A DNA stretch of 64,000 nt from an uncultured Dehalococcoidia bacterium (GTDB taxonomy: Bacteria > Chloroflexota > Dehalococcoidia > SM23-28-2 > RBG-16-64-32), in the NCBI GenBank assembly GCA_964649215.1, contig CAZYOV010000002.1:2288-66287 (forward strand). Reading direction: 5' to 3'. Below the pieces are notes generated by a model. It was not told the DNA's origin. It did not search any database and saw only the letters and a program-made list of their open reading frames with translations. Shown here piece by piece: positions 1 to 64,000 of the stretch (within the stretch, counting starts at the first letter, position 1; each line of letters begins with the position of its first letter). The position numbers and the translations under genes were made by a program.

Positions 1-363
1 GAGACAGAGGACGGAACTCGATGTCAGCCGTGCAGCGCCGACCTGATCCATCCTCATAGGATCACCTCTGCCGGCAGCGCTGCGGCGGAGCCCACGCGGA
101 TGCATGGTCGAGCCCGAAGCGGAATAGAGGCCCAAGCGGCCTCTGCGCTACAGGTTCGACGATCCTCCGCGGCTGTTCGAGGTGAGTTGGCGGGAGTAGC
201 CTTCACCCGCTAACAATAATCACACTTATTCTCACGTGAGGTGGTTCGGGAGCGCCCTATTCTTGGGAAACTCGGGGCTGTCAAGAGCCTCCCAACCGGC
301 GGTATCGCACTAACGGCACTTAGTCACCCCTTCTCCCTTCCTGCTGCCCTAATCTCTATGCTA

Positions 364-2544
364 CTAAACGTCGATCCCCAGCGTGAGCGTCGCGTCGTTG
401 CCTGTATTGAGGCGGTCCTGCCCGCCATCCGCTCCGGTGAGGCCGCAATCGTCACCCAGCGGGAACAGCGGTGGGAACAGCCCCAGGTTCGGGTCGGCCG
501 GGTGGCAGACGTCGACTTCGATGGTGAAATCGTCCGGGGGGCCCGGGGTGGGCGCCAAGCAACTCCAGAAGACTTTGATCCTTACCATGACGAACCCGAC
601 GGGGCCGGGCGTCACCTCGGCGGTTGCGAACGCCTCCAGCTCCAGGTCCTTAGCCAGGCTGCGCAGAGGCCCAGGCGGCCCGGGGTAGCGGCCGCTGTCG
701 TGGTTGATGAAGCCGACCCCGGCTTTGCTTACGACGCCCCCTGGCCCTATGAGGTCGAGCGACGTGATCGTAGCGGTGCAGCCGTCTATCAACCCCTGCG
801 GCTCCGTGTTGATGAGGAAGCCTATGCGGGCCGTATCTCCGCCGGTTATCACCCTGACCCTGTAGGGCCTTATCGCGTTGTTGGGAGGCGTGGGATCGCC
901 GAGGATTATAGGCGGGAAGAAGCGGAGGTCGTGGTCCGGCAGCTGGCATTTGCTGTCGGCCAGGTCGGTGCCTGGGCTGCTCGCGGGGTCGTTGTCGACG
1001 CCGTCGGCGCAGGTCCAGGGGAAGGCGATGTCCTCCACCTGTTCTGAGGCGTCGATGTCGTCCGGGTCGAGGACGGCGCCGGCGTTGCCGCACCAGCCGT
1101 CACCGTCCGTGTCCGTGCCTCCGATGCATACCGGCCCCTGGCCGAAGTCCCGGTGGGCGTGGCCATCGGAGATCGCGGTGTGGGGGTCGCACGCATCACC
1201 GATCCCGTCGGTCTGGGGGCCTATGTTTATGGCCGGGATCTCGGAGAACGCCTGGCTGGGGTTACCCACCAGCGGGCAGTTGTCCTGGCCGTTGGAGAAG
1301 AAGTCCCCGTCCTCGTCAAAGCTGCCGACAAAAGCGAACGGGTCGCAGCTGCTGGGGAGGTTGTCGTTATCTGGGTCCTCGGGCTGCGGGCCCGGCCCGC
1401 GTGGGTTGTAGCCGATGCCGCCGGGGGGGAACAGGAGCCCAGCGGGATCAAACGGCCGGTCGATGTCGAGAACGAGGTGGAGGTGGGAGTCCACGTGCAG
1501 GGGACACTTGTCCAGCTGGTTCTCGATACCGTCGTTGTCCGTGTCGCGGCCGGTAATCGCTGCGATTTTGAAGAGGTAGGAGTCCGCGGTGCTCGGGTTC
1601 TGCCGCAGGGGGAAACCGCACCCCTCATCGGGGCCGTTGACGCCGTTGTTGTCTAAACCGTCACAGATATCAGTTCCCGGGAAGGGAAGCCCTGACACTG
1701 GATCGATCTGTACTAAGCTGCCGCCAGCCGGTGGCAAGAATACGTTCGGGAACAGTACCGGTGCGCCCAACGACACACCGGAGATGGTCGTTGTGGTAAA
1801 GACCGCCGGGGCGGCTGCGGTGCAGACCATGCTGATGCCGCTAAGGGACGTCGGAGCAAGGGGGTCCTCGAGGATCGAGATGGTGGGGCTGCCCTTACTA
1901 GCCGGGTAATCTGGGATGCTTCCCGGCGCGAATGTCAGTAGCTCCAGATTCGTCGGCGAGGTCGGTGCAATGAGGATCTGGCCATGGTAGCGGGCGATTG
2001 GCACCGGCGGGGCGCCGCCCGGGTTCAAGTTAGCCAGATGCGCGTCGAGGAAGCGGGGCCACTTGGTCACCGCGTCAGGGAGACCGTCTAGTGGAGAGGC
2101 ATCGGCGTTGCCCGGCCAGATGGTGTCGGCGGGCGAGCCGCCGATGCCCACGGTGGTGTCGACGGTTGAGTCCACCATGGCGAAGGGCACCATCACCGGG
2201 ATGACGCAGGTGTTGATAGCGATCGTGTTGATGGCTATCTGCACGATCGAGGTCAGGGGCCCCACGACGGCGCCGTCAGGCACCTCCGCGTCGGTTGCGA
2301 TTCCCCAACCGTTGGGGGTGAAGCTGACCGTTCCCCCCCATGGGAAGGAGGCCGGCGCCGGCAGTTGCAAAAGGGTTGTGATGTCGGCGTTAGCGTTGGT
2401 GGCGGTGTTGGATACCGATGTGGGGTAGCTCACCACATTAGGAACGGCGCTGGCCGTCCCGTTGCCGGAAAAGAGGAAGACGAGCATAGCGAGAGCCGCT
2501 ATCAGTACTACAACTTTTGGTTTGCCAAGTCCGTGGGTAGTCAT
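364..2544 (-). CDS. secreted Ca-binding repeat protein with thrombospondin type 3 (TSP3) repeats
   Basis: 726-aa ORF. N-terminal signal peptide (KPKVVVLIAALAMLVFLFSG..ASA). Several TSP3-type motifs: DTDNDGIENQLDKCP, DEDGDFFSNGQDNCPLVGNPSQ, TDTDGDGWCGN. Confidence 0.7.
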   Translation of the reverse strand: MTTHGLGKPKVVVLIAALAMLVFLFSGNGTASAVPNVVSYPTSVSNTATNANADITTLLQLPAPASFPWGGTVSFTPNGWGIATDAEVPDGAVVGPLTSIVQIAINTIAINTCVIPVMVPFAMVDSTVDTTVGIGGSPADTIWPGNADASPLDGLPDAVTKWPRFLDAHLANLNPGGAPPVPIARYHGQILIAPTSPTNLELLTFAPGSIPDYPASKGSPTISILEDPLAPTSLSGISMVCTAAAPAVFTTTTISGVSLGAPVLFPNVFLPPAGGSLVQIDPVSGLPFPGTDICDGLDNNGVNGPDEGCGFPLRQNPSTADSYLFKIAAITGRDTDNDGIENQLDKCPLHVDSHLHLVLDIDRPFDPAGLLFPPGGIGYNPRGPGPQPEDPDNDNLPSSCDPFAFVGSFDEDGDFFSNGQDNCPLVGNPSQAFSEIPAINIGPQTDGIGDACDPHTAISDGHAHRDFGQGPVCIGGTDTDGDGWCGNAGAVLDPDDIDASEQVEDIAFPWTCADGVDNDPASSPGTDLADSKCQLPDHDLRFFPPIILGDPTPPNNAIRPYRVRVITGGDTARIGFLINTEPQGLIDGCTATITSLDLIGPGGVVSKAGVGFINHDSGRYPGPPGPLRSLAKDLELEAFATAEVTPGPVGFVMVRIKVFWSCLAPTPGPPDDFTIEVDVCHPADPNLGLFPPLFPLGDDCGLTGADGGQDRLNTGNDATLTLGIDV

Positions 2545-2887
2545 CTACAACCTCCCTCTGGGCTTACAAAATGCAGATAGCCCTCTGCCGCCGCAGGCGG
2601 GGGATGCGGAGCCGGCTGGTTGACAGAGTCGCACGAAGGGGCGAATTACTGAGCCGGGTTTCGATAGCACGCACCCCCATTTCATTTAGCGGTCAACCAC
2701 TGTGCGGTCGTGTAGTAACATAAGGAGAACCGTTTGTCAAACCCAGGCGCACAATCGCGGCGGCAGCCTAGTCTCCCTGTCGCCACATCACTTCGAACAG
2801 CCGCACCCCCATCCTAGTGTTACCATCTCAAACTGGCCTAAATTCATGTGTGCTAGACTAGCGGCACTAGACATAAGGAGGTTCACG

Positions 2888-3682
2888 ATGAATTTAGTGA
2901 CAGGAGCGGCTGTAGCATTCGCACTGGTGGTGGCTGCCGTGGTTGGCGGCGTGGTCTGGCAGCAGACGCGGGCCTCGGCGGTGCCGCTGCCCGACCCAGC
3001 GGAAGTTCGCATCACTCCGGCCACCATCAACATCCCAGAAGGCGCAACGGATACCGTTGAGTTGGGGGTGTTCGGGCTGGACGCCGATCAGAACCCGGAT
3101 GAGGGGTTCGACTTTGTGGTGAGCTACGACCCGGCCATCGTCGACGCTACCGGTTGTACCTTTGAGATATTGCCTGGCTCTTGTAACGCGACGTTCGAGA
3201 ACAACAACCTCGATCCCGACAAGGTACGGTCATCCGGATTTGGCGGTCCCCTCGGGACGGGTGACCTAACCCTGGCCGCCTTTGAGTTCCAGGCCTTGGT
3301 CGGCCAGGCGGGCAACTGCACCACTCTCACGGTGTCCCTGCACTTTCTCGGGATCTTCCCAATGGAAGATATTCCCCACGACACAGTAAACGGCCAGATC
3401 TGTGTCACGGCCGGGCCTCCCACGCCCAGCCCAACTCTTACCGGAGAACGGGGGTCGGCGGTGTTGACTGAGGTGATCAAGACGGACAAGGAGAACGCCA
3501 TCACTGGGTTCGTGACCTTCTCTCAGCTGCAGCCAGACACGGACTACACGGTAGTATTTGTGAGCACTGACGTACTGTGTCGAGGCCAGATGGTCACAGA
3601 CAAGACCACAGGCGGCTTTCGCGCCATCTGCGGTGGTGGCAATTTCAAGAGCGTTACTATCGACTGGCTCGTGATTCGCTAG
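2888..3682 (+). CDS. membrane-anchored cohesin-like domain protein
   Basis: ATG at 2888 preceded by AGGAGG at 2875-2880; the ORF track starts further upstream at 2702. N-terminal TM helix (AAVAFALVVAAVVGGVVW). Cohesin-like segments GFDFVVSYDPAIVDA and GDLTLAAFEFQALVGQAG. Confidence 0.5.
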   Translation: MNLVTGAAVAFALVVAAVVGGVVWQQTRASAVPLPDPAEVRITPATINIPEGATDTVELGVFGLDADQNPDEGFDFVVSYDPAIVDATGCTFEILPGSCNATFENNNLDPDKVRSSGFGGPLGTGDLTLAAFEFQALVGQAGNCTTLTVSLHFLGIFPMEDIPHDTVNGQICVTAGPPTPSPTLTGERGSAVLTEVIKTDKENAITGFVTFSQLQPDTDYTVVFVSTDVLCRGQMVTDKTTGGFRAICGGGNFKSVTIDWLVIR

Positions 3683-3696
3683 CGGTCGCTCTCACT

Positions 3697-3735
3697 CCGT
3701 TTGACACCCGCCCCGCCCAGGCGCATAACCGCGGC
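3697..3735 (+). repeat. motif-1 copy A: promoter-like repeat TTGACA(3701-3706)-N17-CATAAC(3724-3729); a perfect TATAAT also at 3753-3758
   Basis: ccgtttgacacccgccccgcccaggcgcataaccgcggc, 48 bp upstream of the collagen-like CDS. Confidence 0.6.
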
Positions 3736-3782
3736 CTGGCCGACAGCTAGGGTATAATCGGCGGCACGGAAGGGGGTGCGTT

Positions 3783-4340
3783 ATGCGCCGATGGTTCTCC
3801 AATCTCGCCTCGCAATTCTCTGCGTTTCCCCGCTGGTTATTGGTTCCAGCCTTCTTTCTCGGATGGCTCGCGGGGAGCTTTGGCGTAAGTTTCGCCACCG
3901 TTGAATGGCGGGCACCGGATGAAGCTCTAGTGCAAGACATACAGCAGCAGGTTGACGAGTTAGCCCTAGAGGTCGCGAAGGGGAAGCCTGGGCCTCCTGG
4001 ACCCGAAGGCCCACTAGGCCCAGATGGACCATCAGGACCAAGGGGACTCGTGGGGGAACCGGGGCCAGCAGGGCCTCCAGGACCAGCGGGGCCCCCAGGG
4101 CCGCAGGGGACACCGGGTACCGTTACGAACATCGATCAGTTCGTTCAAAAGGACATCCTGAGCCTAAAATCGACTCTAGACTTGGACGACCTTCAGAACT
4201 GCCTTAATGATCTCCAACGAGCCATTGACAAAATAGACCGGGCGCTACAGGACATAGACTTCGCTCTAAGCTTCGACAGTTTCTACATCGCACCAAGTAT
4301 ATTTACCCCGTTCAGCTGTGGTTCTGTCTCAGGCTTCTAG
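3783..4340 (+). CDS. collagen-like triple-helix repeat protein with N-terminal TM anchor
   Basis: 185 aa. TM segment ([18 protein letters not shown]), then about 25 uninterrupted G-X-Y triplets ([46 protein letters not shown]), then a C-terminal non-collagen domain. Confidence 0.65.
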
Positions 4341-4576
4341 CGGGCCGGGGCTGGTTGGGAGGAGCCTGGGGAGTATCGGAGCCTGCGAGCGACGCACGAC
4401 TAACCGCATCGGCTAGAAGGGCATGAGGCCAGCTACCCGCTCGGCATCTAGAATGACGGCTTCATCAGAAAAAAGGGCAGTAAATTCGCCGTCGCTAGGA
4501 GCACCCTAGCCGGGAGCCCAGGGCTCAGTCGTACGCATGAACACTAATCTGCCTTAGTGCTAGCCAAACATCTGGC

Positions 4577-5191
4577 CTATTTGATAGCCAGCGCGCACAA
4601 CGCACGCGGCCTGGTTCGCCTCATCTCCAGGTGGGCCTCTCGGAAGCCGGCCTGCGTCAACATCCCCACGATCTCCTCGCCGGTGTACAGCGCGTAGTAG
4701 TGGTCGGTAAAGCGCCAGCGTCCCAGCTCCTCTTTGGGCGACACCGTTATCGCGATCAGGCCACCCGGCTTCAGCACCCGCCGCAGCTCTTGCAGAACCG
4801 CGTCCGGCTCCGGCCAGAAGTAAATACCCTGGATCGCGCACGCCTTATCGAACCAGCTATCTTCGTATGGCAGATCCCGGGCTTCTCCCCACCGTAGTTC
4901 CGTCCGCCCCTCTCTGATCGCCGACGCGTTTTTTATCCGCGCCTGCTCGACCATCGTCTCAGAGTGATCGATTCCTGCGACGAACCCCGATGAAGCGAGC
5001 TGCGACATCCGTCTGATTGCCACCCCACTCCCGAAACCGACCTCCAGAACACGATCCTGGGGCCGTATATTCATCAATCGGGTAGTCCAGATGTTGATCG
5101 GACGGTTCACAAGCGCCATCCCGCGGCCCACCAACCTGCCCAACAGCCCCCTCGGTCGGCGCAGCTGTGAACCCATCATCCTCGAGATCAA
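4577..5191 (-). CDS. class I SAM-dependent methyltransferase
   Basis: Motif I VLEVGFGSGV and post-I LKPGGLIAITV; 204 aa. Confidence 0.7.
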   Translation of the reverse strand: MISRMMGSQLRRPRGLLGRLVGRGMALVNRPINIWTTRLMNIRPQDRVLEVGFGSGVAIRRMSQLASSGFVAGIDHSETMVEQARIKNASAIREGRTELRWGEARDLPYEDSWFDKACAIQGIYFWPEPDAVLQELRRVLKPGGLIAITVSPKEELGRWRFTDHYYALYTGEEIVGMLTQAGFREAHLEMRRTRPRALCALAIK

Positions 5192-5390
5192 GCGTTATCC
5201 CTCCTCACCCCAGCGAGCGATCGTCACTCCGTCCTCAGTCTTCATGTACTGGATGCGCGGCTCCACAGCGACCCTATTCTACGTCATCACCCGCATCTTG
5301 GCAGCGGCCGAACTCGCAGTATCGACGCTAACAACCCTTAGTGTCACCTGGCGATTCCCGGTAGGGCAGGCCTCGACATAACCTTAGTCC

Positions 5391-5639
5391 GTGATCCGCT
5401 GTGCCTTCTGTCGCCGCCGCGCCGCTGGCGTGTTCGCCGCCACCGTCCTTGATGGGCCCCGGGAGGACGAGGACTCGTGGCGACGCGGACTCGCTCCCAT
5501 GTGCAAACGATGCCAGCGCATGCTGGGCGAGGCCGGACCGGAGGGCCGTCGGCTGAGGGACTCTAAGCAGCGCTGGTGGCTGGGCCATGGAATCGGTAAG
5601 GTCGGCGGCCAGAAAGCTGGTCCTGGTTCTATGCTATAA
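5391..5639 (+). CDS. small four-cysteine zinc-ribbon protein (ZR family, copy 1)
   Basis: CAFC...CKRC pairs. Conserved PEGRRL and WW.GH motifs shared with the ORFs at 8031 and 21828. GTG start. Confidence 0.45.
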   Translation: MIRCAFCRRRAAGVFAATVLDGPREDEDSWRRGLAPMCKRCQRMLGEAGPEGRRLRDSKQRWWLGHGIGKVGGQKAGPGSML

Positions 5640-5788
5640 TCCCTGTCCGAGTTGAAGCCGGATAACGAGGTACGAATTCGACCGAGGCCCGGCCTTCGCG
5701 GCTGGGCGATCTGGGCAGCGGCCGTGGCGATAGTGCTGCGGCTCAACGGCACCCCCCCCTCTAGGCGGCGGCTCCTGTCTGCCCTCCT

Positions 5789-5840
5789 TTGACCCACCCC
5801 CCGTACGGCGCTATGCTTCCCCTACTGGGAGGGCTACCTC
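5789..5840 (+). promoter_or_regulatory. motif-2 promoter-like element TTGACC(5789-5794)-N17-TATGCT(5812-5817) followed by conserved tcccctactgggagggctacct
   Basis: A second copy with the same architecture occurs at 46293-46352. Confidence 0.4.
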
Positions 5841-5965
5841 ATGGAGCCCCGATTCGCTCTTCGCCATGTCCGGCGACTAGAGGAGGAGACCCAACGTGCA
5901 TTCGGTCGCACATCCGGGTAGCGAGCTTCGAGGGCAGGTCGAGGAGAATTAACCACTCCAGCTCC

Positions 5966-6003
5966 CCGTTGACACCCTCCCAGCCCAGGCGCACAATCGC
6001 GGC
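5966..6003 (+). repeat. motif-1 copy B: TTGACA(5969-5974)-N17-CACAAT(5992-5997)
   Basis: ccgttgacaccctcccagcccaggcgcacaatcgcggc, about 180 bp upstream of the 6180 CDS. Confidence 0.6.
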
Positions 6004-6179
6004 ATGGGCCGCAGGAAGGGCGTAACCATGAGAGGCTGGGCTGCCCTTGGTAACGAACATTAGGTACAAAAATACTCAGACCTCGCCATGCGGCGTTCGA
6101 AGCTCCTTGGCTATGATTGACGATCAGGGCGAGATGAGGCGGATGATCGCGCAGTAGTAGCCGCTCCGGATATACTAGC

Positions 6180-7556
6180 GTGAACACTGACTACGAAACG
6201 CTGACGGATCGGGAGCTCGCCGTGGCGGCGCGAGGGGGCGACCAGCGGGGGCTGGCGACGCTGTACGACCGCTACTTCCTGGGCCTGTACGACTTCGCCA
6301 TCCGCACTCTGCGCGACACCGACGCGGCGGCGGACGTCGTCCGGAAAACGTTCACGGAGGCGTCGCGGCAACTGGGCGAGGGGACGGTCCCGGAGAGCGT
6401 GAAGGCGTGGCTCTATGGCACCGCCCTCAGAGAGGCCACCACTGGGACGCGGCAGACCCCACCGCAGGAGGGCGGGCGTCGGCAACAGGCCGGGGCGCTC
6501 CCCTCGTTCGTCGAGATCGATTCGGCCCGCGCGCCTGACCCTCAGGCGCTCCAACGAGACGGGGATCTGAGGGAGCTTGTCTGGCAGTCCGCGACCGAGC
6601 TCAGCCCCAGGGAGTACGCTCTCCTCGACCTTCGGCACCGGCGCGAGCTGACCACCGCCGAACTGGCGGCGGCCGTGGGGATCGGCGGAGACACCGCCGA
6701 TGCCACCATCTCCGCGGTCAGCGACACACTGGAGCAGGCGGTGGTGACGGCGCTGCTCGTGCGACGGGGACGCCGTGACTGCCCCGAGCTGGCCGCGCTC
6801 CTGGATCGGACCTCCACCCCGGAGGTGCGACAGGCCGTCCTGGCGCACGCGCAGGAGTGCCCGCGCTGCCAGAGGACCCCAGCCGACTACCCATCGGCGC
6901 TCCAGATCCTGGCCGCCTTCGCGGCGGTGCCGGCGGCAGCCGGCCTGAAGGAGGTGATCTGGCTGGCCGTAGTGAGTACCGGGGCGCCAGCAGAGCCCGT
7001 TGCCGCCGCTCCTGCCGGGCGCGGGAGGCCGCTGCTCATAGCACTGCTCGCCGGGCTTGTGGCCCTAGCGATCGCCGTGGCCCTGATCCTCCTGCTCGAC
7101 TCCGGCGGCGACGATGGGCTGGGCAACCCGGACGACATCCGAAGCACCAGCCACGGGATCGGTGAGCCGTCGAGCGAAACGGTCGTGAGCTTGGTGTGGT
7201 CTCGGCAGGAGGGGGTCCTCGCCTACTCCGTGTCGTGGAGCGGCGACCGGTTCGAGCTTCCCGACGAGGTCGGCGACCTTTCCGGCGACGCAACGGACGC
7301 GATGAGCCCTCAGCTCACGCCCGGGGAGTGGTACTTCCACCTGCGGACCCAGCACGAGGATGGGACATGGACCAACACGGTCCACGTCGGGCCGTTCCAG
7401 ATCGTGGCCGAGGCAACCCCTACGGCCGAGCCTACGGCCGAGCCGACGCCCTCGCCGAGCCCGCAGCCGACACCCTCGCCGACCCCGGAGCCGAGCCCGA
7501 GCCCCACGCCGGAACCCACGCCCTCGCCGACGCCTGAGCCCACACCCACACCCTGA
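6180..7556 (+). CDS. ECF-type sigma factor fused to anti-sigma (zf-HC2-like), TM helix, extracytoplasmic domain and Pro/Thr-rich tail
   Basis: Sigma-70 region 2 (GDQRGLATLYDRYFLGLYDFAIRTLRDTDAAADVV) and region 4 HTH (LSPREYALLDLRHRRELTTAELAAAV). Cys pairs CPELAALL..HAQECPRCQ. TM segment LLIALLAGLVALAIAVALILLL. C-terminal PT-repeat tail (EPTPSPSPQPTPSPTPEPSP..). GTG start. Confidence 0.6.
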   Translation: MNTDYETLTDRELAVAARGGDQRGLATLYDRYFLGLYDFAIRTLRDTDAAADVVRKTFTEASRQLGEGTVPESVKAWLYGTALREATTGTRQTPPQEGGRRQQAGALPSFVEIDSARAPDPQALQRDGDLRELVWQSATELSPREYALLDLRHRRELTTAELAAAVGIGGDTADATISAVSDTLEQAVVTALLVRRGRRDCPELAALLDRTSTPEVRQAVLAHAQECPRCQRTPADYPSALQILAAFAAVPAAAGLKEVIWLAVVSTGAPAEPVAAAPAGRGRPLLIALLAGLVALAIAVALILLLDSGGDDGLGNPDDIRSTSHGIGEPSSETVVSLVWSRQEGVLAYSVSWSGDRFELPDEVGDLSGDATDAMSPQLTPGEWYFHLRTQHEDGTWTNTVHVGPFQIVAEATPTAEPTAEPTPSPSPQPTPSPTPEPSPSPTPEPTPSPTPEPTPTP

Positions 7557-7709
7557 GTGGCGCCAGGAGCTGTTCGCGGGCCTCATCACCCTCTGAGTAT
7601 GGGCGTGCGGCCCGCACTGTAGGCACGTAGGGGATTATTGTCAACAAGGAGGATTGCGTAGTGGGAGGGCGGCTGCGTGTCGCTGCTTGCCTCTGCCGCC
7701 ACCACTGGC

Positions 7710-7750
7710 CCGTTGACACCCGCCCACCCCAAGCGCACAATCGCGGCGGC
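7710..7750 (+). repeat. motif-1 copy C: TTGACA(7713-7718)-N17-CACAAT(7736-7741)
   Basis: ccgttgacacccgcccaccccaagcgcacaatcgcggcggcgggcagtg. Confidence 0.6.
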
Positions 7751-8030
7751 GGGCAGTGAGGTCGCCCCTCCTCAATGGTACCCCCTTGGGCAGCGCGGCT
7801 TTGCTGTCCGCCCGTCACTTGGCTGCTGTAACATCCCATCGTCAGTCGGTGTTTTACATAGTGGCGGAGGCACCACCACCAGGTGATGGTGCAGCGTTCC
7901 TCAACTGACGCGGGGGGTACGTGGTGCCTCTTCCCAAAGACACCCGTGGCACGACGGTGCCAGGCAGCCGAGACACTCACCAAGACACACCCATATCGGA
8001 CTTGAGCCGCGCTCCTCGCTACCCTGAGCG

Positions 8031-8304
8031 CATGCACGCCTGCCACTTCTGTGGTTCGCGCACTCCCAGCAAGTGGGCCGTCACAGCCCGCAACGGGGAC
8101 GCGCCAAACGACCGCTGGCGGCGGGAGATAGCGCCTATCTGCCCTCGCTGCAACAGGCTACTGGGCAAGGCTGTACCCGAAGGGCGCAGGCTGAAGACCA
8201 CAGGTGAGTGGTGGTACTCTGGGCACACCGTTGGACGGCACCTCGACTCGCCGGGCGCCAACGCGATGCAGGAGCACGCCGAGCGCGAACCGGAGAAAGA
8301 TTAG
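8031..8304 (+). CDS. small zinc-ribbon protein (ZR family, copy 2)
   Basis: MHACHFCGS...ICPRCNRLLGKAVPEGRRLKTTGEWWYSGH; about 85% identical to the ORF at 21562-21828. The ORF track starts at 7921 but the paralog supports M at 8031. Confidence 0.6.
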
Positions 8305-8309
8305 CGCCG

Positions 8310-8345
8310 CCGTTTACACCCGCCCAGCTCAGGCGCACAGCCAAA
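8310..8345 (+). repeat. motif-1 degenerate copy (TTTACA..CACAGC) immediately 3' of the ZR gene
   Basis: cgtttacacccgcccagctcaggcgcacagcc. Confidence 0.4.
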
Positions 8346-8988
8346 AATAAACGGGCGCAGCGGCCCTGTCGCGAAAACCGCTGCGCCATCCCTCAGCCAT
8401 GGAGCCGAGAGGCATGATTATACCACTCGAAGCCTTTTTGCAAACCTCTCAAAATATAGGGCCTTTTTGCGGCCCCCGGAATGTCCGGGGTGAAGCCTAG
8501 TATCTGTATAGGGAAACGCAGATCGGAGACCCGTCCCTGAGAGGCCCCTACCCCCTCCCCGCCCTGGCCCGTCCCTAGATAGCGCCTCACGCCCCGCCCT
8601 TAGGCATGGGAGGGTAGGACTCAAACCCCCATCGTGGGTGCCGGGGGCTGAATACAATCCTGTATTGCGTTGTCGCTAGATAGAGAGTCCTATCTACCTG
8701 TCGTGGGTGACGGCCCAAAGAGACGGCCACGGGGGGATGGTGCCTATCTGGGCCGGTTGCCCGTTTGGGGCCTGCCCGTGACGGGAGGGTTAACCCCTTT
8801 TAGGGCCGTGTGTGTGGGCCGGTTAACCCTCTCCTGTACCTAGAGAGAGGGAGGGGATGGTGCAGCTCCCCACATCCTCCACACACATTCGGTGACTAAC
8901 GCAAGGCCATCCCCTCCCCATGGAGAGACGGGCCGTTGGCAAGTATCGTTGCTGGCAGAGGGATGCCGGTATTCTTTGTCCCTACAGG

Positions 8989-9498
8989 CTAGGAGCTGGG
9001 GCTGTCCCCATCGTCCCTAACAACCTCCCCCTCTACAGTGTCGGAGTCCTCCAGGTTAGGGTTCTTCTGAGAGATAAAGTTGATCTGGATGCTCTGGGCG
9101 TTGAGGTTGGCGTTACCCGGCTTCCTATCGATCTCCAAAAGCTTCAACACCTTGTCCATGATGATGCCGGTTGTCACGGCTAGGGTTTGACCCTTGATGT
9201 TACCCGCCGCTAGTTCCTCTTCCAGCAGGTCGCTCGACAGCAGGGCTAGGTCTACGGCGCGGTTCTGTACGACCTCTTTCCTTTCACGTTGAAGTTCAGC
9301 GAATCGTTCCGGCTCTATACTCTTGGTCCAGCGCCAGATCAGGTCACGGCTAGGGGGACGGTCGGGATAGCGCTTGACCATCACACGGTAGGCGTCAGCG
9401 CAGTTGCCAGTAGCAAGGGCTACCGCTACGGCCTCAGCCTTGACCTCTAGCGGATATTCGTACTCGCTGCGGGGGATTACTTCGCGGTTACCACGCAT
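8989..9498 (-). CDS. small HTH protein, phage terminase small-subunit-like
   Basis: 169 aa. KAEAVAVALATGNCADAYRVMVKRYPDRPPSRDLIWRW. Clear paralog of the ORF at 26919-27458. Confidence 0.5.
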   Translation of the reverse strand: MRGNREVIPRSEYEYPLEVKAEAVAVALATGNCADAYRVMVKRYPDRPPSRDLIWRWTKSIEPERFAELQRERKEVVQNRAVDLALLSSDLLEEELAAGNIKGQTLAVTTGIIMDKVLKLLEIDRKPGNANLNAQSIQINFISQKNPNLEDSDTVEGEVVRDDGDSPSS

Positions 9499-9814
9499 GT
9501 CCTCAGTATAGCAGGAGGGTTACACGGTTACGTGTGAAGGTGGCCGGCGCCGGGTAAATCTCTCCCATCACATCATGGGAACGGTTAGGGGAGGCCAGTG
9601 ACACCGAGACAGGGATAGTCCAGAGGCGTACAATACCCCCACTATGGAGCCGCGTATCCAGTACGCCCAGACCAAGGACGGGAAGGCCGCACGCTAAGCG
9701 CGGTTATGCTAAGGCCCTGCGTGCTAGAATTTCTTAGAGCCTCGCATGACCCCTAGATTGCCGGGGCAAGTGTCACCCCCGGACATCTTGTCGCCCACGT
9801 TCTAAGGATACCTA

Positions 9815-10606
9815 GTGACTGATCGCCTCGCAGGTGTTAATGCGAAAATCGCACGGGCCAATAAGCACATCGACGACTTGGATGGTCGGCGTCAATCCTT
9901 TTTCGTAGAAGACCCGTACAAAGTCGGAGCCAAGCGCGACAAAAAGACCCGAAGACCAATCTATTACATCACCAGCGTTCAAGATGTCCCGCCCGACATT
10001 GCGGCCGTAGCCGGAGACGTTATCCAAAACCTCCGTAGTGCCCTTGACCATTTGGCTTATCAGCTTGTTCTGGTCGGCACGGGATTGCCGGGGCCGTTCG
10101 ATCATGTCTATTTCCCAATCTCTGACTCGGCCTCGAAGTACGAAGCCGGAAAGGCGAGACAGATAAAGGGCATGAGGCAGGACGCCATAGACGCGATCGA
10201 CGCGATCAAGCCATACAAGGGAGGGAATGACATACTTTGGCGACTCCATAGCCTCAACAAAATCGACAAGCACCGACTCCTTCTCACCGCTGGGTCTACC
10301 CTTGAAAGCGTAGACATTGCGGGTGACATGACTCGGTTGCTGGAGAAGGCGATGGGCAAGCCGCTTGACATGGCTTTCCCCGAATTGGCCCTCCGACCTG
10401 CCAACAGGCTCTTCCCCCTGAAAGCAGGCGACCATCTCTTTATCGGTGCCCCTGATGACGAAATCGACAAGAACAAGAAGTTCACCTTTGAGGTATCGCT
10501 CAATGAGCCTGGGATTATCGAGGGTGAACCTGTGCTCAAAGTGGTCAAGGACATGCTTGATCTTATCGAGAACCTTACTCCCAACTTCCGACCGTTGCTC
10601 AAGTAA
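9815..10606 (+). CDS. hypothetical protein in low-GC patch; possible HEPN-like (Rx4H) abortive-infection-type protein
   Basis: 263 aa. GTG start with AAGGA 8 nt upstream. Local GC about 50% against about 65% background. Motif NLRSALDHLAYQL. An equally long antisense ORF (9812-10624) makes the strand call uncertain. Confidence 0.4.
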   Translation: MTDRLAGVNAKIARANKHIDDLDGRRQSFFVEDPYKVGAKRDKKTRRPIYYITSVQDVPPDIAAVAGDVIQNLRSALDHLAYQLVLVGTGLPGPFDHVYFPISDSASKYEAGKARQIKGMRQDAIDAIDAIKPYKGGNDILWRLHSLNKIDKHRLLLTAGSTLESVDIAGDMTRLLEKAMGKPLDMAFPELALRPANRLFPLKAGDHLFIGAPDDEIDKNKKFTFEVSLNEPGIIEGEPVLKVVKDMLDLIENLTPNFRPLLK

Positions 10607-10715
10607 GGCCCGATCACCTTTCATGGCGAACCTTGTACAGTAAAGGGGCAGTTGCCAGACTTCTTAGTGTTCCCTCTCCGGGTGCAGACGTGAGGTTTCC
10701 TGGTATCGCGGCGTG

Positions 10716-11921
10716 TCACCGTGTCAACAGCCCGTCTACGTTCGCCACAGGCTTGCCTACGTCCATGCGGGATTGTTCGGGGATTTTGTTCCTTTCATTC
10801 ACTCCAACCATAGGGATATGGTTGGATGAAAGGATGAATGTATAATATCCCCGTCGTAGTTTGTGAATCTGTCCCGTCTGTACGAGGCCGTTGACGGCTC
10901 GTCGCACGGTGGTTTCGGAGAAGGGGCTGGCCTCCACGATATCCTTAAATTGCGCCCCTTTGAGCCTAGACGCTCCCCACTGCTTGAGCCATTCCTGGGC
11001 CCTGATCACCTCGCCGACGCCCTTATCCCCGGCCACCTCCGCAACCTCGAACTGGTCCTCTCCTCCCTTGAGTAGGAACAGCTTCTCGTTGCCGCCTAGC
11101 CATCGGTTCTTTGCCATGTCCAGCTTCACCGTGTCGCTGTCCACCGTCTCTAGGTTGAGGACGATATCGGCGCTCGCAGGACGGGCTGAGGCACCGCGTG
11201 CCTTATACACCTTCTTGGCAATTTCGCCCTTGCCGATCTGCTGAACCTGAATCACTGTGGCGCTCGTGAGGGTGATCAGGTCGCGGATGGCCCGAGCCTG
11301 GGCGTTGGCCTCAGCGTTGTCCTCCTCTCGCTCGGTTCGGAAGGCGGCTGATATCGTGTCGATGATCACCACGTCAAAGCTGTGCTCCTTGACGACCAAG
11401 GCCAGCTTGTGGATATCCTCCATGAAGTCGATGGCCGGAATGAACGCCAACCCCTCGGGGCGGTCACTGGTAGAGATGACGTTGAGCTTGGTGCGGCGGA
11501 GGTTGTCAGGCGTCTCTAAGTCGAGGTAGAGCACGCGCAGGGGTCGGGGGAAGGGAATCCCCACGAACTCCTTCCCACGGGCCGCATGGACGGCCCAGTT
11601 GTAGAGGAGCGTTGTCTTGCCGACGCCGGAGTCGCCGCTTACGAGGACGTTGCTTCCGGGGAAGATGAATGGTCCCCACAGGCTTTCCGTCTCGCTCTCA
11701 TCTAAAGGTTCCAGGTCCTTCGCCCACAATAGGGAAAGTTCCTTTCTTTCAACATTATCCTTAGGGATGGATGGATGGAAGGAACGTTCGTCGGGCGCGC
11801 CGCCGTTGCGCCCGATGCCGTCCGCCCGTGGATGGGGTTCCGTGGTCGGACCCGCGTATTCGCACACGTGGCATCGGCCGTCGTCTGCCAGCAGGTGATT
11901 CCTCTCGCAAGTGGCGTTCAT
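10716..11921 (-). CDS. RepA-like AAA_25 ATPase (replicative-helicase-like) with N-terminal Cys motif and C-terminal wHTH
   Basis: Walker A VLVSGDSGVGKTTLL. Walker B/DExx region VVIIDTISAAF. 401 aa. Confidence 0.7.
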   Translation of the reverse strand: MNATCERNHLLADDGRCHVCEYAGPTTEPHPRADGIGRNGGAPDERSFHPSIPKDNVERKELSLLWAKDLEPLDESETESLWGPFIFPGSNVLVSGDSGVGKTTLLYNWAVHAARGKEFVGIPFPRPLRVLYLDLETPDNLRRTKLNVISTSDRPEGLAFIPAIDFMEDIHKLALVVKEHSFDVVIIDTISAAFRTEREEDNAEANAQARAIRDLITLTSATVIQVQQIGKGEIAKKVYKARGASARPASADIVLNLETVDSDTVKLDMAKNRWLGGNEKLFLLKGGEDQFEVAEVAGDKGVGEVIRAQEWLKQWGASRLKGAQFKDIVEASPFSETTVRRAVNGLVQTGQIHKLRRGYYTFILSSNHIPMVGVNERNKIPEQSRMDVGKPVANVDGLLTR

Positions 11922-12096
11922 GGCCTGTCCTTCCCCTCCCCCTGCGGAAGCGCTGGAGCTGCCCTGTTAACGAAGACGCGCCTGCAGTGCTGGCAGATGG
12001 TGTGCCGAGGAGACAACGGACAGCACGGGGAGTCGCAGGGGTAGCCGCAACTTGGGCACGGCTCGCGTGTCGGCTCAAGGAAGTCAGGGGGAGCTC

Positions 12097-12354
12097 TCAT
12101 CGCACCTCCCGCCGCCTCCTCTGACGTACTTTGGCGCTCTGCAGTGCCATCCTTGAGAAGTGAAGCTTCTTGGCCGCTTCCGCCCTCCGCTGACGCTCTG
12201 CTGGTGGTAGAGTACCGTCAGGGTCAACCTGTTCCTCGAATTTCGAGAGGAATCTTGCCCTCGCTGCCGCCGTATATTCTCTGGAATCGCGCTTGGCGGA
12301 TAGGGCCAGGCCCCCAATGCGGGCACGAAGCGTCGAGAGGGTTTTGCCACTCAC
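12097..12354 (-). CDS. small basic hypothetical protein
   Basis: 85-aa ORF between the ATPase and the next gene; basic, possible DNA-binding protein; weak support. Confidence 0.25.
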   Translation of the reverse strand: MSGKTLSTLRARIGGLALSAKRDSREYTAAARARFLSKFEEQVDPDGTLPPAERQRRAEAAKKLHFSRMALQSAKVRQRRRREVR

Positions 12355-12401
12355 AGACCGAAGTCTACGGTGTGCTAGGGTCCGACAATTAGCGTGGAAA
12401 T

Positions 12402-13217
12402 TTAGCGTTGACGGCGCTTGGAGCGTCGCCAGCGCTCCCTGTCACGTGCTTGGCGACAGAGGTCGCAGAGGCGGTTGCGATGGCGCTTGGGAACAAACGG
12501 GAGCAGCCTTGTGCAGTCGGGGCACCGGCTAGGAAGAGTAGCGCTGCGTAGATCGTCGGCGATCTCTTGATAGCAGAGCGCCCACATGCTAAAGCAGACG
12601 GTGGTGTGGACAGGTAGGAACTCGTAGTTGTCCGGCTCATCGGAGCCGGACTTGGGCTCTCCCGTCCAGCGGTTCGTCTCACTGAGATCATCTACTGGCG
12701 GCTGCTCGCTTTCAAACTTGGTCCATACAGCCTTCTCAATGTCCAGTTCCACAACATCGTCCAACAACCTCTGCGTTAGCGCCTCGGTATCCCATGAGCC
12801 CCACGACTCCATCTTGTCACCGAAATAACGCAATGCCGACACCTCGTTATCGAGAATCTCCAGCGCCCCGTCGCTCATCAAATAACCGCGATGCCCCATC
12901 CTCGCGCCAACGAACAGACCGAACCACTGGGCCCATTTCCACGTCTCTAGAAGCGTGGTGTCGAATCGGCTCACTCTGTTGAAAATCTCAAGATAGAAGC
13001 GCTCTGGAGTTGGCAAGTAGGCACGCCCAGCTAGCGCCGTGCCGGTGGGATCGATCAGGATGATGGCAACCGTGCCGCTGTCAATATTGACATACGGTGT
13101 GTCAACTGAGCCGGGGGCAAACAGCCCGTATTTCATTGCACTGGCCTTGATCACACCCTTGTCGAGGGCGGTATCACCCAACACTTGCTGGAAGACCAGA
13201 ACGTGGCGGCCACGCAA
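12402..13217 (-). CDS. hypothetical protein with C-terminal CxxC..CxxC zinc finger
   Basis: 271 aa; ..RCPDCTRLLPFVPKRHRNRLCDLCRQ; no recognisable catalytic motif. Confidence 0.45.
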   Translation of the reverse strand: MRGRHVLVFQQVLGDTALDKGVIKASAMKYGLFAPGSVDTPYVNIDSGTVAIILIDPTGTALAGRAYLPTPERFYLEIFNRVSRFDTTLLETWKWAQWFGLFVGARMGHRGYLMSDGALEILDNEVSALRYFGDKMESWGSWDTEALTQRLLDDVVELDIEKAVWTKFESEQPPVDDLSETNRWTGEPKSGSDEPDNYEFLPVHTTVCFSMWALCYQEIADDLRSATLPSRCPDCTRLLPFVPKRHRNRLCDLCRQARDRERWRRSKRRQR

Positions 13218-13276
13218 TATTCAGTGCTCCTAGGTGGCCTTGGCTGAGGGGCGCTCCCGACACATGAGGGGCTGGA

Positions 13277-14221
13277 TCACAGCCTGTCCCCCAACCGCAG
13301 CCGCTTGTGGGCGGCCAGCGCTCTCTCTTGCCCCGTGCTGGCGGCGTAGCGTAGAACCATGTCCCGCGACCGCCAGCCCATGAGCCTCATCAGGTCGGAC
13401 TCGGCGCCGCCGGCTGCCAGCCACGCGTGGGCAGCGCTGTGTCGCAGTATGTGTGGATGTATTCTGCCCAGCCCCGCCTGCTCGCCGCGGCGGCGGATCG
13501 CCAGGCGCAGCCCTTGGTCGGTAAGCGGCCCCCTACGCCCCAGCCACAAGGCCGCGGAGTGGGCGTCACGATGGGCGGCCCGGAGGCGGAGGTACTTGTC
13601 CAGCGCCCGCCCCGTCTTTGACCCTAGAGAGACGACGCGCCAGCGCCGACCCTTTCCTAGAACGCGAACGACGCCCTGATCGAGGTCTACGTCGTGCTGC
13701 TCCTCGTCGTCGGGACACCAGCGCAGGCCCAGGACTTCGCCGATGCGACAGCCAGTGTCGATCATCAGTCGGATGATGGCCATATCGCGACGGTCCTCAA
13801 ACCACTGGCCTTCGCAGGCCCGAAGCAGCTTCCGCAGCTCACCCTCGCCCAGGACGTCCGGCGCTTCCTCTGGGATCTTGGGTACCTGCATCCGCGCCAT
13901 TGGCGACTCCTTGATCTCGCCGTCCTCCACCAGGAATTTGAAGAACTGCTGAAGCGAGCGGTAGCGGTTTGCGGCGGTGGTGGCCTTGAATCGCGTCAAC
14001 AGGTCGGCGATGAACTCCTCGAGGTGCTCGCGGGTGATTGCCGACACGTCGCGGGGCATTCCCCGGTCGGCAAGGAAGACGTCGAGCGCCTTCACAGCCT
14101 CGGTGTAGACCTCCACCGTCCTGGGGGCGCGGTTGCGCGCCTGGAGATACCGCCGGAAGGGGCCGAGGTTGACTTGTATGCCGCTCTCCGCGACACTGTG
14201 TGCATGGGCGGCTTGGCGCAT
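13277..14221 (-). CDS. tyrosine recombinase/integrase (XerC/D-like)
   Basis: R..HxLRH..Y catalytic signature ([22 protein letters not shown]). N-terminal SAM-like domain. GGAGA SD before the ATG at 14221. Adjacent to tRNA-Gln. Confidence 0.8.
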
Positions 14222-14308
14222 TGTTTATCTCCTTGCTGGGTAATCGGTTCACCTAATTATCTATGCAACGAGCGCTGTGCGTCAAGCCTCCCAGATATAA
14301 TTTATAGC

Positions 14309-14382
14309 TGCGGGATTGTGTAATGGTAGCACGGCTGATTCTGGATCAGTTAGTCTAGGTTCGAATCCTAGTCCCGCAGCCA
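14309..14382 (+). tRNA. tRNA-Gln (anticodon CTG)
   Basis: 74 nt with cloverleaf. Acceptor TGCGGGA/TCCCGCA. Anticodon stem GCTGA/TCAGT with loop TTCTGGA. T-arm CTAGG-TTCGAAT-CCTAG. Ends in CCA. Confidence 0.8.
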
Positions 14383-14387
14383 AGCGT

Positions 14388-14464
14388 GGCGCATTCGTCT
14401 AGTGGCCCAGGACACCGCCCTCTCAAGGCGGAGATCACGGGTTCGAATCCCGTATGCGCCACCA
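14388..14464 (+). tRNA. tRNA-Glu (anticodon CTC)
   Basis: Acceptor GGCGCAT/ATGCGCC. Anticodon stem CCGCC/GGCGG with loop CTCTCAA. T-arm ACGGG-TTCGAAT-CCCGT. CCA end. Very similar overall to canonical bacterial tRNA-Glu. Confidence 0.8.
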
Positions 14465-14481
14465 CATTTTCAATAGGGAAA

Positions 14482-14506
14482 CGCCCCCCGGAGGGGGCGT
14501 TTGTCG
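14482..14506 (+). terminator. rho-independent terminator hairpin after tRNA-Glu
   Basis: cgccccccggagggggcg followed by tttgtcgtcc. Confidence 0.55.
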
Positions 14507-14523
14507 TCCATTTGTCGTCCAAA
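14501..14523 (+). repeat. integrase arm-type tandem repeat ttgtcgtccatttgtcgtccaaa (attL side)
   Basis: 22 of 23 identical to 29349-29371; a related copy at 9787-9797. Confidence 0.55.
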
Positions 14524-14524
14524 C

Positions 14525-15670
14525 TCACGAGCCCGTCGCCGCCAGAACGCCGTCCAGCGCCGACGCCGCCTCCCGCTGCATGTCCGGCAGGACGTGGGAG
14601 TAGGTGTCTAGGGTGATACTCACCGTGGCGTGGCCCAACCGCTCGCTGACTATTTTCGGGTGGACGCCCGCCTGCAACATTAGGGTCGCGGCGGTGTGCC
14701 GCAGGTCATGCACCCTCAGCGGCCCCACGTCAGCCGCCTTGACGACGCCGTAGAACACGCGGCGAACAGTTGAGTCGTAGACGGGCCTCCCCAGCGCGTC
14801 GGCGAACACAAGACCGTTCTCCTCATAACCTGGCCCCACCTGCATACGCTGTTCCAGCTGCTCCCGGCGATGCTCCCTGAGAGCGGCCACCGTGTCGGGC
14901 GAGAGAGCGACGGGCCGCCGCGAGCGCTGCGTCTTCGGCTGGCTGAACACGATCCCCTGCCCCCTAGCGAACCGGGCCGTCCGCACGATCCTCAGCGTCC
15001 CCCCGTCTAGGTCGACATCCGACCACCGCAAGGCCAGCAGCTCGCCCGACCGCGCTCCGGTCTGTAATGCGAGGTAGAAAAAGGTGTAGTGCGGCGTGTC
15101 CGAAGCCGCCTCCAAGAACCGCTGCGCTCCCTCCGGCGAGAGGACGCGCATCTCCCTCCGCTGCGCCCTTGGGGCTGACACGGCGTCGGCAGGGTTTGCA
15201 GCCAGCAGTTGCCACTTCACCGCCCAGGACAGAGCCTCCCGCAAGATCGCGTGGTGCTCTTTGACCGTCTTGGCGCTTAGGGATTCGCCCCGCCCGTCGC
15301 GGCGTTGAAAGGACGAGTAAGCCGCCTGTATGTGGGCGGGCCGCAGGTCGCGCAGGCGAACCCGCCCCAGCGCCGGTGCCAGGTGGTGGCGGACGATGCC
15401 CTGATATCGTTGGAGGGTAGAGGCTGCGACCTGCTCGGTGGCATAATCCCGAAGCCAACGCTCCAAGAAGTCGCCGACCGTGATCTTATTGGGGGCGATG
15501 TCGATGCCGGTGTCCCGCTGGTGCAGCGCTTCGGAGAGGACGCGCTCGGCTTCCTTTTTCGTCCCCCTCACGGTAAGAAAGCGGCGCAGGCGTCGCCCCT
15601 GAGCGTCGCGCCCCAGGTCTATGGTGAGCCCCCAGCCATCTTTACCCCGTCTTCGGATGCTTCCGGCCAT
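14525..15670 (-). CDS. phage-type tyrosine integrase with N-terminal arm-binding domain
   Basis: 381 aa. HDLRHTAAT...LGHATVSITLDTYSH catalytic box. First gene next to the tRNA-Glu 3' end. Confidence 0.85.
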   Translation of the reverse strand: MAGSIRRRGKDGWGLTIDLGRDAQGRRLRRFLTVRGTKKEAERVLSEALHQRDTGIDIAPNKITVGDFLERWLRDYATEQVAASTLQRYQGIVRHHLAPALGRVRLRDLRPAHIQAAYSSFQRRDGRGESLSAKTVKEHHAILREALSWAVKWQLLAANPADAVSAPRAQRREMRVLSPEGAQRFLEAASDTPHYTFFYLALQTGARSGELLALRWSDVDLDGGTLRIVRTARFARGQGIVFSQPKTQRSRRPVALSPDTVAALREHRREQLEQRMQVGPGYEENGLVFADALGRPVYDSTVRRVFYGVVKAADVGPLRVHDLRHTAATLMLQAGVHPKIVSERLGHATVSITLDTYSHVLPDMQREAASALDGVLAATGS

Positions 15671-15822
15671 CGCCCTGCTCCTTTCGTCGCCTGCGAAACG
15701 CCTTTGCCTTACAAGCTGGACTGCAATACTTCTGAGAGTACGGTTGCAGAGGTTCGTACCTCTTGCCGCACACAGGACACTTAACTCTCATGCCGTAAGC
15801 GTAACGGCAGGCGTTACGATTG

Positions 15823-16053
15823 TCAAGCCTTTTCTTTGTTTAGCAGCGCCGGGGCGTCATCCCTGCCGCCCTCTGACGCACTGCACTGCTCTTCGATCCA
15901 CTGGTGCAACCGATGCCGGGGGAGGCGTATGATTCGGCCCAACCTGACATGCGGCAGCTCGCCGCGACGGATCAGTTCATACACGTGGTTAGGGTGGACG
16001 CGCAGCAGCTCGGCGGCTTCAGCGACGGTTAGCAAGGGGGCGCTATTGTCCAT
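15823..16053 (-). CDS. excisionase-family / AlpA-like HTH DNA-binding protein
   Basis: LLTVAEAAELLRVHPNHVYELIRRGELPHVRLGRIIRL; 76 aa, located just downstream of int. Confidence 0.6.
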   Translation of the reverse strand: MDNSAPLLTVAEAAELLRVHPNHVYELIRRGELPHVRLGRIIRLPRHRLHQWIEEQCSASEGGRDDAPALLNKEKA

Positions 16054-16502
16054 TTCCCTCCAGCCTTGGCTGATGGGCGGCGGGGAGGATGGGGCTCTCT
16101 TGCAGCTTGAGGTCGCCTACGGTGTCGCCTTCGCCGTCTTCGCCAAGCTCTCCCTTGACGATCTCGCAGATGCCCTCGCAGAGATGGAGAAGCTGTAGCT
16201 CGGCGCGGCTGAGATTGCGGGGCAAGTAGGGTGCCGCTCCGTGAAGGTTAAGGATACGGACAGCGGCCACGCGGATGTTTCTCAAGTCGTGCTGTCCGAG
16301 CAAGGGAAATCTCGCTTGTGCTACCCTAAACGTAGCCGTCGATTGCACGGCGTCCTCCAATATCTAGGCCCGCTCTCTGATTCGCGTCGGGGGCGGGTCT
16401 GGTGCTTTTCGTGAGCCCTCATAGCCGCCGAAGAGGGGAGGAACCACATGGATATGGCCCAGGGAAAGGAGAACCTGGAACCCCTTCGGCGACTGTGGCG
16501 GA

Positions 16503-18524
16503 TCACGAAGTCTCCCATGATCGGTCTAGCCTATGTTCGTCGCAGAATGGCTTGCCGTTAGGGGCGTAGTAGGTGGCCTCAGCCCCGCAGGTGAGGCAGG
16601 AATCGGGGCCGTCGTCAGGGCTCTCCATAGGCGGGGCTGACTCTTGGTGTTCCGTATCTGAGCCGTCTAAGGTGGGGTCGGTATTCTCTCCCCGCCTTAG
16701 GGCAGGGAGTTCCCACTTCCACTGTCCATCGGCCCCAAATCCAGACTTCACCGACCGCACGCCGAGCGCGTCCTTTGCCCCGCGAAGCGTTGCCTCTTTG
16801 ACCCCCGCCGCTGTCGCCGCCTTCCGTATTTCGGTCGGTGACACGGGGCCGCTAGAGAGCAAGTCTGTCAGAATCTCTTTGGCTTCGACTAGCGCGGTTC
16901 GCCCCTCGCCATCAGCCGGGGCCGCTAGTAGCTGGTGCGCCGTCAGATCGGACTTGCCCGCCCAGGTGAACCCCTGGCCGTCACTCCAGCGGTAAGTCAG
17001 CGTCTCAGCCGGTGCCGCCAGGTTGTTCTTTACAACGGCGAAATGGCGCAGCGTCGAATCGTCAGCGTCCTCGCCCACCAGCAAGACGCTACGGGGAGCT
17101 GCTGAGAAATCTATAGAGGCGAGAATCCGCTGGAAGGCGTTGCCCGCCAGCTTCTTGTTCAGGTGAATAATGCCCAGGACACTCACCTTAGTCTCTCCGG
17201 CCAGCCTTTGCAGGGGGGCCAGGACGCCGCGCACTTGGGCGGATACGTGGGTGTCCGTACCGCCGGTGAACGCTAGAACGGGGTCGATGATGATGAGCCG
17301 CGTCTCTGGGGTGAGGGCCTGTTCTAGCAACGGTAGGTGATCATGGAGATTAAAGGCTACCTCCCCCTCTGCCGTCCAGATCATCGTCAAGGCCGTAATC
17401 CGATTCACGTCGGCTCCGAGCGTGTCCAAGCGGGGACGAACAGTATCGTCTAGGTCGTCTTCGGCGGTGAGAAGTAGAACGTCCCCCTGCGGAGCGATCC
17501 CGCCGTCCGGCCAGGGGGAGCCGCGAGAAGTCCGAGCGGCGATGTCCAGGGACAGCATCGACTTCATTAACCCAGGGTCCCCGGCGATGATGGAGATTTT
17601 ACCCAGGGGAATACGCCCAGGCCAAAGCCACTGAACCTGACGGGGGGTTACGTCGCTCAGGCGCACCAGTACAGGGGCCTTCGGCGGGGCGTCCTCATTT
17701 TCGTGAACGCCGAACTGCGAGTCTGGAATATGAATGTTCCCGCCGGCGGGACGTTCTCTCTTGGGCTTGCTGGCAGGGTAGCGGGCGACACTGGCGGCGA
17801 TAGCCAGTACATCGCGGTTGGATAACGGGGGGTCGCAGCGGCCCGTGTTGGCGACCAGCAGGGCAGCAGCTATCTCAGCCTCCCCGAAGCCTCTGCGTCT
17901 CATCGTCCCCGCGAGGCTGGCGAGGGTACTGTTGCGCTCGCCGCTGGGGATGATCTCGCTAACCTCAGGGGCACGCTGCCCGTTCTGCATCAGCCTCTTG
18001 AACACGTCGGGCAGGGGGGCAGGCTTTAGATCACCAGGGGCGCACCCCACCTCCCATTCGTACCGACGCCCTGAGGCGTGCACGGAGGGCGGCGCTACGA
18101 TGTAGCCGCCCTTTGAGCGAACGTCTACGCCGGGCGCGATGCCCGCGCCGTTCCCGTAATCCTCATCGACGTGGTAGATAAGGTGACAGCCGCCGCCGCC
18201 GGTCAACGCGGTCACGGTATCGGGCAAGTCTCCCAGGTTGGCTACTGATTCGTCGCCGCCTGATCGGGGGTCAATGTCGATGGCGAGAAGGCCGTCGCCC
18301 ATGACTAACCCGATATTGGCCTGGGGCTGTTCGCCCCACCATTTCGTAATCGCCGCCACGTCAACCGTCGCGTCGCTCAGGCCATGCTCTGTCCTGGGAT
18401 GTTTGGCGGGGGAGCTACAGTCCCCTCGCTGACAGGAGCACTTGCCGTCAACGGCCCACTGTAGGGGGAAGACGGGCCGCCCCTGGGCCGCGTAGGAAAG
18501 GGCGGCGTCCAGCAGGGCGCTCAT
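16503..18524 (-). CDS. bifunctional primase-polymerase (Prim-Pol, PriCT) fused to RepA-like AAA_25 helicase ATPase
   Basis: Prim-Pol N-terminal domain (LLAIDIDPRSGG, GGGCHLIYHVD, SKGGYIVAPPSVH). ATPase segment KISIIAGDPGLMKS. The likely start is M at 18524, coupled by an ATGA overlap to the upstream small ORF. Confidence 0.75.
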   Translation of the reverse strand: MSALLDAALSYAAQGRPVFPLQWAVDGKCSCQRGDCSSPAKHPRTEHGLSDATVDVAAITKWWGEQPQANIGLVMGDGLLAIDIDPRSGGDESVANLGDLPDTVTALTGGGGCHLIYHVDEDYGNGAGIAPGVDVRSKGGYIVAPPSVHASGRRYEWEVGCAPGDLKPAPLPDVFKRLMQNGQRAPEVSEIIPSGERNSTLASLAGTMRRRGFGEAEIAAALLVANTGRCDPPLSNRDVLAIAASVARYPASKPKRERPAGGNIHIPDSQFGVHENEDAPPKAPVLVRLSDVTPRQVQWLWPGRIPLGKISIIAGDPGLMKSMLSLDIAARTSRGSPWPDGGIAPQGDVLLLTAEDDLDDTVRPRLDTLGADVNRITALTMIWTAEGEVAFNLHDHLPLLEQALTPETRLIIIDPVLAFTGGTDTHVSAQVRGVLAPLQRLAGETKVSVLGIIHLNKKLAGNAFQRILASIDFSAAPRSVLLVGEDADDSTLRHFAVVKNNLAAPAETLTYRWSDGQGFTWAGKSDLTAHQLLAAPADGEGRTALVEAKEILTDLLSSGPVSPTEIRKAATAAGVKEATLRGAKDALGVRSVKSGFGADGQWKWELPALRRGENTDPTLDGSDTEHQESAPPMESPDDGPDSCLTCGAEATYYAPNGKPFCDEHRLDRSWETS

Positions 18525-18739
18525 TGCATCAACCCAATTTCGAGCCGGGGGCACTCGGCTTCACGAAGCGCGGCTAGAAAATGATCTACGGCTTCGGGGA
18601 GCGCACGGCGGGCATCATCATCGCCGTAGACGGCCATCTCCGCGAGGCAGTCCAGCCAGGACGTGGCCTGTGTGGGCGTGCAGCAGGTCGGGGTGTGGCT
18701 AGGCCACCGAAAAGGTTGTGTGCTATGCTTGGAGTACAT
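18521..18739 (-). CDS. small hypothetical protein, translationally coupled to the primase gene
   Basis: 72-aa ORF whose stop overlaps the ATG of the prim-pol gene (ATGA). Confidence 0.35.
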   Translation of the reverse strand: MYSKHSTQPFRWPSHTPTCCTPTQATSWLDCLAEMAVYGDDDARRALPEAVDHFLAALREAECPRLEIGLMQ

Positions 18740-18796
18740 CGCGTTTCCTTTCGTCGGGCTACGCAGGCAAGCCGCCTTTCGGGGCGGCTTTGCTGT

Positions 18797-18979
18797 TTAC
18801 ACGGCTACTGATTCCCGTTCGTTCAGAATGCGCTCAACCTCGGATTCGGCGACGCGGTAGTGGCCGTTCGGCAACTTCTTCGCGTCGAGCTTGCCGTCAC
18901 GAATCCAATTCCACAGCGACCACCGAGTGAGACCTAGCTGCTGCTCAACCTCGATCAAGGGCAGCATCCGTTCGGGCAT
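18797..18979 (-). CDS. AlpA/excisionase-family HTH regulator
   Basis: 60 aa; LTRWSLWNWIRDGKLDAKKLPNGHYRV. Confidence 0.5.
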   Translation of the reverse strand: MPERMLPLIEVEQQLGLTRWSLWNWIRDGKLDAKKLPNGHYRVAESEVERILNERESVAV

Positions 18980-19091
18980 GGCCTTCTCCCTTCACACGAT
19001 CCATAACCTGAGTATCACGCGAGCAAGGGGAGTCTGAGAAGGAAGGGTTTTCCGAGTGGGGGTTGCCGCCCTTTAGATAGGGCGGCGGGGT

Positions 19092-19742
19092 CTAGTTCCT
19101 AGAGGGCGGCAACATTCGGGGCGGACTCTTTGCCGCCCCCACCAGGCCCCAGGCGCGAAGTTTATCGAGCCTGTATCGGAACGTCCTGTCAGCCATCCCA
19201 ACAAGGTCGGCGGCGGCATCGGCGCTTAACTGCCCACCACCTCCCTGACGCAAGTAGTGGACAGTGAGCGTGTCCAGGCTCTCATCCCAGTTCAGGAGAG
19301 AAAGGCGCGGCCTAAGCATCTGGGCTGCAAAGGCGACGTGAAGGGCGGCTTCCGCCTTCTGTAGCATTTCCCGCTCTGGGTCAGGAGTAGCTTCGAGAAG
19401 CGCAACGACTTCTGGCGTTGGCTCTACGGGAAACGGCTGCCCATCTTTGGCGAACGACTGACGGAGAACCTCACGGACAGCGGCTGAACTATCCTTGAAT
19501 TGATAGCTCGCGCCCTCTGGCGTTCCGGTCACATGAATGACCAACTCTTGCCGCCGCACGCAGGCAGGATCCCAATCATGGCGGTACGTCTCTCCTAGCA
19601 AGACAGACTGAAGGTGCTCCTCCATGCGGGGAGAGAAGTCCGAGTCTTCTGGAGCCGAGTACACGCGAAGCCCTTCCCTCAACTCAAGGAGCGCCTGCGC
19701 TCGATCCCTAACCAGGAGGCTCACGGGAATCCCGTGTATCAT
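19092..19742 (-). CDS. hypothetical regulator with C-terminal HTH
   Basis: 216 aa; C-terminal ..ADLVGMADRTFRYRLDKLRAWGLV; motif-1 copy D lies about 240 bp upstream in the correct orientation. Confidence 0.45.
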   Translation of the reverse strand: MIHGIPVSLLVRDRAQALLELREGLRVYSAPEDSDFSPRMEEHLQSVLLGETYRHDWDPACVRRQELVIHVTGTPEGASYQFKDSSAAVREVLRQSFAKDGQPFPVEPTPEVVALLEATPDPEREMLQKAEAALHVAFAAQMLRPRLSLLNWDESLDTLTVHYLRQGGGGQLSADAAADLVGMADRTFRYRLDKLRAWGLVGAAKSPPRMLPPSRN

Positions 19743-19985
19743 GCGTCCATGATATCGTCAATGGCGATGGATCGCAAGTAACTATACCAAGCGCCTACTC
19801 AGCTTAGCCCCTAGAAGCCAGTCAGAAGCCACCAGATGACCGAGAGACGCAGGCACCGCCCCAGCTCGTTGTATGGCTTGGCCGAACGCCACTCGCGGCC
19901 CACGGTACAATAGGAGACGCGGACGGCGAGCCTTCTGAGTTCCCAAGTCCTCCTAGCGATGGGGCTTGGCCCCTCAGACGCCCTG

Positions 19986-20026
19986 AGACGCGATTGTGCG
20001 CCTGGGGTGGGCGGCTGTCAACGGGG
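19986..20026 (-). repeat. motif-1 copy D (reverse orientation): TTGACA = rc of 20016-20021, CACAAT = rc of 19993-19998
   Basis: cgattgtgcgcctggggtgggcggctgtcaacgg. Confidence 0.6.
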
Positions 20027-20178
20027 CGTGTCGGGCTTAGCGTGTCACCCTCCAGGGGGGCTTGACAAACGATGGGGAAACGCTATCCTGTAATCCGTCA
20101 ACGAAATATAAAGCGACGGGCGGCGGTGGATGTCGTGGCCGAGATTCGGTCAAGAGGTAAAGGGAAGGGGGAGACGAG

Positions 20179-20598
20179 ATGATACGTCCGATCTTTGTTG
20201 TGGTGGGCCTAGCTGTCATTGCTGCATCTTTGATGGCCACCAACCATATTTCTCTCGTGCTTGATATCGACATCAAGCCGGGCAGCGACCCGAACTCGAT
20301 CAGGCCGCTCAATAATGGCCTCCTCCCGGTGGCCATTCTGGGCAGCGCCACTTTCGATGTCAACGACGTAGACGTGAGCACTCTGGCGTTCGGCCCCGAT
20401 GGCGCGGTGCCCGTTCACGACGAAGGGGGCCACTTGGAGGACGTGAACTCTGACGGCTTTACGGATCTGGTCTCTCACTATCGCATCCCGGAGACCGGCA
20501 TCGCGTTGGGCGATACAGAGGCCTGTGTCACCGGCGAGCTGCTCGACGCTACGCCCTTCGAAGCCTGCGACGACATCCGCACCGTGCCCGTGCCCTAG
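20179..20598 (+). CDS. small secreted protein with dockerin/EF-hand-like Ca-binding loop
   Basis: Signal peptide [34 protein letters not shown] resembles a dockerin repeat. GGAGA SD. Confidence 0.5.
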
Positions 20599-20630
20599 GC
20601 GAAGCTGGACTCCGGCGGCGACTCGCTGGT

Positions 20631-20672
20631 CGCCGAGATTGTGCGCCTGGGCCGGGCGGCTGTCGAAGGAGA
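20631..20672 (-). repeat. motif-1 copy E (reverse; -35 variant TCGACA)
   Basis: gagattgtgcgcctgggccgggcggctgtcgaagga, 33 bp after the stop of the 20179 gene. Confidence 0.5.
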
Positions 20673-20935
20673 CGCGAGGGTTCGGCTGGCAGCGGGGGCC
20701 CGCTCTCCACCGTGAGGCTGAGCTGGCGGGCCAAGTGTGGCTGGCCCTGGCCGCCGTGCTGGCGGGCGCGGCGCTCCTCTTCAAGCTGACCTAGGCGGAT
20801 CATGGTACGAAGGATCTCTCTCGTCTTCGGGACGGTGACCGGGCTGCTGCCCTGGCTGTTGGGCCTGGCAAGCTTTGCTCGTAGAGGCTACTATGAATCC
20901 ATGGAGGTCTTCGGGATGGGCACGGAGGGAGCGGC

Positions 20936-21313
20936 GTGACTTCGGCCAGGCTGCGTCGTATCGTGCTCGACCGGCCTATGCTAGCGGTCGGACTGGTCGC
21001 TGCTCTGACGGGGGCAGCGCTGGCCAGCGGGATCATGGCTTACGGCGCGATAGCGGACGGTACCAAGTACACAACGCTGTCCTGGGCGCTCATCGCCCCG
21101 GTCTGGGGTCTCCTGGCCCTGCTGTGGCTCCTCGTCCGTCGCTGGCCGCTGGCGGCGGCGGCTTCGATGGGCTGGCTGGCGATCTTCGCGGGTATCTACT
21201 ATGGCGATGTGTACGGCCAGTTTCCCGCCGCGCTCCTCTTCTTGCTGGGGACGGCGATAGTGTTCGTTCCCGACCGGGCGAAGGACGGCGGTACCCGCAC
21301 GATGCGAACGTAA
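20936..21313 (+). CDS. small integral membrane protein (about 4 TM helices)
   Basis: 125 aa; alternating hydrophobic stretches; GTG start with GGAGGGA upstream. Confidence 0.45.
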   Translation: MTSARLRRIVLDRPMLAVGLVAALTGAALASGIMAYGAIADGTKYTTLSWALIAPVWGLLALLWLLVRRWPLAAAASMGWLAIFAGIYYGDVYGQFPAALLFLLGTAIVFVPDRAKDGGTRTMRT

Positions 21314-21517
21314 CCGGCAAGCTACCTGTGGGGGCGTTGTCGGGCCGGAAGCCCTCGGCAGTGTGGTGGACGCCGCCCGGGAAGCGCCACCGCCTGTTGT
21401 TTTCAACACCAGCTCATTTGTGTGATCCGTAGGGAACGCGGATAGCGTCCCTGATAACCGCCTTGGGGGGGGGCTTCTGAGGTCACCCCTGGGCCACAAG
21501 GGCAGCGACCCAACTGC

Positions 21518-21558
21518 CGCCGCGATTGTGCGCCTGGGCTGGGCGGGTGTCAACGGGG
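21518..21558 (-). repeat. motif-1 copy F (reverse): tgtcaa 21548-21553, attgtg 21525-21530
   Basis: Immediately 3' of the ZR gene at 21562. Confidence 0.6.
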
Positions 21559-21561
21559 CCG

Positions 21562-21828
21562 CTAATCCCTCTCCGATTCGACGTGCTCCTGCATCGCGTT
21601 CGCGCCTGGCGAGTCGAAGTGCCGTCCAACGGTGTGCCCAGCGTACCACCACTCACGTGTAGACTTCAGTCTGCGCCCTTCGGGTCTGGCCTTGTCCAGT
21701 AGTCTATTGCAGCGTGGACAGATAGGCACTATCTCCCGCCGCCAGCGGTCGTTTGGCGCGTCCCGGTTGCGGGCAGTGACGGCCCACTGGCTGGGTGTGG
21801 GGGAACCGCAGAAGTGGCATGCGTGCAC
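21562..21828 (-). CDS. small zinc-ribbon protein (ZR family, copy 3)
   Basis: MHACHFCGSPTPSQWAVTARNRDAPNDRWRREIVPICPRCNRLLDKARPEGRRLKSTREWWYAGH; near-identical to the protein at 8031-8304. Confidence 0.6.
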   Translation of the reverse strand: MHACHFCGSPTPSQWAVTARNRDAPNDRWRREIVPICPRCNRLLDKARPEGRRLKSTREWWYAGHTVGRHFDSPGANAMQEHVESERD

Positions 21829-22084
21829 GGGGCTCAGGGTAACGAGCAGCGCGGTTCAAGTCCGATAAGGTTGTGTCGTGGTGATGGGGAAGAGGCACCA
21901 CGTACCCCCCGCGTCAGTTGCGGAACGCTGCACCATAACCTGGTGGTGGTGCCTCCTCCAGCAGTAAAACACCGACTGACGATGGGATGTTACAGCAGTC
22001 AAGCGACGCGAAGAGCGGACAGGAGTCGCTACCTGCATTGGGGGGCCAAACCATGGGAGGATTCTCATGGTGGAGCGACTTCCA

Positions 22085-22132
22085 CTGTCCGCCACCGCGA
22101 TTGTGCGCCTGGGCGGGGCGGGTGTCAACGGG
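22085..22132 (-). repeat. motif-1 copy G (reverse): tgtcaa 22123-22128, attgtg 22100-22105
   Basis: Upstream of the ZR copy 3 leader. Confidence 0.6.
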
Positions 22133-22235
22133 GGCTAGGCCGCTTCCCGCCACCTCAGCTCGTATAGCCGGACAGGGTCCTCGAAGCCACGCAACTCGGT
22201 CTCGCCCAGCCACGCATCGACTGTGGACAGCTCGC

Positions 22236-23156
22236 CTAGACCAGCTCCCTCATCTGCTCCATTCGCGAGAGGAAGCCCTCGACCGACTCACCATCCGGCG
22301 AGAAGGATGGATCGAAGAAAATCTCGGCGGCTCCAAGCTCCCTCGTGGCCTCGATGTCGGCCTTGATCTCATCCACCGAGCCGTAGAACGGATAGGGTCG
22401 CTGTTCGCCCACGGGTTCGTCGGTAATGTTGAAGTTCGCCCTGACGATCATCTCGATCTCATCCGGATTGCGGCCGGCCTCCTTTGCCATGCTCCGCAAC
22501 CCCTCGTACATCTGCTTCATGCCGTCGATGGGTATGGCGACGGGTGTCCAGCCGTTGGCCATCGTCGCAGCCCGCTTGAGCGCTCCGGGACTGAACGCCG
22601 CCAGGTATATGGGCGGGTGGGGCTTCTGCACCGGCTTCAGCTGGATGTTCGACTTCGGCAGGTGGTAGAACTCGCCGTGGAACTCCACAGGGTCCGTAGT
22701 CCAGATCGCCTTCAGGACGGTGATGAACTCGTCTGCCAGGCGGCCCAGCCCCTTCATCGGCCTGCCGACGGCGTCGAACTCGTCCTTGCACCAGCCCAGG
22801 CCCAGACCCACGCGCAATCGACCGCCCGAGAGGACGTCCAGCGTCGTAAGTCGGCGCGCCAGCAGTACCGGATTGTAGTAGGGCATATTCAGCACGCTGG
22901 TGCCCAATGCGACGCGGCTCGTGTGGGCTGCGGCGTATGTTAACGTCTCCAGGGGATCAAGAACCGTCTTGAACGCCTCCGGATAGGACCCATCCGGGCT
23001 GACTATGTAGGGAACTTGCGGGTTTACCGGGAACAGGAAACGCTCCCACACCCATAAGCTATCGTACCCCAGCTCCTCTGCCCGTCGAGCCACCGCGGCG
23101 ATAGATTCCGGACCTGCCGCTGCCCCGCTAATGGGCAAACCATAACCTATTCGCAT
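22236..23156 (-). CDS. LLM-class flavin/F420-dependent oxidoreductase (luciferase-like monooxygenase)
   Basis: 306 aa; typical LLM N-terminus MRIGYGLP..LGYDSLWVWERF and TIM-barrel signature; cargo gene inside the element. Confidence 0.75.
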   Translation of the reverse strand: MRIGYGLPISGAAAGPESIAAVARRAEELGYDSLWVWERFLFPVNPQVPYIVSPDGSYPEAFKTVLDPLETLTYAAAHTSRVALGTSVLNMPYYNPVLLARRLTTLDVLSGGRLRVGLGLGWCKDEFDAVGRPMKGLGRLADEFITVLKAIWTTDPVEFHGEFYHLPKSNIQLKPVQKPHPPIYLAAFSPGALKRAATMANGWTPVAIPIDGMKQMYEGLRSMAKEAGRNPDEIEMIVRANFNITDEPVGEQRPYPFYGSVDEIKADIEATRELGAAEIFFDPSFSPDGESVEGFLSRMEQMRELV

Positions 23157-23322
23157 CTCTTGCTGCTCCTTCTAGTACACGACTGACACATGGCGGGGAT
23201 ATTGTACGCCTCTGGACTATCCCTGTCTCGGTGTCACTGGCCGTCAGCAGGAAGCCTAGGCCGTATCCTCCAAAAGTACCTGAGCCGCCGCCCCTAGACC
23301 CTCCCCCTGATACCATCTAAGG

Positions 23323-23529
23323 GTGACCACCACTGTTTACTGCTACGTCTGCGACCAGCCCATAGGCGGCGACCGCTGGCAGGCCGCTATTCGCGATTCC
23401 TTAGATAGCGCAGGCTTGAATCTGAGGCGGTGGCGCTGGGTTTCGGTGTGTCGGGCCTGCCGCTGGGAGAGACCGCCCAGAAGACGTCCCGGCGTACCTA
23501 ATGAGATCGCTGGGGAGTGGCACCCGTAG
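23323..23529 (+). CDS. possible divergent zinc-ribbon protein (ZR-like, copy 4)
   Basis: CYVCDQ..DRW..RRWRWVSVCRACR; CxxC pairs and DRW/RRW motif echo the ZR family; GTG start; 145 bp upstream of fic. Confidence 0.3.
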   Translation: MTTTVYCYVCDQPIGGDRWQAAIRDSLDSAGLNLRRWRWVSVCRACRWERPPRRRPGVPNEIAGEWHP

Positions 23530-23673
23530 CAGACGTTGGCCGCCGACTGCGTGCACGCTGCCCCTGCTACAGCCGTCCGGCCTGGCACCGGTAGGGCCAT
23601 GGGTGTTGGTTAAGGGTCTTTCATCAAGATGTGCCTTGATTAAGTAATCGGCCATATGCTTAAATAAGAGCTG

Positions 23674-24921
23674 GTGAGTCACATGGAAAATGCTCGTGCT
23701 GGCATATACATCAAGCAGATAAGGGGCTACAGAGCCTTTATCCCTAGCCCCTTGCCACCAGACCCACCTCTGGTTATGGACAACGAGATGCTGGTCGCAC
23801 TGTCATCAGCTGATCGTGCCTTAGGAAGGCTAGATGGTGCGACAGAAGTCCTCCCAAACCCTGATCTCTTCATCGCGATGTACGTAAGGCGCGAATCAGT
23901 TCTTAGCTCGCAGATCGAGGGCACTCAAGCCTCCTTGACCGATGTACTCGAATACGAAGCTGACGCTGCCAGGAAGGGCCTCCCCGTCGATGTCACTGAA
24001 GTAGTGAACCACATTGATGCCCTGAGCTATGGCCTCCGGCGGTTGGACGAACTGCCTGTCTCCTTGCGACTCATTAGAGAGATTCATGAGCACCTCATGG
24101 CCGACGTTCGGGGTGGACAAATGTCTCCAGGCGAGTTTCGTACCACCCAAAATTGGATTGGCCCGCCGGGTTCCACGCTAACGAATGCTTTATTTATTCC
24201 GCCACCACCTTATGAGATGATGGGGGCCCTGGATGATCTTGAAAAATTCCTTCACGCTGCGGATCATCTACCAGTGCTCGTCAAGGCAGGGCTTGTTCAT
24301 GCTCAATTTGAAACGATACACCCTTTCTTGGACGGCAATGGCCGAATCGGACGGCTACTAATAACCTTTCTGCTATGCCAACAAGGGGTTCTGCGACGGC
24401 CCTTGCTCTATCTGAGTCACTATCTCAAGCTGCATCGGAGTGAGTACTACAGCCGACTTATGGCCGTTAGAGAGACCGGGGAGTGGGAAGGCTGGCTCAA
24501 GTTCTTCCTAGCAGGAGTCGCGAGCGTTGCCAACCAAGCCACGGACACCGGCAGGGAAATACTCCACCTGCGCGAAACGCATCGGCAGTTGCTTTCCAGT
24601 CGCATCCAAACTCTCAACGGGCCGCGGCTCTTGGACTATCTCTTTGAGCGACCGATCGTTAACGTATCCCTTGTCGCCAAGGCCCTGACGGTTAGTACTC
24701 CCACTGCCAACAGTCTCGTGAACCAATTCGAAGAGATCGGCCTGTTAACCGAGACCAGTGGCAGGCGGCGAAATCGCCTGTTCTCCTATCAGCCGTATCT
24801 GCAACTGTTCGAAGATCAGGCGCTACAGAAAGAGTCCGAGGAAGAGCCAAGTTCAGACCCTGACGCCGTTAGCGTCGAGGCCTATCCGTCTGAGGCACCG
24901 ACAGAGTTCGACAACGTGTGA
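23674..24921 (+). CDS. Fic family protein (class II, with intrinsic inhibitory helix) and C-terminal wHTH
   Basis: Fic motif HPFLDGNGRIGRLL. N-terminal inhibitory motif SSQIEGT (S/TxxxEG). An alternative ATG at 23683. Local GC is lower. Confidence 0.85.
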   Translation: MSHMENARAGIYIKQIRGYRAFIPSPLPPDPPLVMDNEMLVALSSADRALGRLDGATEVLPNPDLFIAMYVRRESVLSSQIEGTQASLTDVLEYEADAARKGLPVDVTEVVNHIDALSYGLRRLDELPVSLRLIREIHEHLMADVRGGQMSPGEFRTTQNWIGPPGSTLTNALFIPPPPYEMMGALDDLEKFLHAADHLPVLVKAGLVHAQFETIHPFLDGNGRIGRLLITFLLCQQGVLRRPLLYLSHYLKLHRSEYYSRLMAVRETGEWEGWLKFFLAGVASVANQATDTGREILHLRETHRQLLSSRIQTLNGPRLLDYLFERPIVNVSLVAKALTVSTPTANSLVNQFEEIGLLTETSGRRRNRLFSYQPYLQLFEDQALQKESEEEPSSDPDAVSVEAYPSEAPTEFDNV

Positions 24922-25044
24922 GTCGCTGACAAGAGCATCAGTTCCCAGCGCCCTGGGCGCCGAGTCAGCGCCTCGTTGGCAGCCACGTAAATGCGAGCAG
25001 TATCATGAGTTCGACAGAGGAAAGGGGAAAGGAGACTCTGATTC

Positions 25045-25509
25045 ATGGCGGACGCATACGATACGTACGTAGCTGTAGCAAGTGGCAAGCTTGATGCTGT
25101 GATGGATTCGGTTAGGTCGCTTGACGCGAAGTCCTTTCAATCCCTAGCAACGGGCACGATTGTCCTTGGGGTGGGTGCCAGCCTCGGCGGTTTTGAGGGT
25201 GCAGAGGCACCCTCATTAGTGTTTCTCAGTCTAGCCGCCATAGCGTTTGCTTGCCTCGCCGTTTTCACCTTTCGGGCGGCTAAAGTAAAAATGTGCAGCA
25301 ACCGCCCCGATCTGGCCACTCTCGATCAACATCTACACGACACAGCGGTTTCGTTCGATGAGCTTCGCCTCTGGACGGCTCGCGAATATGCGCTCTCTGC
25401 AAAAGAAAACGATCCCTCTCTGATCAGCAAAGGCAAGTACACCACGGCTTCGATAGTCGCTCTATCAATAGAGGTGCTCCTTCTATTGATGGGCGTAGTC
25501 CTAGCCTGA
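25045..25509 (+). CDS. hypothetical 3-TM membrane protein downstream of fic
   Basis: AAGGAG SD; three hydrophobic helices; 154 aa. Confidence 0.45.
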   Translation: MADAYDTYVAVASGKLDAVMDSVRSLDAKSFQSLATGTIVLGVGASLGGFEGAEAPSLVFLSLAAIAFACLAVFTFRAAKVKMCSNRPDLATLDQHLHDTAVSFDELRLWTAREYALSAKENDPSLISKGKYTTASIVALSIEVLLLLMGVVLA

Positions 25510-25877
25510 CACCCCGCTATTCCTTGCGTTCAGGAGGACCCTTCTGGGGTGGAGCCGGCGGGGGATGAGAGGGAGGAGTGGGAAAGTCCTTCGCGCCGGG
25601 AGTAGGGGCTTCCCTTGCAGGCAGATCGGGTCGCGGGCCTGGAGGAGGGGGATTTGGAGGAGTGGGCCTGGGCTCCTCCGCCCAAACTGAAACAGTCCTA
25701 GTCATGAGCGCCCCCAGTCATTTTATCTAACGCCGATAGGATACTCTCTTGGAGCCGCTTTGGAAACTGCCCCCTGTCCTGTAATGGACTTTTGGAGTAC
25801 TGGCCACTACGTCACCGCGCCCAGCACCATCCCCACCTCCAACACCACCAAGACGTGCACGCCGCATGGCCACAAAG

Positions 25878-26100
25878 AACGGGCGCAGCGGCCACCCGTG
25901 CTTGCGAGGACAACCGCCGCGCCATCTCTCAGCCCGCTCTACGCAATATCCCAGAGCCACACTATCGGGCCGAGAGGCATGATTATACCACCAGACGCCA
26001 TAGGAACAGGCGCAGCGGAGGAGGTTTCCAATCATCACCGCTGCGCCATCCCTCAGCCTCACACGGCGGGACGCCGAGAGGAGAGGGCATGATTATACCA
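25878..26100 (+). repeat. tandem pair of a hairpin-containing unit about 90 bp long (..gggcgcagcgg..ccgctgcgccatccctcagcc..gccgagaggcatgattataccac)
   Basis: Two tandem units here; a single unit at 8351-8425. Confidence 0.55.
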
Positions 26101-26197
26101 CCTTGAGTCATCCGGCGGGACGGTACTTGACAGAAGGTCTATAATGTGTCGCACGGGCGGTGGGATGCCCTACGGTTAGTAACTAGGAGGTATCCGA

Positions 26198-26437
26198 ATG
26201 AAGCGAAAGCTACTCACGATTATGTTTCTCCTAGCGTTCTCGATTTCGACATTTGCGGCGCTCGGAGTGAGCGGAGCGTCGGCGGGGCCAAGCCTCACGG
26301 TGGCGCTCCTGTCGCCTGACAGCACAATGGTAGTCGATGGACCAGATGCAGCGACCGGTGGTGCCGTCACAGCGTTCACCAACGTCACCAATGCCGGAGT
26401 GGAGATAGAGAACATTGACGTCGCGTTCGTCTGCTGA
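26198..26437 (+). CDS. small secreted peptide/protein (79 aa)
   Basis: Strong SD TAGGAGG 9 nt upstream. Signal peptide MKRKLLTIMFLLAFSISTFAALG. Gly/Ala/Thr-rich mature part ending in Cys. Confidence 0.45.
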   Translation: MKRKLLTIMFLLAFSISTFAALGVSGASAGPSLTVALLSPDSTMVVDGPDAATGGAVTAFTNVTNAGVEIENIDVAFVC

Positions 26438-26918
26438 CGTCTAACAACAACTGTTAACGGTCACTGACGAGTTGATTGCCAGGGCGTCCCGCCGCTGGGT
26501 AAGCCAGAATCGGCCCCTCTCACCGGGGGGCCTTTTCTGTTCTGGGGGACGGGCCTTTGGGGAATCTGCTGTGACGCGAAACGAACTTCCTAGACTGTAT
26601 ACAGAGAGGCCATCATGGAACCCGTGATCCCCTAGGCCAGGTAGGGGGAGGGGGCCAGGTAGCTACAGACTCGCCCCTGAGCTACAAATACCCCGCACCC
26701 ATGGGCATGGGCAGGGCGGGAAGAGAAACCCCATCGTGGGCATGGGGCAGGCTGGCGTGTCGGCAGTTGGTCGGCAACGGGCGGGCCCTCCTATCTGGGT
26801 CTAGATAGGCCGCATGCGGGATGACTGCTCGCGGGTGCCGTTTTGCCCCGTGCCGGTGACGGGAGGGGGAACCCCCTTTTAGGGCTGCGTGTGTGGGCGG
26901 GCTAACCCTTCCCCGTGC

Positions 26919-27458
26919 CTAGGCCCCTGTGTCCCCTTCCTCATCTAAGGGGGACGGGAAGGTATCGGGGATAATCACCTTGCCCTCAATGATGGCGTCT
27001 CTTTCAGGGACAGTGAGACCCGACAGGCGGTCGATAGCCTCAGCAAGCTCTCGCGTGGCCTCGGAGCCCCTAGAGCGTTGGGCGAGGTCGGCGATCTTCA
27101 CTACCTTATCGGAGGCGATGCCGTAGGTGATGGCTAAGTCCCTGCCTGTGATGGTACCCGCCTCTACCTCATCGTCCAGCTTGTCTGCCGACTGCAAGGC
27201 GAGATCGAGGCTACGAGTGTAGAGGCGTTCGCTTCTTTCCCGTTGCAGGGCGTTAAAGCGTTCGGGCTCTATGGTTTTGGCCCAGCGCCAGATCAGGTTA
27301 CGGGAGGGGTAGCGTTCGGGGTACCTCTTAGCCATCTCACGGGCGGCTTCGGCGCAGTTGCCGGTGGCCAGGACTATCGCTACCGCTTCCGCCTTGAAGT
27401 CCGCTGGGTACTCCCACTCGTCCCAGGGGATGACTTCGCGCTTGCCGTTGTCACTCAT
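26919..27458 (-). CDS. small HTH protein, terminase small-subunit-like (paralog of 8989-9498)
   Basis: KAEAVAIVLATGNCAEAAREMAKRYPERYPSRNLIWRW; 179 aa. Confidence 0.5.
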   Translation of the reverse strand: MSDNGKREVIPWDEWEYPADFKAEAVAIVLATGNCAEAAREMAKRYPERYPSRNLIWRWAKTIEPERFNALQRERSERLYTRSLDLALQSADKLDDEVEAGTITGRDLAITYGIASDKVVKIADLAQRSRGSEATRELAEAIDRLSGLTVPERDAIIEGKVIIPDTFPSPLDEEGDTGA

Positions 27459-27751
27459 GCCTTTACCTTCTCTCGGTAGATCGTCGTTGCCTCCCCCTTG
27501 GCGTCCACCACCAGGATGTGCATGTCATCGGCTATAACTACCCCTGGCGGGAAGTGGTGGGTAACGGGGGCGTACGTCATTCTCGCCCCGTCCTGCTCCC
27601 AGCGACCCAGCGTCATCGCCCCGGTCGCTGAGAGGGTGACGATATGTAGCGGCGGCTCAAAGCCTTGCTCCACCAAGTTGACTAGGTGAACGTGCAACTG
27701 CGCTGCCTGCTGCACGGCGGCGTCCGCTTCCGCTGCCTCTCCGAACTTCAT
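27455..27751 (-). CDS. hypothetical protein, translationally coupled upstream of the terS-like gene
   Basis: 98 aa; stop overlaps the start of the 26919-27458 gene. Confidence 0.4.
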   Translation of the reverse strand: MKFGEAAEADAAVQQAAQLHVHLVNLVEQGFEPPLHIVTLSATGAMTLGRWEQDGARMTYAPVTHHFPPGVVIADDMHILVVDAKGEATTIYREKVKA

Positions 27752-28018
27752 GGCCTCAGCCCATCACGAAATGGGCGTTATCGCCTACCTACTCGGAAGC
27801 CCGCAAAGCCGCCGCCTAGCGCCGCTAACGTGGCTACTGAGACGCTGAACAGCGTCCCGTTCACACCCTGGCTCAATGCGTAGAGGTCAAGTACCGTAAT
27901 GAGGAACGCAACCCACGCGAGGAAGATGAGCGCTGATACCCTCTTCACTTTAGGTGTATACTAGCGAAACGGTTCATCCGGTTAGAATCCAGCCAGCCAG
28001 TGCGAGGGAGCAACGACA

Positions 28019-28285
28019 TTGATACTATCCGATGACGCCTCGGCCATTAAGCTACTTCCGCCCTTGCTCAAAAAGTTTGCACTAGAGATAGAGGGCGGAA
28101 CTGGAATGAAGATGGGAAAGGTGCGAATCAGCCCCACAGCCGTAGCGTTCTTAATGGGGGGCCAAGGCACAGCGGCGCGCATTTCCGGAGCGCGGCAGCC
28201 GATAGCGAGCTTCATCTACGTGCTTCTCTCGGAAGACCCAGAACTCGCCAAAGACGTTGCAGGACGCGCAACCAAGCTGGCCTAA
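28019..28285 (+). CDS. hypothetical protein
   Basis: 88-aa ORF; no motif. Confidence 0.3.
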   Translation: MILSDDASAIKLLPPLLKKFALEIEGGTGMKMGKVRISPTAVAFLMGGQGTAARISGARQPIASFIYVLLSEDPELAKDVAGRATKLA

Positions 28286-28405
28286 CAGGGACACGAGCTA
28301 AGGGCCGACAATCCCACCACTCCCAATCATCCCACTTGATCTGATCAGGCGTGTCCATTACCTGCTCCGACGGGGATAATCACGTGCTCCAACGCCCTAC
28401 TCATC

Positions 28406-28789
28406 CTACTTGTGGCCCCTCCGTAGGTGCAGGTCGCGCCCATTCTCAGAATCAAAGAAGCGGTTGCAGTCTCCGTCCGTGCAATCAAAGCCACGCTGAA
28501 CGGGCGGCGGCGGCACTCGCGGGACATTGCCCTCACGTCGCATAGCGGCAAGGGCTAGGTCTTCCTGCTCTTGCCGTACCCTCTCCCGTCCCGCTGTCGC
28601 TACGCGGCCCTTGAATGTCTCCAAACACTCCAAGTTTCTATCAGCGGATTTACCGTCAATTGCGGTTATGGGGGTGTGGATTACCCTCCCGATGTTGTTC
28701 TCATCGGGAAGCGATGTCCAGCTGTCGCCCCGCTCAAGGCCACCACAGACGAAACAGCCCTTCTTCTTCTCCTCCGTAGCGATTGTCAA
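28406..28789 (-). CDS. hypothetical zinc-binding protein (CxxC and C..C..H..H motifs)
   Basis: 127 aa; CFVCGG and FDCTDGDCNRFFDSENGRDLHLRRGH. Confidence 0.4.
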   Translation of the reverse strand: MTIATEEKKKGCFVCGGLERGDSWTSLPDENNIGRVIHTPITAIDGKSADRNLECLETFKGRVATAGRERVRQEQEDLALAAMRREGNVPRVPPPPVQRGFDCTDGDCNRFFDSENGRDLHLRRGHK

Positions 28790-29181
28790 AATATCCCCAA
28801 TTCCTGCGCTTTGGAGGTTGAAATCTCGCCCTTGGCGTAGGCTGCGCGGGCCTTGTTTAGATCGACCTTCGGCTTCGGCGGCTTCTGACCTGACGGCGCG
28901 ACTGGCACGGCCCCGCCCTTAATGAACGTCTTGAACGTCTTGTACACGTCTGCGGCATCTTCGCTTTCGGGAAACTCGCTCATCTGGTCGAGTCGGCCTA
29001 GTAGCTCCCTGCCTGCGGCGCTGTCGGCCCCCTCTTGAACCGCCTCCATTACCTGTGTCTTGGCCAGGGCGATGCGCCCCTGGTAGTTAGCAGCCGCTAC
29101 GAGGTTCCCCTCTTTCATCTGAGAGTCGAGCGCTGCCTGTGACGGAGTGGCGTCGCTCTGCGTAAAGTCGTCGTCTGCCAT
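28786..29181 (-). CDS. hypothetical protein (overlapping stop/start with 28406 gene)
   Basis: 131 aa; acidic N-terminus, Lys/Pro-rich C-terminus. Confidence 0.4.
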   Translation of the reverse strand: MADDDFTQSDATPSQAALDSQMKEGNLVAAANYQGRIALAKTQVMEAVQEGADSAAGRELLGRLDQMSEFPESEDAADVYKTFKTFIKGGAVPVAPSGQKPPKPKVDLNKARAAYAKGEISTSKAQELGIF

Positions 29182-29348
29182 CGCGTCCTCCTTGTGTCAG
29201 TGATACGGGGCCTGACGCTTCTACAGCGAAAGGGCCTGACAACCGCTCAACTGCGGAGGTGTCAGGCCCCGTTCACCAGTATTGTAGCACGGGGGTAGAT
29301 GGGGTTAGCGGTTGGTGCAAACCTCGCGGCCAACCCCCCTTGGCCCCC

Positions 29349-29371
29349 CGGCGAATCTTGTCGCCCATTTG
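29349..29371 (+). repeat. arm-type repeat ttgtcgcccatttgtcgtccaaa (attR side)
   Basis: Direct repeat of 14501-14523. Preceded by ccccccggcg at 29331, which echoes the terminator half at 14485. Confidence 0.55.
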
Positions 29372-29494
29372 TCGTCCAAAAGCAAGTGAGAGGGAGTAAC
29401 GGGGAGTGACAGGGGGTGAAAAAGGGAGCCTTTCCAGACACGGAAAGTGGCTCAGGGTGAAAAGAATTGACTGGTTGTGACGGGTAGGCGGGAA

Positions 29495-29517
29495 TTCGAA
29501 TCCCGTATGCGCCACCA
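29495..29517 (+). repeat. displaced 3' fragment of tRNA-Glu (att core, ttcgaatcccgtatgcgccacca)
   Basis: Exact 23-nt copy of 14442-14464, followed by the hairpin at 29532-29558. Confidence 0.65.
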
Positions 29518-29574
29518 TAGCGCGAACGTGCAAGGCGAGGCAAAAGGCGCCTCGCCTTGCTGCATCCGGGGTGG

Positions 29575-30339
29575 TTACCCCTGACCCTCACGCACGGCAC
29601 GGATGTCCTCTCGCACGGCGCGCTCCATAGCGCTGTGATCGCCGGTGATTCGGACAAGCCGGAACCCCTCCTCGATGCGCCTCGCCGCGGCGACGGGGTT
29701 GGAGTGGACGCCGGGGACGACGCCATGCTTGTGGCAGCTCTCCACAACGCGCTTGCGGGCCTGCACGTACTCCTCCACCTCGCCGTCCTGCTCAGGCGTG
29801 ATCCCCATGGAGATCGTCAGGTCCATCGGCCCGATGTAGGCGACGTCGATGCCGGGTACGCTGAGGATGTCGTCCAGGTTCTCCATCGCCTCTACGGTCT
29901 CGATCTGGGGGATGCAGAGGATCTCGTCATTGGCGTGGGCGAGGTAGTCGAACCCGGCGTAGTAGGCGGCGCGCGTGGGCCCGTGGCTGCGTATGCCCCG
30001 CGGCGGGAAGCGGCAGGCCGCGGCGGCGGCCTCCGCTTGCGCGCGGTCGTTAACCAGCGGCACGATGATGCCGTAGGCGCCGGCGTCCAGCATCTTCATG
30101 ATCATGGCCGGCTCGCACCAGGGGACTCGAACGATTGGCGTGACGCCCGTGGCGGAGATCGTCTGTAGCATCGGCACGGCAGTGTCGTAGCCGATAACGC
30201 CGTGCTGCATGTCCAGGCACAGCCAATCCAGGTCCTGGGCGGCCATGACCTCGGCCGAAAAAGTGTTGCCGATCGAGAGCCAGCCTCCCAGCGCCGGCTT
30301 ATCTTCCTGCCATAGCCTCTTTACGGCGTTCTCACGCAT
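29575..30339 (-). CDS. HpcH/HpaI family 2-keto-3-deoxy-acid aldolase
   Basis: 254 aa; ..WLSIGNTFSAEVMA..DWLCLDMQHG..PIVRVP..GIIVPLV.. typical of the HpcH/HpaI TIM-barrel family. Confidence 0.8.
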   Translation of the reverse strand: MRENAVKRLWQEDKPALGGWLSIGNTFSAEVMAAQDLDWLCLDMQHGVIGYDTAVPMLQTISATGVTPIVRVPWCEPAMIMKMLDAGAYGIIVPLVNDRAQAEAAAAACRFPPRGIRSHGPTRAAYYAGFDYLAHANDEILCIPQIETVEAMENLDDILSVPGIDVAYIGPMDLTISMGITPEQDGEVEEYVQARKRVVESCHKHGVVPGVHSNPVAAARRIEEGFRLVRITGDHSAMERAVREDIRAVREGQG

Positions 30340-30465
30340 TCGAGTCCTCCATCACTGTCGGGGGGTGACGGCTCACCACTATCACGCCGCCGGGCGGCTG
30401 TCAACGCCGCCTCGTGCGCCTGGCGCGGCCTGTGGTATCCTTCCTCCCGAAGGGAGCGTCCCGCC

Positions 30466-32148
30466 ATGCCCAAGCTCACCGGCCGATACGCCTTTCTTGA
30501 CCAGCTCGTCGCCGACGGAGTGACGCATGTCTTCGGCAACCCGGGCACGACGGAAGAGGCGTTCCAGGACGCCCTGCAGGACTATCCTCAGATTAAGTAT
30601 ATCCTCGCCCTGCACGAGTCCGCTGCCGTGGGGATCGCGGACGGCTACGCGCGAGCCAGCGGGCGTCCGTCCTTTCTCCAGCTTCACATCAACCCCGGCC
30701 TGGGCAACGCCATGGGGATGCTGTACAACTCCTACCGCACCCGCACGCCGATGGTGGTCTACGCGGGCCAGCACCCCCAACGCGGCGGCTCCCAGGAGCC
30801 GATCCTGGCCGGTGACCTGGTGCGTATGGCGGGGCCGGTGACAAAGTGGGCGACGCAGGCTGAGGACGCCGCCGAGATCCCGATCATGTTGCGCCGCGCC
30901 TTCAAAGTGGCGATGGAGCCGCCAGCGGGGCCCGTTTTCCTCTCGATCCCGACTAACGTAATGGACGAGGAGGCGGAGGTTGAGATCGCCGCCACCGCCT
31001 ACACCAACACCCGCGTCCGGCCGGATCCGGAGGCGGTGGAGCGAGCGGCCGAGGTGCTGGCAGGTGCGCAATCGCCGGTCATTATCTGCGGCGCCGGCGT
31101 TGCCACGTCGGGCGCCGTGCCGGAGCTCGTGCAGATTGCGGAGGCGCTGGGAGCCCGCGTTCACGCCTCCTTCTCCGCCGAGCTACCGTTTCCGGAGGAT
31201 CACCCGCTATACGCCGGGCTGTTGAACGTCATCTCGGAGCCGGCGCTGAAAGGTCAGCTTTCGGCCGCAGATGTTATCCTGGCGGTGGGCACGCCGCTCC
31301 TCACGCTCCTGTTCCCCTTAAACGAGCCGCCCTTTCCTCCGCAGGCCACGACTATTCACATCGACCTTGATCCGTGGGAGATATCGAAGAGCTGGCCCGT
31401 TCAGCACGGCATAATGGCGGATCCGAAGATGGCCCTGACGGATCTCCTGGCCGCCCTTCAGAAGCAACTGTCACCCGCCCACCAGGAGGCGGCCCAGCGT
31501 CGCGCCCAGGCAACGCAGGCGATGGCCCAGCAGTTCGCGCAGGCGATGGACGCTTCCGCCCAGGCGAAGTGGGATAGCGTTCCGATAGCCCCGGCGCGTA
31601 TGGCCAAGGAGCTCGCCAACGCCATCGCTCCCGGCACCGTCCTGTTCGACGAGTCGATCACCGCCGGCGGCCATCTCATGCGCCACATGCGGATGTCGGA
31701 GCCGGGGACGCACTATCGCGCCACCGGCGGCGGTCTGGGCCCCGGCATGCCCAATCCGATAGGCATAAAGCTGGCGCGACCGGATCGTCCCGTGCTCTCA
31801 ATCATCGGTGACGGCGCCGCTCTGTACACGATCCAGGCGCTTTGGTCGGCTGCACACCACAAGGTACCGGTTACCTGGGTGATCGCCAACAACGCTTCCT
31901 ACCGCATCTTGAAGCTCAACATGCTGGAGTACCTTGGGGAAGGTGCCGCCGGCCGTAAGTTCGTCGCTATGGACCTCGCGGACCCGCCGCTGGACTTCTC
32001 GCATATCGCCGCCTCGTTCGGCGTCAAGGGCGTACGTATCGAACACCCGGACCAGATCGGCGATGCCGTGCGGGAGGCGCAGGCGGCCGATGAGCCCCGC
32101 CTGGTGGATATCGTCATTGACGGTGACATCCGTTCTCGCTGGCTGTAG
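30466..32148 (+). CDS. thiamine-pyrophosphate enzyme (acetolactate synthase / benzoylformate decarboxylase family)
   Basis: 560 aa; N-terminal Pyr domain (VFGNPGTTEE); C-terminal TPP-binding GDG..N motif (IIGDGAALYTIQALWSAAHHKVPVTWVIANN). Confidence 0.8.
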   Translation: MPKLTGRYAFLDQLVADGVTHVFGNPGTTEEAFQDALQDYPQIKYILALHESAAVGIADGYARASGRPSFLQLHINPGLGNAMGMLYNSYRTRTPMVVYAGQHPQRGGSQEPILAGDLVRMAGPVTKWATQAEDAAEIPIMLRRAFKVAMEPPAGPVFLSIPTNVMDEEAEVEIAATAYTNTRVRPDPEAVERAAEVLAGAQSPVIICGAGVATSGAVPELVQIAEALGARVHASFSAELPFPEDHPLYAGLLNVISEPALKGQLSAADVILAVGTPLLTLLFPLNEPPFPPQATTIHIDLDPWEISKSWPVQHGIMADPKMALTDLLAALQKQLSPAHQEAAQRRAQATQAMAQQFAQAMDASAQAKWDSVPIAPARMAKELANAIAPGTVLFDESITAGGHLMRHMRMSEPGTHYRATGGGLGPGMPNPIGIKLARPDRPVLSIIGDGAALYTIQALWSAAHHKVPVTWVIANNASYRILKLNMLEYLGEGAAGRKFVAMDLADPPLDFSHIAASFGVKGVRIEHPDQIGDAVREAQAADEPRLVDIVIDGDIRSRWL

Positions 32149-32529
32149 GCCCCCGGCATCGGATAGTAGGCAGGTTTGCTCATCCTACCGCTATCGCTCA
32201 ACGAAGCCGGCTCTTTCCGTGTAAGCGGGTAACCATTACTATGACAGAGTCGTTTTCACCAACGCCATGCAAGAGCTCAAACGGAGCTACCAGGACGCCT
32301 ATTCAGCCTGGCAGACCCAGCTTCAGTCCCTCCACCGCGTGCTTCTGGACGGGGAGCGGCTGGAGCCGCCGAAGCTCAAAGCGCTGCTCTACCGGGAGGC
32401 GCTTATGAAGGAACGCTACGACCGAGCGCGCCGGGCTCTGTTGGGCCTGGCAGAAGAAGAGTAAAACCTCGTGAATTCGGCCCGTATCTACAGTCGTTCG
32501 TCGCACGTTCTGTTAGTGGTTGTGCGGTC

Positions 32530-33153
32530 ATGTACATTCAGGCTTTGTCAGGACTAATGGATAAACCCCGGGATCTGCCGGCAGGCACAAAGGCCGCCAG
32601 CACCCCCAGCGACCACTTGCGGGAGTGGGAGCTGGTGCAACGTGCTCAGGCGCTGGACGATGTCGCCCTGGCCTCCCTCTACTCCACCTACTACCCAAAG
32701 ATTTACAACTACGCATTCCTGCAGTTGGGCGATATCCATGGGGCGGAGGATCTGGCCTCCGATGTCATGCTCAAGCTACTGGAGTCCATTAAGAAGTACC
32801 AGTTCAAGGGCACACCGTTCTCCGCCTGGGTGTTCCGAATCGCCCGCAACAGGCTGATCGATCTGCACCGCCGCCGTAAGCGGCGCGGCGAGGTCAACCT
32901 GACTGAGCCGCTGGTCGCCATGCAGATCGGGCCTCAGACTTTGGCCGAGCGGGCTCTCGATCGGGGGCAGCTCCAACTCGCCCTGAGGTACCTCACGGAC
33001 GAGCAGAGGCAGGTGATCGTCCTCAAATTCATCGAAGGATTCGACAACGCTGCTGTGGCCCGCGTCCTTGGCCGCAGTGAGGGCGCTATCAAGTCGCTAC
33101 AGCACCGGGCGCTGAACTCGCTTCGACGCGTCATGTCGGGGGAGTCTCGCTGA
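32530..33153 (+). CDS. ECF (sigma-24 type) RNA polymerase sigma factor
   Basis: Region 2 (..YNYAFLQLGDIHGAEDLASDV..FSAWVFRIARN) and region 4 (LTDEQRQVIVLKFIEGFDNAAVARVLGRSEGAIKSLQHRA). Confidence 0.75.
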   Translation: MYIQALSGLMDKPRDLPAGTKAASTPSDHLREWELVQRAQALDDVALASLYSTYYPKIYNYAFLQLGDIHGAEDLASDVMLKLLESIKKYQFKGTPFSAWVFRIARNRLIDLHRRRKRRGEVNLTEPLVAMQIGPQTLAERALDRGQLQLALRYLTDEQRQVIVLKFIEGFDNAAVARVLGRSEGAIKSLQHRALNSLRRVMSGESR

Positions 33154-34970
33154 TGGCGCGGGGATTCTCCGCTGCCCTGGACGAATGCTTGGCCGCCATG
33201 AGCGTGGGCGAGAGCCTGGAGGAGTGCCTGGCCCGCTATCCGCAGTATGCGGAAGAGTTGCGGACACACCTGCCGCTGGCACAGCGGCTGACCATGACGC
33301 CACGGCACGAGCCGCGGGCCGGTGTCCAGGAGGCAGCCTGGCAGCGCTTCCGCTCACGGGTGGAGGATATGCGCCTCGGGCGGAGGCCGCCGCTTTCATT
33401 CGCCTGGCTGCGTCCGCTGACGATCGCGGCCCTCTTGGTGCTGGCCATCGTGGGCGCTGCGGGCGGCACCGCATACGCATCGCAGGACGTTCTTCCCGAT
33501 AGTCCCCTCTATCGAGTCAAGCTGTTCACGGAGGATGCGCGGGTGTGGTTCACCTTCGACGATAGTCGGAAGGCGGAGTTGCTGCTCAACCAGTCCAACG
33601 AGCGCACGGACGAGGTCATGGCGATGCTGCGCGCCGGGAAGCCGATTCCGGGAAACGTCCTCAGCGCCCTCCGAGAGCGTAACGCACGGGCCGTGCGCAT
33701 CTTGGAGGACCACCCCGATGAGCTGGCCTTGCTGGCACGCGCACGCGAACAGTCGGCTGAGCAGGAGGACCTGTTGCTGGTGTTGTGGGGAGACCTCGCG
33801 GAGTCCGCACAGGACGACTACGCCGAGGTCGTAGCCACTCTTCACAACGTCCAACTGCGGACCAGTGGCACGCCGGGCTCCGTTAGGCCCGACGATCTCG
33901 CCGCTGGGGTCATCCACATAAGCGGATCGGCCGAGCTGGCGGCAGAGGGCGTGTGGCTGTTGGGCGGCGTTGAGGTCAGGATTGATCTTCGCACGCGAGG
34001 GGACAACGAGCTTGAGCCGGGTCAGATGGTCAGAGTTGTCGCCGCTAGGGGAAGCGATGGACGGCTACTCGCGCTTGAGGTTACGGCTGTCAGTGATGGA
34101 CTGCCCGATCAGCAGTACATCGTCTCCGGCACCTTGGAAGACGTGGGCGATGGCGAAGTGGTTATCGCTGGCCAGCGGATCGCCATCACCGCGAGGACTC
34201 TGCTCAAGCTCCGGCTGCAGCGGGGCCAGCGGGTGGAGATAAGAGTCGATGACATCGACGGGCAGGCCGTCGCTTCCAGCGTGGAGGGATCTGCGGGTGA
34301 TGTGGATGAGGCGGCATCCGCTCTTCTGGCCTACGAGGGAATCATTGAGGGCGCGGTCAGGACTGATGAAGTCAGCAACGATTTGGTGGTAGGCGGTCAG
34401 CAGTTCACCGTTACACCCAGCACCGAGATCGACGCCCGAGGCGGGGTGCTGGCAGAAGGCGCCCGCGCCCGCGTGGAGGCGGTAGTCGAAGACGGGGACG
34501 TGATCGCCAAGAGGGTGGTGATCCTGGCCGATGCGGACGGCGCGGACGAGGACATCGTCCGGATTGAAGGGGTGCTGGAAGCGGGGGACGATGAGAGCTG
34601 GACTGTCAGCGGCATAGAGGTAGTCGCTCCTGCCGAGGCGGAAACCCCGGAAGTCGGTAGCCTTGTCACCCTTGAAGGACGCCTGATAGACGAGCATCTC
34701 GTTCTGGAGAAGCTCGTCACCACCTTCACGCCCGGTCGCAGTGGGCTGGCGCTCATTCGCGGCACCATCAGGCGAATAGAAGAGAGCGGCGCCTGGCAGA
34801 TCGGCCTCCTCCGAGTCGAGATACCAGATGAGGCGGTTGTGCTTGGAGCGCCTCAGGAGGGGAGCCGGGTGTTCATCTGGGGAAGCCGTGACGACGAGGG
34901 TTCCTTGCAGGCTGTTTACGTCAACATCCTAAACCGGACGCCGGAGGTTCCACCGGCCTCGGAGGACTAA
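33153..34970 (+). CDS. anti-sigma-factor-like membrane protein with DUF5667-like N-domain and repeated DUF5666-like beta domains
   Basis: Start overlaps the sigma gene stop. N-terminal LDECLAAMSVGESLEECLARYPQYAEEL. One TM helix (LTIAALLVLAIVGAAGG). C-terminal repeats of the pattern G.LE.V.DGE.V.I.G..I.. Confidence 0.6.
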   Translation: MARGFSAALDECLAAMSVGESLEECLARYPQYAEELRTHLPLAQRLTMTPRHEPRAGVQEAAWQRFRSRVEDMRLGRRPPLSFAWLRPLTIAALLVLAIVGAAGGTAYASQDVLPDSPLYRVKLFTEDARVWFTFDDSRKAELLLNQSNERTDEVMAMLRAGKPIPGNVLSALRERNARAVRILEDHPDELALLARAREQSAEQEDLLLVLWGDLAESAQDDYAEVVATLHNVQLRTSGTPGSVRPDDLAAGVIHISGSAELAAEGVWLLGGVEVRIDLRTRGDNELEPGQMVRVVAARGSDGRLLALEVTAVSDGLPDQQYIVSGTLEDVGDGEVVIAGQRIAITARTLLKLRLQRGQRVEIRVDDIDGQAVASSVEGSAGDVDEAASALLAYEGIIEGAVRTDEVSNDLVVGGQQFTVTPSTEIDARGGVLAEGARARVEAVVEDGDVIAKRVVILADADGADEDIVRIEGVLEAGDDESWTVSGIEVVAPAEAETPEVGSLVTLEGRLIDEHLVLEKLVTTFTPGRSGLALIRGTIRRIEESGAWQIGLLRVEIPDEAVVLGAPQEGSRVFIWGSRDDEGSLQAVYVNILNRTPEVPPASED

Positions 34971-35053
34971 GAAGCTCAATCCTATCCGTCGGCTGACCGG
35001 CACTCGGCAGCATGCCACATCGTATTGACAAACGGTAGGCGGCTGCGTATGGT

Positions 35054-35071
35054 ATAGCGAGCGCTCGCTAT
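35054..35071. promoter_or_regulatory. perfect 18-bp palindromic operator ATAGCGAGCGCTCGCTAT upstream of tetR
   Basis: 18 bp before the TetR ATG. Confidence 0.6.
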
Positions 35072-35088
35072 GGCGCGCGGGAGCCAGT

Positions 35089-35757
35089 ATGCCGAAGCTG
35101 AAGCCGGAGGAGATCGAGAACCGAAGGCGGGAGATAGTCGTAGCCGCCCGCGCTTGTTTCCTGCGCAACGGCTTCCACCAGACCACCACAGATGAGATCT
35201 GCCACGAGGCGGCGATCACGCCCGGCGGCCTCTATCATTACTTCGGCAGCAAGGAAGAGATCATAAGCGCCGTTATCGAGGATACGACGCAGGCCACAGT
35301 TGCTGACCTGACGTCAACGGCCGAAGCGTCCGGGGACATGCGCTCCGCCGTTGAGGCCCTGTCTTCGCTCTTCTTCGAGTGGGCACGCAATCCCGAGATT
35401 GATAACATGACGCGGCTGAACGTGGAGATCTGGGCCGAAACGTTGCGAAATGAGAAGCTGGCCGAGATCACGCGGGGAAGCCGGTCCATGCGGCGCGAGT
35501 GGCTGGAATCTCTAATCCGGAAAGCGAAATCTGAGGGCGTATACGCGGAGCAGGTTGACCCCAGAGGACTGGCCGATCTTATCATGGCGATCTTCGACGG
35601 ATTACGCCTGGGTAGATTGCTGTGGAAGGACGACTTCGACGTGGAGGGTGCTCTCCAGTCGCTGCTCCTGATGCAGACCGGCCGTCTCACCGACGGAGCA
35701 AATGTCACCGTAGACCAGGAAGAGGCACGCTCAGCCGGACGCGCTAGAGCGCGCTAA
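35089..35757 (+). CDS. TetR/AcrR family transcriptional regulator
   Basis: N-terminal HTH RREIVVAARACFLRNGFHQTTTDEICHEAAITPGGLYHYFGSKEEI. Confidence 0.8.
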   Translation: MPKLKPEEIENRRREIVVAARACFLRNGFHQTTTDEICHEAAITPGGLYHYFGSKEEIISAVIEDTTQATVADLTSTAEASGDMRSAVEALSSLFFEWARNPEIDNMTRLNVEIWAETLRNEKLAEITRGSRSMRREWLESLIRKAKSEGVYAEQVDPRGLADLIMAIFDGLRLGRLLWKDDFDVEGALQSLLLMQTGRLTDGANVTVDQEEARSAGRARAR

Positions 35758-36068
35758 CGAACGAGAAAGGGGTCGCCCAGGCCGTCAGCTAACTCCCTCC
35801 CTTTGGGCGATGACGGCCCGGGCGCCGATATTGAGGCCGCCGTGGGATCACCCCCGGCGGCCTCTCACGTCTCGGGGGCAAGGCTGAGCGGGGGAGAGCA
35901 GCAACCCCTTATTCAAGACGCCGAAGTTGGAACCAGCCGCGGCCGGCAGGCAGGCCAAAACGAACGGCAGCGAGATGAACACCGGACGATTTAGGCCGGC
36001 CGAGGCTGGAAGCTGTTTGCCTGTTCTCGAAATCATTTCATCTATATCATGCAATTGAAATCATGAGT

Positions 36069-36096
36069 ATTGTAGGGTATGGACGGCGGCAGTCAA
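36069..36096 (-). promoter_or_regulatory. strong sigma70-type promoter on the minus strand: TTGACT (rc of 36091-36096) -N16- TACAAT (rc of 36069-36074)
   Basis: Sits in a low-GC intergenic patch, immediately adjacent to three operator-like sites. Confidence 0.45.
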
Positions 36097-36125
36097 GAGG
36101 TTTGAGGGGAAAAGCAAGCATTATA

Positions 36126-36186
36126 TAGCGAGCGCTCGTTATACTGAGCGAGCGCTCGTTATACCAAGAAAGCGCTCGCTATCGCT
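36126..36186. promoter_or_regulatory. three tandem operator-like sites (atagcgagcgctcgttat / gagcgagcgctcgttata / aagcgctcgctatcgc) related to the tetR palindrome
   Basis: Direct inspection; the sites lie 3' of gltX on the minus-strand side. Confidence 0.55.
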
Positions 36187-36189
36187 ACT

Positions 36190-37677
36190 CTACGCCGGTG
36201 ACTCCGCTTGAAGCCGCCGCAGCGCCGACTCCAGCCGCTCCAGGCTGCGTTCGCGGCCCAGGACGGCCATCGTTTCGAATAGCGGCGGCGCCGCTGTCCT
36301 GCCGGTCACCGCTACTCGGATGAGGCCAAACAGCTCGCCGGTTTTCATCCCCAATTCCTCGGCCTGAGGACGGATGGCACCCTCCAGCGCCTCGTGCTGC
36401 CAGTGTTCGAGACGGCTGATACGCTGTACGACTGCCTGCAGAGCCGTCGCGGCTACGGCGGGCGCGCCGGCCAGCTTCTTTCCCAGCAAGGTCTTCGTAT
36501 CGTATTCAAGCTCTCCTTCCCGGAAGAAGAAGTCAGCCATCTCCACGGTTTCGGTCAGCAGTTTGACGCGCTCACGGATAAGAGGGATGACAGGTTGTAG
36601 CAGGTTACGATCTATCGTCCGGCCGAGGTTCTTCTCCAAGAAGGGGGCCGTGCGCTCCGCCAGCTCCTCTTCGGGCAGGTCGCGGATGTAGACGCCGTTC
36701 ATCCAGGCCAGCTTATCGAAGTTGAACACCGCGGGGCTGGCCAACACGCGGTCCAGGCTGAAGTGGCGGACGAACGTCTCGCGGTCGATGATCTCCGTGT
36801 GGTCGTCGAGAGACCAGCCGAGAAGGCCGAGGAAGTTGAACAGCGCCTCCGGTAGGAAGCCGCGGTCGCGGAAGGCCAGGACGGAGGTATCGCCGTGGCG
36901 TTTGGAGAGCTTGGCCTTGTCGGGGCCCAAGATCATGGGCAGATGCGCGAAGGTGGGCAGCTCCCAGCCGAAAGCCTGGTAGAGGAGGACGTGCCGGGGA
37001 GTGCTGGAGAGCCACTCATCGCCGCGAAGGACGTGTGTGATCTCCATCAGGTTGTCGTCCACGATGTTGGCGAGGTGGTACACGGGAAACCCATCCGACT
37101 TCAGTAGCACGAAGTCGTCCAGGGTATCGTTTTCGAACACGATGTCGCCCCGGACGAGGTCGTTGAAGGCGGTCTGGCCGGTGAGGGGTGTCCTGAAGCG
37201 GACGACGCAGGGCAGCGCCTGGGATTCCAGCTTTTCGCGTTCGGTTCCCGGGAGGTCACGACAGTTACGGTCGTACTTGGGCGGGAGCTTGCGGCGCTGC
37301 AGGTCCTTGCGCACGTCAGCCAGACGCTCCGGCGTGCAGTAGCAGCGGTAGGCGTGGCCGGCCTCGATTAGCTGAGTGGCGTAGCGGTTGTACGTCTCCA
37401 CTCGGCGGGACTGCATGTACGGCCCGTAATCGCCGATGTCGCGGCTAGGGTCGGCGGGGTCCGGCCCCTCGTCGTAGTCCAGACCGAGCCAGGCCAGCGA
37501 GTCGAAGATCGCCTGCTCTGAGCCCTCGACGTAGCGGGCGCGGTCGGTGTCTTCCAGGCGAACGATGAAGGCGCCACCCTCGTGACGGGCGAACAGCCAG
37601 TTGAAGAGGGCGGCACGGATGTTGCCGACGTGGGGCACGCCGGTGGGGGAGGGGGCGTAGCGGACGCGGACGGCCAT
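36190..37677 (-). CDS. gltX: glutamate--tRNA ligase
   Basis: HIGH motif (PSPTGVPHVGNIRAALFNW) and KMSKS (KLSKRHG). The likely start is MAVRVRY at 37677; the ORF track extends to 37890. Confidence 0.85.
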   Translation of the reverse strand: MAVRVRYAPSPTGVPHVGNIRAALFNWLFARHEGGAFIVRLEDTDRARYVEGSEQAIFDSLAWLGLDYDEGPDPADPSRDIGDYGPYMQSRRVETYNRYATQLIEAGHAYRCYCTPERLADVRKDLQRRKLPPKYDRNCRDLPGTEREKLESQALPCVVRFRTPLTGQTAFNDLVRGDIVFENDTLDDFVLLKSDGFPVYHLANIVDDNLMEITHVLRGDEWLSSTPRHVLLYQAFGWELPTFAHLPMILGPDKAKLSKRHGDTSVLAFRDRGFLPEALFNFLGLLGWSLDDHTEIIDRETFVRHFSLDRVLASPAVFNFDKLAWMNGVYIRDLPEEELAERTAPFLEKNLGRTIDRNLLQPVIPLIRERVKLLTETVEMADFFFREGELEYDTKTLLGKKLAGAPAVAATALQAVVQRISRLEHWQHEALEGAIRPQAEELGMKTGELFGLIRVAVTGRTAAPPLFETMAVLGRERSLERLESALRRLQAESPA

Positions 37678-37774
37678 GGCGGGGCTCATTCTAGCAAGAA
37701 TGAGCGGCAGGGTCACAGCGCTACGAGCATGCCTCTTGAACCAACGCCGCGGAGCCGCTACCTTGAACCTCGGC

Positions 37775-38098
37775 ATGGACGGCGTGATCGAGGTCAATCC
37801 GGAGCGCATCGAGACGCTGTACACCAGCGGTATGGAGCTGCCGTACATAGAGTTCAGTCGTACGGAGCCAGCGCTAAAGCTACTACTCAATGGCGAGGAG
37901 CACTGGTACTACAAGACGCTGCCGCTGAAGGGATATGGGGCGGTTCTTGCCCGCTATGTACAGGAGCTGGGGGCGGACGGAAAGAAGCCGCTGCTGGCGC
38001 GGTTTCGCCCCGGAGAGAACTTTTCAACTTCCTCGCACTGGGACCGCATCTACATCTACGCGACCGGCGTGACGCCCATCGGCGCGGGCAAGAAGTAG
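37775..38098 (+). CDS. small conserved hypothetical protein
   Basis: ORF track 37676-38098; an internal M at 37775 is the more plausible start, because 37676 overlaps the gltX start at a CCATGG palindrome. Confidence 0.35.
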   Translation: MDGVIEVNPERIETLYTSGMELPYIEFSRTEPALKLLLNGEEHWYYKTLPLKGYGAVLARYVQELGADGKKPLLARFRPGENFSTSSHWDRIYIYATGVTPIGAGKK

Positions 38099-38100
38099 CG

Positions 38101-38997
38101 CTAGGGGCGAAGGCTCGCGAGCGCCTCACGCAGGTCCGGCGGCAAGGGCGACTCGAACTCCACTTGGCGGCCGCTGGACGGCAGGTCGAACGCCAGCCGC
38201 CAGGCGTGCAGGAATTGCCGCCCTACCAGGGGCGAGCGCTTTCCGTAGACTGTGTCGCCGACCACCGGATGGCCGATGGCGGCCAGGTGGACGCGGATCT
38301 GGTGGGTGCGGCCCGTGATGGGCTCCACCTCCAGCAGGACGAAACCGTCCAACGCTTCGCGCACTCGGTACTTCGTCTCTGCCTCGCGGCCGCCGGCGAC
38401 CACCGCCATCTTCTTCCGGTTCCTGGGGTGCCGGCCGATGGGCGCCTCGATAGTGCCCTGGGCGGGCTGCGGGACGCCGTGTACGAGCGCCAGGTAGGTC
38501 TTTCGCACCTCACGTTCCTTGAGCTGACGCGTCAGATCGGAGCGTGCTCGCTCGTTTTTGGCGACGACTAGCAGTCCAGAGGTGTCCTTGTCCAGACGAT
38601 GGACGATCCCCGGCCGTATGGTGTCGCGCAAAGACGCCAGTTCAGGTATTAGAGCCAGGAGCGCGTTGACCAGCGTCCCGCTGGGGTGCCCCGGCGCGGG
38701 GTGAACGGTAAGCCCGGCCGGCTTATCGACGACGATGATGTCATCGTCCTGATAGATGATCGTAAGTGGTATGCGCTCGGCCGCCGGTCTCCCTTCCTCA
38801 ACGGGCGGCACGGTGGCCACGACATGGGCGCCGGCGGCGAGACGATGCGACGGTCGCTCCTGCCGTCCGTCCACCGTGACCAGGCCATCCTCGATGAGGC
38901 GGCGGGCCTGGCTGCGGGAGAGTTCCACAGCAAGGCGGGCGAGAAGGACATCCAGCCTCTCGCCCGGCCTATCAGCCGTCAGCTTCAGCGTCTTCAC
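38101..38997 (-). CDS. rluD: RluA-family 23S rRNA pseudouridine synthase (RluD-like) with S4 domain
   Basis: VVDKPAGLTVHP, HRLDKDTSGLLVVAKN. Confidence 0.8.
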   Translation of the reverse strand: MKTLKLTADRPGERLDVLLARLAVELSRSQARRLIEDGLVTVDGRQERPSHRLAAGAHVVATVPPVEEGRPAAERIPLTIIYQDDDIIVVDKPAGLTVHPAPGHPSGTLVNALLALIPELASLRDTIRPGIVHRLDKDTSGLLVVAKNERARSDLTRQLKEREVRKTYLALVHGVPQPAQGTIEAPIGRHPRNRKKMAVVAGGREAETKYRVREALDGFVLLEVEPITGRTHQIRVHLAAIGHPVVGDTVYGKRSPLVGRQFLHAWRLAFDLPSSGRQVEFESPLPPDLREALASLRP

Positions 38998-39511
38998 GTT
39001 CGGCTTTAGGCGGCGGGCGCTCGGCGAACAGCACGTACCCCAGCAGCAGGACGGCGATGCCGATGGTAATAGAGGAGTCGGCGACGTTGAAGGAAGGCCA
39101 GAACGGAAAATCTATGAAGTCGGTGACTCTCCCCAGGCGAACGCGGTCCACCAGATTACCGATAGCGCCGCCCAGCATCATCCCAATTGCGATGGGCGCT
39201 ACCAGGTGATCGAAGGGCGGGTAGCGGTAGTACAGATAGATCGCGGCTAGGCCGATGATGGTGGTGACGATGAGGAAGCCGGTCTGATCCTTCAGTATGC
39301 CGAAGGCGGCGCCGGTGTTAGTGACATGATGTAACCGAATGGGCCATCCGTCCGGCCAGGTCTCGCCCCGGTCCATGAACGTACGCACCAGCCCCTTGGT
39401 GGCTTGGTCCAGCGCTACGACGATGAAGGCGGCGCCGAGGAATAGGGCGCGCGGCAACCAGGTGGCGGTAGACGTGGTGGTAGATGTGTTCATCGCCTCG
39501 GCAGTGCGCAT
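38972..39511 (-). CDS. lspA: lipoprotein signal peptidase II
   Basis: ..NTGAAFGIL.. and ..GNLVDRVRLGRVTDFIDF..; the start is probably an internal Met (39511 or 39493). Confidence 0.75.
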   Translation of the reverse strand: MRTAEAMNTSTTTSTATWLPRALFLGAAFIVVALDQATKGLVRTFMDRGETWPDGWPIRLHHVTNTGAAFGILKDQTGFLIVTTIIGLAAIYLYYRYPPFDHLVAPIAIGMMLGGAIGNLVDRVRLGRVTDFIDFPFWPSFNVADSSITIGIAVLLLGYVLFAERPPPKAEREDAEADG

Positions 39512-39553
39512 CGCTTCGATGATAGCACGGAGGACTTCTTCGACCGAGATAGG

Positions 39554-40240
39554 GTGCAGGTACGCATAGGTTTGACGCCAGCTATGGGCGGTTGCTATCC
39601 TCGATCTGACGGCCAACCTTTAGAAAGGCATCCGCAGTTGGCATTCGACCTGTTGTCTCGTCGCTCCAAAGACCGAGAGAAATATGGCGAGCGTCTGCCG
39701 CCGGGCCAAAAGGTGGTGGAGGACTGGCCTGTCCTTACCCACGGAGGCACGCCGCAGATAGACTTGCCCGCATGGCGGCTGCGCATCTCCGGTGCGGTCG
39801 AACGGGAGGTCGAGTTCAGCTGGGAGCAGCTCCGGGCGCTGCCCAGCGCCATCGTGACCTGCGACATACACTGCGTCACCTCCTGGAGTCGCATGGACAA
39901 CCGGTTTGAGGGCGTTCTCTTCCGTGAGCTGCTCAACCGATTCAAACCGCTTCCTTCCGCGAAGCAGGTGATGTTGCACTGCTACGGTGGCTACACCACC
40001 AACATCCCCCTCACCGATCTCATGCAGGAGAACGTCCTCCTCGCATATAAGCATGCCGGCGAGGAGCTGACGCCATCCCACGGCTGGCCGCTGCGCCTTG
40101 TGGTACCCCACCTCTACTTCTGGAAGAGCGCTAAGTGGGTGCGCCGACTGGACTTCATCGAGAAAGAAGAGCCGGGCTTCTGGGAATCGTACGGCTACCA
40201 CATCCGAGGCGACCCCTGGAAGGAGGAGCGTTACTCGTGA
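39554..40240 (+). CDS. sulfite-oxidase-family molybdopterin-binding oxidoreductase
   Basis: TCDIHCVTSWSRMDNRFEGV signature of the Moco-binding domain; start uncertain. Confidence 0.65.
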   Translation: MQVRIGLTPAMGGCYPRSDGQPLERHPQLAFDLLSRRSKDREKYGERLPPGQKVVEDWPVLTHGGTPQIDLPAWRLRISGAVEREVEFSWEQLRALPSAIVTCDIHCVTSWSRMDNRFEGVLFRELLNRFKPLPSAKQVMLHCYGGYTTNIPLTDLMQENVLLAYKHAGEELTPSHGWPLRLVVPHLYFWKSAKWVRRLDFIEKEEPGFWESYGYHIRGDPWKEERYS

Positions 40241-41373
40241 CGACCGCATCTGCGATCCCGGTGTCTCTTGACGACCCGGTGAACGTCGCCATCCTCGCCG
40301 TCTCCGAGGACAGACTGGAGGGGTTCCAGCGGGATCCGCTCGGCGAGATCTCAAAGCGGTCGGGCATCGACTTGGACGTGGTGATAGAGCGTATTCGGGC
40401 TCTTCTGAGGGCGGGCACCGTCCGACGAGTTCGCCAGACCCTGCTTTCGACGAACCTGGCCCAGGGCGCTTTGGTCGCCTGGCAGGTACCTTCGGACAGG
40501 CTGCAGGCCGCATTCGACTTCATGTTCCAGCAGGACCCGTTCAGCGGGCACGTTGTGATCCGCACTACAGACGCCGTCACGCCTGGGTCAAATTACAGGC
40601 TCTGGACGACGCTTAAGGTGCCTCAAGGGTATTCGATGGAGAAGCATGCTGACTACCTGGCGGCGCAGGTCGGGGCGGAAAGCTATCGCCTGATGCCGGC
40701 GAAGGCGCTATTCGTCCTCGGGGTCGGCCACACGCGACGCCGCGGTATGGAGCCGGGCAGCAAGTCTGACCCTCTCGCTGAGGTGACCTACACCGGGGTC
40801 ATTGAGCTGAGCGAGCTCGAGTGGCAGGCACTAATCGCCATGAAACGTGAGTTTTCGCCTGAAGAGATCGTGCCCGACATCTGGCAATCTCGCGCTCAGG
40901 AATCGGGGCTGTCGCTGTCTACGTTCTACGAGGTAGCCGAGTCGCTGAGCCAACGCAAGGCGATCGGGCGCTTCTCCACGTTTCTCGAGCACGTGAAGCC
41001 TGTCGCCGACGGGCAGCGAGTCACGCGCTACAACGTCCTGTTCCACTGGGCGGTGCCGCCTGGGCGGGAGGTGGAAGCGGGGCGTGAGGTGGGCCGACAC
41101 CACATTCTGACGCATTGCTACTGGCGTGAAGCGGGGGACGGGTTCCCGAACGTGAACTTAATGGCCGTGGCACATGGCACGGATAAAGCGCGGCTCATGG
41201 AGCACAAGGCGGCGATCGACGCGCACCTGAAGTCCGTAGGGATCCCGGTTAGCTATACGAACGTGTTTTGGGGAGGCCGCAGCGAGATCAAGCCCTCCGA
41301 GATCTCGCCCTTCGTGTACCGTGAGTGGTGTGAGAGAGCAGGGCTTGATTCCGAATCGATGCGCGCCACTTAG
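40237..41373 (+). CDS. tandem Lrp/AsnC-type domain protein (possibly siroheme-decarboxylase-like, AhbA/B or NirDL)
   Basis: GTG start with AGGAGG SD at 40221-40228. Stop/start overlap with the upstream gene. Two internally similar halves. Confidence 0.45.
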   Translation: MTTASAIPVSLDDPVNVAILAVSEDRLEGFQRDPLGEISKRSGIDLDVVIERIRALLRAGTVRRVRQTLLSTNLAQGALVAWQVPSDRLQAAFDFMFQQDPFSGHVVIRTTDAVTPGSNYRLWTTLKVPQGYSMEKHADYLAAQVGAESYRLMPAKALFVLGVGHTRRRGMEPGSKSDPLAEVTYTGVIELSELEWQALIAMKREFSPEEIVPDIWQSRAQESGLSLSTFYEVAESLSQRKAIGRFSTFLEHVKPVADGQRVTRYNVLFHWAVPPGREVEAGREVGRHHILTHCYWREAGDGFPNVNLMAVAHGTDKARLMEHKAAIDAHLKSVGIPVSYTNVFWGGRSEIKPSEISPFVYREWCERAGLDSESMRAT

Positions 41374-41379
41374 GCTGAG

Positions 41380-42489
41380 ATGAGCGGCTACGGTAAGGAC
41401 CGCCCCGCCGATGATACCCCCTACGAGCGGATGCGCTTCTACATCCGCGAGGTCGGCCAGGGGCCGAAGGCCTGCCGCGATCTGACGCGGGAGGAGGCGC
41501 GGGATGCGATGGAGATGGTCCTGCGCCGAGAGGCGACGCCGGCGCAGATAGGTGGCTTCCTCCTCGTCGAGCGGTTCAAGGGGGAGTCCGCGGAGGAGCT
41601 GCTGGGATTCGCCGATGCTATCCGCGTGCAGGCCCACCAGATCGCGCCCGGGGTGGACGGCCTGCTGGACATCGGCAGCCCTTACGATGGGCGTAAGCGC
41701 AGCCTCGTGGTCAGCCCGGCGGCGTCTATCGTCGCTTGCGCGGGCGGCGTCCCTGTGGTGATGCACGGCGAAAGGGAGATGGGGCCTAAGCGCGGCATCC
41801 CCGTGGGCGACGTGCTGGGGGCGCTGGGCGTGGACGTGGACGCCGGGCCGGAGGAGGTGCGGAGCAGCATCGAGGAGGACGGCTTCGGCTACATGCGCTC
41901 CGCCCGATTCGTCCCTAGTCTCTATGCGCTCAATGAGGTGCGCGACGAGATCGCCCTGCGAACCAACATTCACACCATCGAGAAGCTGTACAACCTGGCG
42001 GGGGCCTCCTATAGCCTCATCGGACTGACTCACCTGCCCTACATGGAGAAGATGCTGGGGGCGGTGAAGGAGATGGGCTTCCGACGCGTAATGCTGGTCC
42101 AGGGGATCGAAGGGAACGAGGACGCTCCGACTTCGCGCCCATGCCGCGTCTTCGAGTGGTCGGGCGGCGAGATGCGGGAGTTCCGCCTGAACCCGCAGGA
42201 GTACGACCTCGTGCCGGCCTCTCAGGAAGAGATGGCTGGTGGTGACGCCGCCTACAACGCGGATGTCTGTGTCAGGGTACTGGAAGGCACGCCCGGCCCT
42301 CACCGCGATCTCGTCTGCCTGAACGCCGGTCTCCGCATCTACCTGGCGGAGCGCGCGGCCGATATCGGCGAGGGCATCACCAAGGCGCGCGCAGCCATCG
42401 ACTCCGGGGCCGCGCGCGAGAAGCTGGAGACGCTGCGGAAGCGCGCGGGCACACAACGCCGTTTGACCCTCGCTGACGGCGCTCGGTAG
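41380..42489 (+). CDS. glycosyl-transferase family 3 protein (anthranilate phosphoribosyltransferase TrpD-like)
   Basis: 369 aa; ..GGFLLVERFKGESAEEL.., ..DIGSPYDGRKRS.. Confidence 0.7.
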   Translation: MSGYGKDRPADDTPYERMRFYIREVGQGPKACRDLTREEARDAMEMVLRREATPAQIGGFLLVERFKGESAEELLGFADAIRVQAHQIAPGVDGLLDIGSPYDGRKRSLVVSPAASIVACAGGVPVVMHGEREMGPKRGIPVGDVLGALGVDVDAGPEEVRSSIEEDGFGYMRSARFVPSLYALNEVRDEIALRTNIHTIEKLYNLAGASYSLIGLTHLPYMEKMLGAVKEMGFRRVMLVQGIEGNEDAPTSRPCRVFEWSGGEMREFRLNPQEYDLVPASQEEMAGGDAAYNADVCVRVLEGTPGPHRDLVCLNAGLRIYLAERAADIGEGITKARAAIDSGAAREKLETLRKRAGTQRRLTLADGAR

Positions 42490-42491
42490 AA

Positions 42492-42938
42492 TTGGTCTGC
42501 ATGGACGATTACGGACTTGACTTGGAGGAGGTCGCCCGCGTTATCGACGCCGCCGAAGTGCTGATTGTGCGCTTCGCAATCCTCGACAAGCGCCTACTCG
42601 TCGACGCCCGCACGAGCGAGAGCGAAGGCCCAATGGTCGCCGTTGTCCCCAAGGCGAACTCCGTGGAAGAACGGTTCAAATCGTTGAAGAAGCTGCGACC
42701 ACGGCTGCCCCTGCCCGACAAGATCATGTCCTTCATGTGGCCCCGTCAGATGGAGACGTTCCGCGCCTCCGGCCTGTGGGACAAGATCGAAGGTCGGATG
42801 GTGAGCATTGGCGGCGAGCAGATGCTTGAGGCCTGCAAGTCCGTGTTCGATGAGCTGGCGCAGGAGGAGAAGGCGGAGGTGATGGCCGCCATTCGCGGGG
42901 GCGAGACCTACCAGTCTCTCTGGGAACGCTCAGGCTAG
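42492..42938 (+). CDS. hypothetical protein
   Basis: 148 aa, immediately downstream in the same operon. Confidence 0.45.
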   Translation: MVCMDDYGLDLEEVARVIDAAEVLIVRFAILDKRLLVDARTSESEGPMVAVVPKANSVEERFKSLKKLRPRLPLPDKIMSFMWPRQMETFRASGLWDKIEGRMVSIGGEQMLEACKSVFDELAQEEKAEVMAAIRGGETYQSLWERSG

Positions 42939-42998
42939 ACGGAGGCGCAAGACGAAAATGGGGGCGCCGCGTCAGGCCGGCGCCCTTTTTGTTGAGCC

Positions 42999-44030
42999 AT
43001 GAAGATCATTGACCTCAGAAGTGATACCGTCACCCTGCCGCCGCCGGAGATGCGGAAAGCGATCGCGGAGGCGGAGCTGGGGGACGACGTGTTCGGGGAC
43101 GACCCCACGGTCAACCGGCTGGAGGCGCTGGCGGCGGAGGTGATGGGGAAGGAAGCGGCCCTCTTTACCATCAGCGGTACGCAGAGCAACCTGACGGCGA
43201 TGCTCTCCCATTGCCAACGCGGCAATGAGGTGATCCTGGGGGACGAGTCGCACATCGTGCACTACGAAGTGGGGGGAGCCTTCGCCTTGGGCGGGCTGGG
43301 TCTGCGCACCGTCCGCAACGACGAAAAGGGACGGCTGAAGCTGACCGAGGTCCGCCACGCCGTCCGCGGCCGCGATGTGCATTTCCCTCCCACGGGTCTC
43401 ATTTGCATCGAGAATACGCACAACCTCTGCGGCGGCAGCGTCCTGGATGAGGAAGATCTTGCCGCCGTCCGTGCCCTGGCCGACGAGCACGACCTACCAG
43501 TGCACCTGGACGGGGCGCGGCTGTTCAACGCCGCGCTGGCCCTGGGAGCGCCCCCATCTCAGCTGGCGCAGTACGCGGACTCCGTCGCCTTCAGCCTGTG
43601 CAAGGGGCTGGCCTGTCCCGTAGGCTCCGTCCTCTGCGGCAGCGAGGAGTTCATCCGTGAGGCGCGACGGTACCGCAAGATGCTGGGCGGCGGCATGCGG
43701 CAGGCCGGTATTATCGCCGCGGCGGGGGTGTACGCCCTGGAGAACATGACTGACCGGCTGGCCGAGGACCACGAGAACGCGCGTGTTCTGGCGGATGGCC
43801 TGTCCAGCGTCCCCGGCATCGCGCTGGCGCCGCCGCCGCAGAGCAACCTGGTCTACTTCACCGTGGAGGGGTGGTCTCTAGGCGAACTGGTTCGCCGCCT
43901 GGAAGAGAGGCGAGTTCTCTGCCTGGACGAAGGCGGCCGCATCCGCATGGTAACGCACTACGGCGTCGGTGGCGGTGATGTTGAGCAGGCGGTGGCGATC
44001 ATACGGTCGCTGATGGCAGCGGGAGCCTGA
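42999..44030 (+). CDS. ltaE: low-specificity L-threonine aldolase
   Basis: MKIIDLRSDTVTLPPPEMR..; PLP-fold-type I. Confidence 0.8.
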   Translation: MKIIDLRSDTVTLPPPEMRKAIAEAELGDDVFGDDPTVNRLEALAAEVMGKEAALFTISGTQSNLTAMLSHCQRGNEVILGDESHIVHYEVGGAFALGGLGLRTVRNDEKGRLKLTEVRHAVRGRDVHFPPTGLICIENTHNLCGGSVLDEEDLAAVRALADEHDLPVHLDGARLFNAALALGAPPSQLAQYADSVAFSLCKGLACPVGSVLCGSEEFIREARRYRKMLGGGMRQAGIIAAAGVYALENMTDRLAEDHENARVLADGLSSVPGIALAPPPQSNLVYFTVEGWSLGELVRRLEERRVLCLDEGGRIRMVTHYGVGGGDVEQAVAIIRSLMAAGA

Positions 44031-44755
44031 TGGCGTTGCGCGTGGGGCGGCTGTTCGTCGGTCTGACCCTGCTGGCGTTCGCGGTGGCTGCCTGTGAGTC
44101 GGAGACGGTTGTCCTGTCCGGCCAGACGGTCGTGTCGAACACTCCCTGGGAGGCACCAGAAGAGGCCCGCTATCGTCTCATGGATGGCGATGAGGTAAGG
44201 GGCAGCGCGATCCTCCGCATCGAATTCCGGGACGGGAAGGTCCGCTTCACACAGGAGTTCGAGAGTGAGGAGTTCAGCGATGAAGTGGAGGCGGTGGCGG
44301 ACAGCGAGACGATGCGGCCGCGCTCGATAGAGCGGGTTGTCGATGGGCCGGAGGGGGCGCGGCGTTGGCAGGTAGAGTACCAGGACGGCAGCGCGCTCGT
44401 GGTGCAGCGTACGGAGGACGATGACCGCCGTGACGAAATCACTGTGCCGACGCGCTCCTACGATAGCTGGACGGATGTCTTTCTGTGGCGGACTATCGAC
44501 TTTCGGGAGGGGTACGAGGCTACCTACGCGGACGTCCTCTCCGCTACGCTTGCGAAACCGCAGGTCATATTGCAGTCGCTGAAGGTGACGGGCAAGGAGA
44601 CGGTAGAGGTGCCGGCCGGTGCTTTCGAGGCCTGGCGACTGGAGATCCGTTCCCCTGATGGCACCCAGCGGGCGTGGTACGCGGATACGGAGACGCGCCC
44701 GCTGGTACGCTACGACAATGGGAGCCTGACTTTCGAACTGCTATCGCTAAGGTGA
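44030..44755 (+). CDS. lipoprotein (signal peptide with lipobox LTLLAFAVAAC)
   Basis: 241 aa; ATG overlaps the ltaE stop. Confidence 0.55.
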   Translation: MALRVGRLFVGLTLLAFAVAACESETVVLSGQTVVSNTPWEAPEEARYRLMDGDEVRGSAILRIEFRDGKVRFTQEFESEEFSDEVEAVADSETMRPRSIERVVDGPEGARRWQVEYQDGSALVVQRTEDDDRRDEITVPTRSYDSWTDVFLWRTIDFREGYEATYADVLSATLAKPQVILQSLKVTGKETVEVPAGAFEAWRLEIRSPDGTQRAWYADTETRPLVRYDNGSLTFELLSLR

Positions 44756-45053
44756 GCGGCCCGGCGGGCTCTGCGGTGGCCCCGGAGTCCTATCAGCTGG
44801 ACCCGGCGGGCTGGACTGAGGCTCCTCCGTGGGCAAGGGTGAAGCCATCGGTACGGCCGGGGGCGGTGATCGCTGCGGCTCGGCGCTGCCTCCAACATCG
44901 GCGATGAACTCGAAGAAGATGACGAAGGCCGTCAGTAGCAACAGGATTGGCCAAAGTACACGAAATTGAAGGATTCGCAATAGTCCAGACACAGCACGAC
45001 CTTGTCTTGCCGCTCGTGCTGAATATAATAGGCTAATTGAGTGCCTAAGCGCC

Positions 45054-45731
45054 ATGTCGAGTGTTCTGCTAGTCACACGTGATACCAGCACAGAGAGGCT
45101 GGCGGAGCATGCCCTCGCTTCCGTCGGTCACGAGGTCATCACGGCTGACAGTTGCGGAGCGGCCATCCGTAGCCTGTTTAACGTTTCTGTCGATGTAGTC
45201 ATCATGGACAGCGCTATCGGTGAGGCCGAGATGAAGGAGCTCTGCATGTGGCTCCGCAGCGGCAACGGCAGCTACCCAGTGGTGTTTTTAACCGTCGCCA
45301 GCGCCCGCTGGCTGGTGGACTCGCTTCCCATAGACAGAGATCGCGATGAGATCGTAACCAAGCCGTGTGAGGGGAACGATATCCGCCGCGCGGTGGCGAA
45401 GACTCTGGACTCGACCCAGCGGAAGGGCTCGGAAGTGTTGATGGTCGGCAACGCAGCCCTGAACAAGAGCTCGCACGAGCTTCGCGGAGATAGCGCATCA
45501 GTTCAGCTCACACCGACAGAGTTCCGCTTAATGTACTACCTGATCCAGCGGCGCGGCAGCATCGTCTCTACGGAGGAGCTGTTGGAGAAGGTGTGGGAGT
45601 TCTTCCCAGGCACTGGATCCTCGGAGTTGATCCGCTCGCACGTGAGGAACCTGCGGAGCAAGCTGCGTATCGCGACAGGCGGAGCAGAGCCGCTGCAGAC
45701 GGTGCCGCGAAGGGGTTACCGCCTGATCTAG
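45054..45731 (+). CDS. OmpR-family DNA-binding response regulator
   Basis: Receiver domain with a C-terminal winged helix (..LTPTEFRLMYYLIQRRGSIVSTEELLEKVWEF..). Confidence 0.7.
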   Translation: MSSVLLVTRDTSTERLAEHALASVGHEVITADSCGAAIRSLFNVSVDVVIMDSAIGEAEMKELCMWLRSGNGSYPVVFLTVASARWLVDSLPIDRDRDEIVTKPCEGNDIRRAVAKTLDSTQRKGSEVLMVGNAALNKSSHELRGDSASVQLTPTEFRLMYYLIQRRGSIVSTEELLEKVWEFFPGTGSSELIRSHVRNLRSKLRIATGGAEPLQTVPRRGYRLI

Positions 45732-45816
45732 AGTCAGCCGGGTGGCGTGCTCCGGAGGTCCTGGGTACTGCCTCGTGGTAAAAGCGGCCTCTGTCGTCCA
45801 TTTCAGCGGATCGCGA

Positions 45817-45862
45817 CCGTTGACACCCGCCCCGCCCGGGCGCACAATCGCGGCCGTGGGCA
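45817..45862 (+). repeat. motif-1 copy I: TTGACA(45820-45825)-N17-CACAAT(45843-45848); the arm-type-like 12-mer tgtcgtccattt lies at 45792-45803
   Basis: ccgttgacacccgccccgcccgggcgcacaatcgcggccgtgggcagtg. Confidence 0.6.
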
Positions 45863-45865
45863 GTG

Positions 45866-46240
45866 CTAGCCCGCCGCAGCGAGCGGGTCAGTCTTCGTCC
45901 AGCGGCTCTCACCCGGGAGACGGATGGACAGGTGAACGAAGCTGCTGTCCTCGGTGGCCCCGTGCCAGTGGAGCTCGTCCGCCGGGACGTGGACGATCAT
46001 TCCAGGCGTGACCGTGTTTCTGTCCCGCTCTGTCGCTAGGATGCCTGTGCCCTCTATACAGTGGAGCACCTGCACGACGTCGTGGGAGTGGAAGTAGGTA
46101 CGGGCACCGAGGCTAAAGCGAACGACGGCAACAGCAAGGCCGTCGGCGCCGCCTAGTATCGGCTGGATGTCCACCTGTCCAACAAAGTGTTCGTTCCCAC
46201 CCGGCCGGGCCGCGTCGCCAGCGACTTCGATTACTTTCAT
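45866..46240 (-). CDS. cupin-domain protein
   Basis: Start MKVIEV with GGAGG SD; cupin beta-barrel His residues (HSHDVVQVLHCIEG). Confidence 0.6.
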   Translation of the reverse strand: MKVIEVAGDAARPGGNEHFVGQVDIQPILGGADGLAVAVVRFSLGARTYFHSHDVVQVLHCIEGTGILATERDRNTVTPGMIVHVPADELHWHGATEDSSFVHLSIRLPGESRWTKTDPLAAAG

Positions 46241-46292
46241 TTGGTTACCTCCCAGTTGACTATACACGAGCCGGATGAGCGGTCGAACGCAC

Positions 46293-46352
46293 CCCATGTC
46301 CTTTGACGTCTACTCCCCCACGGCGCTATGCTTCTCCTGCTAGGAGGGCCAC
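46293..46352 (+). promoter_or_regulatory. motif-2 copy: TTGACG-N18-TATGCT plus conserved tctcctgctaggagggccacct, upstream of the LLM gene
   Basis: Same architecture as 5789-5840. Confidence 0.4.
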
Positions 46353-46400
46353 CTACTACCGTGCAGCGCAGGGCTGTAAAGTGTAGCAGTGAGGAGTGAG

Positions 46401-47240
46401 ATGACCCACTTCGGTCTCCAGATGTTTCCAACGGACTACTCCATCCAGCCGGTGGAGCTCGCAAGGGCGGCAGAGGAGCGCGGCTTCGAGTCGCTCTTCT
46501 TCCCGGAGCACACCCATATCCCAACCAGCCGGAAGACCCCCTACCCGGGCATGGGCGATCTCCCCAAGGAGTACTGGCACGCCCATGACCCGTTCGTGGC
46601 GCTGGCTGCCGCCGCCGCGGTCACGAGCCGCATCAAGCTGGCTACTGGCATCTGCCTCATCATCGAGCGCGACCCCATAACCACGGCGAAAGAGGTGGCG
46701 AGCCTCGATATGATCTCGGGAGGTCGCTTCATCTTCGGGGTCGGCGCCGGATGGAACGTCGAGGAGATGGAGAACCACGGGACCGCCCCCAGCAGTCGCT
46801 GGAAGCTGATGCGCGACCGCGTCATGGCAATGAAGGCGATTTGGGCTAACGACGATGCCGAGCACCACGGAGCGTTCGTGGACTTTGACCCGATCTGGTC
46901 ATGGCCGAAGCCCGTTCAGAAGCCCCATCCGCCCATACTGGTCGGCGGCTACGGCCCGCATACGCTCAATCGCGTCGTTGAGTACGGTGACGGTTGGCTT
47001 CCGTTGATGCCGCCCCCTGTGCTGTCCCAACAGATCCCCGAGCTCAACCGGCTCGCTGAAAAGGCCGGACGCGAACCCATCCCGGTCACGGCGTACGGAG
47101 TACGCGGGGAGAAGGAAGTGGTCGAGAAGTACCTGGAGGTCGGCGTCGAGCGGTGCGTCTTCTGGCTCGCTTCCGAGCCGCCCGAACAAACCCTCCCGAC
47201 CCTCGACCGCCTGGCTGGGATCGCGAAGTCGTTCGCCTGA
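46401..47240 (+). CDS. LLM-class F420-dependent oxidoreductase
   Basis: MTHFGLQMFPTDYS.. ; luciferase-like TIM barrel; the ORF track starts at a GTG at 46389. Confidence 0.75.
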   Translation: MTHFGLQMFPTDYSIQPVELARAAEERGFESLFFPEHTHIPTSRKTPYPGMGDLPKEYWHAHDPFVALAAAAAVTSRIKLATGICLIIERDPITTAKEVASLDMISGGRFIFGVGAGWNVEEMENHGTAPSSRWKLMRDRVMAMKAIWANDDAEHHGAFVDFDPIWSWPKPVQKPHPPILVGGYGPHTLNRVVEYGDGWLPLMPPPVLSQQIPELNRLAEKAGREPIPVTAYGVRGEKEVVEKYLEVGVERCVFWLASEPPEQTLPTLDRLAGIAKSFA

Positions 47241-47607
47241 CAGGCGGTCAACCCCGCCGCTCGACGTTAGACCCGGCGAGAAACTAGCGGCCCACTCGCG
47301 AAACGTCATGATCGTTTGCATGACCGTTCCGCGCGAGCGCGGCGAGGTATACGTCCATGGGCACCTGGGCGGTGTCGGAAGCGATGCTACGTCGTGGGTC
47401 GAGCGCGTCGACCCCGAATCGCTTGAGCCACTCAAGAAGTCGCCAGCGCTGCCGGCGGGACCTTTCTGGCCGGGCGGGGTCGCCGTCCACGCCAATGGCT
47501 CGCTCTACGTTACCTTCGGGCGTTACTGCCACGCCGACGATGGCTACCGCCACGATCAGCCCCGACGGCGAAGCCTTCCTATCAACGCTTATCGGAGCCG
47601 TCCGAGC

Positions 47608-48675
47608 TCATTGAACGTCGGGAAGCTCCGTCGGGCGTAGCTCGAGGGATACGCGCTGATCGCCGCGGAGTGCAAGAAGCACCAGGGAGTCCCCAATAGG
47701 GTGACCACCTAGAACCCGCTGGAGGTCATCCGGCGATGCGATCGGGAGGTCGCCGATCTGTACGATGATATCCCGTGGCATCAGGCCAGCCTCTGATGCC
47801 GCTGTGTCCTCGTGGATCTCTGTTACGAGAACACCTGTGTCGGTCGTAAGTCCATACTTAAGAACGTCGCGGCGATTCAGGTTCACCGTCTGTCCAGAGA
47901 CGCCAAGATAGGCCCTTCGTACTCGACCGTCGCGGATCAGTTGCGATATGACCCACTTTGCCGTGTTGACCGGAATAGCGAAGCAGATCCCTTGCGATCC
48001 TGCGATGATCGCCGTATTTATGCCGATCACATGGCCGCGGGAATCGACCAGTGGCCCGCCTGAGTTGCCGGGGTTGAGCGCAGCGTCGGTCTGGATCACG
48101 TTCTCGATCAATCGCCCGGTCTCGGCTCGAAGGGCACGGCCCAAGGCGCTGATGACCCCTGCAGTGACCGAGGCCTGGAAGCCGAGTGGGTTGCCGATGG
48201 CTATAACTAGCTGGCCAACACGGAGGGAGGAAGAGTCCCCCAGTGCGGCCGCTGGGAGGCCGGATTCCGGAACCTGTACAAGGGCCAAATCGCTGTGAGG
48301 GTCGTCGCCGAGGATCCGGCCGGCGAGGGTTTGTCCATCCTGGAGACGAACCTCAATTCGTTCGCCCGACCTGACCACATGGCTGTTCGTGAGAACATAG
48401 CCGTCTGGGGCGATGATCACGCCGCTCCCACCGCCTTGCAGTTCGGGATAGCCTCGGCGTCGTAGACGTTCCGGTGCCCGCCTCGCGACGCCTACGCTCA
48501 CCACGGTGGGTCCGACGCGCTCTTCCGCTCCGATCACGGATCGCGAGTAGGCATCGAGTGCGAGCTGATCGGCTGACTCCCGCCCATTACGGCCGTCTTG
48601 GTGACGCCTGTCGGTGTCGATGGGCTGCAATTCCACGCTGCGACCTCCCGGCCTAGTTGTTGGCTCCTCGCCCAC
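47608..48675 (-). CDS. HtrA/DegP-family trypsin-like serine protease with PDZ domain
   Basis: Catalytic-region motifs GSGVIIAPDGYVLTNSHVV and GNSGGPLVD. Confidence 0.75.
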   Translation of the reverse strand: MGEEPTTRPGGRSVELQPIDTDRRHQDGRNGRESADQLALDAYSRSVIGAEERVGPTVVSVGVARRAPERLRRRGYPELQGGGSGVIIAPDGYVLTNSHVVRSGERIEVRLQDGQTLAGRILGDDPHSDLALVQVPESGLPAAALGDSSSLRVGQLVIAIGNPLGFQASVTAGVISALGRALRAETGRLIENVIQTDAALNPGNSGGPLVDSRGHVIGINTAIIAGSQGICFAIPVNTAKWVISQLIRDGRVRRAYLGVSGQTVNLNRRDVLKYGLTTDTGVLVTEIHEDTAASEAGLMPRDIIVQIGDLPIASPDDLQRVLGGHPIGDSLVLLALRGDQRVSLELRPTELPDVQ

Positions 48676-48803
48676 TACCGTCCCGCTTTATCTCCACGGC
48701 CCGCATGAGCTGAGCGACCTTAGCCGCCGGACCTTCGATGCGAATCTCCTCCGGGCGCAGACGGCGTTCCATCTTCTTGGCCGTCCGAAGTATTGTCCAA
48801 GCC

Positions 48804-49211
48804 TCAGGCCCGTGTCGGCTCAATCGACTCGGGTTTGATGCCCAGCACAGTCAGGCCGTGGAGGACACGGGGGCGGGCTCTTTTCTCGTCATCTAGCTCG
48901 TGCTTGTATCCCCATTCAGCGATGGCCCGGAGGACAGGGATAAGCTCGTTACCCTTTTCCGTCAGGTGGTACTCGGCCCGCGGCGGATGGTCGCTGTAGA
49001 AGACACGCTCCACGATCCCGTGTTCCTCCAGCAGCTTGAGGCGCTGGGCCAGCAAGTTCGGGGAGATGCCCTGGAGAGACTCTAGGAGGTCCTTGAACTT
49101 GCCTCTACCCAGTATGAGGTCCCGCAGAACGAGCACTGTCCAGCGGTCCCCGATGACGTCCAGGGAGCGGGCGACGGGGCACGCCTCTTGGGTCTTGTAA
49201 GTGCGCTGCAA
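48804..49211 (-). CDS. HxlR-family transcriptional regulator
   Basis: CPVARSLDVIGDRWTVLVLRDL.. Confidence 0.75.
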   Translation of the reverse strand: MQRTYKTQEACPVARSLDVIGDRWTVLVLRDLILGRGKFKDLLESLQGISPNLLAQRLKLLEEHGIVERVFYSDHPPRAEYHLTEKGNELIPVLRAIAEWGYKHELDDEKRARPRVLHGLTVLGIKPESIEPTRA

Positions 49212-49367
49212 CTTCTCGCCTCCGTTGATTTCTTGAAACTTTACACTTCAAGAATAGGTACCCTCTTGACATTTGTCAAGCAACTAGTTATAAGAGAACC
49301 AAGTAACTATCGATTAACGTAGTTACTAGACGAAAGAGGACGGAGCACTCAGTAGGGAGGGCACCCA

Positions 49368-51719
49368 ATGTTCAGCCAAATCGGAAGTCTAGCGGTTCGA
49401 CTGCGCCTCGTCGTCATAGCGGCGGCTCTCGCAGTCGTCGTCCTGGGGCTGGGCTACGGCTCAGGCGTAACCGGCGACCTGGTAGCCGGCGGCTTCGATG
49501 ATCCCGCCAGCGACTCGGTCGAAGTGCAGGAGCGCCTGCTCGAGGATCTGGGGTTAGGCGAGGCCGACGTTGTCGCCGTGTTCGGCGGCGAGGTAACCTC
49601 CGTGGACGACCCCGTGTTCGCCACGGCCGTCAGGTCGAGCCTAGACGACGTCGCGCGGCACGAGCGGGTAGTCAACATCGACTCCTATTACAGCACCGAC
49701 AACGCGGCCTTTGTGTCTTTCGATCGTAGCCAGACCTTCGCTGCTATCAGTCTGGACGGCGACGATAACGAGAAGGCTAAGGCCTTGCCCGACATCGAAT
49801 CGGCCCTTCGCGAATCAACGGTGCCCGTACAGATCGGCGGCACTACCTTCACTTTCGAATTCGTCGCCGATCAGGTCGAAGAGGACCTGCGCAAGGCCGA
49901 GTTGCTCGCCTTTGGCATCGTCGCTGTGCTCCTGATCTTAATATTTGGCAGCCTGGTAGCTTCGTTGCTGCCCCTGATCATCGCCGCCTTATCGCTGTTC
50001 ACCACGTTCATACTGCTGCGGCTGGTAGCCCAAGTAACCGATATCAGCATCTTCGCCTTAAACACCGTGGTGCTGCTGGGCCTAGGCCTGGCGATCGACT
50101 ACTCGCTGCTGGTGGTGAACCGCTACCGAGAGGAGCTTGGCAACGGCCTCGAGTCGACCGCCGCGATCATTCGCACAATCTCTACGTCGGGTAAGGCGGT
50201 GGCGTTCTCGGGCGTGGCGGTGGCGGCTAGCATGCTGGGCCTTCTCTTCTTCCCGCAGGTGTTCCTTAGAAGTATGGCCATCGGCGGCGCCCTGGTTTCC
50301 ATCATTGCCGTGCTCTGGTCGCTTACGGTCCTACCCGCGTTGCTTGCTGTGCTTGGGCCGCGCGTGAATTCCCTGTCGATTAGCCGCGCCTGGGTCGAAG
50401 GGAACGGCTCTGCCTTCTGGTCGCGGCTCGCCAACTGGGTAATGCGCCGACCTCTGGTAGTGGGACTGGCGGTGGCCGCCGTCCTGATCGTTGTCGCTGT
50501 GCCGTTCCTGCGGGTTGAGTTCACGAGCCCCGATGCTCGCGTCATTGGCCAGGGCTCAGAGCCGCGCCAGGTGTTTGAGCTTCTGCGCGACGGTGAACGG
50601 TTCCCCGCCAACGAAACGACACCGGTGCAGATCCTCGTGGAGACCCCCAGCGACGCCCTGGACCCGGAGAACGTGGAAGCGCTCTTCGAATACGTCACCG
50701 CGGTTGAAGACGTCCCCGGAGTGGAGCGCGTTGACAGCATCGTCAACCTCGATCCTTCCCTCGGACCCGAGGAATATCAGACGCTCTACTCGCAGCCGCT
50801 CGACCAGCTCGACCCGTCGCTGGCTGGCTTCGCCGATCGTGTCACCGAAGGTGATGTGACCCTTGTATCCGCTGTATTGACCTCCGATCCCCTGTCTAGC
50901 GAAGCGCTGGACGCGACGGAGGCGATCCAGGAGATTGAGCCTGCTAGCGGGCTGCGTACTCTGGTGGGGGGAGAGAGCGCCAGTTTCCTCGACACCCAAT
51001 CGGCCATCTTTTCGCGGCTGCCCCTCGCCCTCGCCTTCATCGCGCTCGTGACCTTCGTGGCGCTGTTCCTGGCCTTCGGGTCCATAGTCATCCCGATCAA
51101 GGCCATGATCATGAACGTACTGTCGCTCGGCGCCGCCTATGGTGCGCTTGTCTTGATATTCCAGGACGGCAACCTGGAAGGGCTGCTTGGGTTCGACTCC
51201 GTGGGTGCGATTACCCTGTTTGTACCGGTATTCATGTTCGCTATCGTCTTCGGCCTCTCCATGGACTACGAAGTGTTCCTCCTCAGTCGCATCAAGGAGG
51301 AGTACGACGCTAGCGGTGATAACGAAGCGAGCGTGGCCCGTGGCCTGGAGCGGACGGGACGGATTATCACCAGCGCCGCCCTCCTTCTGGTGGTGGTGAC
51401 CGGCGCCTTCGCGACCAGCGAGGTCATCTTTATAAAGCAACTAGGCGTCGGCATCGCAATTGCCGTGGCCCTGGACGCCACTATCGTACGCGCCCTGCTG
51501 GTGCCCGCCACCATGCGGCTCATGGGCGGACTCAACTGGTGGGCGCCGGCACCCCTCCACCGTCTGTGGCTGAGGTTGGGCGTCGGCAACCTTGAGGGTC
51601 GCTCACCAGAGCCCGAGCCCGTGCGGGAGCCGCTGCAAGGGGAACAGGAGACCGCGCCCGAGCCGGTGCCAGAGTCGCTGCCAGTGGATCAGGAGCCCGC
51701 ACTTCGAGGACAGCCTTGA
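49368..51719 (+). CDS. MMPL-family (RND superfamily) membrane transporter
   Basis: 783 aa; two 6-TM bundles; GGAGG SD. Confidence 0.8.
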   Translation: MFSQIGSLAVRLRLVVIAAALAVVVLGLGYGSGVTGDLVAGGFDDPASDSVEVQERLLEDLGLGEADVVAVFGGEVTSVDDPVFATAVRSSLDDVARHERVVNIDSYYSTDNAAFVSFDRSQTFAAISLDGDDNEKAKALPDIESALRESTVPVQIGGTTFTFEFVADQVEEDLRKAELLAFGIVAVLLILIFGSLVASLLPLIIAALSLFTTFILLRLVAQVTDISIFALNTVVLLGLGLAIDYSLLVVNRYREELGNGLESTAAIIRTISTSGKAVAFSGVAVAASMLGLLFFPQVFLRSMAIGGALVSIIAVLWSLTVLPALLAVLGPRVNSLSISRAWVEGNGSAFWSRLANWVMRRPLVVGLAVAAVLIVVAVPFLRVEFTSPDARVIGQGSEPRQVFELLRDGERFPANETTPVQILVETPSDALDPENVEALFEYVTAVEDVPGVERVDSIVNLDPSLGPEEYQTLYSQPLDQLDPSLAGFADRVTEGDVTLVSAVLTSDPLSSEALDATEAIQEIEPASGLRTLVGGESASFLDTQSAIFSRLPLALAFIALVTFVALFLAFGSIVIPIKAMIMNVLSLGAAYGALVLIFQDGNLEGLLGFDSVGAITLFVPVFMFAIVFGLSMDYEVFLLSRIKEEYDASGDNEASVARGLERTGRIITSAALLLVVVTGAFATSEVIFIKQLGVGIAIAVALDATIVRALLVPATMRLMGGLNWWAPAPLHRLWLRLGVGNLEGRSPEPEPVREPLQGEQETAPEPVPESLPVDQEPALRGQP

Positions 51720-51871
51720 GATGAATACAAAGGCGGGCGCGGCCCTGGGTTGCCCGCAGTCAGCACGACTAAGCCGGCATGCTCCTGGTTGGGCGGAGCA
51801 CCTCCGCCGCGAAATCGGTGGGCCTCATCACCCAAGGTGATGCATGAGCTTGCCTCCAGAACGTTTTGGGT

Positions 51872-53582
51872 CTATCGCATCGCTGCTCCCGGCCGGCGCG
51901 CGACGGCCTCCGCCCAGGGGCGCTCCACGCGGGGGCCCGAGGCCTGAACGAGAGGCGTGATGGCGTCGGGGTCGGTCATGACGTTGACGCACGCTGGCCG
52001 GCCGCTGGCGAAGGCGCGCTCCACGGCCGGGATGATATCGGCTCCGTCCTCCACGAATTCGGCGTGGACCCCGAACGCCTCGGCCGCCCGCTCGTAGCGG
52101 GTAGGGCCCAGCTCCGTGCCCACGACGCGGTGCTTGCCCAGCCTCACAACTTGCTCGTGCTTGCACATCCCCCAGGCCTGATCGTTGTTGATGACGACTA
52201 CGATGGGCAGGTTGTGGCGCACCGCCGTATCGAACTCGCTGAAGTTGAGGCCCACGGAGCCATCGCCGGTGAGAACCAGCACCCGCTCCTCCGGGTGGGC
52301 CAGCTTGGCCGCCAGCCCGAAGGGGATGCCCGTCCCCAGGCAGCCCAGGTAGCCGTGGCCGAGGTAGCGCCCCGGTCTTCGCGCCGAGAAAGCGAGCTCC
52401 GCCCACACAAACGTTTCGCCACCGTCAGCCACCAACGCCCCGCCGTCGGCCACGAAAGCGCTGACCTCGTGGGCCAGCCGGTAGGGGTGAATGGGACGCC
52501 GGTCCGGGTCCAGGGCGTCGGCGAACATACCGCGAACGGTGGCCTGGGCGGAGCTTGTTCAACCACTCCTCGCGTGGGGGGAAGGAGCGCCCCCGGGCCT
52601 CTCGGATGAAGGCGCGCAGGGTCTCGCGGCAGTCCGCAACGATCCCCACGTCGATATCACGCGCTCGCCCGATCTCCTCCCCCTCGATGTCTACCTGGAT
52701 CACCTTCGCGCCGGCGGGGATGATGGACTGACGACCGCCCGTGAACAACCCCAGCCTTCCGCCCAGGAGCAGCACCGCGTCCGGAGAGCCGGCCAGGGCC
52801 AGCCCCCGGCCTGCGACCATGAAGCTCCCGAGCCCCAGCGGGCTGTCCTCCGGCACGGCGCCCCGCGTCATACCGTTCGCGCACACCGGGATGCCGCTGA
52901 GCTCGGCGAACCGCCGGAGCTCGTCGCTCCCGCCGGAGAACCAGACGCCGCGCCCGGCCAGGATGACCGGCCGCTCCGCCTCCGACAGGATGGCCAGTGC
53001 CTTTTCGACGGCTTCCGAGGGCGGGGCCGGCGCTGCTTCCGGGCGATAGCTCACTGGGAGGCGCACCTTCTCTTCCTCCACGCGGGCGGCCAGAACGTCT
53101 GCGGGTATCTCCAGGAAGACAGGCCCCGGTCGGCCGGTAGTGGCGTGGCGAAAGGCCATGCTCACGTACTCCGGGATGCGCTCCGGGTCGCGGACCAGGC
53201 GCGACCATTTGGTGATGGACTGCATAATGGGGACGCCGTGAAGCTCTTGGAGGGGCAGCAGCTCCTCTTCGGCGAGGCCGTGTCGCCCGCCGACGACCAG
53301 CATGGGCACGCAGTCGATGTAGGCGTTGGCGACGGCGGTGACAATATCGGTGACGCCGGGGCCTGCCGTCACCACCGCCACGCCAGGTCGGCCGGTGGTG
53401 CGGGTCCAGGCGTCGGCCATGTGGCCAGCGGCCTGCTCGTGGCGCGTGTCGATGATGCGGATGCTATGGTCAAGGCAGGCCTGAAAGATGGGATCGATGT
53501 GCCCACCGTGGAGGGCGAAGACGTTCTCCACCCCCTCACGTTCGAGCATCCTGGCGAACATCTCACCGCCGTCGATCTTCAT
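51872..53582 (-). pseudogene. TPP-dependent enzyme (acetolactate-synthase family) interrupted by a single frameshift near 52530-52545
   Basis: The N-terminal and middle domains (52425-53582) and the C-terminal TPP domain with GDGS..NN (51872-52528) are in different frames. Removing one C from the CCC run would give a continuous reading ..LNKLRQATVRGMFADALDPDRRPIHPY.. Confidence 0.55.
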
Positions 53583-53819
53583 GGCTGGCTCCATCCTAGT
53601 GCTCTCGACGTGTAGCGCCACGAGCGGGCTGCGCCGACAGTCAAGGGATTGGTCGGGTAGACCGCCCTACCTAGCGGCGGGCCTTCCTCGCCCGTCGCCG
53701 ACGCCAACCTCCAACAGGCCGTCATGGCCTAGGCGGCCGCCAGCGCCGATGATCATCGCGGCGTGGGTCACGCTGGGCATCCGCTGCTCGCTCACGCATC
53801 ACGAAGCGCTCTCCGGCTA

Positions 53820-54887
53820 TCAGCTGTTGCTTGGCGGGTCCAGGAACGCTTTGAGGAGGGGGTTCATCCGCTCGCGACGGTCGCCGAAGCCGGCCACCTT
53901 CAGCCGCTGCATGTACTCCTTGACCTGCTTGCGCCGGACGGCCATAGCCATCTGGAACCCGCGGTCCATGTTGCGCACGCCGCCTCCCATGAGGATCGCC
54001 AGGGCCTCTGTCAGGATGTCAGCCGCCGGGCTGTCGTCGAAGCTGAACACCCCTTCGGCCCGGTCCAAGTAGTAATGGATCTCTTCGCGGCGTTCGGGCT
54101 CCGCCTCCCCGAGGTACTTGAGATGCATCACCCCGTAAGCCACATGTCGGGATTCGTCCTGAGCGCACAGCCGGAAGATGCGCTTCTCAGCCTCGTTCTG
54201 TGCTATGTACTCGCCCATTCGAAACAGGGACTGGACGAACCCCTCGGCCAGAACATGCATCAGGGCCGACATCTCTGAGTAGTTCTTGGACTCTATGATG
54301 GCGCGCAGCCCCAGACCGGGCCCCTGGCTGAGAAGGCCGCCGCCGTTGACCAGCGCCCGTTTACGGAAGACGTCCAGGTGCCGGGCCTCGTCCATGATCT
54401 GGGTTAGCAGGAAGAGCTTCACTTCGTGGTACTCGCTGTTGACCTCAGGCAGCCACATAGCGGGCACGTCGCCGGCTATGAACTCGATCTCAGTCAGGAA
54501 TGTGCAGAGCTGGCACATGGCCCGCTCTAAGTCATCGGGCAAGGGCTTGACCTCATCCCAGGGCACATCAGTGGCCGAGGACCACTGACGCTGCACGCCC
54601 TCCTCGTACAGCATTGCGGCGTTGGCGGACCACACCTCCGCCTTCTCCGCGTACGGGTGGCCGACCCGCGGGACCGCGCGGCGAGCGGCAGCGCCACGAG
54701 GCCTCATCGTCTGGTTCTCGGTCTTGGACGGTACATCTCCGTAGGAGCCGATCTCGATCTCCTCCAACGTCAGTCCCCTGCGGCCCGGCTTAGCGCGGAC
54801 GCCCCAGGTGTTCTCCAAGTCCAGCCAGCTGAGATCCAGCTTCGGCGGATCGACGGTCTCCTTCGTCTCGCTCAAGTCAATGGCCAT
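53820..54887 (-). CDS. ferritin-like diiron-carboxylate protein (AurF / N-oxygenase-like)
   Basis: Two E..H motifs (IMDEARHLDVF, AQDESRHVAYG); AGGAGG SD before MAIDLSE. Confidence 0.55.
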   Translation of the reverse strand: MAIDLSETKETVDPPKLDLSWLDLENTWGVRAKPGRRGLTLEEIEIGSYGDVPSKTENQTMRPRGAAARRAVPRVGHPYAEKAEVWSANAAMLYEEGVQRQWSSATDVPWDEVKPLPDDLERAMCQLCTFLTEIEFIAGDVPAMWLPEVNSEYHEVKLFLLTQIMDEARHLDVFRKRALVNGGGLLSQGPGLGLRAIIESKNYSEMSALMHVLAEGFVQSLFRMGEYIAQNEAEKRIFRLCAQDESRHVAYGVMHLKYLGEAEPERREEIHYYLDRAEGVFSFDDSPAADILTEALAILMGGGVRNMDRGFQMAMAVRRKQVKEYMQRLKVAGFGDRRERMNPLLKAFLDPPSNS

Positions 54888-55395
54888 GGAATCCTCCTGC
54901 GCCACTCCGCGAAGAGCTCTACCGGGGGCGAAGATTGCCCGGCCTCAGTGTGGCCGCTAAGCTCCGGGGCTGTCTGTCAGGCAATTCCCCACCGACTGTA
55001 GGGCTATACCTGACAAGCAGATGGTCGTGGGGTCGCGCAAGGAAGATTACACGCCATCGTAGGTCGAACACTAGGCAAGACTTAGTGTGTGTTCTCAGAT
55101 AGGCTTGCTGAAGCTCGGTTGACAGGCCAGTCACTTTCGCGCACGATTGGCATGCTCTTCGAAGAGGCGGCGTAATGCGATGAATCGAACGCCCTTGCCC
55201 TTGACGAACTCGTAGTGTACCAGCGAGTCGCCGACGAAGATGACCGCACCAGGGGCGAGGCCATGGTGGCGCAGAATAGACTCGATCTGCTGGCCCTTGG
55301 CAGCTGACTTTAGTAAAATTGCGGCGCCAGTTCGTTTTCGCCTGGGATTCGAACTGGTTCACAGCAAGCAAGCCCCATTGTTAAGGAGGTAACTC

Positions 55396-56031
55396 ATGGC
55401 GATACGACTAGGCGATAAAGCCCCGGACTTCACACAGGATTCAACGGAAGGAAAGATCGCGTTCCACGATTGGATCGGTGACAGCTGGGCAGTCCTATTC
55501 TCACACCCAGCTGACTTTACCCCGGTGTGCACCACCGAATTGGGTCAGGTTGCGCACCTCAAGCAGGAGTTCGACAAGCGCAACGTGAAGGTGATCGGCC
55601 TCAGCGTGGACCCCGTAGAGTCTCACAAGGGCTGGGCGAGCGATATCGAAGAGACCCAGGGTGCGGCGCTCAACTTTCCGCTTCTGGCAGACGAGGACCG
55701 CAGCGTGTCGGAGCTCTATGACATGATTCACCCGAACGCCGAGGCGACGGCGACCGTACGCTCGGTGTTCATCATTGATCCGAAGAAGACGGTGCGTCTG
55801 ATGCTGACTTATCCGGCATCGACCGGACGTGACTTCGGCGAACTGCTGCGGGTCATCGACTCGCTGCAGCTCACGGAGTACGAGAAGGTGGCGACCCCGG
55901 CGAACTGGAAGTCTGGTGAAGACGTTGTGGTCTTGCCCGCCATCTCAAACGAGGAGGCTGACAAGCTCTTCCCTAAGGGTTACAAAGAGCTGAAGCCGTA
56001 CTTGCGCATTACGCCTCAACCCAATAAGTAG
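55396..56031 (+). CDS. 1-Cys peroxiredoxin (Prx6 family)
   Basis: FTPVCTTELG; AAGGAGG SD. Confidence 0.85.
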   Translation: MAIRLGDKAPDFTQDSTEGKIAFHDWIGDSWAVLFSHPADFTPVCTTELGQVAHLKQEFDKRNVKVIGLSVDPVESHKGWASDIEETQGAALNFPLLADEDRSVSELYDMIHPNAEATATVRSVFIIDPKKTVRLMLTYPASTGRDFGELLRVIDSLQLTEYEKVATPANWKSGEDVVVLPAISNEEADKLFPKGYKELKPYLRITPQPNK

Positions 56032-56155
56032 CCCAGCAGCGGTACACGGTCGGTCAGATTGCCGCGCCAGTGGCGAGATCGCCGGCCGCCCTGAGTCGAC
56101 TCTTCGAGGAGCCGGCGCGAGCGCTCGCCTGGAATGCCCTCATCGTAGCTAACAG

Positions 56156-57424
56156 ATGAGCGGTCTAGCGGACGAGAAAATCTCTCTGGGCCTGCGGGCG
56201 AACTGGCGCCAGTTCGCCCTCCTCGTGGCGGTCAACGCCTTCGTGGGCGGGATGATAGGGCTGGAGCGTACCATCCTGCCCCTGCTGGCAGAAGCGGACT
56301 TCGGCATCGCCTCAAAGACCGCGGCGGTGTCGTTCATCGCCGCCTTCGGCCTGACAAAGGCGATCACCAACCTGTTCGCGGGCCGGCTCTCCGATCGCTT
56401 CTCTCGTCGCAGCGTGCTCATAGCTGGTTGGCTCTTCGGCCTCCCGGTGCCCTTGATGCTGATCTTGGCGCCAAATTGGGGCTGGGTTATTGGAGCCAAC
56501 GTGCTGCTAGGCGTCAACCAGGGACTTGCCTGGTCGATGACTGTGAACATGAAGATGGACCTGGCTGGGCCAACCAGGCGCGGGTTAGCGCTGGGGCTGA
56601 ACGAGGCGGCGGGCTATCTCTCCCTGGCGGCCGCGGCTTACTTGACGGGCGTCATTGGTGAGCAGTACGGGCTCCGGCCGGAGCCGTTCTACCTCGGCAT
56701 CGCGTTCGCCGCCGCCGGTCTCGCGCTGAGCGCGCTCTTCGTCCGGGATACGGCCCCGTTCGTTGCCCTGGAATCGAGCGGGCTCACATCAAAGCCCGCG
56801 CCGAATTCGTTGACGCAAACCTTTGCCAAAGTCAGTTGGCGTCAGCCGCACCTGTTCGGCGTCTCCCAAGCGGGCTTCGTGAACAATCTAAACGACGGCC
56901 TTGCCTGGGGAATCTTCCCGCTGTTCTTCGTCAGCCGGGGGCTCGATCTCGACCGCGTCGGCATCCTGGCGGCGGCGTATCCCCTGATGTGGGGATCCTT
57001 ACAGCTTGGGACTGGATGGGCTAGCGACCTCATTGGTCGGAAGCCCATCATCGTGGGCGGCATGCTTATTCAGGCGGTGGCGATCGCTCTAGTAGGCGCG
57101 AGCGGTACATTCGGCGGCTGGCTGGCGGCGGTGATCTTGCTCGGCGTAGGGACGGCACTAGTGTATCCAACACTCCTCGCCGCCATTGGGGACGCGGTGC
57201 ATCCAGAGGAACGAGCCACGTCCTTAGGGGTCTATCGCTTCTGGCGCGACGCCGGGTTCATCGCCGGCGCACTCGCCGCCGGCGCACTCGCGGACCTTTT
57301 TGGATTCGGCATAGCTATACAAGCAGTTGCAGCGCTAACCGCCGCGTCCGGTATACTGGCAGCGATGAAGCTCCAAGGATCACAGCCGGGGGAGGCGTTG
57401 CCGCACGCGGAGGTGCTATCATGA
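56156..57424 (+). CDS. MFS transporter
   Basis: 12 TM segments; 422 aa. Confidence 0.8.
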   Translation: MSGLADEKISLGLRANWRQFALLVAVNAFVGGMIGLERTILPLLAEADFGIASKTAAVSFIAAFGLTKAITNLFAGRLSDRFSRRSVLIAGWLFGLPVPLMLILAPNWGWVIGANVLLGVNQGLAWSMTVNMKMDLAGPTRRGLALGLNEAAGYLSLAAAAYLTGVIGEQYGLRPEPFYLGIAFAAAGLALSALFVRDTAPFVALESSGLTSKPAPNSLTQTFAKVSWRQPHLFGVSQAGFVNNLNDGLAWGIFPLFFVSRGLDLDRVGILAAAYPLMWGSLQLGTGWASDLIGRKPIIVGGMLIQAVAIALVGASGTFGGWLAAVILLGVGTALVYPTLLAAIGDAVHPEERATSLGVYRFWRDAGFIAGALAAGALADLFGFGIAIQAVAALTAASGILAAMKLQGSQPGEALPHAEVLS

Positions 57425-58776
57425 CCGTCATTCCGTTTGTACACGAAGGGCTGGGCAACAGCTCATATCTTGTTGCCCTTGGCGGTGGCGAAGCCGCTCT
57501 CCTCGACCCGGACCGGAATGTGCGCCGGTACCTAGAAGCGGCCGAAGCGCGAGGCTTGCGCATCAGCTCAATCTTTGAAACACACCTCCACGCCGACTTC
57601 GTGTCAGGTGCGCGGGAGGCCGGACAGGCCACGGGCGCGCGCATCTTCGCGTCGGAAGGAGCGGAGTGCCGCTTCCCCCACCAAGCTGTGAAGGCCGGCG
57701 AACGGATCTCAAGTGGCCTTGGGGAGATCGAGGTCATCGCCTCGCCCGGCCACACGCCGGAGCACTTGAGCTACGCCTTTCGCTCGGAGCGAAGGCCGCC
57801 GGCGCTCTTCAGCGGCGGGTCGCTCATCGTCGGCGGGGCAGCCCGCACCGATCTCATCTCGCCCCAGCTGACGGACGAACTGACGCGCGCCCAGTATCAA
57901 ACCTTGATGGAGGCGTTCTCCTCATTTCCGGACGAAACGCTGCTCTACCCAACGCACGGCGGCGGATCTTTCTGCTCGGTGGGCGACGGAAGTGACCGCG
58001 TCTCGACCCTGGGCAGAGAGCGGGCCGCGAACCCGGTGCTGTCGTTCGAGCGGGAAGACGAGTTTGCCCGCTGGTTCCCCAGCACCTTCCCAGCAGTGCC
58101 TGCCTACTTCTCACGAATGCGACCCATCAATCAGCAGGGCCCACGCCACACCTATGAGATAGCACCGCCGCCCGCGCTCCCGCCCGCCGAGTTCGACCGC
58201 GCGCGTGAGCAGGCCACAATCATAGATGTGCGCCCCAATGAGACGTACGCGTCAGCCCACGTCCCCGGCTCGCTCAGCATCCCGTTCCGGGACTCTTACG
58301 CCACGTGGCTGGGCTGGCTGGTGCCGCCGGAGACGGCGCTGATCTTCGTGGCAGGAGACGTGCCTCTGGAACATGTCGTCGAAGAGTCGCTGCTGGTGGG
58401 CTATGAGCGGTTCGGCGGCTGGCTCGACGGCGGCATCGAAGCCTGGATGTCGGCGGGGAAGGCTGTGGAACAGTCCGCGTTGGTCGACGCGCACGAGGCC
58501 CGTAAGGCGATCCTCAGCGGCGCCGCCGTGCTTGACGTACGCGAGCCGACCGAGGTGCAATCGGGTCGCATTGAGGGCGCGATCCACGTGCCGCTAGGTG
58601 AGCTGGAAGCAAACCTAAACAAGCTAGCGAAGGACCGTCCCATCGTCACCTATTGCGGCCACGGCGAGCGCGCGGCGACTGCCGTGTCGATCCTTGAGCG
58701 CGCCGGCTTCGGGCCGCTGTTGAACCTGAACGGAGGCTTCGAGGCCTGGACGGAGGCAGGGTATCCAGCCGCGTGA
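57421..58776 (+). CDS. MBL-fold metallo-hydrolase (persulfide-dioxygenase-like) fused to rhodanese domains
   Basis: HxHxDH motif (ETHLHADFVSG); C-terminal rhodanese modules; ATGA overlap with the MFS gene. Confidence 0.7.
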   Translation: MTVIPFVHEGLGNSSYLVALGGGEAALLDPDRNVRRYLEAAEARGLRISSIFETHLHADFVSGAREAGQATGARIFASEGAECRFPHQAVKAGERISSGLGEIEVIASPGHTPEHLSYAFRSERRPPALFSGGSLIVGGAARTDLISPQLTDELTRAQYQTLMEAFSSFPDETLLYPTHGGGSFCSVGDGSDRVSTLGRERAANPVLSFEREDEFARWFPSTFPAVPAYFSRMRPINQQGPRHTYEIAPPPALPPAEFDRAREQATIIDVRPNETYASAHVPGSLSIPFRDSYATWLGWLVPPETALIFVAGDVPLEHVVEESLLVGYERFGGWLDGGIEAWMSAGKAVEQSALVDAHEARKAILSGAAVLDVREPTEVQSGRIEGAIHVPLGELEANLNKLAKDRPIVTYCGHGERAATAVSILERAGFGPLLNLNGGFEAWTEAGYPAA

Positions 58777-59129
58777 CACCAGGGTTCAGAGGCCGATGCC
58801 CGCACGCCGGCACACTGAGAAGTCTTAGTGTTGGTCGGAATCGCTCAATAGTTAGGTTATACGACGCTCCGCCGCCTCGACGAGCTGGCGACGACTTCTG
58901 TGGGAAGGTCATGTCGTCTCCCTCGCCATACTAGTCGTTCTTCTCGCGCGCGAAACAGTCGATGTTGAGGCTGCAGCCGACTTAGTGACCCCTGCCCTTC
59001 CCGGTGTAGGAGACAGGAGAAAAGTCTGGAGTCGATATCCGCCGCATCTCCTCCGAACACACTGGACTCCCTTCCGGTCCGGTTGCACACTATATATTCG
59101 GGCAGTGAGGGGGAGGAGGATGAAGAGGG

Positions 59130-61400
59130 ATGTCGAGACTGGCGTTCGGAGTGGCTGCGGCGGTCACGGTATTCATCGCAGCCGGATTCGTGACGCTCGC
59201 CTATCCGTTCATCTATCGCCAGCCTCTGGCTGAGTCGTTTCTGGAAGTAGATGGCGCCGAAGGGAAGGCATGGCTGGACACCCGGATAGTCATCGAGATT
59301 CGCGGCAGCCTCTCTGAGGATCAGGTTCGCGAGTCACTTGGCATTTATCCCCCTGTTCGGCTCGGGGAAGAAGATCTAAAGGTAGAACACATCGCGAAGC
59401 TCCCTTGGCACGAGCGGTTTCCCTGGGCCAAGACGAGGGTGAGCATCAATCCCCACAAAGCGCGGCTCTTCGAGCCCGAAACCGGCTACACCGTCGTCCT
59501 GAACGACAAAAGACTGACCTTCGAAACGATAACCCTACCGCGGGTAGTGGATGCTCGCGTTGACTCCATCCTCCACCACAATTTCATGTACGTCGCTCCA
59601 TCTAACCCGATCGTCCTTGCTTTCAACGAGGAGGTGGTCTGGCGGGACGAATACCTAGAGCTCGAGCCTCCTGTGGAGGTAACGACGGCCAGCAACAGAT
59701 CCGCCGACGGCGGCACTGAGGTTTGGGTCATCCCAGAAGGGCCGTGGGTAGACTCCACCACCTACACTCTGACGATCAGCGAAGGCGTGAAGGACATCTT
59801 CGGTCATGAGGGAGTCGAACGGTTCTCTCTGGACTTCACGATCCGACCCAGGCCGCAGATCATTGCGGCGAGTCTTGCCGGTGACCGCCTGCCGACTGAC
59901 CCCGTTGTGAGACTCAGGTTCGAGCGTCCGGTGGATCGAGAATCTGTCGAAGAGGCCTTCGAGGTCCAGCCGGATGTGGCGGGAAGCGTTCGGTGGGAAA
60001 GCGATCTGGTGCTTACCTGGACGCCGGACAACAACGTTGATTACTCAACGACATACACAGTGACGGCGGGCGGTACATCGATCGACGGCGACCTATTCGT
60101 TCCGAATGAATGGGCTTTCACCACTCCCGATCCGCCGGTCTACGTAACGATTGAAGGCAGCGACGAGAGCCCGACGCTGCTTCGCGCCGTGGTGAGCGGG
60201 GGCACCGGTGACTACTCTTATGAGTGGAGCAGCGGGGAGCCCAGCGAAGAAATCTCGGTGGACCTATGGTACGGCGAGACTCGAACCTTTGAGGTCACGG
60301 TTACCAGTGGCGACCAGCAAGCCAGCGCCCAGCTTCTGGTCCTTGGCCCGCCACCGCCCTGTCCCGAAGGCTGGCGTATCATCACGGAGGAGGTCTGCTA
60401 CAAGGAGGAGGTTCTACCCGGGCCCGTGCGCGTGTTCGTGACGCGCGTAGACGTTCAAGATCCCGATGTTCAACTAGACGCGGCGCCGGCGGCGGACTTT
60501 CTGGGAATCCCCAGCACGGTAAGCAGATCTGCCCGGGCGCGGGACACTCTCGTCTCTATCAACAGCGACTTCTTCAACCTGGCCCGCGGGGAGTATTTCA
60601 CTCGAGGCCCTATCGTTTCTGGCAGCAATTTCGTCTATACCCCGCGGCCGGCGGGGGTCGTCTTCGCTCTTGATCCAGATCTCAACTCCTGGGTCGGCCC
60701 GGCGGAGGAGTTCGCCGTCTACGTGAACCCCACGTCCGGCGAGACGAAGCGCCTGGAGACGATCAACAGCCCCCCCGGCGGGGACGGCCTTGCGCTCTTC
60801 AACGCCTACTGGGGGGAGCGGCTTTCGTTAGGCCTGGACGGCTGCTTCGCCCTGTTCGCCCCGACGGACCCAGCGATGAACGTGGCTTACCGATTTTCGT
60901 GCGGCGCAATAGAGGACATTCCTCTAGCGGCGGGGGAGTTCGTGCTGATAGCGAGGGGTGAATCAACCGAGTGGATGAAGCAGAATATCGAGCGCCCCAT
61001 CAGCTTCAGCACCTCATCTCCTCTCTCGGCTGTCGACTTCATGGTGGGTGGTTCTCACGTGCTGCTACAGAATGGCGAACCCAGCGACGGTACCTCTTTC
61101 GCCAGTGGCAGACACCCCAGGACCGCCATCGGCATCGATGAACAGTCGTTCGTATACGTCGTCGTGGTGGACGGACGGAGCGAGGCCTCGATAGGGATGA
61201 GCCTCGCCGAGCTTCGGAACTATCTGGGCGGGCTCGGGCTCGTCAGCGCGATAAACCTGGACGGAGGTGGCAGCAGCACGATGGTCCTGCAAGGATCCGT
61301 AGTGAACACCCCGTCGGATGGTAGAGAACGCTCGGTCGCTGGTGTAGTCGAGATCGCAGAACAGCATCCCACATGCTGGCACGAATTCGTTCGGTGCTAG
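59130..61400 (+). CDS. membrane-anchored phosphodiester glycosidase family protein (NAGPA/DUF2233 domain)
   Basis: N-terminal TM helix; C-terminal ..NSDFFN..GIDEQSFVYVVVVDGR..NLDGGGSSTM.. Confidence 0.6.
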   Translation: MSRLAFGVAAAVTVFIAAGFVTLAYPFIYRQPLAESFLEVDGAEGKAWLDTRIVIEIRGSLSEDQVRESLGIYPPVRLGEEDLKVEHIAKLPWHERFPWAKTRVSINPHKARLFEPETGYTVVLNDKRLTFETITLPRVVDARVDSILHHNFMYVAPSNPIVLAFNEEVVWRDEYLELEPPVEVTTASNRSADGGTEVWVIPEGPWVDSTTYTLTISEGVKDIFGHEGVERFSLDFTIRPRPQIIAASLAGDRLPTDPVVRLRFERPVDRESVEEAFEVQPDVAGSVRWESDLVLTWTPDNNVDYSTTYTVTAGGTSIDGDLFVPNEWAFTTPDPPVYVTIEGSDESPTLLRAVVSGGTGDYSYEWSSGEPSEEISVDLWYGETRTFEVTVTSGDQQASAQLLVLGPPPPCPEGWRIITEEVCYKEEVLPGPVRVFVTRVDVQDPDVQLDAAPAADFLGIPSTVSRSARARDTLVSINSDFFNLARGEYFTRGPIVSGSNFVYTPRPAGVVFALDPDLNSWVGPAEEFAVYVNPTSGETKRLETINSPPGGDGLALFNAYWGERLSLGLDGCFALFAPTDPAMNVAYRFSCGAIEDIPLAAGEFVLIARGESTEWMKQNIERPISFSTSSPLSAVDFMVGGSHVLLQNGEPSDGTSFASGRHPRTAIGIDEQSFVYVVVVDGRSEASIGMSLAELRNYLGGLGLVSAINLDGGGSSTMVLQGSVVNTPSDGRERSVAGVVEIAEQHPTCWHEFVRC

Positions 61401-61609
61401 CCCGGCGCGGTGAAACTGAAGCATGGCTGTGGCTCACACTTACGGCACTTAGTGTGCCCTTGTTCAGGGGGCCACGTGCGTCCGAGAGATCGCCTGCGTG
61501 GCCCGCAACAGTCCGCTATTAAATGACGCGTTGCGAAGGCTACCGGAAATGCCCAAGACGTGGAGATGTGTGTCGCTGCGGAGGGCCCGGCGTATTGCAC
61601 AGAGGCAGA

Positions 61610-63310
61610 TTACGGCCGCATCCCCCTGCTCTTCGGTCCGCGAGCTTCGGCTTCAACGATCTCGTAGGCGCGGCGGGCGAACTCGATCAACAGCGGACGG
61701 GTATCACGGGGATCGATGATCTCCTCGATGCCGAAGGCTTCTGCAGTGAGGATCGGGTCGCGCAGGGAAACGAGCTTGGCCTCCAGCTCCGCGCGGAGCT
61801 TGTCCGGATCATCGGCCTCCTGAAGCTGACGCTTGTAGGCAGCCTCCACCCCGCCCTCGATCGGCAATGAGCCCCACTCGCCGGACGGCCAGGCGTAGCG
61901 AGGGCTTGAGCGCGTGTGGTTCGAGTGGCCAGCCCCGGCAACGCCGAACGCCTTCCGCACGATGATGGAGCACCAAGGGGTCGTTGCCTGATAGACGGCC
62001 GCGAGCGCCCGGACACCTTTTCGGATCGTGCCCTGCTTCTCAGCGTCGAAACCGATGAGGAAGCCGGGGTTGTCCACGAAGTTCACCACCGGCAGGCGAA
62101 ACGTATCGCAGAGATCGACGAACCGCATCATCTTTTCAGCGGCGGCCGCGTCGATCGAGCCGGCCAAGAACGCCGGGTCGTTGGCCATCACTCCCACGGG
62201 AATGCCGTCCAGGCGGGCCAATCCCGTGATGAGCGAAGGGCCGAAGTGTCGCGCGACCTCGAAGAAGGAGCCAACATCCATGATGAGCTCGACGATTCTT
62301 CGCGGGCTGTAGACCTTTCGTCGATCTCGCGGCACGATAGAGATGAGCTCCTCCTCCCGGCGCTCCGGGTCGTCTAAGGCCTCGGTGAGCGGCGGCGCTT
62401 CCCAAACGGATGAAGGCAGATAGGAAAGGAAGCGCCGGATGTGGTCGAAGGCCGCTTCTTCACTTTCCACTTCGTTGTCGACAGCGCCGCTGCCGTGGGC
62501 ATGGATATGCGAGCCTCCAAGCTCTTCCTTCTCAACTTCGCGCCCGAACGCTCTGTACACGACGGGGGGGCCGGCTACAAAGAGCTGACTCAATCCTCGC
62601 ACCATCACAGAGAAGTGCGACGCTGCGACGCGCGCCGCTCCAAGCCCGGCGACCGGACCTAGCGCCGCCGCGACCACGGGTACCTGCGAAAGCAGACCAA
62701 CCGCGACGTCCCAGTCCGGATTCGCTGGTACGTACGAACGCCGGAGCGCCGCGGTGGTCTTGACGCTTCCACCGCCCCCGGTGCCGTCGACGAGACGCAC
62801 AACCGGCAGCCGTAGCTCCCTGGCCGTTCGTTCGCTCCAGCCCATCTTGTTGCCGACTGCGCCATCCGCTGCGCCACCTCGAACTGTGAAGTCGTCGCAT
62901 CCGATGATGACCGGCCGACCGTTGATCGTCCCCCGCCCTGTAATGAAGTTCGAAGGGGTGTAGTCCACTATGCGCCCCTTCTCGTCGTATTCGACCCTGC
63001 TAGCGAGCGAGCCGATCTCTCGGAACGAGCCAGCGTCCAGCAGCTGATCAATGCGGTCGCGCACCGGAGTCCGGCCCTGGGCAATGTGGCGCGCGACGCG
63101 TTCGGCGCCGCCCATCTCATCGGCCCGTTCGCGCCGACGGCGGATCTCTTCGAGCTCAGGTTCCCAGGTCATGCTACCAACAGTGATTATAGCTCGCCGC
63201 GGTTGCTCTAGGGCTTCCCATGACCAGCCTTGAGTGGATAGGGATGCTTCGACATCTTCCGGGTTCGACACCAGCCGGCCATGCTCTGCAAGCAGAAAGT
63301 ATGCCCTCAT
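61610..63310 (-). CDS. acyl-CoA carboxylase carboxyltransferase (beta) subunit (PccB/AccD5-like)
   Basis: 566 aa with two crotonase-like halves; typical carboxyltransferase length and motifs. Confidence 0.85.
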   Translation of the reverse strand: MRAYFLLAEHGRLVSNPEDVEASLSTQGWSWEALEQPRRAIITVGSMTWEPELEEIRRRRERADEMGGAERVARHIAQGRTPVRDRIDQLLDAGSFREIGSLASRVEYDEKGRIVDYTPSNFITGRGTINGRPVIIGCDDFTVRGGAADGAVGNKMGWSERTARELRLPVVRLVDGTGGGGSVKTTAALRRSYVPANPDWDVAVGLLSQVPVVAAALGPVAGLGAARVAASHFSVMVRGLSQLFVAGPPVVYRAFGREVEKEELGGSHIHAHGSGAVDNEVESEEAAFDHIRRFLSYLPSSVWEAPPLTEALDDPERREEELISIVPRDRRKVYSPRRIVELIMDVGSFFEVARHFGPSLITGLARLDGIPVGVMANDPAFLAGSIDAAAAEKMMRFVDLCDTFRLPVVNFVDNPGFLIGFDAEKQGTIRKGVRALAAVYQATTPWCSIIVRKAFGVAGAGHSNHTRSSPRYAWPSGEWGSLPIEGGVEAAYKRQLQEADDPDKLRAELEAKLVSLRDPILTAEAFGIEEIIDPRDTRPLLIEFARRAYEIVEAEARGPKSRGMRP

Positions 63311-63563
63311 GACCGGGCGGTGGCAAGAGGGCTAGGGAAGCATAGGGCCAAACCGCGCACTAACGGCACTCAGTCTGCCTACGACTCTTCGCGCCGAAAC
63401 AACCACGAACGCGTCAACATTACCCCGTCAATACTTTCGGTTGAAGGCGCTGACCGACTTGAGTTGGAGATCCTGTGAGAGAAGAACGCGAGAAGTAAAA
63501 GGCAAGGCTGGAAGTCGTGTCCAGACGTGTGGGAGGGCCTGCTGGCGCCACCCGGGAACGGGA

Positions 63564-64000
63564 CTAGCTATCGGTTTGCATGAACGAGTAGCGCAGGAAG
63601 AGGTGATCGCCCGCCCGTTTCGCGCCCACCAGCGTCCCCCAGCGCGGGTCGTCCGGCGCGAAACGCTTCCCCGAGACTAGTCCCGGTCGCTCGACGGAGC
63701 CGTCACGGCCCGCTACCTGAGGCGCCAGCGTGATGAACAGCTCATGCAGACGTCGCTCTGCGAAGAAGTCGCCCATCAGCATCGGCCCCCCTTCGACCAG
63801 GACGATTTTGCTGTGACGAGCTTCGTTAGTAGCATTCAGGATCGCCCCCGCGCCTACTGGTCCGTCTTTCTCTACCGCGATGACCTTGACGGACCGTGGC
63901 ATGGACAGCGCCTCGATCCTCTTGGTGCCGCTGGGTGTCGTAACTATGAGGACGGGGACCTCCTGCGACCGAAAGACCCGAAAGTTGGGGACGAGGTTCC
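63564..64000 (-). CDS. dihydrofolate-reductase-like (RibD C-terminal domain) protein, 5' end beyond the window
   Basis: The reading frame stays open upstream of the first Met to the window edge (..VLIVTTPSGTKRIEALSMPRSVKVIAVEKDG..). Confidence 0.55.
   Translation of the reverse strand, partial: NLVPNFRVFRSQEVPVLIVTTPSGTKRIEALSMPRSVKVIAVEKDGPVGAGAILNATNEARHSKIVLVEGGPMLMGDFFAERRLHELFITLAPQVAGRDGSVERPGLVSGKRFAPDDPRWGTLVGAKRAGDHLFLRYSFMQTDS

Follow-up and report, generated by a model that had tools for sequence, protein, structure and literature searches.

A site-specific integrative element (15,053 bp) at tRNA-Glu in an uncultured Chloroflexota bacterium, probably replicating after excision

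AICEs, the integrative and conjugative elements of actinomycetes such as pSAM2 and SLP1, are defined by an FtsK/SpoIIIE-like Tra and also by Spd, Pif(Nudix) and Kor. In lambda, the Xis sites are found on the P arm, in the stretch from the arm site to the core. Islander tDNA islands (PMC4383910) show an intact regenerated tRNA, a displaced 3' fragment at the other end and an integrase beside the intact tRNA, while PICI-type satellites as defined by SatelliteFinder (PMC10085698) and marine VEIMEs (PMC9618062) encode int, an AlpA-like HTH protein, pri-rep and defence cargo. The tycheposons of Prochlorococcus (Hackl et al., bioRxiv 10.1101/2020.12.28.424599) measure 10-20 kb, and some members carry terS. 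The locus described here lies in a window of 64,000 nucleotides, the whole stretch of DNA that was analysed, from an uncultured Chloroflexota bacterium. A 15,053-bp stretch of this window is a discrete site-specific integrative element in the 3'-terminal 23 nt of tRNA-Glu(CTC), and it restores the tRNA and leaves a displaced 23-nt copy at its far end.

14309-14382, plus strand: tRNA-Gln(CTG), chromosomal, just upstream of the target tRNA (ARAGORN and Rfam RF00005)
14388-14464, plus strand: tRNA-Glu(CTC), the integration target (ARAGORN; Rfam 67.5 bits)
14442-14464, plus strand: attL core, the 23-nt 3' end of tRNA-Glu (exact repeat)
29495-29517, plus strand: attR core, a second 23-nt copy of the tRNA-Glu 3' end, displaced to the far end (exact repeat)

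The tRNA-Glu gene is still intact despite the insertion, with its CCA encoded, and the Gln-Glu tRNA pair was also found in L002-L005, L040 and L041. An earlier sequence-only reading had noted that the last 23 nt of the tRNA recur at the far end; the core 23-mer TTCGAATCCCGTATGCGCCACCA does occur exactly twice, at the two core positions, with no matches in 100 shuffles. In three related Chloroflexota MAGs (L003, L004 and L005) window positions 14307-14464 join directly to 29495 onward, and the insertion is therefore a clean one. These alignments run at 92.5-94.8% nucleotide identity, the two flank alignments overlap in the core only, each empty site holds a single core copy that corresponds to this overlap with the attL core, and the chromosomal flank beyond the attR core is collinear in all three. 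The element is also absent from L002, where 316 nt of unrelated AT-rich DNA lie between tRNA-Glu and an aldolase gene, and is thus missing from all four sister genomes. The exact repeat and the comparison with related genomes bear out the earlier proposal of an integrative element of about 15 kb with a duplicated att core.

The genes nearest the tRNA are those predicted to serve integration, excision and replication.

14525-15670, minus strand: tyrosine integrase (Int), 381 aa (Pfam Phage_integrase 2.2e-27, Phage_int_SAM_3 1.6e-12)
15823-16053, minus strand: excisionase (Xis), 76 aa (Pfam HTH_17 1.2e-17; NCBIfam TIGR01764)
16043-16360, minus strand: conserved 105-aa protein between rep and xis (tblastn)
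16503-18554, minus strand: replicase, a Prim-Pol, PriCT_1 and AAA_25 (RepA/DnaB-like) fusion, 683 aa (Pfam)
18797-18979, minus strand: second small HTH_17 protein, 60 aa (Pfam HTH_17 3.4e-07)
19092-19742, minus strand: 216-aa protein, not conserved in siblings (ORF)

The integrase adjoins the intact tRNA, as had been stated, and possesses all of the catalytic residues R207, H321, R324, H347 and Y357; its relatives in the PDB include Tn1549 Int and lambda Int. An arm-binding domain, PF14657, is called in some close homologues, and the integrase itself has no Pfam match to such a domain. Xis scores 62.4 bits against TIGR01764 'excisionase family' (cut-off 28.8). The 105-aa protein, which has no Pfam match, is 67% identical in L028 and 57% identical in L001 by tblastn. 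The replicase matches Prim-Pol at 3.2e-38, PriCT_1 at 4e-12 and AAA_25 at 1.6e-30, and 590 homologues, mostly metagenomic, were obtained at E<=1e-10 from 8,000 candidates scored; no close relative of the protein was found in IMG/VR. The database copy of the replicase is 673 aa long, against 683 aa here. A search for an origin or iterons found none. The 60-aa HTH_17 protein is a candidate AlpA/MerR-like regulator, and an HTH_17 gene stands upstream of rep at the same position in L028, L031 and L041. A promoter-like site, TTGCGA-17-TATCAT, ends 7 nt ahead of the ATG of the 216-aa ORF, which suggests that this gene may be read from a leaderless mRNA.

The same tRNA also harbours siblings and remoter relatives of the element whose replicases and cargo differ. 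The integrase of one sibling, L040, is 93% identical to that of the element and its Xis is 86% identical. The backbone that related elements keep consists of Int and Xis together with a replicase and one more small regulator of the HTH_17 type, while the kind of replicase is swapped and other defence-like cargo is carried.

Short repeats lie on the element side of both cores.

14479-14502: perfect 10-bp hairpin (AAACGCCCCC/GGGGGCGTTT), abutting the P' arm sites
14500-14521, plus strand: predicted P' arm-type integrase sites, TTTGTCGTCCA twice, 35 nt from the core (repeat search)
29357-29378, plus strand: predicted P arm-type integrase sites, cTTGTCGCCCA/TTTGTCGTCCA, 116 nt from the core (repeat search)
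29385-29419, plus strand: 3.5 tandem 10-mers (AGTGACAGGG-like) on the core side of the P arm sites (TRF and repeat search)

The 23-mer TTGTCG(Y)CCATTTGTCGTCCAAA occurs twice, where none is expected. The sequence-only reading was right that a tandem repeat is present near both ends and right about its first position, 14501-14523, but the second copy lies at 29358-29380 rather than 29349-29371 (9 nt off), and the repeated unit is an 11-mer rather than a 9-10-mer. Two 11-mers are found on each arm, all in one orientation, and the P' arm, at 57 nt, is very short. The suggestion of the sequence-only reading that these repeats are bound by the integrase is supported by comparison of sequences, because the 11-mers are exactly kept in siblings L040, L043 and L044 while the neighbouring sequence diverges (the P' sites of L040 are identical to the window copy), because it is at the P arm site that L043 and L044 become homologous to the window, and because L041, which is also inserted in tRNA-Glu(CTC) and whose Int is 66% identical, has co-varied tandem repeats, TTTGCCGACCG/ATTGCCGACCA, at the P' arm position. 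The tandem 11-mers thus appear to behave as integrase arm-type sites. Neither the JGI metagenome contigs nor IMG/VR contain an exact match to the arm 23-mer. The hairpin, which is conserved in L040 and has an analogue in L041, is likely a terminator that acts in both directions and separates the tRNA operon from int. The tandem 10-mers are kept in L043 and L044 and are candidate sites for Xis or an accessory protein.

Cargo genes, small-RNA-like units and accessory genes are found further inside the element.

19969-22137: cargo block with four promoter repeats and three small genes (ORFs and repeats)
20179-20598, plus strand: 139-aa signal-anchored protein (ORF in the cargo block)
20936-21313, plus strand: 125-aa protein with four TM segments (ORF in the cargo block)
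21562-21828, minus strand: 88-aa zinc-ribbon protein (ORF in the cargo block)
22236-23156, minus strand: F420-dependent LLM-class oxidoreductase, 306 aa (Pfam Bac_luciferase 5.7e-55; TIGR03619)
23674-24921, plus strand: Fic_N/Fic/HTH_13 protein, 415 aa (Pfam; PADLOC SoFic)
25045-25509, plus strand: 154-aa predicted membrane protein (ORF and sequence)
25872-26100, minus strand: two tandem small-RNA-like units (alignment and folding)
28406-29181, minus strand: two accessory genes, for a 127-aa Cys-rich zinc-finger-like protein and a 131-aa protein (ORFs)

The four repeats of the cargo block are copies of a host-type promoter repeat, TTGACA-17-CACAAT, on the minus strand, and its zinc-ribbon cassette (21527-22132) has a counterpart of 79% identity at 7709-8339 of the window. 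The oxidoreductase scores 238 bits against NCBIfam TIGR03619 (cut-off 166.9). The Fic protein matches PADLOC SoFic PDLC03963, of the SoFic anti-phage type, at 2.7e-123 across its full length, and its gene lies in a stretch of lower GC (0.55-0.57). The gene content noted in the sequence-only reading (integrase, excisionase-like HTH, Prim-Pol/PriCT/RepA helicase, small HTH regulators, LLM and Fic) is confirmed. The 154-aa membrane protein has no family match in Pfam, PHROGs or PADLOC. The small-RNA-like units combine an extended -10 box, GTGGTATAAT, with two hairpins, a 5' one whose loop varies and a conserved one of terminator type; four copies align (the two listed, one at 8330-8425 on the minus strand and one at 3029-3120 of L034), their folds have z-scores of -2.5 to -3.6, and they have no match in Rfam. 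Both accessory genes are missing from L043 and L044, in which window position 27759 abuts 29348.

Among the tested ORFs, no capsid, tail or terminase family was matched by Pfam or PHROGs, in agreement with the earlier view that this is not a complete prophage and lacks capsid and tail genes; nor did these ORFs include an FtsK-like, relaxase or large terminase gene, or coupling-protein, Spd, Nudix or GntR/Kor families. Since the element begins and ends within the window, the search for conjugation genes outside it that the sequence-only reading had proposed is needless. No circular form was seen, nor any junction of the attP kind; Logan SRR8799000 (L035, L036), the one further assembly that includes this element, shows attL and attR only. 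Many small ORFs have no detectable homology, and a novel transfer function may be among them.

We consider it likely that the whole is best explained as a site-specific integrative element that replicates autonomously after excision and lacks transfer of its own. By analogy with lambda, Int would bind the core and the arm 11-mers of an attP of about 220 bp, in which the P' and P sites would stand at the distances given above. The HTH_17 excisionase would direct excision to a circle, which the Prim-Pol/PriCT/AAA_25 protein would prime and unwind, so that the element probably replicates by itself as an episome; the second HTH_17 protein and the 216-aa protein may regulate this replication and excision module. 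The SoFic-type Fic protein, as an abortive-infection protein, and the F420-dependent oxidoreductase could be the cargo that benefits the host. Movement between cells would need a helper or a passive route, because capsid, tail, large terminase, FtsK-like translocase and relaxase genes are all lacking. The most likely route, and the weakest step of the proposal, is packaging in helper-phage capsids, which we suggest only tentatively from the examples of PICI, VEIME and tycheposon elements.

The alternative that survives best makes this step central, holding that the element is a phage satellite of the PICI/VEIME type, excised and replicated upon helper infection and packaged in helper capsids, and it turns on one further module.

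26440-26918: gene-free region downstream of the 179-aa gene (patchy conservation)
26919-27458, minus strand: conserved 179-aa protein with an HTH and long helices (AF2, structure and profile searches)
27455-27751, minus strand: 98-aa protein, co-conserved with the 179-aa gene (ORF and sibling comparison)

Under the satellite explanation the 179-aa protein would be a TerS-like protein that guides the large terminase of the helper to a pac site within the gene-free region next to its gene, and SoFic and other cargo would interfere with phage. The set of int, xis, AlpA-like HTH_17 and pri-rep would make the element at least a 'Type C PICI' in SatelliteFinder terms, and both the 15-kb size without structural genes and the defence cargo usual in satellites are consistent with this. 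The AF2 model of the 179-aa protein (pLDDT 69) finds small terminases as its top matches in two structure libraries, namely G20c and P74-26 TerS in the PDB (E of about 1.6) and a 'Terminase small subunit' in BFVD (E 0.063, TM 0.47/0.52), and three of the 39 members of its family match TerS PHROGs at about 3e-4. However, all of these matches are non-significant and could be driven by the HTH alone, since matches to the HTH family DUF4817 (12 of 39 members) and to transposase-type HTHs are commoner; a weak likeness to small terminases is possible. The gene is never followed by terL, and at every locus reaching that far it is followed by about 0.5-1.0 kb without a called gene or convincing ORF, partly conserved; here, region 26440-26918 shows patchy nucleotide matches to 8754-8843, L033, L034, L043 and L044, and is a candidate cis-acting site (pac or ori). 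The module recurs in a second island with a different integrase, and a paralogue of the 179-aa protein (49% identical) is encoded at 8989-9498. The 98-aa protein is 78% identical in L043 and L044 and has no family match in Pfam or PHROGs. Against a satellite, no capsid-redirecting, Ppi-like or other hijack gene was recognised, no relative is present in IMG/VR and no helper phage is known, and we regard this explanation as possible but doubtful.

That the element is instead a fixed remnant, once mobile and now kept only for its cargo with integrase and replicase disused, is considerably less likely. The excised form was not detected, several core-adjacent ORFs are found in this copy alone, and the cargo region has signs of patchwork recombination. 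But the two 23-nt copies match perfectly, both ends have intact arm sites, int, xis and rep are full length with the catalytic residues in place, absence from all four sister species implies a recent gain, and same-site siblings at 86-93% identity in other genomes imply an active lineage. Least probable, if narrowly so, is an AICE-like or integrative mobilisable element conjugating by means of either its own unrecognised translocase or the apparatus of a co-resident conjugative element: a tRNA-located Int, Xis, a Prim-Pol-type Rep and a 9-24 kb size do match the integration and replication half of AICEs, and remote relatives of the AAA_25 part of Rep occur on Streptomyces plasmids, but the tested ORFs matched none of the FtsK_SpoIIIE, relaxase, coupling-protein, Spd, Nudix or GntR/Kor families, no oriT-like feature was identified, the siblings lack such genes too, and the host belongs to the Chloroflexota.

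Two labels offered by the sequence-only reading find no support, 'AICE-like' for want of FtsK/SpoIIIE-type Tra, Spd, Nudix and GntR/Kor among the tested ORFs and for its non-actinomycete host, and 'phage-plasmid-like' for the absence of virion genes. The element shares with AICEs a tyrosine integrase at a tRNA 3' end, Xis, a Rep, which in AICEs may be of the Prim-Pol type, and a comparable size, but differs in having no Tra, Spd, Pif(Nudix) or Kor. All three hallmarks of Islander tDNA islands are present, though that category is purely structural and silent on replication or transfer. As in a heterobivalent attP of the lambda type, the core lies inside the target, direct-repeat arm sites occur on both arms, xis is beside int and short tandem repeats take the place of the lambda Xis sites, core-proximal to the P arm site; the differences are that each arm has only two 11-mers as predicted binding sites, that the P' arm is short and that Pfam calls no N-terminal arm-binding domain in Int. 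PICIs and VEIMEs have in common with the element int, an AlpA-like small HTH, pri-rep, possibly terS, defence cargo, a similar size and the lack of structural genes, whereas terS is putative here, no capsid-morphogenesis or interference gene was recognised, and the backbone genes are all read the same way, int being the last, where classical PICIs have a divergent pair of regulators. Tycheposons likewise place a tyrosine integrase at a tRNA 3' end and leave a partial tRNA copy at the far end, combine an excisionase with a primase/helicase replication module at comparable size, have no capsid or conjugation genes, and swap integration, replication and cargo parts as modules; their host is cyanobacterial rather than a member of the Chloroflexota, their cargo consists of nutrient-uptake operons rather than a defence gene and an oxidoreductase, and the likeness described here is one of architecture. 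A closer description is an integrative replicative island resembling tycheposons or PICI/VEIME elements, a clearly bounded new example of an already known kind of element whose nearest concepts are the tycheposons and the PICI/VEIME-type satellites.

Two adjacent tRNA genes, called by ARAGORN and confirmed by Rfam, mark the left end of the element:

14309-14382, + strand, tRNA-Gln(CTG)
14388-14464, + strand, tRNA-Glu(CTC)

The last 23 nt of the tRNA-Glu gene, TTCGAATCCCGTATGCGCCACCA, occur in exactly two copies in the 64-kb window, at 14442-14464 and 29495-29517. Identity between the two ends stops at 23 nt, and none of 100 shuffles gave a match with 3 mismatches allowed. The sequence-only reading had proposed that a duplicated tRNA-Glu core brackets an integrative element, and the repeat is indeed exact at these positions. 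Related loci were retrieved from species-representative genomes using the HpcH-type aldolase gene (29575-30339, - strand) next to the element on its right. The tRNA-Gln/tRNA-Glu(CTC) pair recurs in four Chloroflexota MAGs (L002-L005), each with one copy of the 23-mer. Three of these (L003, L004 and L005) are ~98-99% identical to window positions 14307-14464/14466 and 92.5-94.8% identical from 29495 rightward, for up to 10.9 kb. In all three the tRNA-side and right-flank alignments adjoin and overlap only in the core; compared with these relatives, the window therefore contains a clean insertion of 15,053 bp. The comparison with related genomes that had been suggested thus finds clean empty sites in L003, L004 and L005, which supports the view of this DNA as an integrative element.

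The locus shows presence/absence polymorphism, being empty in L003-L005 and occupied at the same tRNA by sibling elements (L040, L043, L044) and a more distant one (L041). The fourth MAG, L002, also lacks the element and has ~316 nt of unrelated AT-rich DNA (8712-9028) between the tRNA-Glu 3' end and the aldolase gene that is not present in the window or in L003-L005. This DNA may be the scar of another event at the same site, and hints that the site is recombinationally active. As in the islands recognised by Islander, an integrase gene lies between an intact tRNA gene and a displaced, identical 3' fragment at the opposite end. The GC content of the element is 0.611 versus 0.635 for the flank, with a lower-GC patch near the Fic gene. 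The predicted attP junction is ...GTGACGGGTAGGCGGGAA-TTCGAATCCCGTATGCGCCACCA-CATTTTCAATAGGGAAACG... and the predicted attB junction is ...GGAGATCACGGG-TTCGAATCCCGTATGCGCCACCA-TAGCGCGAACGTGCAAGG....

Arm-type integrase sites had also been proposed at both ends. The proposed motif has exactly two occurrences, at 14501-14523, as first reported, and at 29358-29380, which had been placed 9 nt too low. At each end the repeat unit is an 11-mer in tandem, with no change of orientation between the ends, and a second repeat array lies beside the right-hand copy:

14500-14521, + strand, P' arm sites on the integrase side, TTTGTCGTCCA twice, 35 nt from the core
29357-29378, + strand, P arm sites on the attR side, cTTGTCGCCCA/TTTGTCGTCCA, 116 nt from the core
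29385-29419, 3.5 tandem 10-mers between the P-arm site and the core, conserved in the siblings

In the predicted 220-bp attP, 29357-29494 is followed by the core and 14465-14521. Repeats on both arms that are distinct from the core are characteristic of heterobivalent (lambda-type) integrases. The 381-aa integrase contains the catalytic residues R207, H321, R324, H347 and Y357, and its closest solved relatives include the Tn1549 and lambda integrases. The arm-binding domain PF14657 is present in the precomputed annotation of several homologues at 55-70% identity; Pfam called neither PF14657 nor another arm-binding domain in the integrase of the element, where ~60 residues N-terminal of SAM_3 have no Pfam match.

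Sibling elements are informative about these sites. L040, from a separate metagenome, adjoins the same tRNA-Glu(CTC) and encodes an integrase and an excisionase that are 93% and 86% identical to those of the element, whereas its AAA_25 replicase is unrelated; TTTGTCGTCCATTTGTCGTCCAAA is preserved without any change, and the core-side spacer has diverged. L043 and L044 show the other end of a sibling, with an arm site, core and aldolase flank ~91% identical to the window; homology starts at the arm site, and to its left similarity is nil. L041, whose integrase is 66% identical, is likewise inserted at tRNA-Glu(CTC); there, following a comparable hairpin, the corresponding position is taken by another tandem pair, TTTGCCGACCG/ATTGCCGACCA, so that the repeat architecture is retained and the sequence is altered in both copies. 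These comparative data raise the arm-site reading from a guess to a supported one, and we infer from conservation in the siblings and covariation in L041 that the tandem 11-mers are integrase arm-type sites. The 10-mers at 29385-29419 could be Xis sites, by analogy with lambda, given their position between the P arm and the core.

Of the 8,000 candidates scored, 590 are homologues of the replicase at E<=1e-10, nearly all of them metagenomic. The contexts that we fetched share a recurring backbone of integrase, HTH_17 excisionase, replicase and a small HTH_17 regulator upstream of the replicase, in which replicase and cargo are interchangeable:

L001: Prim-Pol/AAA_25 with a GHKL-ATPase and Top6A-Toprim pair
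L028 and L040: AAA_25 protein with a different N-terminus
L041: DUF3631 protein with an Eco57I-like enzyme and an SNF2/PLD helicase

The cargo of L001 (316-2927; a HATPase_c protein and a Top6A/Spo11-Toprim protein) and of L041 (1-6769; a 1343-aa Eco57I-type enzyme and a 1077-aa SNF2/PLD helicase) is defence-like. L001 and L043 come from one sample and were considered as a single element; this was rejected, as the L001 integrase is 37% identical and L043 has the arm sites of the element. More distant Prim-Pol relatives adjoin tRNA-Glu(TTC) in L031 (7763-7840) and L032 (230-307), and one such Prim-Pol/AAA_25 element has a replicase 40% and an integrase 25% identical to those of the element. In L002 and L003 a tRNA-Glu(TTC) gene is found at a distance of 1.5 kb from the tRNA-Gln/Glu pair; the window has none. 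One further Prim-Pol relative comes from L029, a contig with a viral OTU label; replicase relatives from cultured phages and plasmids are just 24-42% identical and uninformative on lifestyle.

From attR toward the tRNA, the gene content of the element is as follows:

28406-29181, - strand, a 131-aa and a 127-aa Cys-rich protein, nearest attR
27455-27751, - strand, 98-aa protein
26919-27458, - strand, 179-aa protein
beyond the 179-aa gene, tRNA-ward, ~0.5 kb of gene-free DNA
between the gene-free DNA and the small-RNA-like units, opposite strand, 79-aa signal-peptide ORF
25872-26100, - strand, two tandem small-RNA-like units
cargo, 154-aa membrane protein
cargo, 415-aa Fic_N/Fic/HTH_13 protein
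cargo, 306-aa luciferase-like oxidoreductase
cargo, 88-aa zinc-ribbon protein
cargo, 125-aa 4-TM protein
cargo, 139-aa signal-anchored protein
backbone, in order toward the tRNA, 216-aa protein, 60-aa HTH_17 protein and 72-aa ORF
backbone, 683-aa Prim-Pol/PriCT_1/AAA_25 replicase
backbone, conserved 105-aa protein, 76-aa HTH_17 protein and 381-aa integrase

The 76-aa protein belongs to the excisionase family (NCBIfam TIGR01764, 62 bits versus a cut-off of 28.8), the 306-aa oxidoreductase is an F420-dependent LLM enzyme (TIGR03619, 238 bits versus 166.9), and the Prim-Pol domain of the replicase was matched at 3.2e-38. The element encodes two HTH_17 (PF12728) proteins, presumed to have a regulatory role. 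The Fic protein matches the PADLOC profile PDLC03963 of the anti-phage protein SoFic over its full length at 2.7e-123, with residues 18-380 on profile positions 5-359 of 361, and scores 171 bits against the NCBIfam SoFic equivalog, under the cut-off of 550, which points to a relative rather than an equivalog. SoFic itself has been published as an abortive-infection defence. Among the element ORFs, Pfam, PHROGs and NCBIfam gave no match to capsid, portal, tail, large terminase or lysis families, nor to FtsK/SpoIIIE, relaxase or coupling-protein families, and the AAA_25 replicase is the sole P-loop protein among the ~25 ORFs tested. PHROGs, Pfam and PADLOC gave nothing usable for the unannotated ORFs. 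At the gathering threshold Rfam found only the two tRNAs, and 25400-27000 had no match at E<=1.

A promoter-like site at 19749-19777 ends 7 nt ahead of the ATG (19742) of the 216-aa gene, and its spacing suggests a leaderless transcript. Both islands (the element and a second island-like region left of tRNA-Gln) and the core chromosome contain a ~40-60-nt repeat, CCGTTGACAcccgccc..cccaggcgCACAATcgcggc, with a conserved spacer (TTGACA-17-CACAAT):

2742, 3698, 5966, 7710 and 45817, + strand
19969-20030, 20614-20675, 21501-21562 and 22076-22137, promoter on the - strand

In L003, tRNA-Gln is preceded by a similar unit that has diverged further. Because of this form, the core chromosome copy (45817) and the correct placement upstream of genes in the left region, we rejected the repeat as a recombination site or integron-like cassette and consider it probably a (strong) promoter type of the host. 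The element copies at 21553 and 20666 are antisense to the only plausible ORFs. Another segment, of 63-90 nt, is 95-97% identical at loci that are otherwise ~80% alike (23189-23251, 9593-9682, L037, L038 and L043), and consists of a GAGACA-17-TACAAT promoter followed in most loci by an ORF start (MEPRIQYAQTKDG...). The left island retains just a 17-codon stump of this ORF, and in the element the predicted promoter now stands ahead of the LLM gene, a pattern that suggests an exchange of cargo at the promoter junction.

The 14.3 kb left of tRNA-Gln have no similarity to the sister loci, and the break is at 14307, 2 nt before the tRNA 5' end. The region contains:

13277-14221, - strand, XerC-like integrase
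10716-11921, - strand, AAA_25 protein
8989-9498, - strand, paralogue of the 179-aa protein, 49% identical
a 271-aa ORF and a 270-aa ORF

From its gene content, ~7700-14306 appears to be a second island, which has another integrase and shares modules with the element, and it possibly extends further left. No direct repeat of the tRNA-Gln-proximal sequence was found in 1-13200. Metagenome contigs L037-L039 match 8838-9682 at 82-90%. Further left, a 12/24-nt tandem repeat (7419-7552) encodes the Pro/Thr/Glu-rich tail of a 458-aa protein (6180-7556, + strand) with weak sigma-70 region 2 and zf-HC2 anti-sigma matches.

A zinc-ribbon cassette is found in both islands (21527-22132 and, inverted, 7709-8339) at 79% nucleotide identity, the two copies differing by a 39-nt indel, a multiple of three. 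Its ~260-nt leader (e.g. 21881-22008) is ~97% identical and more conserved than the part encoding the 88-aa protein, which suggests a small upstream ORF or a structured leader. A gene-free region like that of the element, with a single small-RNA-like unit, also occurs in the left island. Four copies of this unit are present, two in 25872-26100 (- strand), one at 8330-8425 (- strand) and one in the related locus L034 (3029-3120), always downstream of a gene of the 179-aa family. Each has an invariant promoter box (GTGGTATAAT), a 5' hairpin (CCUCUCGGC...GGCUGAGGG) with variable inserts in the loop and a conserved terminator hairpin (GGCGCAGCGG/CCGCUGCGCC); fold z-scores are -2.5 to -3.6, and no Rfam family was matched. 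The element and the left island have in common a portable module of an HTH protein with some likeness to small terminases, a partly conserved gene-free region and a promoter-driven two-hairpin small-RNA-like unit.

The 179-aa family is narrow: one database yielded 19 homologues, and an exhaustive profile search gave 51 cluster representatives. The AlphaFold model (pLDDT 69) has an N-terminal HTH followed by long helices. In the PDB it scored best against the G20c and P74-26 phage small terminases, at a non-significant E of ~1.6, and its best predicted viral structure in BFVD is a 'terminase small subunit', also not significant (E 0.063, TM 0.47/0.52), with five further TerS entries in the top 50. 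TerS PHROGs were matched at ~3e-4 by 3 of 39 family members and DUF4817, an HTH family, by 12 of 39; other members match generic DNA-binding families. We treat the small terminase assignment as a lead, with which the predicted structure is consistent, not significantly so. The gene is never followed by terL. When every 179-aa locus that extends far enough was scored, ~0.5-1.0 kb without a called gene or convincing ORF was found after the gene in the element, the left island, L033, L034 and L043; parts of this region are conserved, and CTATCTAG-type inverted repeats lie downstream of the gene. Such a context would fit a satellite-type terS. Neither the replicase nor the 179-aa protein had relatives among IMG/VR viral contigs. 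Scanning metagenomes with the alignment of the 179-aa family gave three short contigs of uninformative context, and a wider alignment was too diverse for use.

Transfer by a phage-satellite route is possible but doubtful. A possible role for the portable module could be that of a packaging and immunity cassette, with TerS, a pac site and a regulatory RNA such as the CI RNA of satellite P4; we consider this, jointly with the element and left island being satellites, rather unlikely. If true, Chloroflexota would have in these two islands their first recognised phage-satellite lineages, and a hijacking module would be moving between unrelated integrative backbones.

Exact look-ups of the integrase and the 131-aa protein recovered the element only as integrated attL and attR contigs, all of them from Logan run SRR8799000, with no excised form. 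Neither JGI metagenome contigs nor IMG/VR contained an exact copy of the arm 23-mer, and iterons or an origin were not found near rep. The intact ORFs, the perfect repeats, the absence from four sister species and the diverged siblings at the same site make an indirect case that the element is probably active.

To our knowledge, mobile elements of Chloroflexota are poorly described. Here the limits of one such element are fixed to the base pair, the empty site serves as a control, the attP layout is mapped, and several siblings show that integrase, replicase and defence cargo are exchanged as modules at a single tRNA. The integrase/attP/attB set, with its 23-nt core and 11-mer arm sites, is a possible genetic tool for an uncultured phylum that is hard to manipulate.

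Among known systems, PICIs as defined by SatelliteFinder share with the element an integrase, a candidate AlpA/MerR/Stl-type regulator and pri-rep; no capsid-morphogenesis or packaging-interference gene was matched in the remaining ORFs (Pfam, PHROGs, PADLOC). The combination of int, alpA and pri-rep corresponds to a 'Type C PICI', which the SatelliteFinder authors call ambiguous (PMC10085698). The sequence-only reading had offered an AICE-like label, and the element does have a tyrosine integrase with Xis, integration at a tRNA 3' end and a Prim-Pol-type replication protein. AICEs are defined by an FtsK-like Tra protein. The label fails because neither this nor any other self-transfer gene was found, Pfam, NCBIfam and PHROG giving no match to FtsK/SpoIIIE-like Tra or Spd among ~25 ORFs; the host, moreover, is no actinomycete, the flank being 92.5-94.8% identical to Chloroflexota MAGs. 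The alternative label, phage-plasmid-like, falls with the lack of virion genes among the matches, and the same search agrees with the earlier statement that this is not a complete prophage, since capsid, portal, large terminase, tail and lysis genes were not found. Tycheposons combine a tyrosine integrase that targets a tRNA with an excisionase, a primase/helicase and cargo or terS, and lack capsid and conjugation genes (bioRxiv 10.1101/2020.12.28.424599). By that definition, under which the recombinase may be of the tyrosine or the serine type, the element resembles them in its recombinase, partial-tRNA flank and replication module, and capsid and conjugation genes were likewise not found. 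The closest published concepts are thus tycheposons, PICI-type satellites (PMC10085698) and marine VEIMEs (PMC9618062). The element appears to be a precisely delimited, non-self-transmissible and probably active integrative replicon with defence cargo. It changes no concept and is of a kind already known (tycheposon/PICI/VEIME-like) from an under-studied phylum, adding a data point for the view that small integrative defence-carrying replicons are widespread beyond Proteobacteria, Firmicutes and cyanobacteria.

Follow-up and report, generated by a model that had tools for sequence, protein, structure and literature searches.

We analyzed a 64-kb window (the whole stretch of DNA under study) and focused on a region of about 1.2 kb that holds a gene for a TetR-family regulator. 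The TetR family is the largest family of one-component small-molecule sensors, and the targets of its members are almost always neighboring protein genes. The regulator gene is preceded by a promoter and a palindrome:

35025 to 35053, plus strand: tetR promoter TTGACA-N17-TATGGT from a promoter scan, with TTGACA at 35025 and TATGGT ending at 35053
35054 to 35071, no strand: predicted autoregulatory TetR operator, an 18-bp palindrome (ATAGCGAGCGCTCGCTAT) with 0 mismatches
35089 to 35757, plus strand: tetR, 222 amino acids, a TetR/AcrR-family regulator of an orphan subfamily

The protein has both the N-terminal helix-turn-helix (HTH) and the all-alpha C-terminal domain that define the TetR/AcrR family. 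The TetR-type HTH occupies residues 16 to 62 (PF00440, TetR_N; E = 1.9e-15), and the C terminus matches an all-alpha ligand-binding/dimerization domain (PF13977, TetR_C_6; E = 3.3e-11; also PF17940). More than 500 homologues were found; an exact-sequence look-up of this TetR in the assembly collection gave no hit. The nearest solved structures are remote (UidR-like 6ayh and 6ayi; E of about 1e-15) and give full-length matches to the TetR family, and none of the NCBIfam models scored above its own cutoff against the protein.

A perfect palindrome ahead of tetR had been described in an earlier note on this DNA, and it is there without a mismatch. It lies immediately 3' of the plus-strand tetR promoter and ends 17 nt before the ATG at 35089, which places it at or just after the predicted transcription start. 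This placement is kept in relatives: 59 distinct relatives carry a TTGACA-N17-TATAAT-like promoter ahead of the operator, and the operator core (CGAGCGCTCGCT) showed no variation across loci and was always 0 to 10 nt past the -10 box. A palindromic operator on the transcription start of its own gene implies, as far as sequence can tell, that TetR autorepresses. The locus is not a classical divergent pair of TetR gene and target, as the upstream neighbors (an ECF sigma factor and a DUF5667/5666 protein) are codirectional with tetR and a second set of operators is situated past the 3' end of tetR. This second set is about 1.07 kb from the tetR operator and is accompanied by a promoter on the minus strand:

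36125 to 36182, no strand: three TetR operator-like sites in an array, repeating every 20 bp exactly
36125 to 36142, no strand: array site 1, 1 mismatch to the palindrome
36145 to 36162, no strand: array site 2, 3 mismatches to the palindrome
36165 to 36182, no strand: array site 3, 4 mismatches to the palindrome
36097 to 36124, minus strand: spacer from site 1 to the -35 box (..ATAATnCTTGCATTTC....CAAACCTC), strongly conserved in a logo of 57 distinct sequences
36069 to 36096, minus strand: promoter P2 of the RNA described below, TTGACT (36096 to 36091)-N16-TACAAT (36074 to 36069), predicted start near 36062

The three tandem sites had been placed at 36126 to 36186; the sites are real, but they begin 1 bp to the left of those coordinates. 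Allowing up to 3 mismatches, we counted 3 matches to the palindrome in the window against 0.07 expected from shuffles. The site centers fall at about -72.5, -92.5, and -112.5 relative to the predicted P2 start. Across loci, the number of operator-like sites ranges from one to four; a 20-bp spacing between them is kept in nearly all loci, and the distance from the core of site 1 to the -35 box (TTGAC) is exactly 41 nt. The near-consensus minus-strand promoter proposed earlier was found as well: the promoter scan gave 2 promoter-like sites in 1.6 kb (0.4 expected), and in 57 distinct upstream regions TTGAC was invariant, with a tcTAAT-like -10 box 17 nt away. The conserved spacer that separates site 1 from the -35 box may resemble an UP element. 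Most of a conserved [T/G]ATAAT hexamer (36125 to 36120) lies in this spacer as well, and the hexamer could serve as the -10 box of another promoter, P1, for which transcription would start near 36113. We rejected a cryptic fourth operator site within the spacer, as this stretch matched the consensus at only about 5 of 18 positions (by eye, on the logo).

Downstream of P2, the minus strand is predicted to encode an RNA of about 300 nt that would extend in the window from about 36062 to 35758. Its parts are as follows:

35974 to 36062, minus strand: 5' domain of the RNA in a clade-specific form, with a 5' hairpin (36060 to 36036) and the 5' strand of a long helix
36009 to 35995 (5' strand) and 35947 to 35933 (3' strand), minus strand: 15-bp helix of the RNA, with covariation in clade A
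35831 to 35973, minus strand: conserved RNA core, with a variable hairpin, a three-way junction, and a hairpin, HP3
35758 to 35824, minus strand: 3' end of the RNA, with a terminator stem (35824 to 35774) and a U-rich tail to 35758

The three-way junction is closed by GCGUCU/AGACGC (GGCGTCT at 35922 to 35916). The loop of the first junction hairpin, GCCGCACCCC, is otherwise invariant and reads GCTGCTCTCC in the window (35902 to 35893), and HP3 corresponds to GCCGCCG..CACGGCGGC at 35861 to 35837. In the window, the terminator stem has 14 bp around a large internal loop with GGGAGGG, and its U-rich tail adjoins the tetR stop codon. In other clades, a canonical GC hairpin with a T-run behind it takes this position and ends at the stop of the convergent tetR. 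The sequence thus has what defines an intrinsically terminated small RNA (sRNA) or noncoding RNA (ncRNA) gene, namely, its own promoter, a terminator, and no downstream open reading frame (ORF) on the strand.

Support for the structure came from comparison among loci. Covariance model R1 matched the RNA core of the window with 74.2 bits (E = 5e-13), the sole match in the 64 kb, and likewise gave exactly one match per locus. In alignment A5 (57 distinct sequences), 88.6% of the cells were paired, compared with 45 to 61% in slid controls, a percentage that is inflated because A5 was fitted to the model. Pairs changed on both sides numbered 21 in A5 and 9 to 12 in the controls, and none of 500 shuffles reached the observed pairing values. 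For the 5' domain, 94.2% of the cells in the clade-A alignment A6 were paired (slid controls, 24 to 49%) and both partners had changed in 7 pairs, on a structure that came from those same A6 sequences. Both alignments thus gave compensatory changes in support of the secondary structure. The G-U pairs are pairs on the minus strand only, and many of them are A-C mismatches on the opposite strand. The whole RNA of the window had a folding z score of -4.44.

The RNA belongs to no known family. Rfam 15 returned nothing relevant for positions 34900 to 36300 at E values up to 10 and no match for five diverse distant loci at E values up to 1; on the whole window, at the gathering threshold, it reported only two tRNAs. 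ARAGORN found only tRNA-Gln and tRNA-Glu in the window, both of them elsewhere than in the RNA region. Pairing of the RNA with the tetR translation start was no better than in shuffles (z of -1.6 to +1.7), and the predicted duplexes had no common site. Two further candidate features were set aside. An apparent Shine-Dalgarno sequence with AUG (GGGAGGGG..AUGCGCUCGCC) in clades C and D is the 3' strand of a long-range helix with the 5'-end GAGCGCAU, and the peptides that follow it have inconsistent lengths (12 to 64 amino acids). Loop-loop (kissing) pairing of the junction-hairpin loops with the HP3 loop would, on inspection, involve only 3 to 4 bp and is lost in clade A.

The earlier note had also pointed to a small ORF with a hydrophobic core and GC3-rich codons, and this frame lies inside the RNA:

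35848 to 36054, minus strand: candidate ORF, 68 amino acids from a TTG or 62 amino acids from the ATG at 36036

Several observations could mean that the transcript encodes a protein of about 45 to 70 amino acids, perhaps in dual function with mRNA structure, and that the conserved nucleotides reflect this protein. Each sequence has an ORF starting near the 5' end of the transcript. The frame GCC-GCA-CCC (AAP) mostly lacks stops up to the conserved U[AG]AGACG in clades B to D. Clade A has only one 3-nt indel in 145 nt, each of its sequences retains one or more in-frame ATGs close to the start, and synonymous differences amount to 26% in the ORF frame against 15% and 12% in the other frames. The frame noted earlier thus exists, but its length is expected by chance: stop-free runs as long as the ORF arose in 27 to 83% of dinucleotide shuffles. 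The separations between the blocks GGCGTCT, GCCGCACCCC, and GCCGCCGTG cover all residue classes modulo 3, so the frame in which these invariant blocks are read changes from clade to clade. Conservation in relatives, which had been proposed as a check, speaks against the ORF among close relatives, too, as the window and loci L001 and L002 are mutually frameshifted in the C-terminal third. Variable sites were spread evenly over the codon positions (29, 29, and 28 of 41), with no codon periodicity, and the first ATG of the ORF is missing in 4 of the 16 clade-A sequences. Direct viewing of the sequence revealed no Shine-Dalgarno sequence for the ORF, Pfam gave no match to it, and gene callers placed nothing in this gap at loci L100 and L102. 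Peptide similarity between clades is limited to short stretches encoded by the conserved nucleotides. The codons of the "hydrophobic core" are the two strands of the covarying 15-bp helix; GC-rich RNA helices can mimic a "hydrophobic, GC3-rich" small ORF. With the usual marks of a small protein (a start codon with a ribosome-binding site, a conserved frame, and codon-position bias) lacking, the 62-amino-acid ORF is most likely noncoding. The open frame in clades B to D and the synonymous excess in clade A leave room for a translated small ORF on top of the structure, and we consider a coding transcript improbable overall.

About 80 Dehalococcoidia/Chloroflexota loci share the combination of tetR operator, array, promoter, and RNA, at TetR identities from 96% down to 49%. 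The hosts are uncultivated Chloroflexota, in metagenome-assembled genomes labeled Dehalococcoidia. When genome loci were sampled by TetR, 28 out of 32 had the layout, and about 50 further metagenome loci with it were retrieved by a pattern based on the RNA only. The two genes are closely tied: a convergent TetR gene follows the RNA in 71 of 75 loci, and the RNA follows TetR in 73 of 77 (four loci have the RNA without an adjacent TetR gene, and four have TetR without the RNA). The operator-like sites are likewise present at the orthologous loci, with fixed spacing. We found no report in the literature of a TetR-ncRNA module in Chloroflexi or Dehalococcoidia.

Together, these data point to a conserved two-gene Chloroflexota module that would consist of an autoregulated TetR-family sensor and a convergent, intrinsically terminated, structured ncRNA of about 300 nt, a reading to which we assign a probability of roughly 0.72. 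The earlier proposal that TetR may gate a small convergent transcript, a peptide or an sRNA, rather than a divergent efflux gene is partly supported: control of a small convergent transcript has strong comparative support in the approximately 80 loci, and covariation favors the sRNA option in the form of a structured noncoding RNA, whereas the peptide option is unsupported. A different view is that the array acts mainly on a neighboring protein gene and that the RNA-like segment is there incidentally. In distant relatives, this gene would be a divergent sortase gene (PF04203), which begins beyond the array and is transcribed away from it in 9 of 10 clade C/D loci. In clades A and B, the array starts 8 nt past the gltX stop codon (36190 in the window), and in the window it would act as a gltX terminator or roadblock. 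However, the sortase gene begins at a variable distance from the array (about 80 to 250 nt), and the stretch between them is unconserved and has its own TATAAT boxes; we rejected the sortase gene as the true target on account of this variable spacing. The distance from the array to the RNA promoter, in contrast, is exact to the nucleotide in all clades, including those without the sortase. As for gltX, it is absent from the clade C/D loci, and the hairpins formed by the operator sites are weak terminators. A role of the array mainly at a neighboring protein gene thus appears very improbable. Less probable still, to the point of being negligible, is a reading in which the repeats and the conservation downstream have no dedicated function and arose by chance or from a repeat element. 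The window holds just four sites, and the palindromes are GC-rich in a GC-rich genome, but the sites outnumber the shuffle expectation, the arrangement persists in about 80 loci at TetR identities down to 49%, the RNA helices covary, and there is one copy per locus with no dispersal. The comparative data already contradict a chance or repeat-element origin.

In the two-gene module, TetR dimers would bind cooperatively to the array sites on a single face of the DNA, and their binding would determine how fast the RNA is transcribed. A small-molecule ligand would free TetR, and the expression of tetR and of the RNA would then shift together. For the sign of this regulation, we modestly favor repression of the RNA that is relieved by the ligand over activation. 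Repression could operate by occlusion of an UP-like element by TetR at the array or by a block of the second promoter, P1, whose -10 box would abut site 1. As the array sites are upstream of the -35 box and not on it, their position does not by itself point to simple promoter occlusion. The placement of an array upstream of an already near-consensus promoter is unusual in both respects, the position for a repressor and the promoter strength for a target of activation.

The opposite sign would make TetR a dual-function protein, a repressor at tetR and a class-I-type activator at the RNA promoter. Vibrio LuxR/HapR proteins, which are of the TetR type, provide the precedent: they repress their own gene, LuxR represses at promoter-overlapping sites and activates from upstream, and it directly activates qrr sRNA genes from sites upstream of the sRNA promoter (PMC2680268, PMC2628434, PMC3705450). 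The array sites share a helical face at a strictly fixed distance from the P2 start, and the tetR operator, unlike the array, sits on the tetR start. P2, whose -35 box is an invariant consensus and whose -10 box is good, is unlike an activator-dependent promoter, and if the [T/G]ATAAT hexamer abutting site 1 is a -10 box, site 1 would fall in the spacer of that promoter, which is a geometry of repression. TetR-family proteins are mostly repressors, and this prevalence also speaks against an activator role, as does the lack of close relationship between the TetR of the module and LuxR/HapR. Activation is, on balance, doubtful, though well short of far-fetched.

The resemblance to LuxR/HapR and Qrr consists of a TetR-type autorepressor with sites upstream of an sRNA promoter, here by sequence only. 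The qrr genes depend on sigma-54 and LuxO and are not adjacent to luxR, and their products are Hfq-dependent sRNAs of about 100 nt. The module has instead a sigma-70-like promoter, a highly structured RNA of about 300 nt for which no pairing with the tetR translation start was detected, and a fixed convergent arrangement. LuxR has no known ligand, whereas the TetR of the module retains a ligand-type C-terminal domain. With classical TetR repressors (TetR/tetO, QacR/IR1, and UidR-like regulators), the module shares the N-terminal HTH with an all-alpha ligand domain, the 18-bp perfect palindrome over the regulator's own transcription start, and phased multiple sites such as those of regulators that bind as pairs of dimers. 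It differs in that there is no divergent efflux or enzyme target and in that the second sites are about 1.07 kb away, where they precede the -35 box of an RNA gene convergent with tetR.

The RNA itself is reminiscent of the large structured orphan ncRNAs found by comparative genomics in bacteria, such as the raiA motif, OLE, ROOL, HEARO, and other motifs of the Weinberg/Breaker type (PMC2864571, PMC11109978). Common to them are an intergenic location, a size of several hundred nucleotides, many helices, invariant loops, covariation, and a lineage-restricted distribution. In contrast to these orphan ncRNAs, the module RNA is genetically locked to a dedicated transcription factor and has operators flanking it. 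The 6C RNAs, sRNAs with C-rich loops from high-GC bacteria, have a GC-rich host, short G/C stems, and conserved loops in common with the module RNA. In the latter, however, C-runs are base-paired to G-runs in stems, the invariant loop reads GCCGCA, and the Rfam 6C model had no match in positions 34900 to 36300.

It is about an even bet that the RNA is the founding member of a new class of structured ncRNAs of about 300 nt, confined to uncultivated Chloroflexota and gated through a phased array by a dedicated small-molecule-sensing TetR protein. If so, a phylum in which hardly any RNAs have been studied by experiment would gain a new orphan ncRNA class. A structured-RNA partner conserved at the class level would be a new type of output for the TetR family, and the pairing would form a cassette of transcription factor and ncRNA without a described counterpart. 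The complexity of the RNA, which has both a three-way junction and invariant loops, suggests that it does more than pair as a simple antisense RNA; it might, for example, sequester a protein, bind a ligand, or act as a catalyst. Candidate roles include regulation in trans and protein binding, among others. Since regulator, operators, promoter, and RNA are together in about 1.2 kb, the cassette is directly testable in a heterologous host, and it could act as a ligand-inducible RNA expression unit. The window copy of the RNA is the weakest member of clade A: in addition to the mutation in the otherwise invariant loop, its second junction hairpin is without the 5' strand, and this copy may therefore be decaying.

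Comparison of sequences points to a conserved cassette in which a TetR-family gene, its operators and a convergent noncoding RNA gene belong together, and the RNA family is absent from Rfam 15. In the window, the cassette and its neighbors are laid out as follows.

Features of the tetR-RNA region in the window
32530-33153, plus strand, ECF sigma factor gene, upstream of tetR and co-directional
33153-34970, plus strand, gene for a 605-aa DUF5667/DUF5666 protein, after the ECF sigma gene and directly upstream of tetR
35025-35053, plus strand, tetR promoter (TTGACA-N17-TATGGT), followed directly by the palindrome
35054-35071, perfect 18-bp palindrome ATAGCGAGCGCTCGCTAT
35089-35757, plus strand, tetR, 222-aa TetR-family protein (Pfam TetR_N and TetR_C_6)
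35831-35973, minus strand, sole covariance-model match in the 64-kb window (74.2 bits, E = 5e-13)
35848-36054, minus strand, candidate open reading frame (ORF)
36009-35995 with 35947-35933, minus strand, 15-bp helix
36060-36036, minus strand, 5' hairpin
36096-36069, minus strand, RNA promoter P2 (TTGACT-N16-TACAAT)
36125-36142, 36145-36162 and 36165-36182, operator-like sites with 1, 3 and 4 mismatches to the palindrome, respectively

The earlier note had described a perfect palindromic operator before tetR, three related tandem sites and a near-consensus minus-strand promoter beside them. The palindrome and the promoter were recovered, and the three sites are real, with a period of exactly 20 bp, but lie 1 bp lower than it had placed them. 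Operator matches with at most 3 mismatches number three in the window (versus 0.07 expected). The palindrome ends 17 nt 5' of the tetR ATG. In 59 distinct relatives, a TTGACA-N17-TATAAT-type promoter precedes the tetR operator by 0 to 10 nt. The operator thus falls on the predicted transcription start, a standard geometry for autorepression. Homologues of this TetR number more than 500 in Dehalococcoidia/Chloroflexota metagenome-assembled genomes (MAGs); the protein belongs to an orphan subfamily, and therefore no ligand can be inferred. The 605-aa protein is taken to be anti-sigma-like, and the same pair with an ECF sigma factor is also found near tetR in one relative (locus L100).

A TetR-based scan with one genome per species yielded 33 loci. 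Nearly all of them carry the palindrome, in the form ATA[G/C]CGAGCGCTCGCTAT, 32 to 50 nt 5' of the tetR ATG, and the operator-like sites likewise proved to be present at nearly all of these loci, as one to four related sites 360 to 485 nt past the tetR stop. Both elements recur over TetR identities from 96% down to 49%. The minus-strand stretch between the distal sites and the tetR stop is alignable across all clades (groups of related loci, A to D, with the window in A). It comprises an invariant TTGAC, a -10 box 17 nt further on and then ~300 nt in which the invariant blocks GGCGTCT, GCCGCACCCC and GCCGCCGTG..CACGGCGG are separated by indel-rich stretches; its 3' end is a GC hairpin and T-run at the tetR stop codon. 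Searching metagenome contigs with an RNA-only pattern gave 66 loci, of which ~54 were real by the covariance model, the others being longer chance matches with no match to the model. Almost all real pattern loci with flanks carry the array upstream and a convergent TetR gene downstream. The RNA is followed by a convergent TetR gene at 71 of 75 loci, and TetR by the RNA at 73 of 77. With this layout conserved, the main idea of the earlier note, that TetR controls a small convergent transcript, is probably right.

The array sites are centered at about -72.5, -92.5 and -112.5 relative to the predicted RNA start at 36062. Spacing across loci is strict: the core of the promoter-proximal site (site 1) starts at a distance of exactly 41 nt from the -35 box, and successive sites follow at intervals of exactly 20 bp. 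Relatives show almost no variation in the ~100 bp between site 2 and the -35 box. A [T/G]ATAAT hexamer adjoins site 1 (window 36125-36120). In clades A and B, including the window (gltX stop codon at 36190), the array adjoins the gltX 3' end, and rluD-like and lspA genes remain syntenic. Clades C and D have a sortase gene (PF04203) in place of gltX; it points away from the array, which lies between it and the RNA promoter.

Sortase genes, all on the plus strand in locus coordinates
L020:7103-7906, L021:1280-2083, L022:7163-7915
L023:7181-7957, L024:4207-5001, L026:2579-3361
L028:7238-7975, L030:7186-7989, L031:7060-7773

Since the array-sortase distance is variable and unconserved, the RNA promoter is the constant partner of the array. 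A tRNA-Gln(CTG)/tRNA-Glu(CTC) pair lies ~20 kb from gltX (window 14309-14464, plus strand), and two tRNAs lie just upstream of tetR at L014:228-381 and L026:430-585 (minus strand).

The strict helical phasing of the array fits repression and activation of the RNA gene alike. As a repressor, TetR could occlude an UP-like element, or it could block a putative second promoter that has site 1 as its spacer and starts near 36113. Class-I-type activation would instead resemble the action of the TetR-type LuxR at qrr genes (PMC2680268, PMC3705450). The near-consensus quality of P2 and the usual behavior of the TetR family speak for repression, which we favor. We found no support for pairing of the RNA with the tetR translation start.

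Individual folds of distant members share a 3' architecture: a variable hairpin; a three-way junction with closing helix GCGUCU/AGACGC and two G/C hairpins, the first with the invariant loop GCCGCA; a 10- to 13-bp hairpin GCCGCCGUG..CACGGCGGC (loop UGGGCUC in most clades); and a terminator. The covariance model (147 positions, 35 pairs) gave exactly one strong match per locus, at 56 to 126 bits. In 57 distinct sequences, standard pairs filled 88.6% of cells (45 to 61% in slid controls), a percentage inflated by fitting the alignment to the model; 21 of 35 pairs had changed on both sides (9 to 12 in controls), and the covariation score was 0.275 (at most 0.096). None of 500 shuffles matched the observed covariation values. 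Alignment choices have no bearing on the pair replacements in two hairpins: basal pairs of the conserved hairpin switch from GC to AU (19 to 27 sequences each), and all eight variable-hairpin pairs show exchanges. Two features assign the predicted transcript to the minus strand: frequent G-U pairs, which the opposite strand would carry as A-C mismatches, and the tail of the terminator. A clade A alignment made with MAFFT and no structure fitting supported the 5' hairpin and the 15-bp helix, with 94.2% pairing (24 to 49% in slid controls) and seven pairs with both partners changed. For the window RNA, the predicted folding energy is -141.6 kcal/mol (z = -4.44). Rfam 15 gave no match in the RNA region (E up to 10), five distant loci or the whole window, and the literature searched contained no description of this RNA.

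The earlier note had also pointed to a candidate 62-aa ORF here, with a peptide or an sRNA as the possible product. The frame is open, but stop-free frames of its length occur in 27 to 83% of dinucleotide shuffles. Distances between invariant blocks fall in all three residue classes modulo 3, and the same conserved nucleotides are therefore read in different frames: GGCGTC would give G-V in some clades and R-R in others, and GCCGCACCC would give A-A-P or P-H-P. The window, L001 and L002 have TetR proteins more than 93% identical, yet frameshifts set their ORFs apart over the last third. Variable sites in clade A are spread evenly over codon positions (29, 29 and 28 of 41). The LPASAG and CLPAAAG codons are the two strands of the covarying 15-bp helix; this accounts for both the "hydrophobic core" and the richness in GC3. 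The first ATG is absent in 4 of 16 clade A sequences, the window among them; no Shine-Dalgarno sequence precedes the ORF, Pfam gave no match for it, and gene callers called no gene in this gap at two loci. Hints toward coding are a GCC-GCA-CCC frame open in most clade B to D sequences and, in clade A, 26% synonymous differences in the ORF frame versus 15% and 12% in the others. Apart from these two hints, the evidence argues against a peptide gene, and a translated product from the RNA region seems improbable.

The window RNA is the most divergent and lowest-scoring clade A member (74 bits versus 88 to 107 for most others). The otherwise invariant loop GCCGCACCCC is replaced by GCTGCTCTCC (35893-35902, minus strand), and the second junction hairpin (35875-35892, minus strand) has no 5' strand GGGG, as in L001 and L095. 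This copy may be under relaxed constraint; its divergence could reflect decay or an assembly error.

The clade A terminator stem (window 35774-35824) has a 23-nt loop containing CAAAGGGAGGG; other clades have GGGAGGGG in the RNA 5' domain instead, a conserved purine motif with shifted position. In clades C and D (L020 to L031), the RNA 5' end (RNA positions ~10-20) pairs with a downstream segment (~95-110), as in L021 (GGAGCGCAU ... AUGCGCUCGCC). Both strands resemble the operator core GAGCGCTCGC; the resemblance could be fortuitous or could mark an additional DNA site. TetR paralogues or orthologues of 45 to 64% identity occur at L011 (3815-4519), L012 (5954-6690), L029 and L032, with neither RNA nor further sites in the fetched flanks; at least L011 and L012 have the same perfect palindrome 5' of the TetR gene. 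MAG JADFKX01 has three such TetR loci (L004, L017 and L011). In two clade A loci, the place of the convergent tetR is taken by a winged-helix-like ORF of ~100 aa (MTAIQNQWHLSSSHGTVLF...) that follows the RNA on the same strand (L037:219-536 and L051:2010-2321, both plus strand); L051 retains the operator sites.
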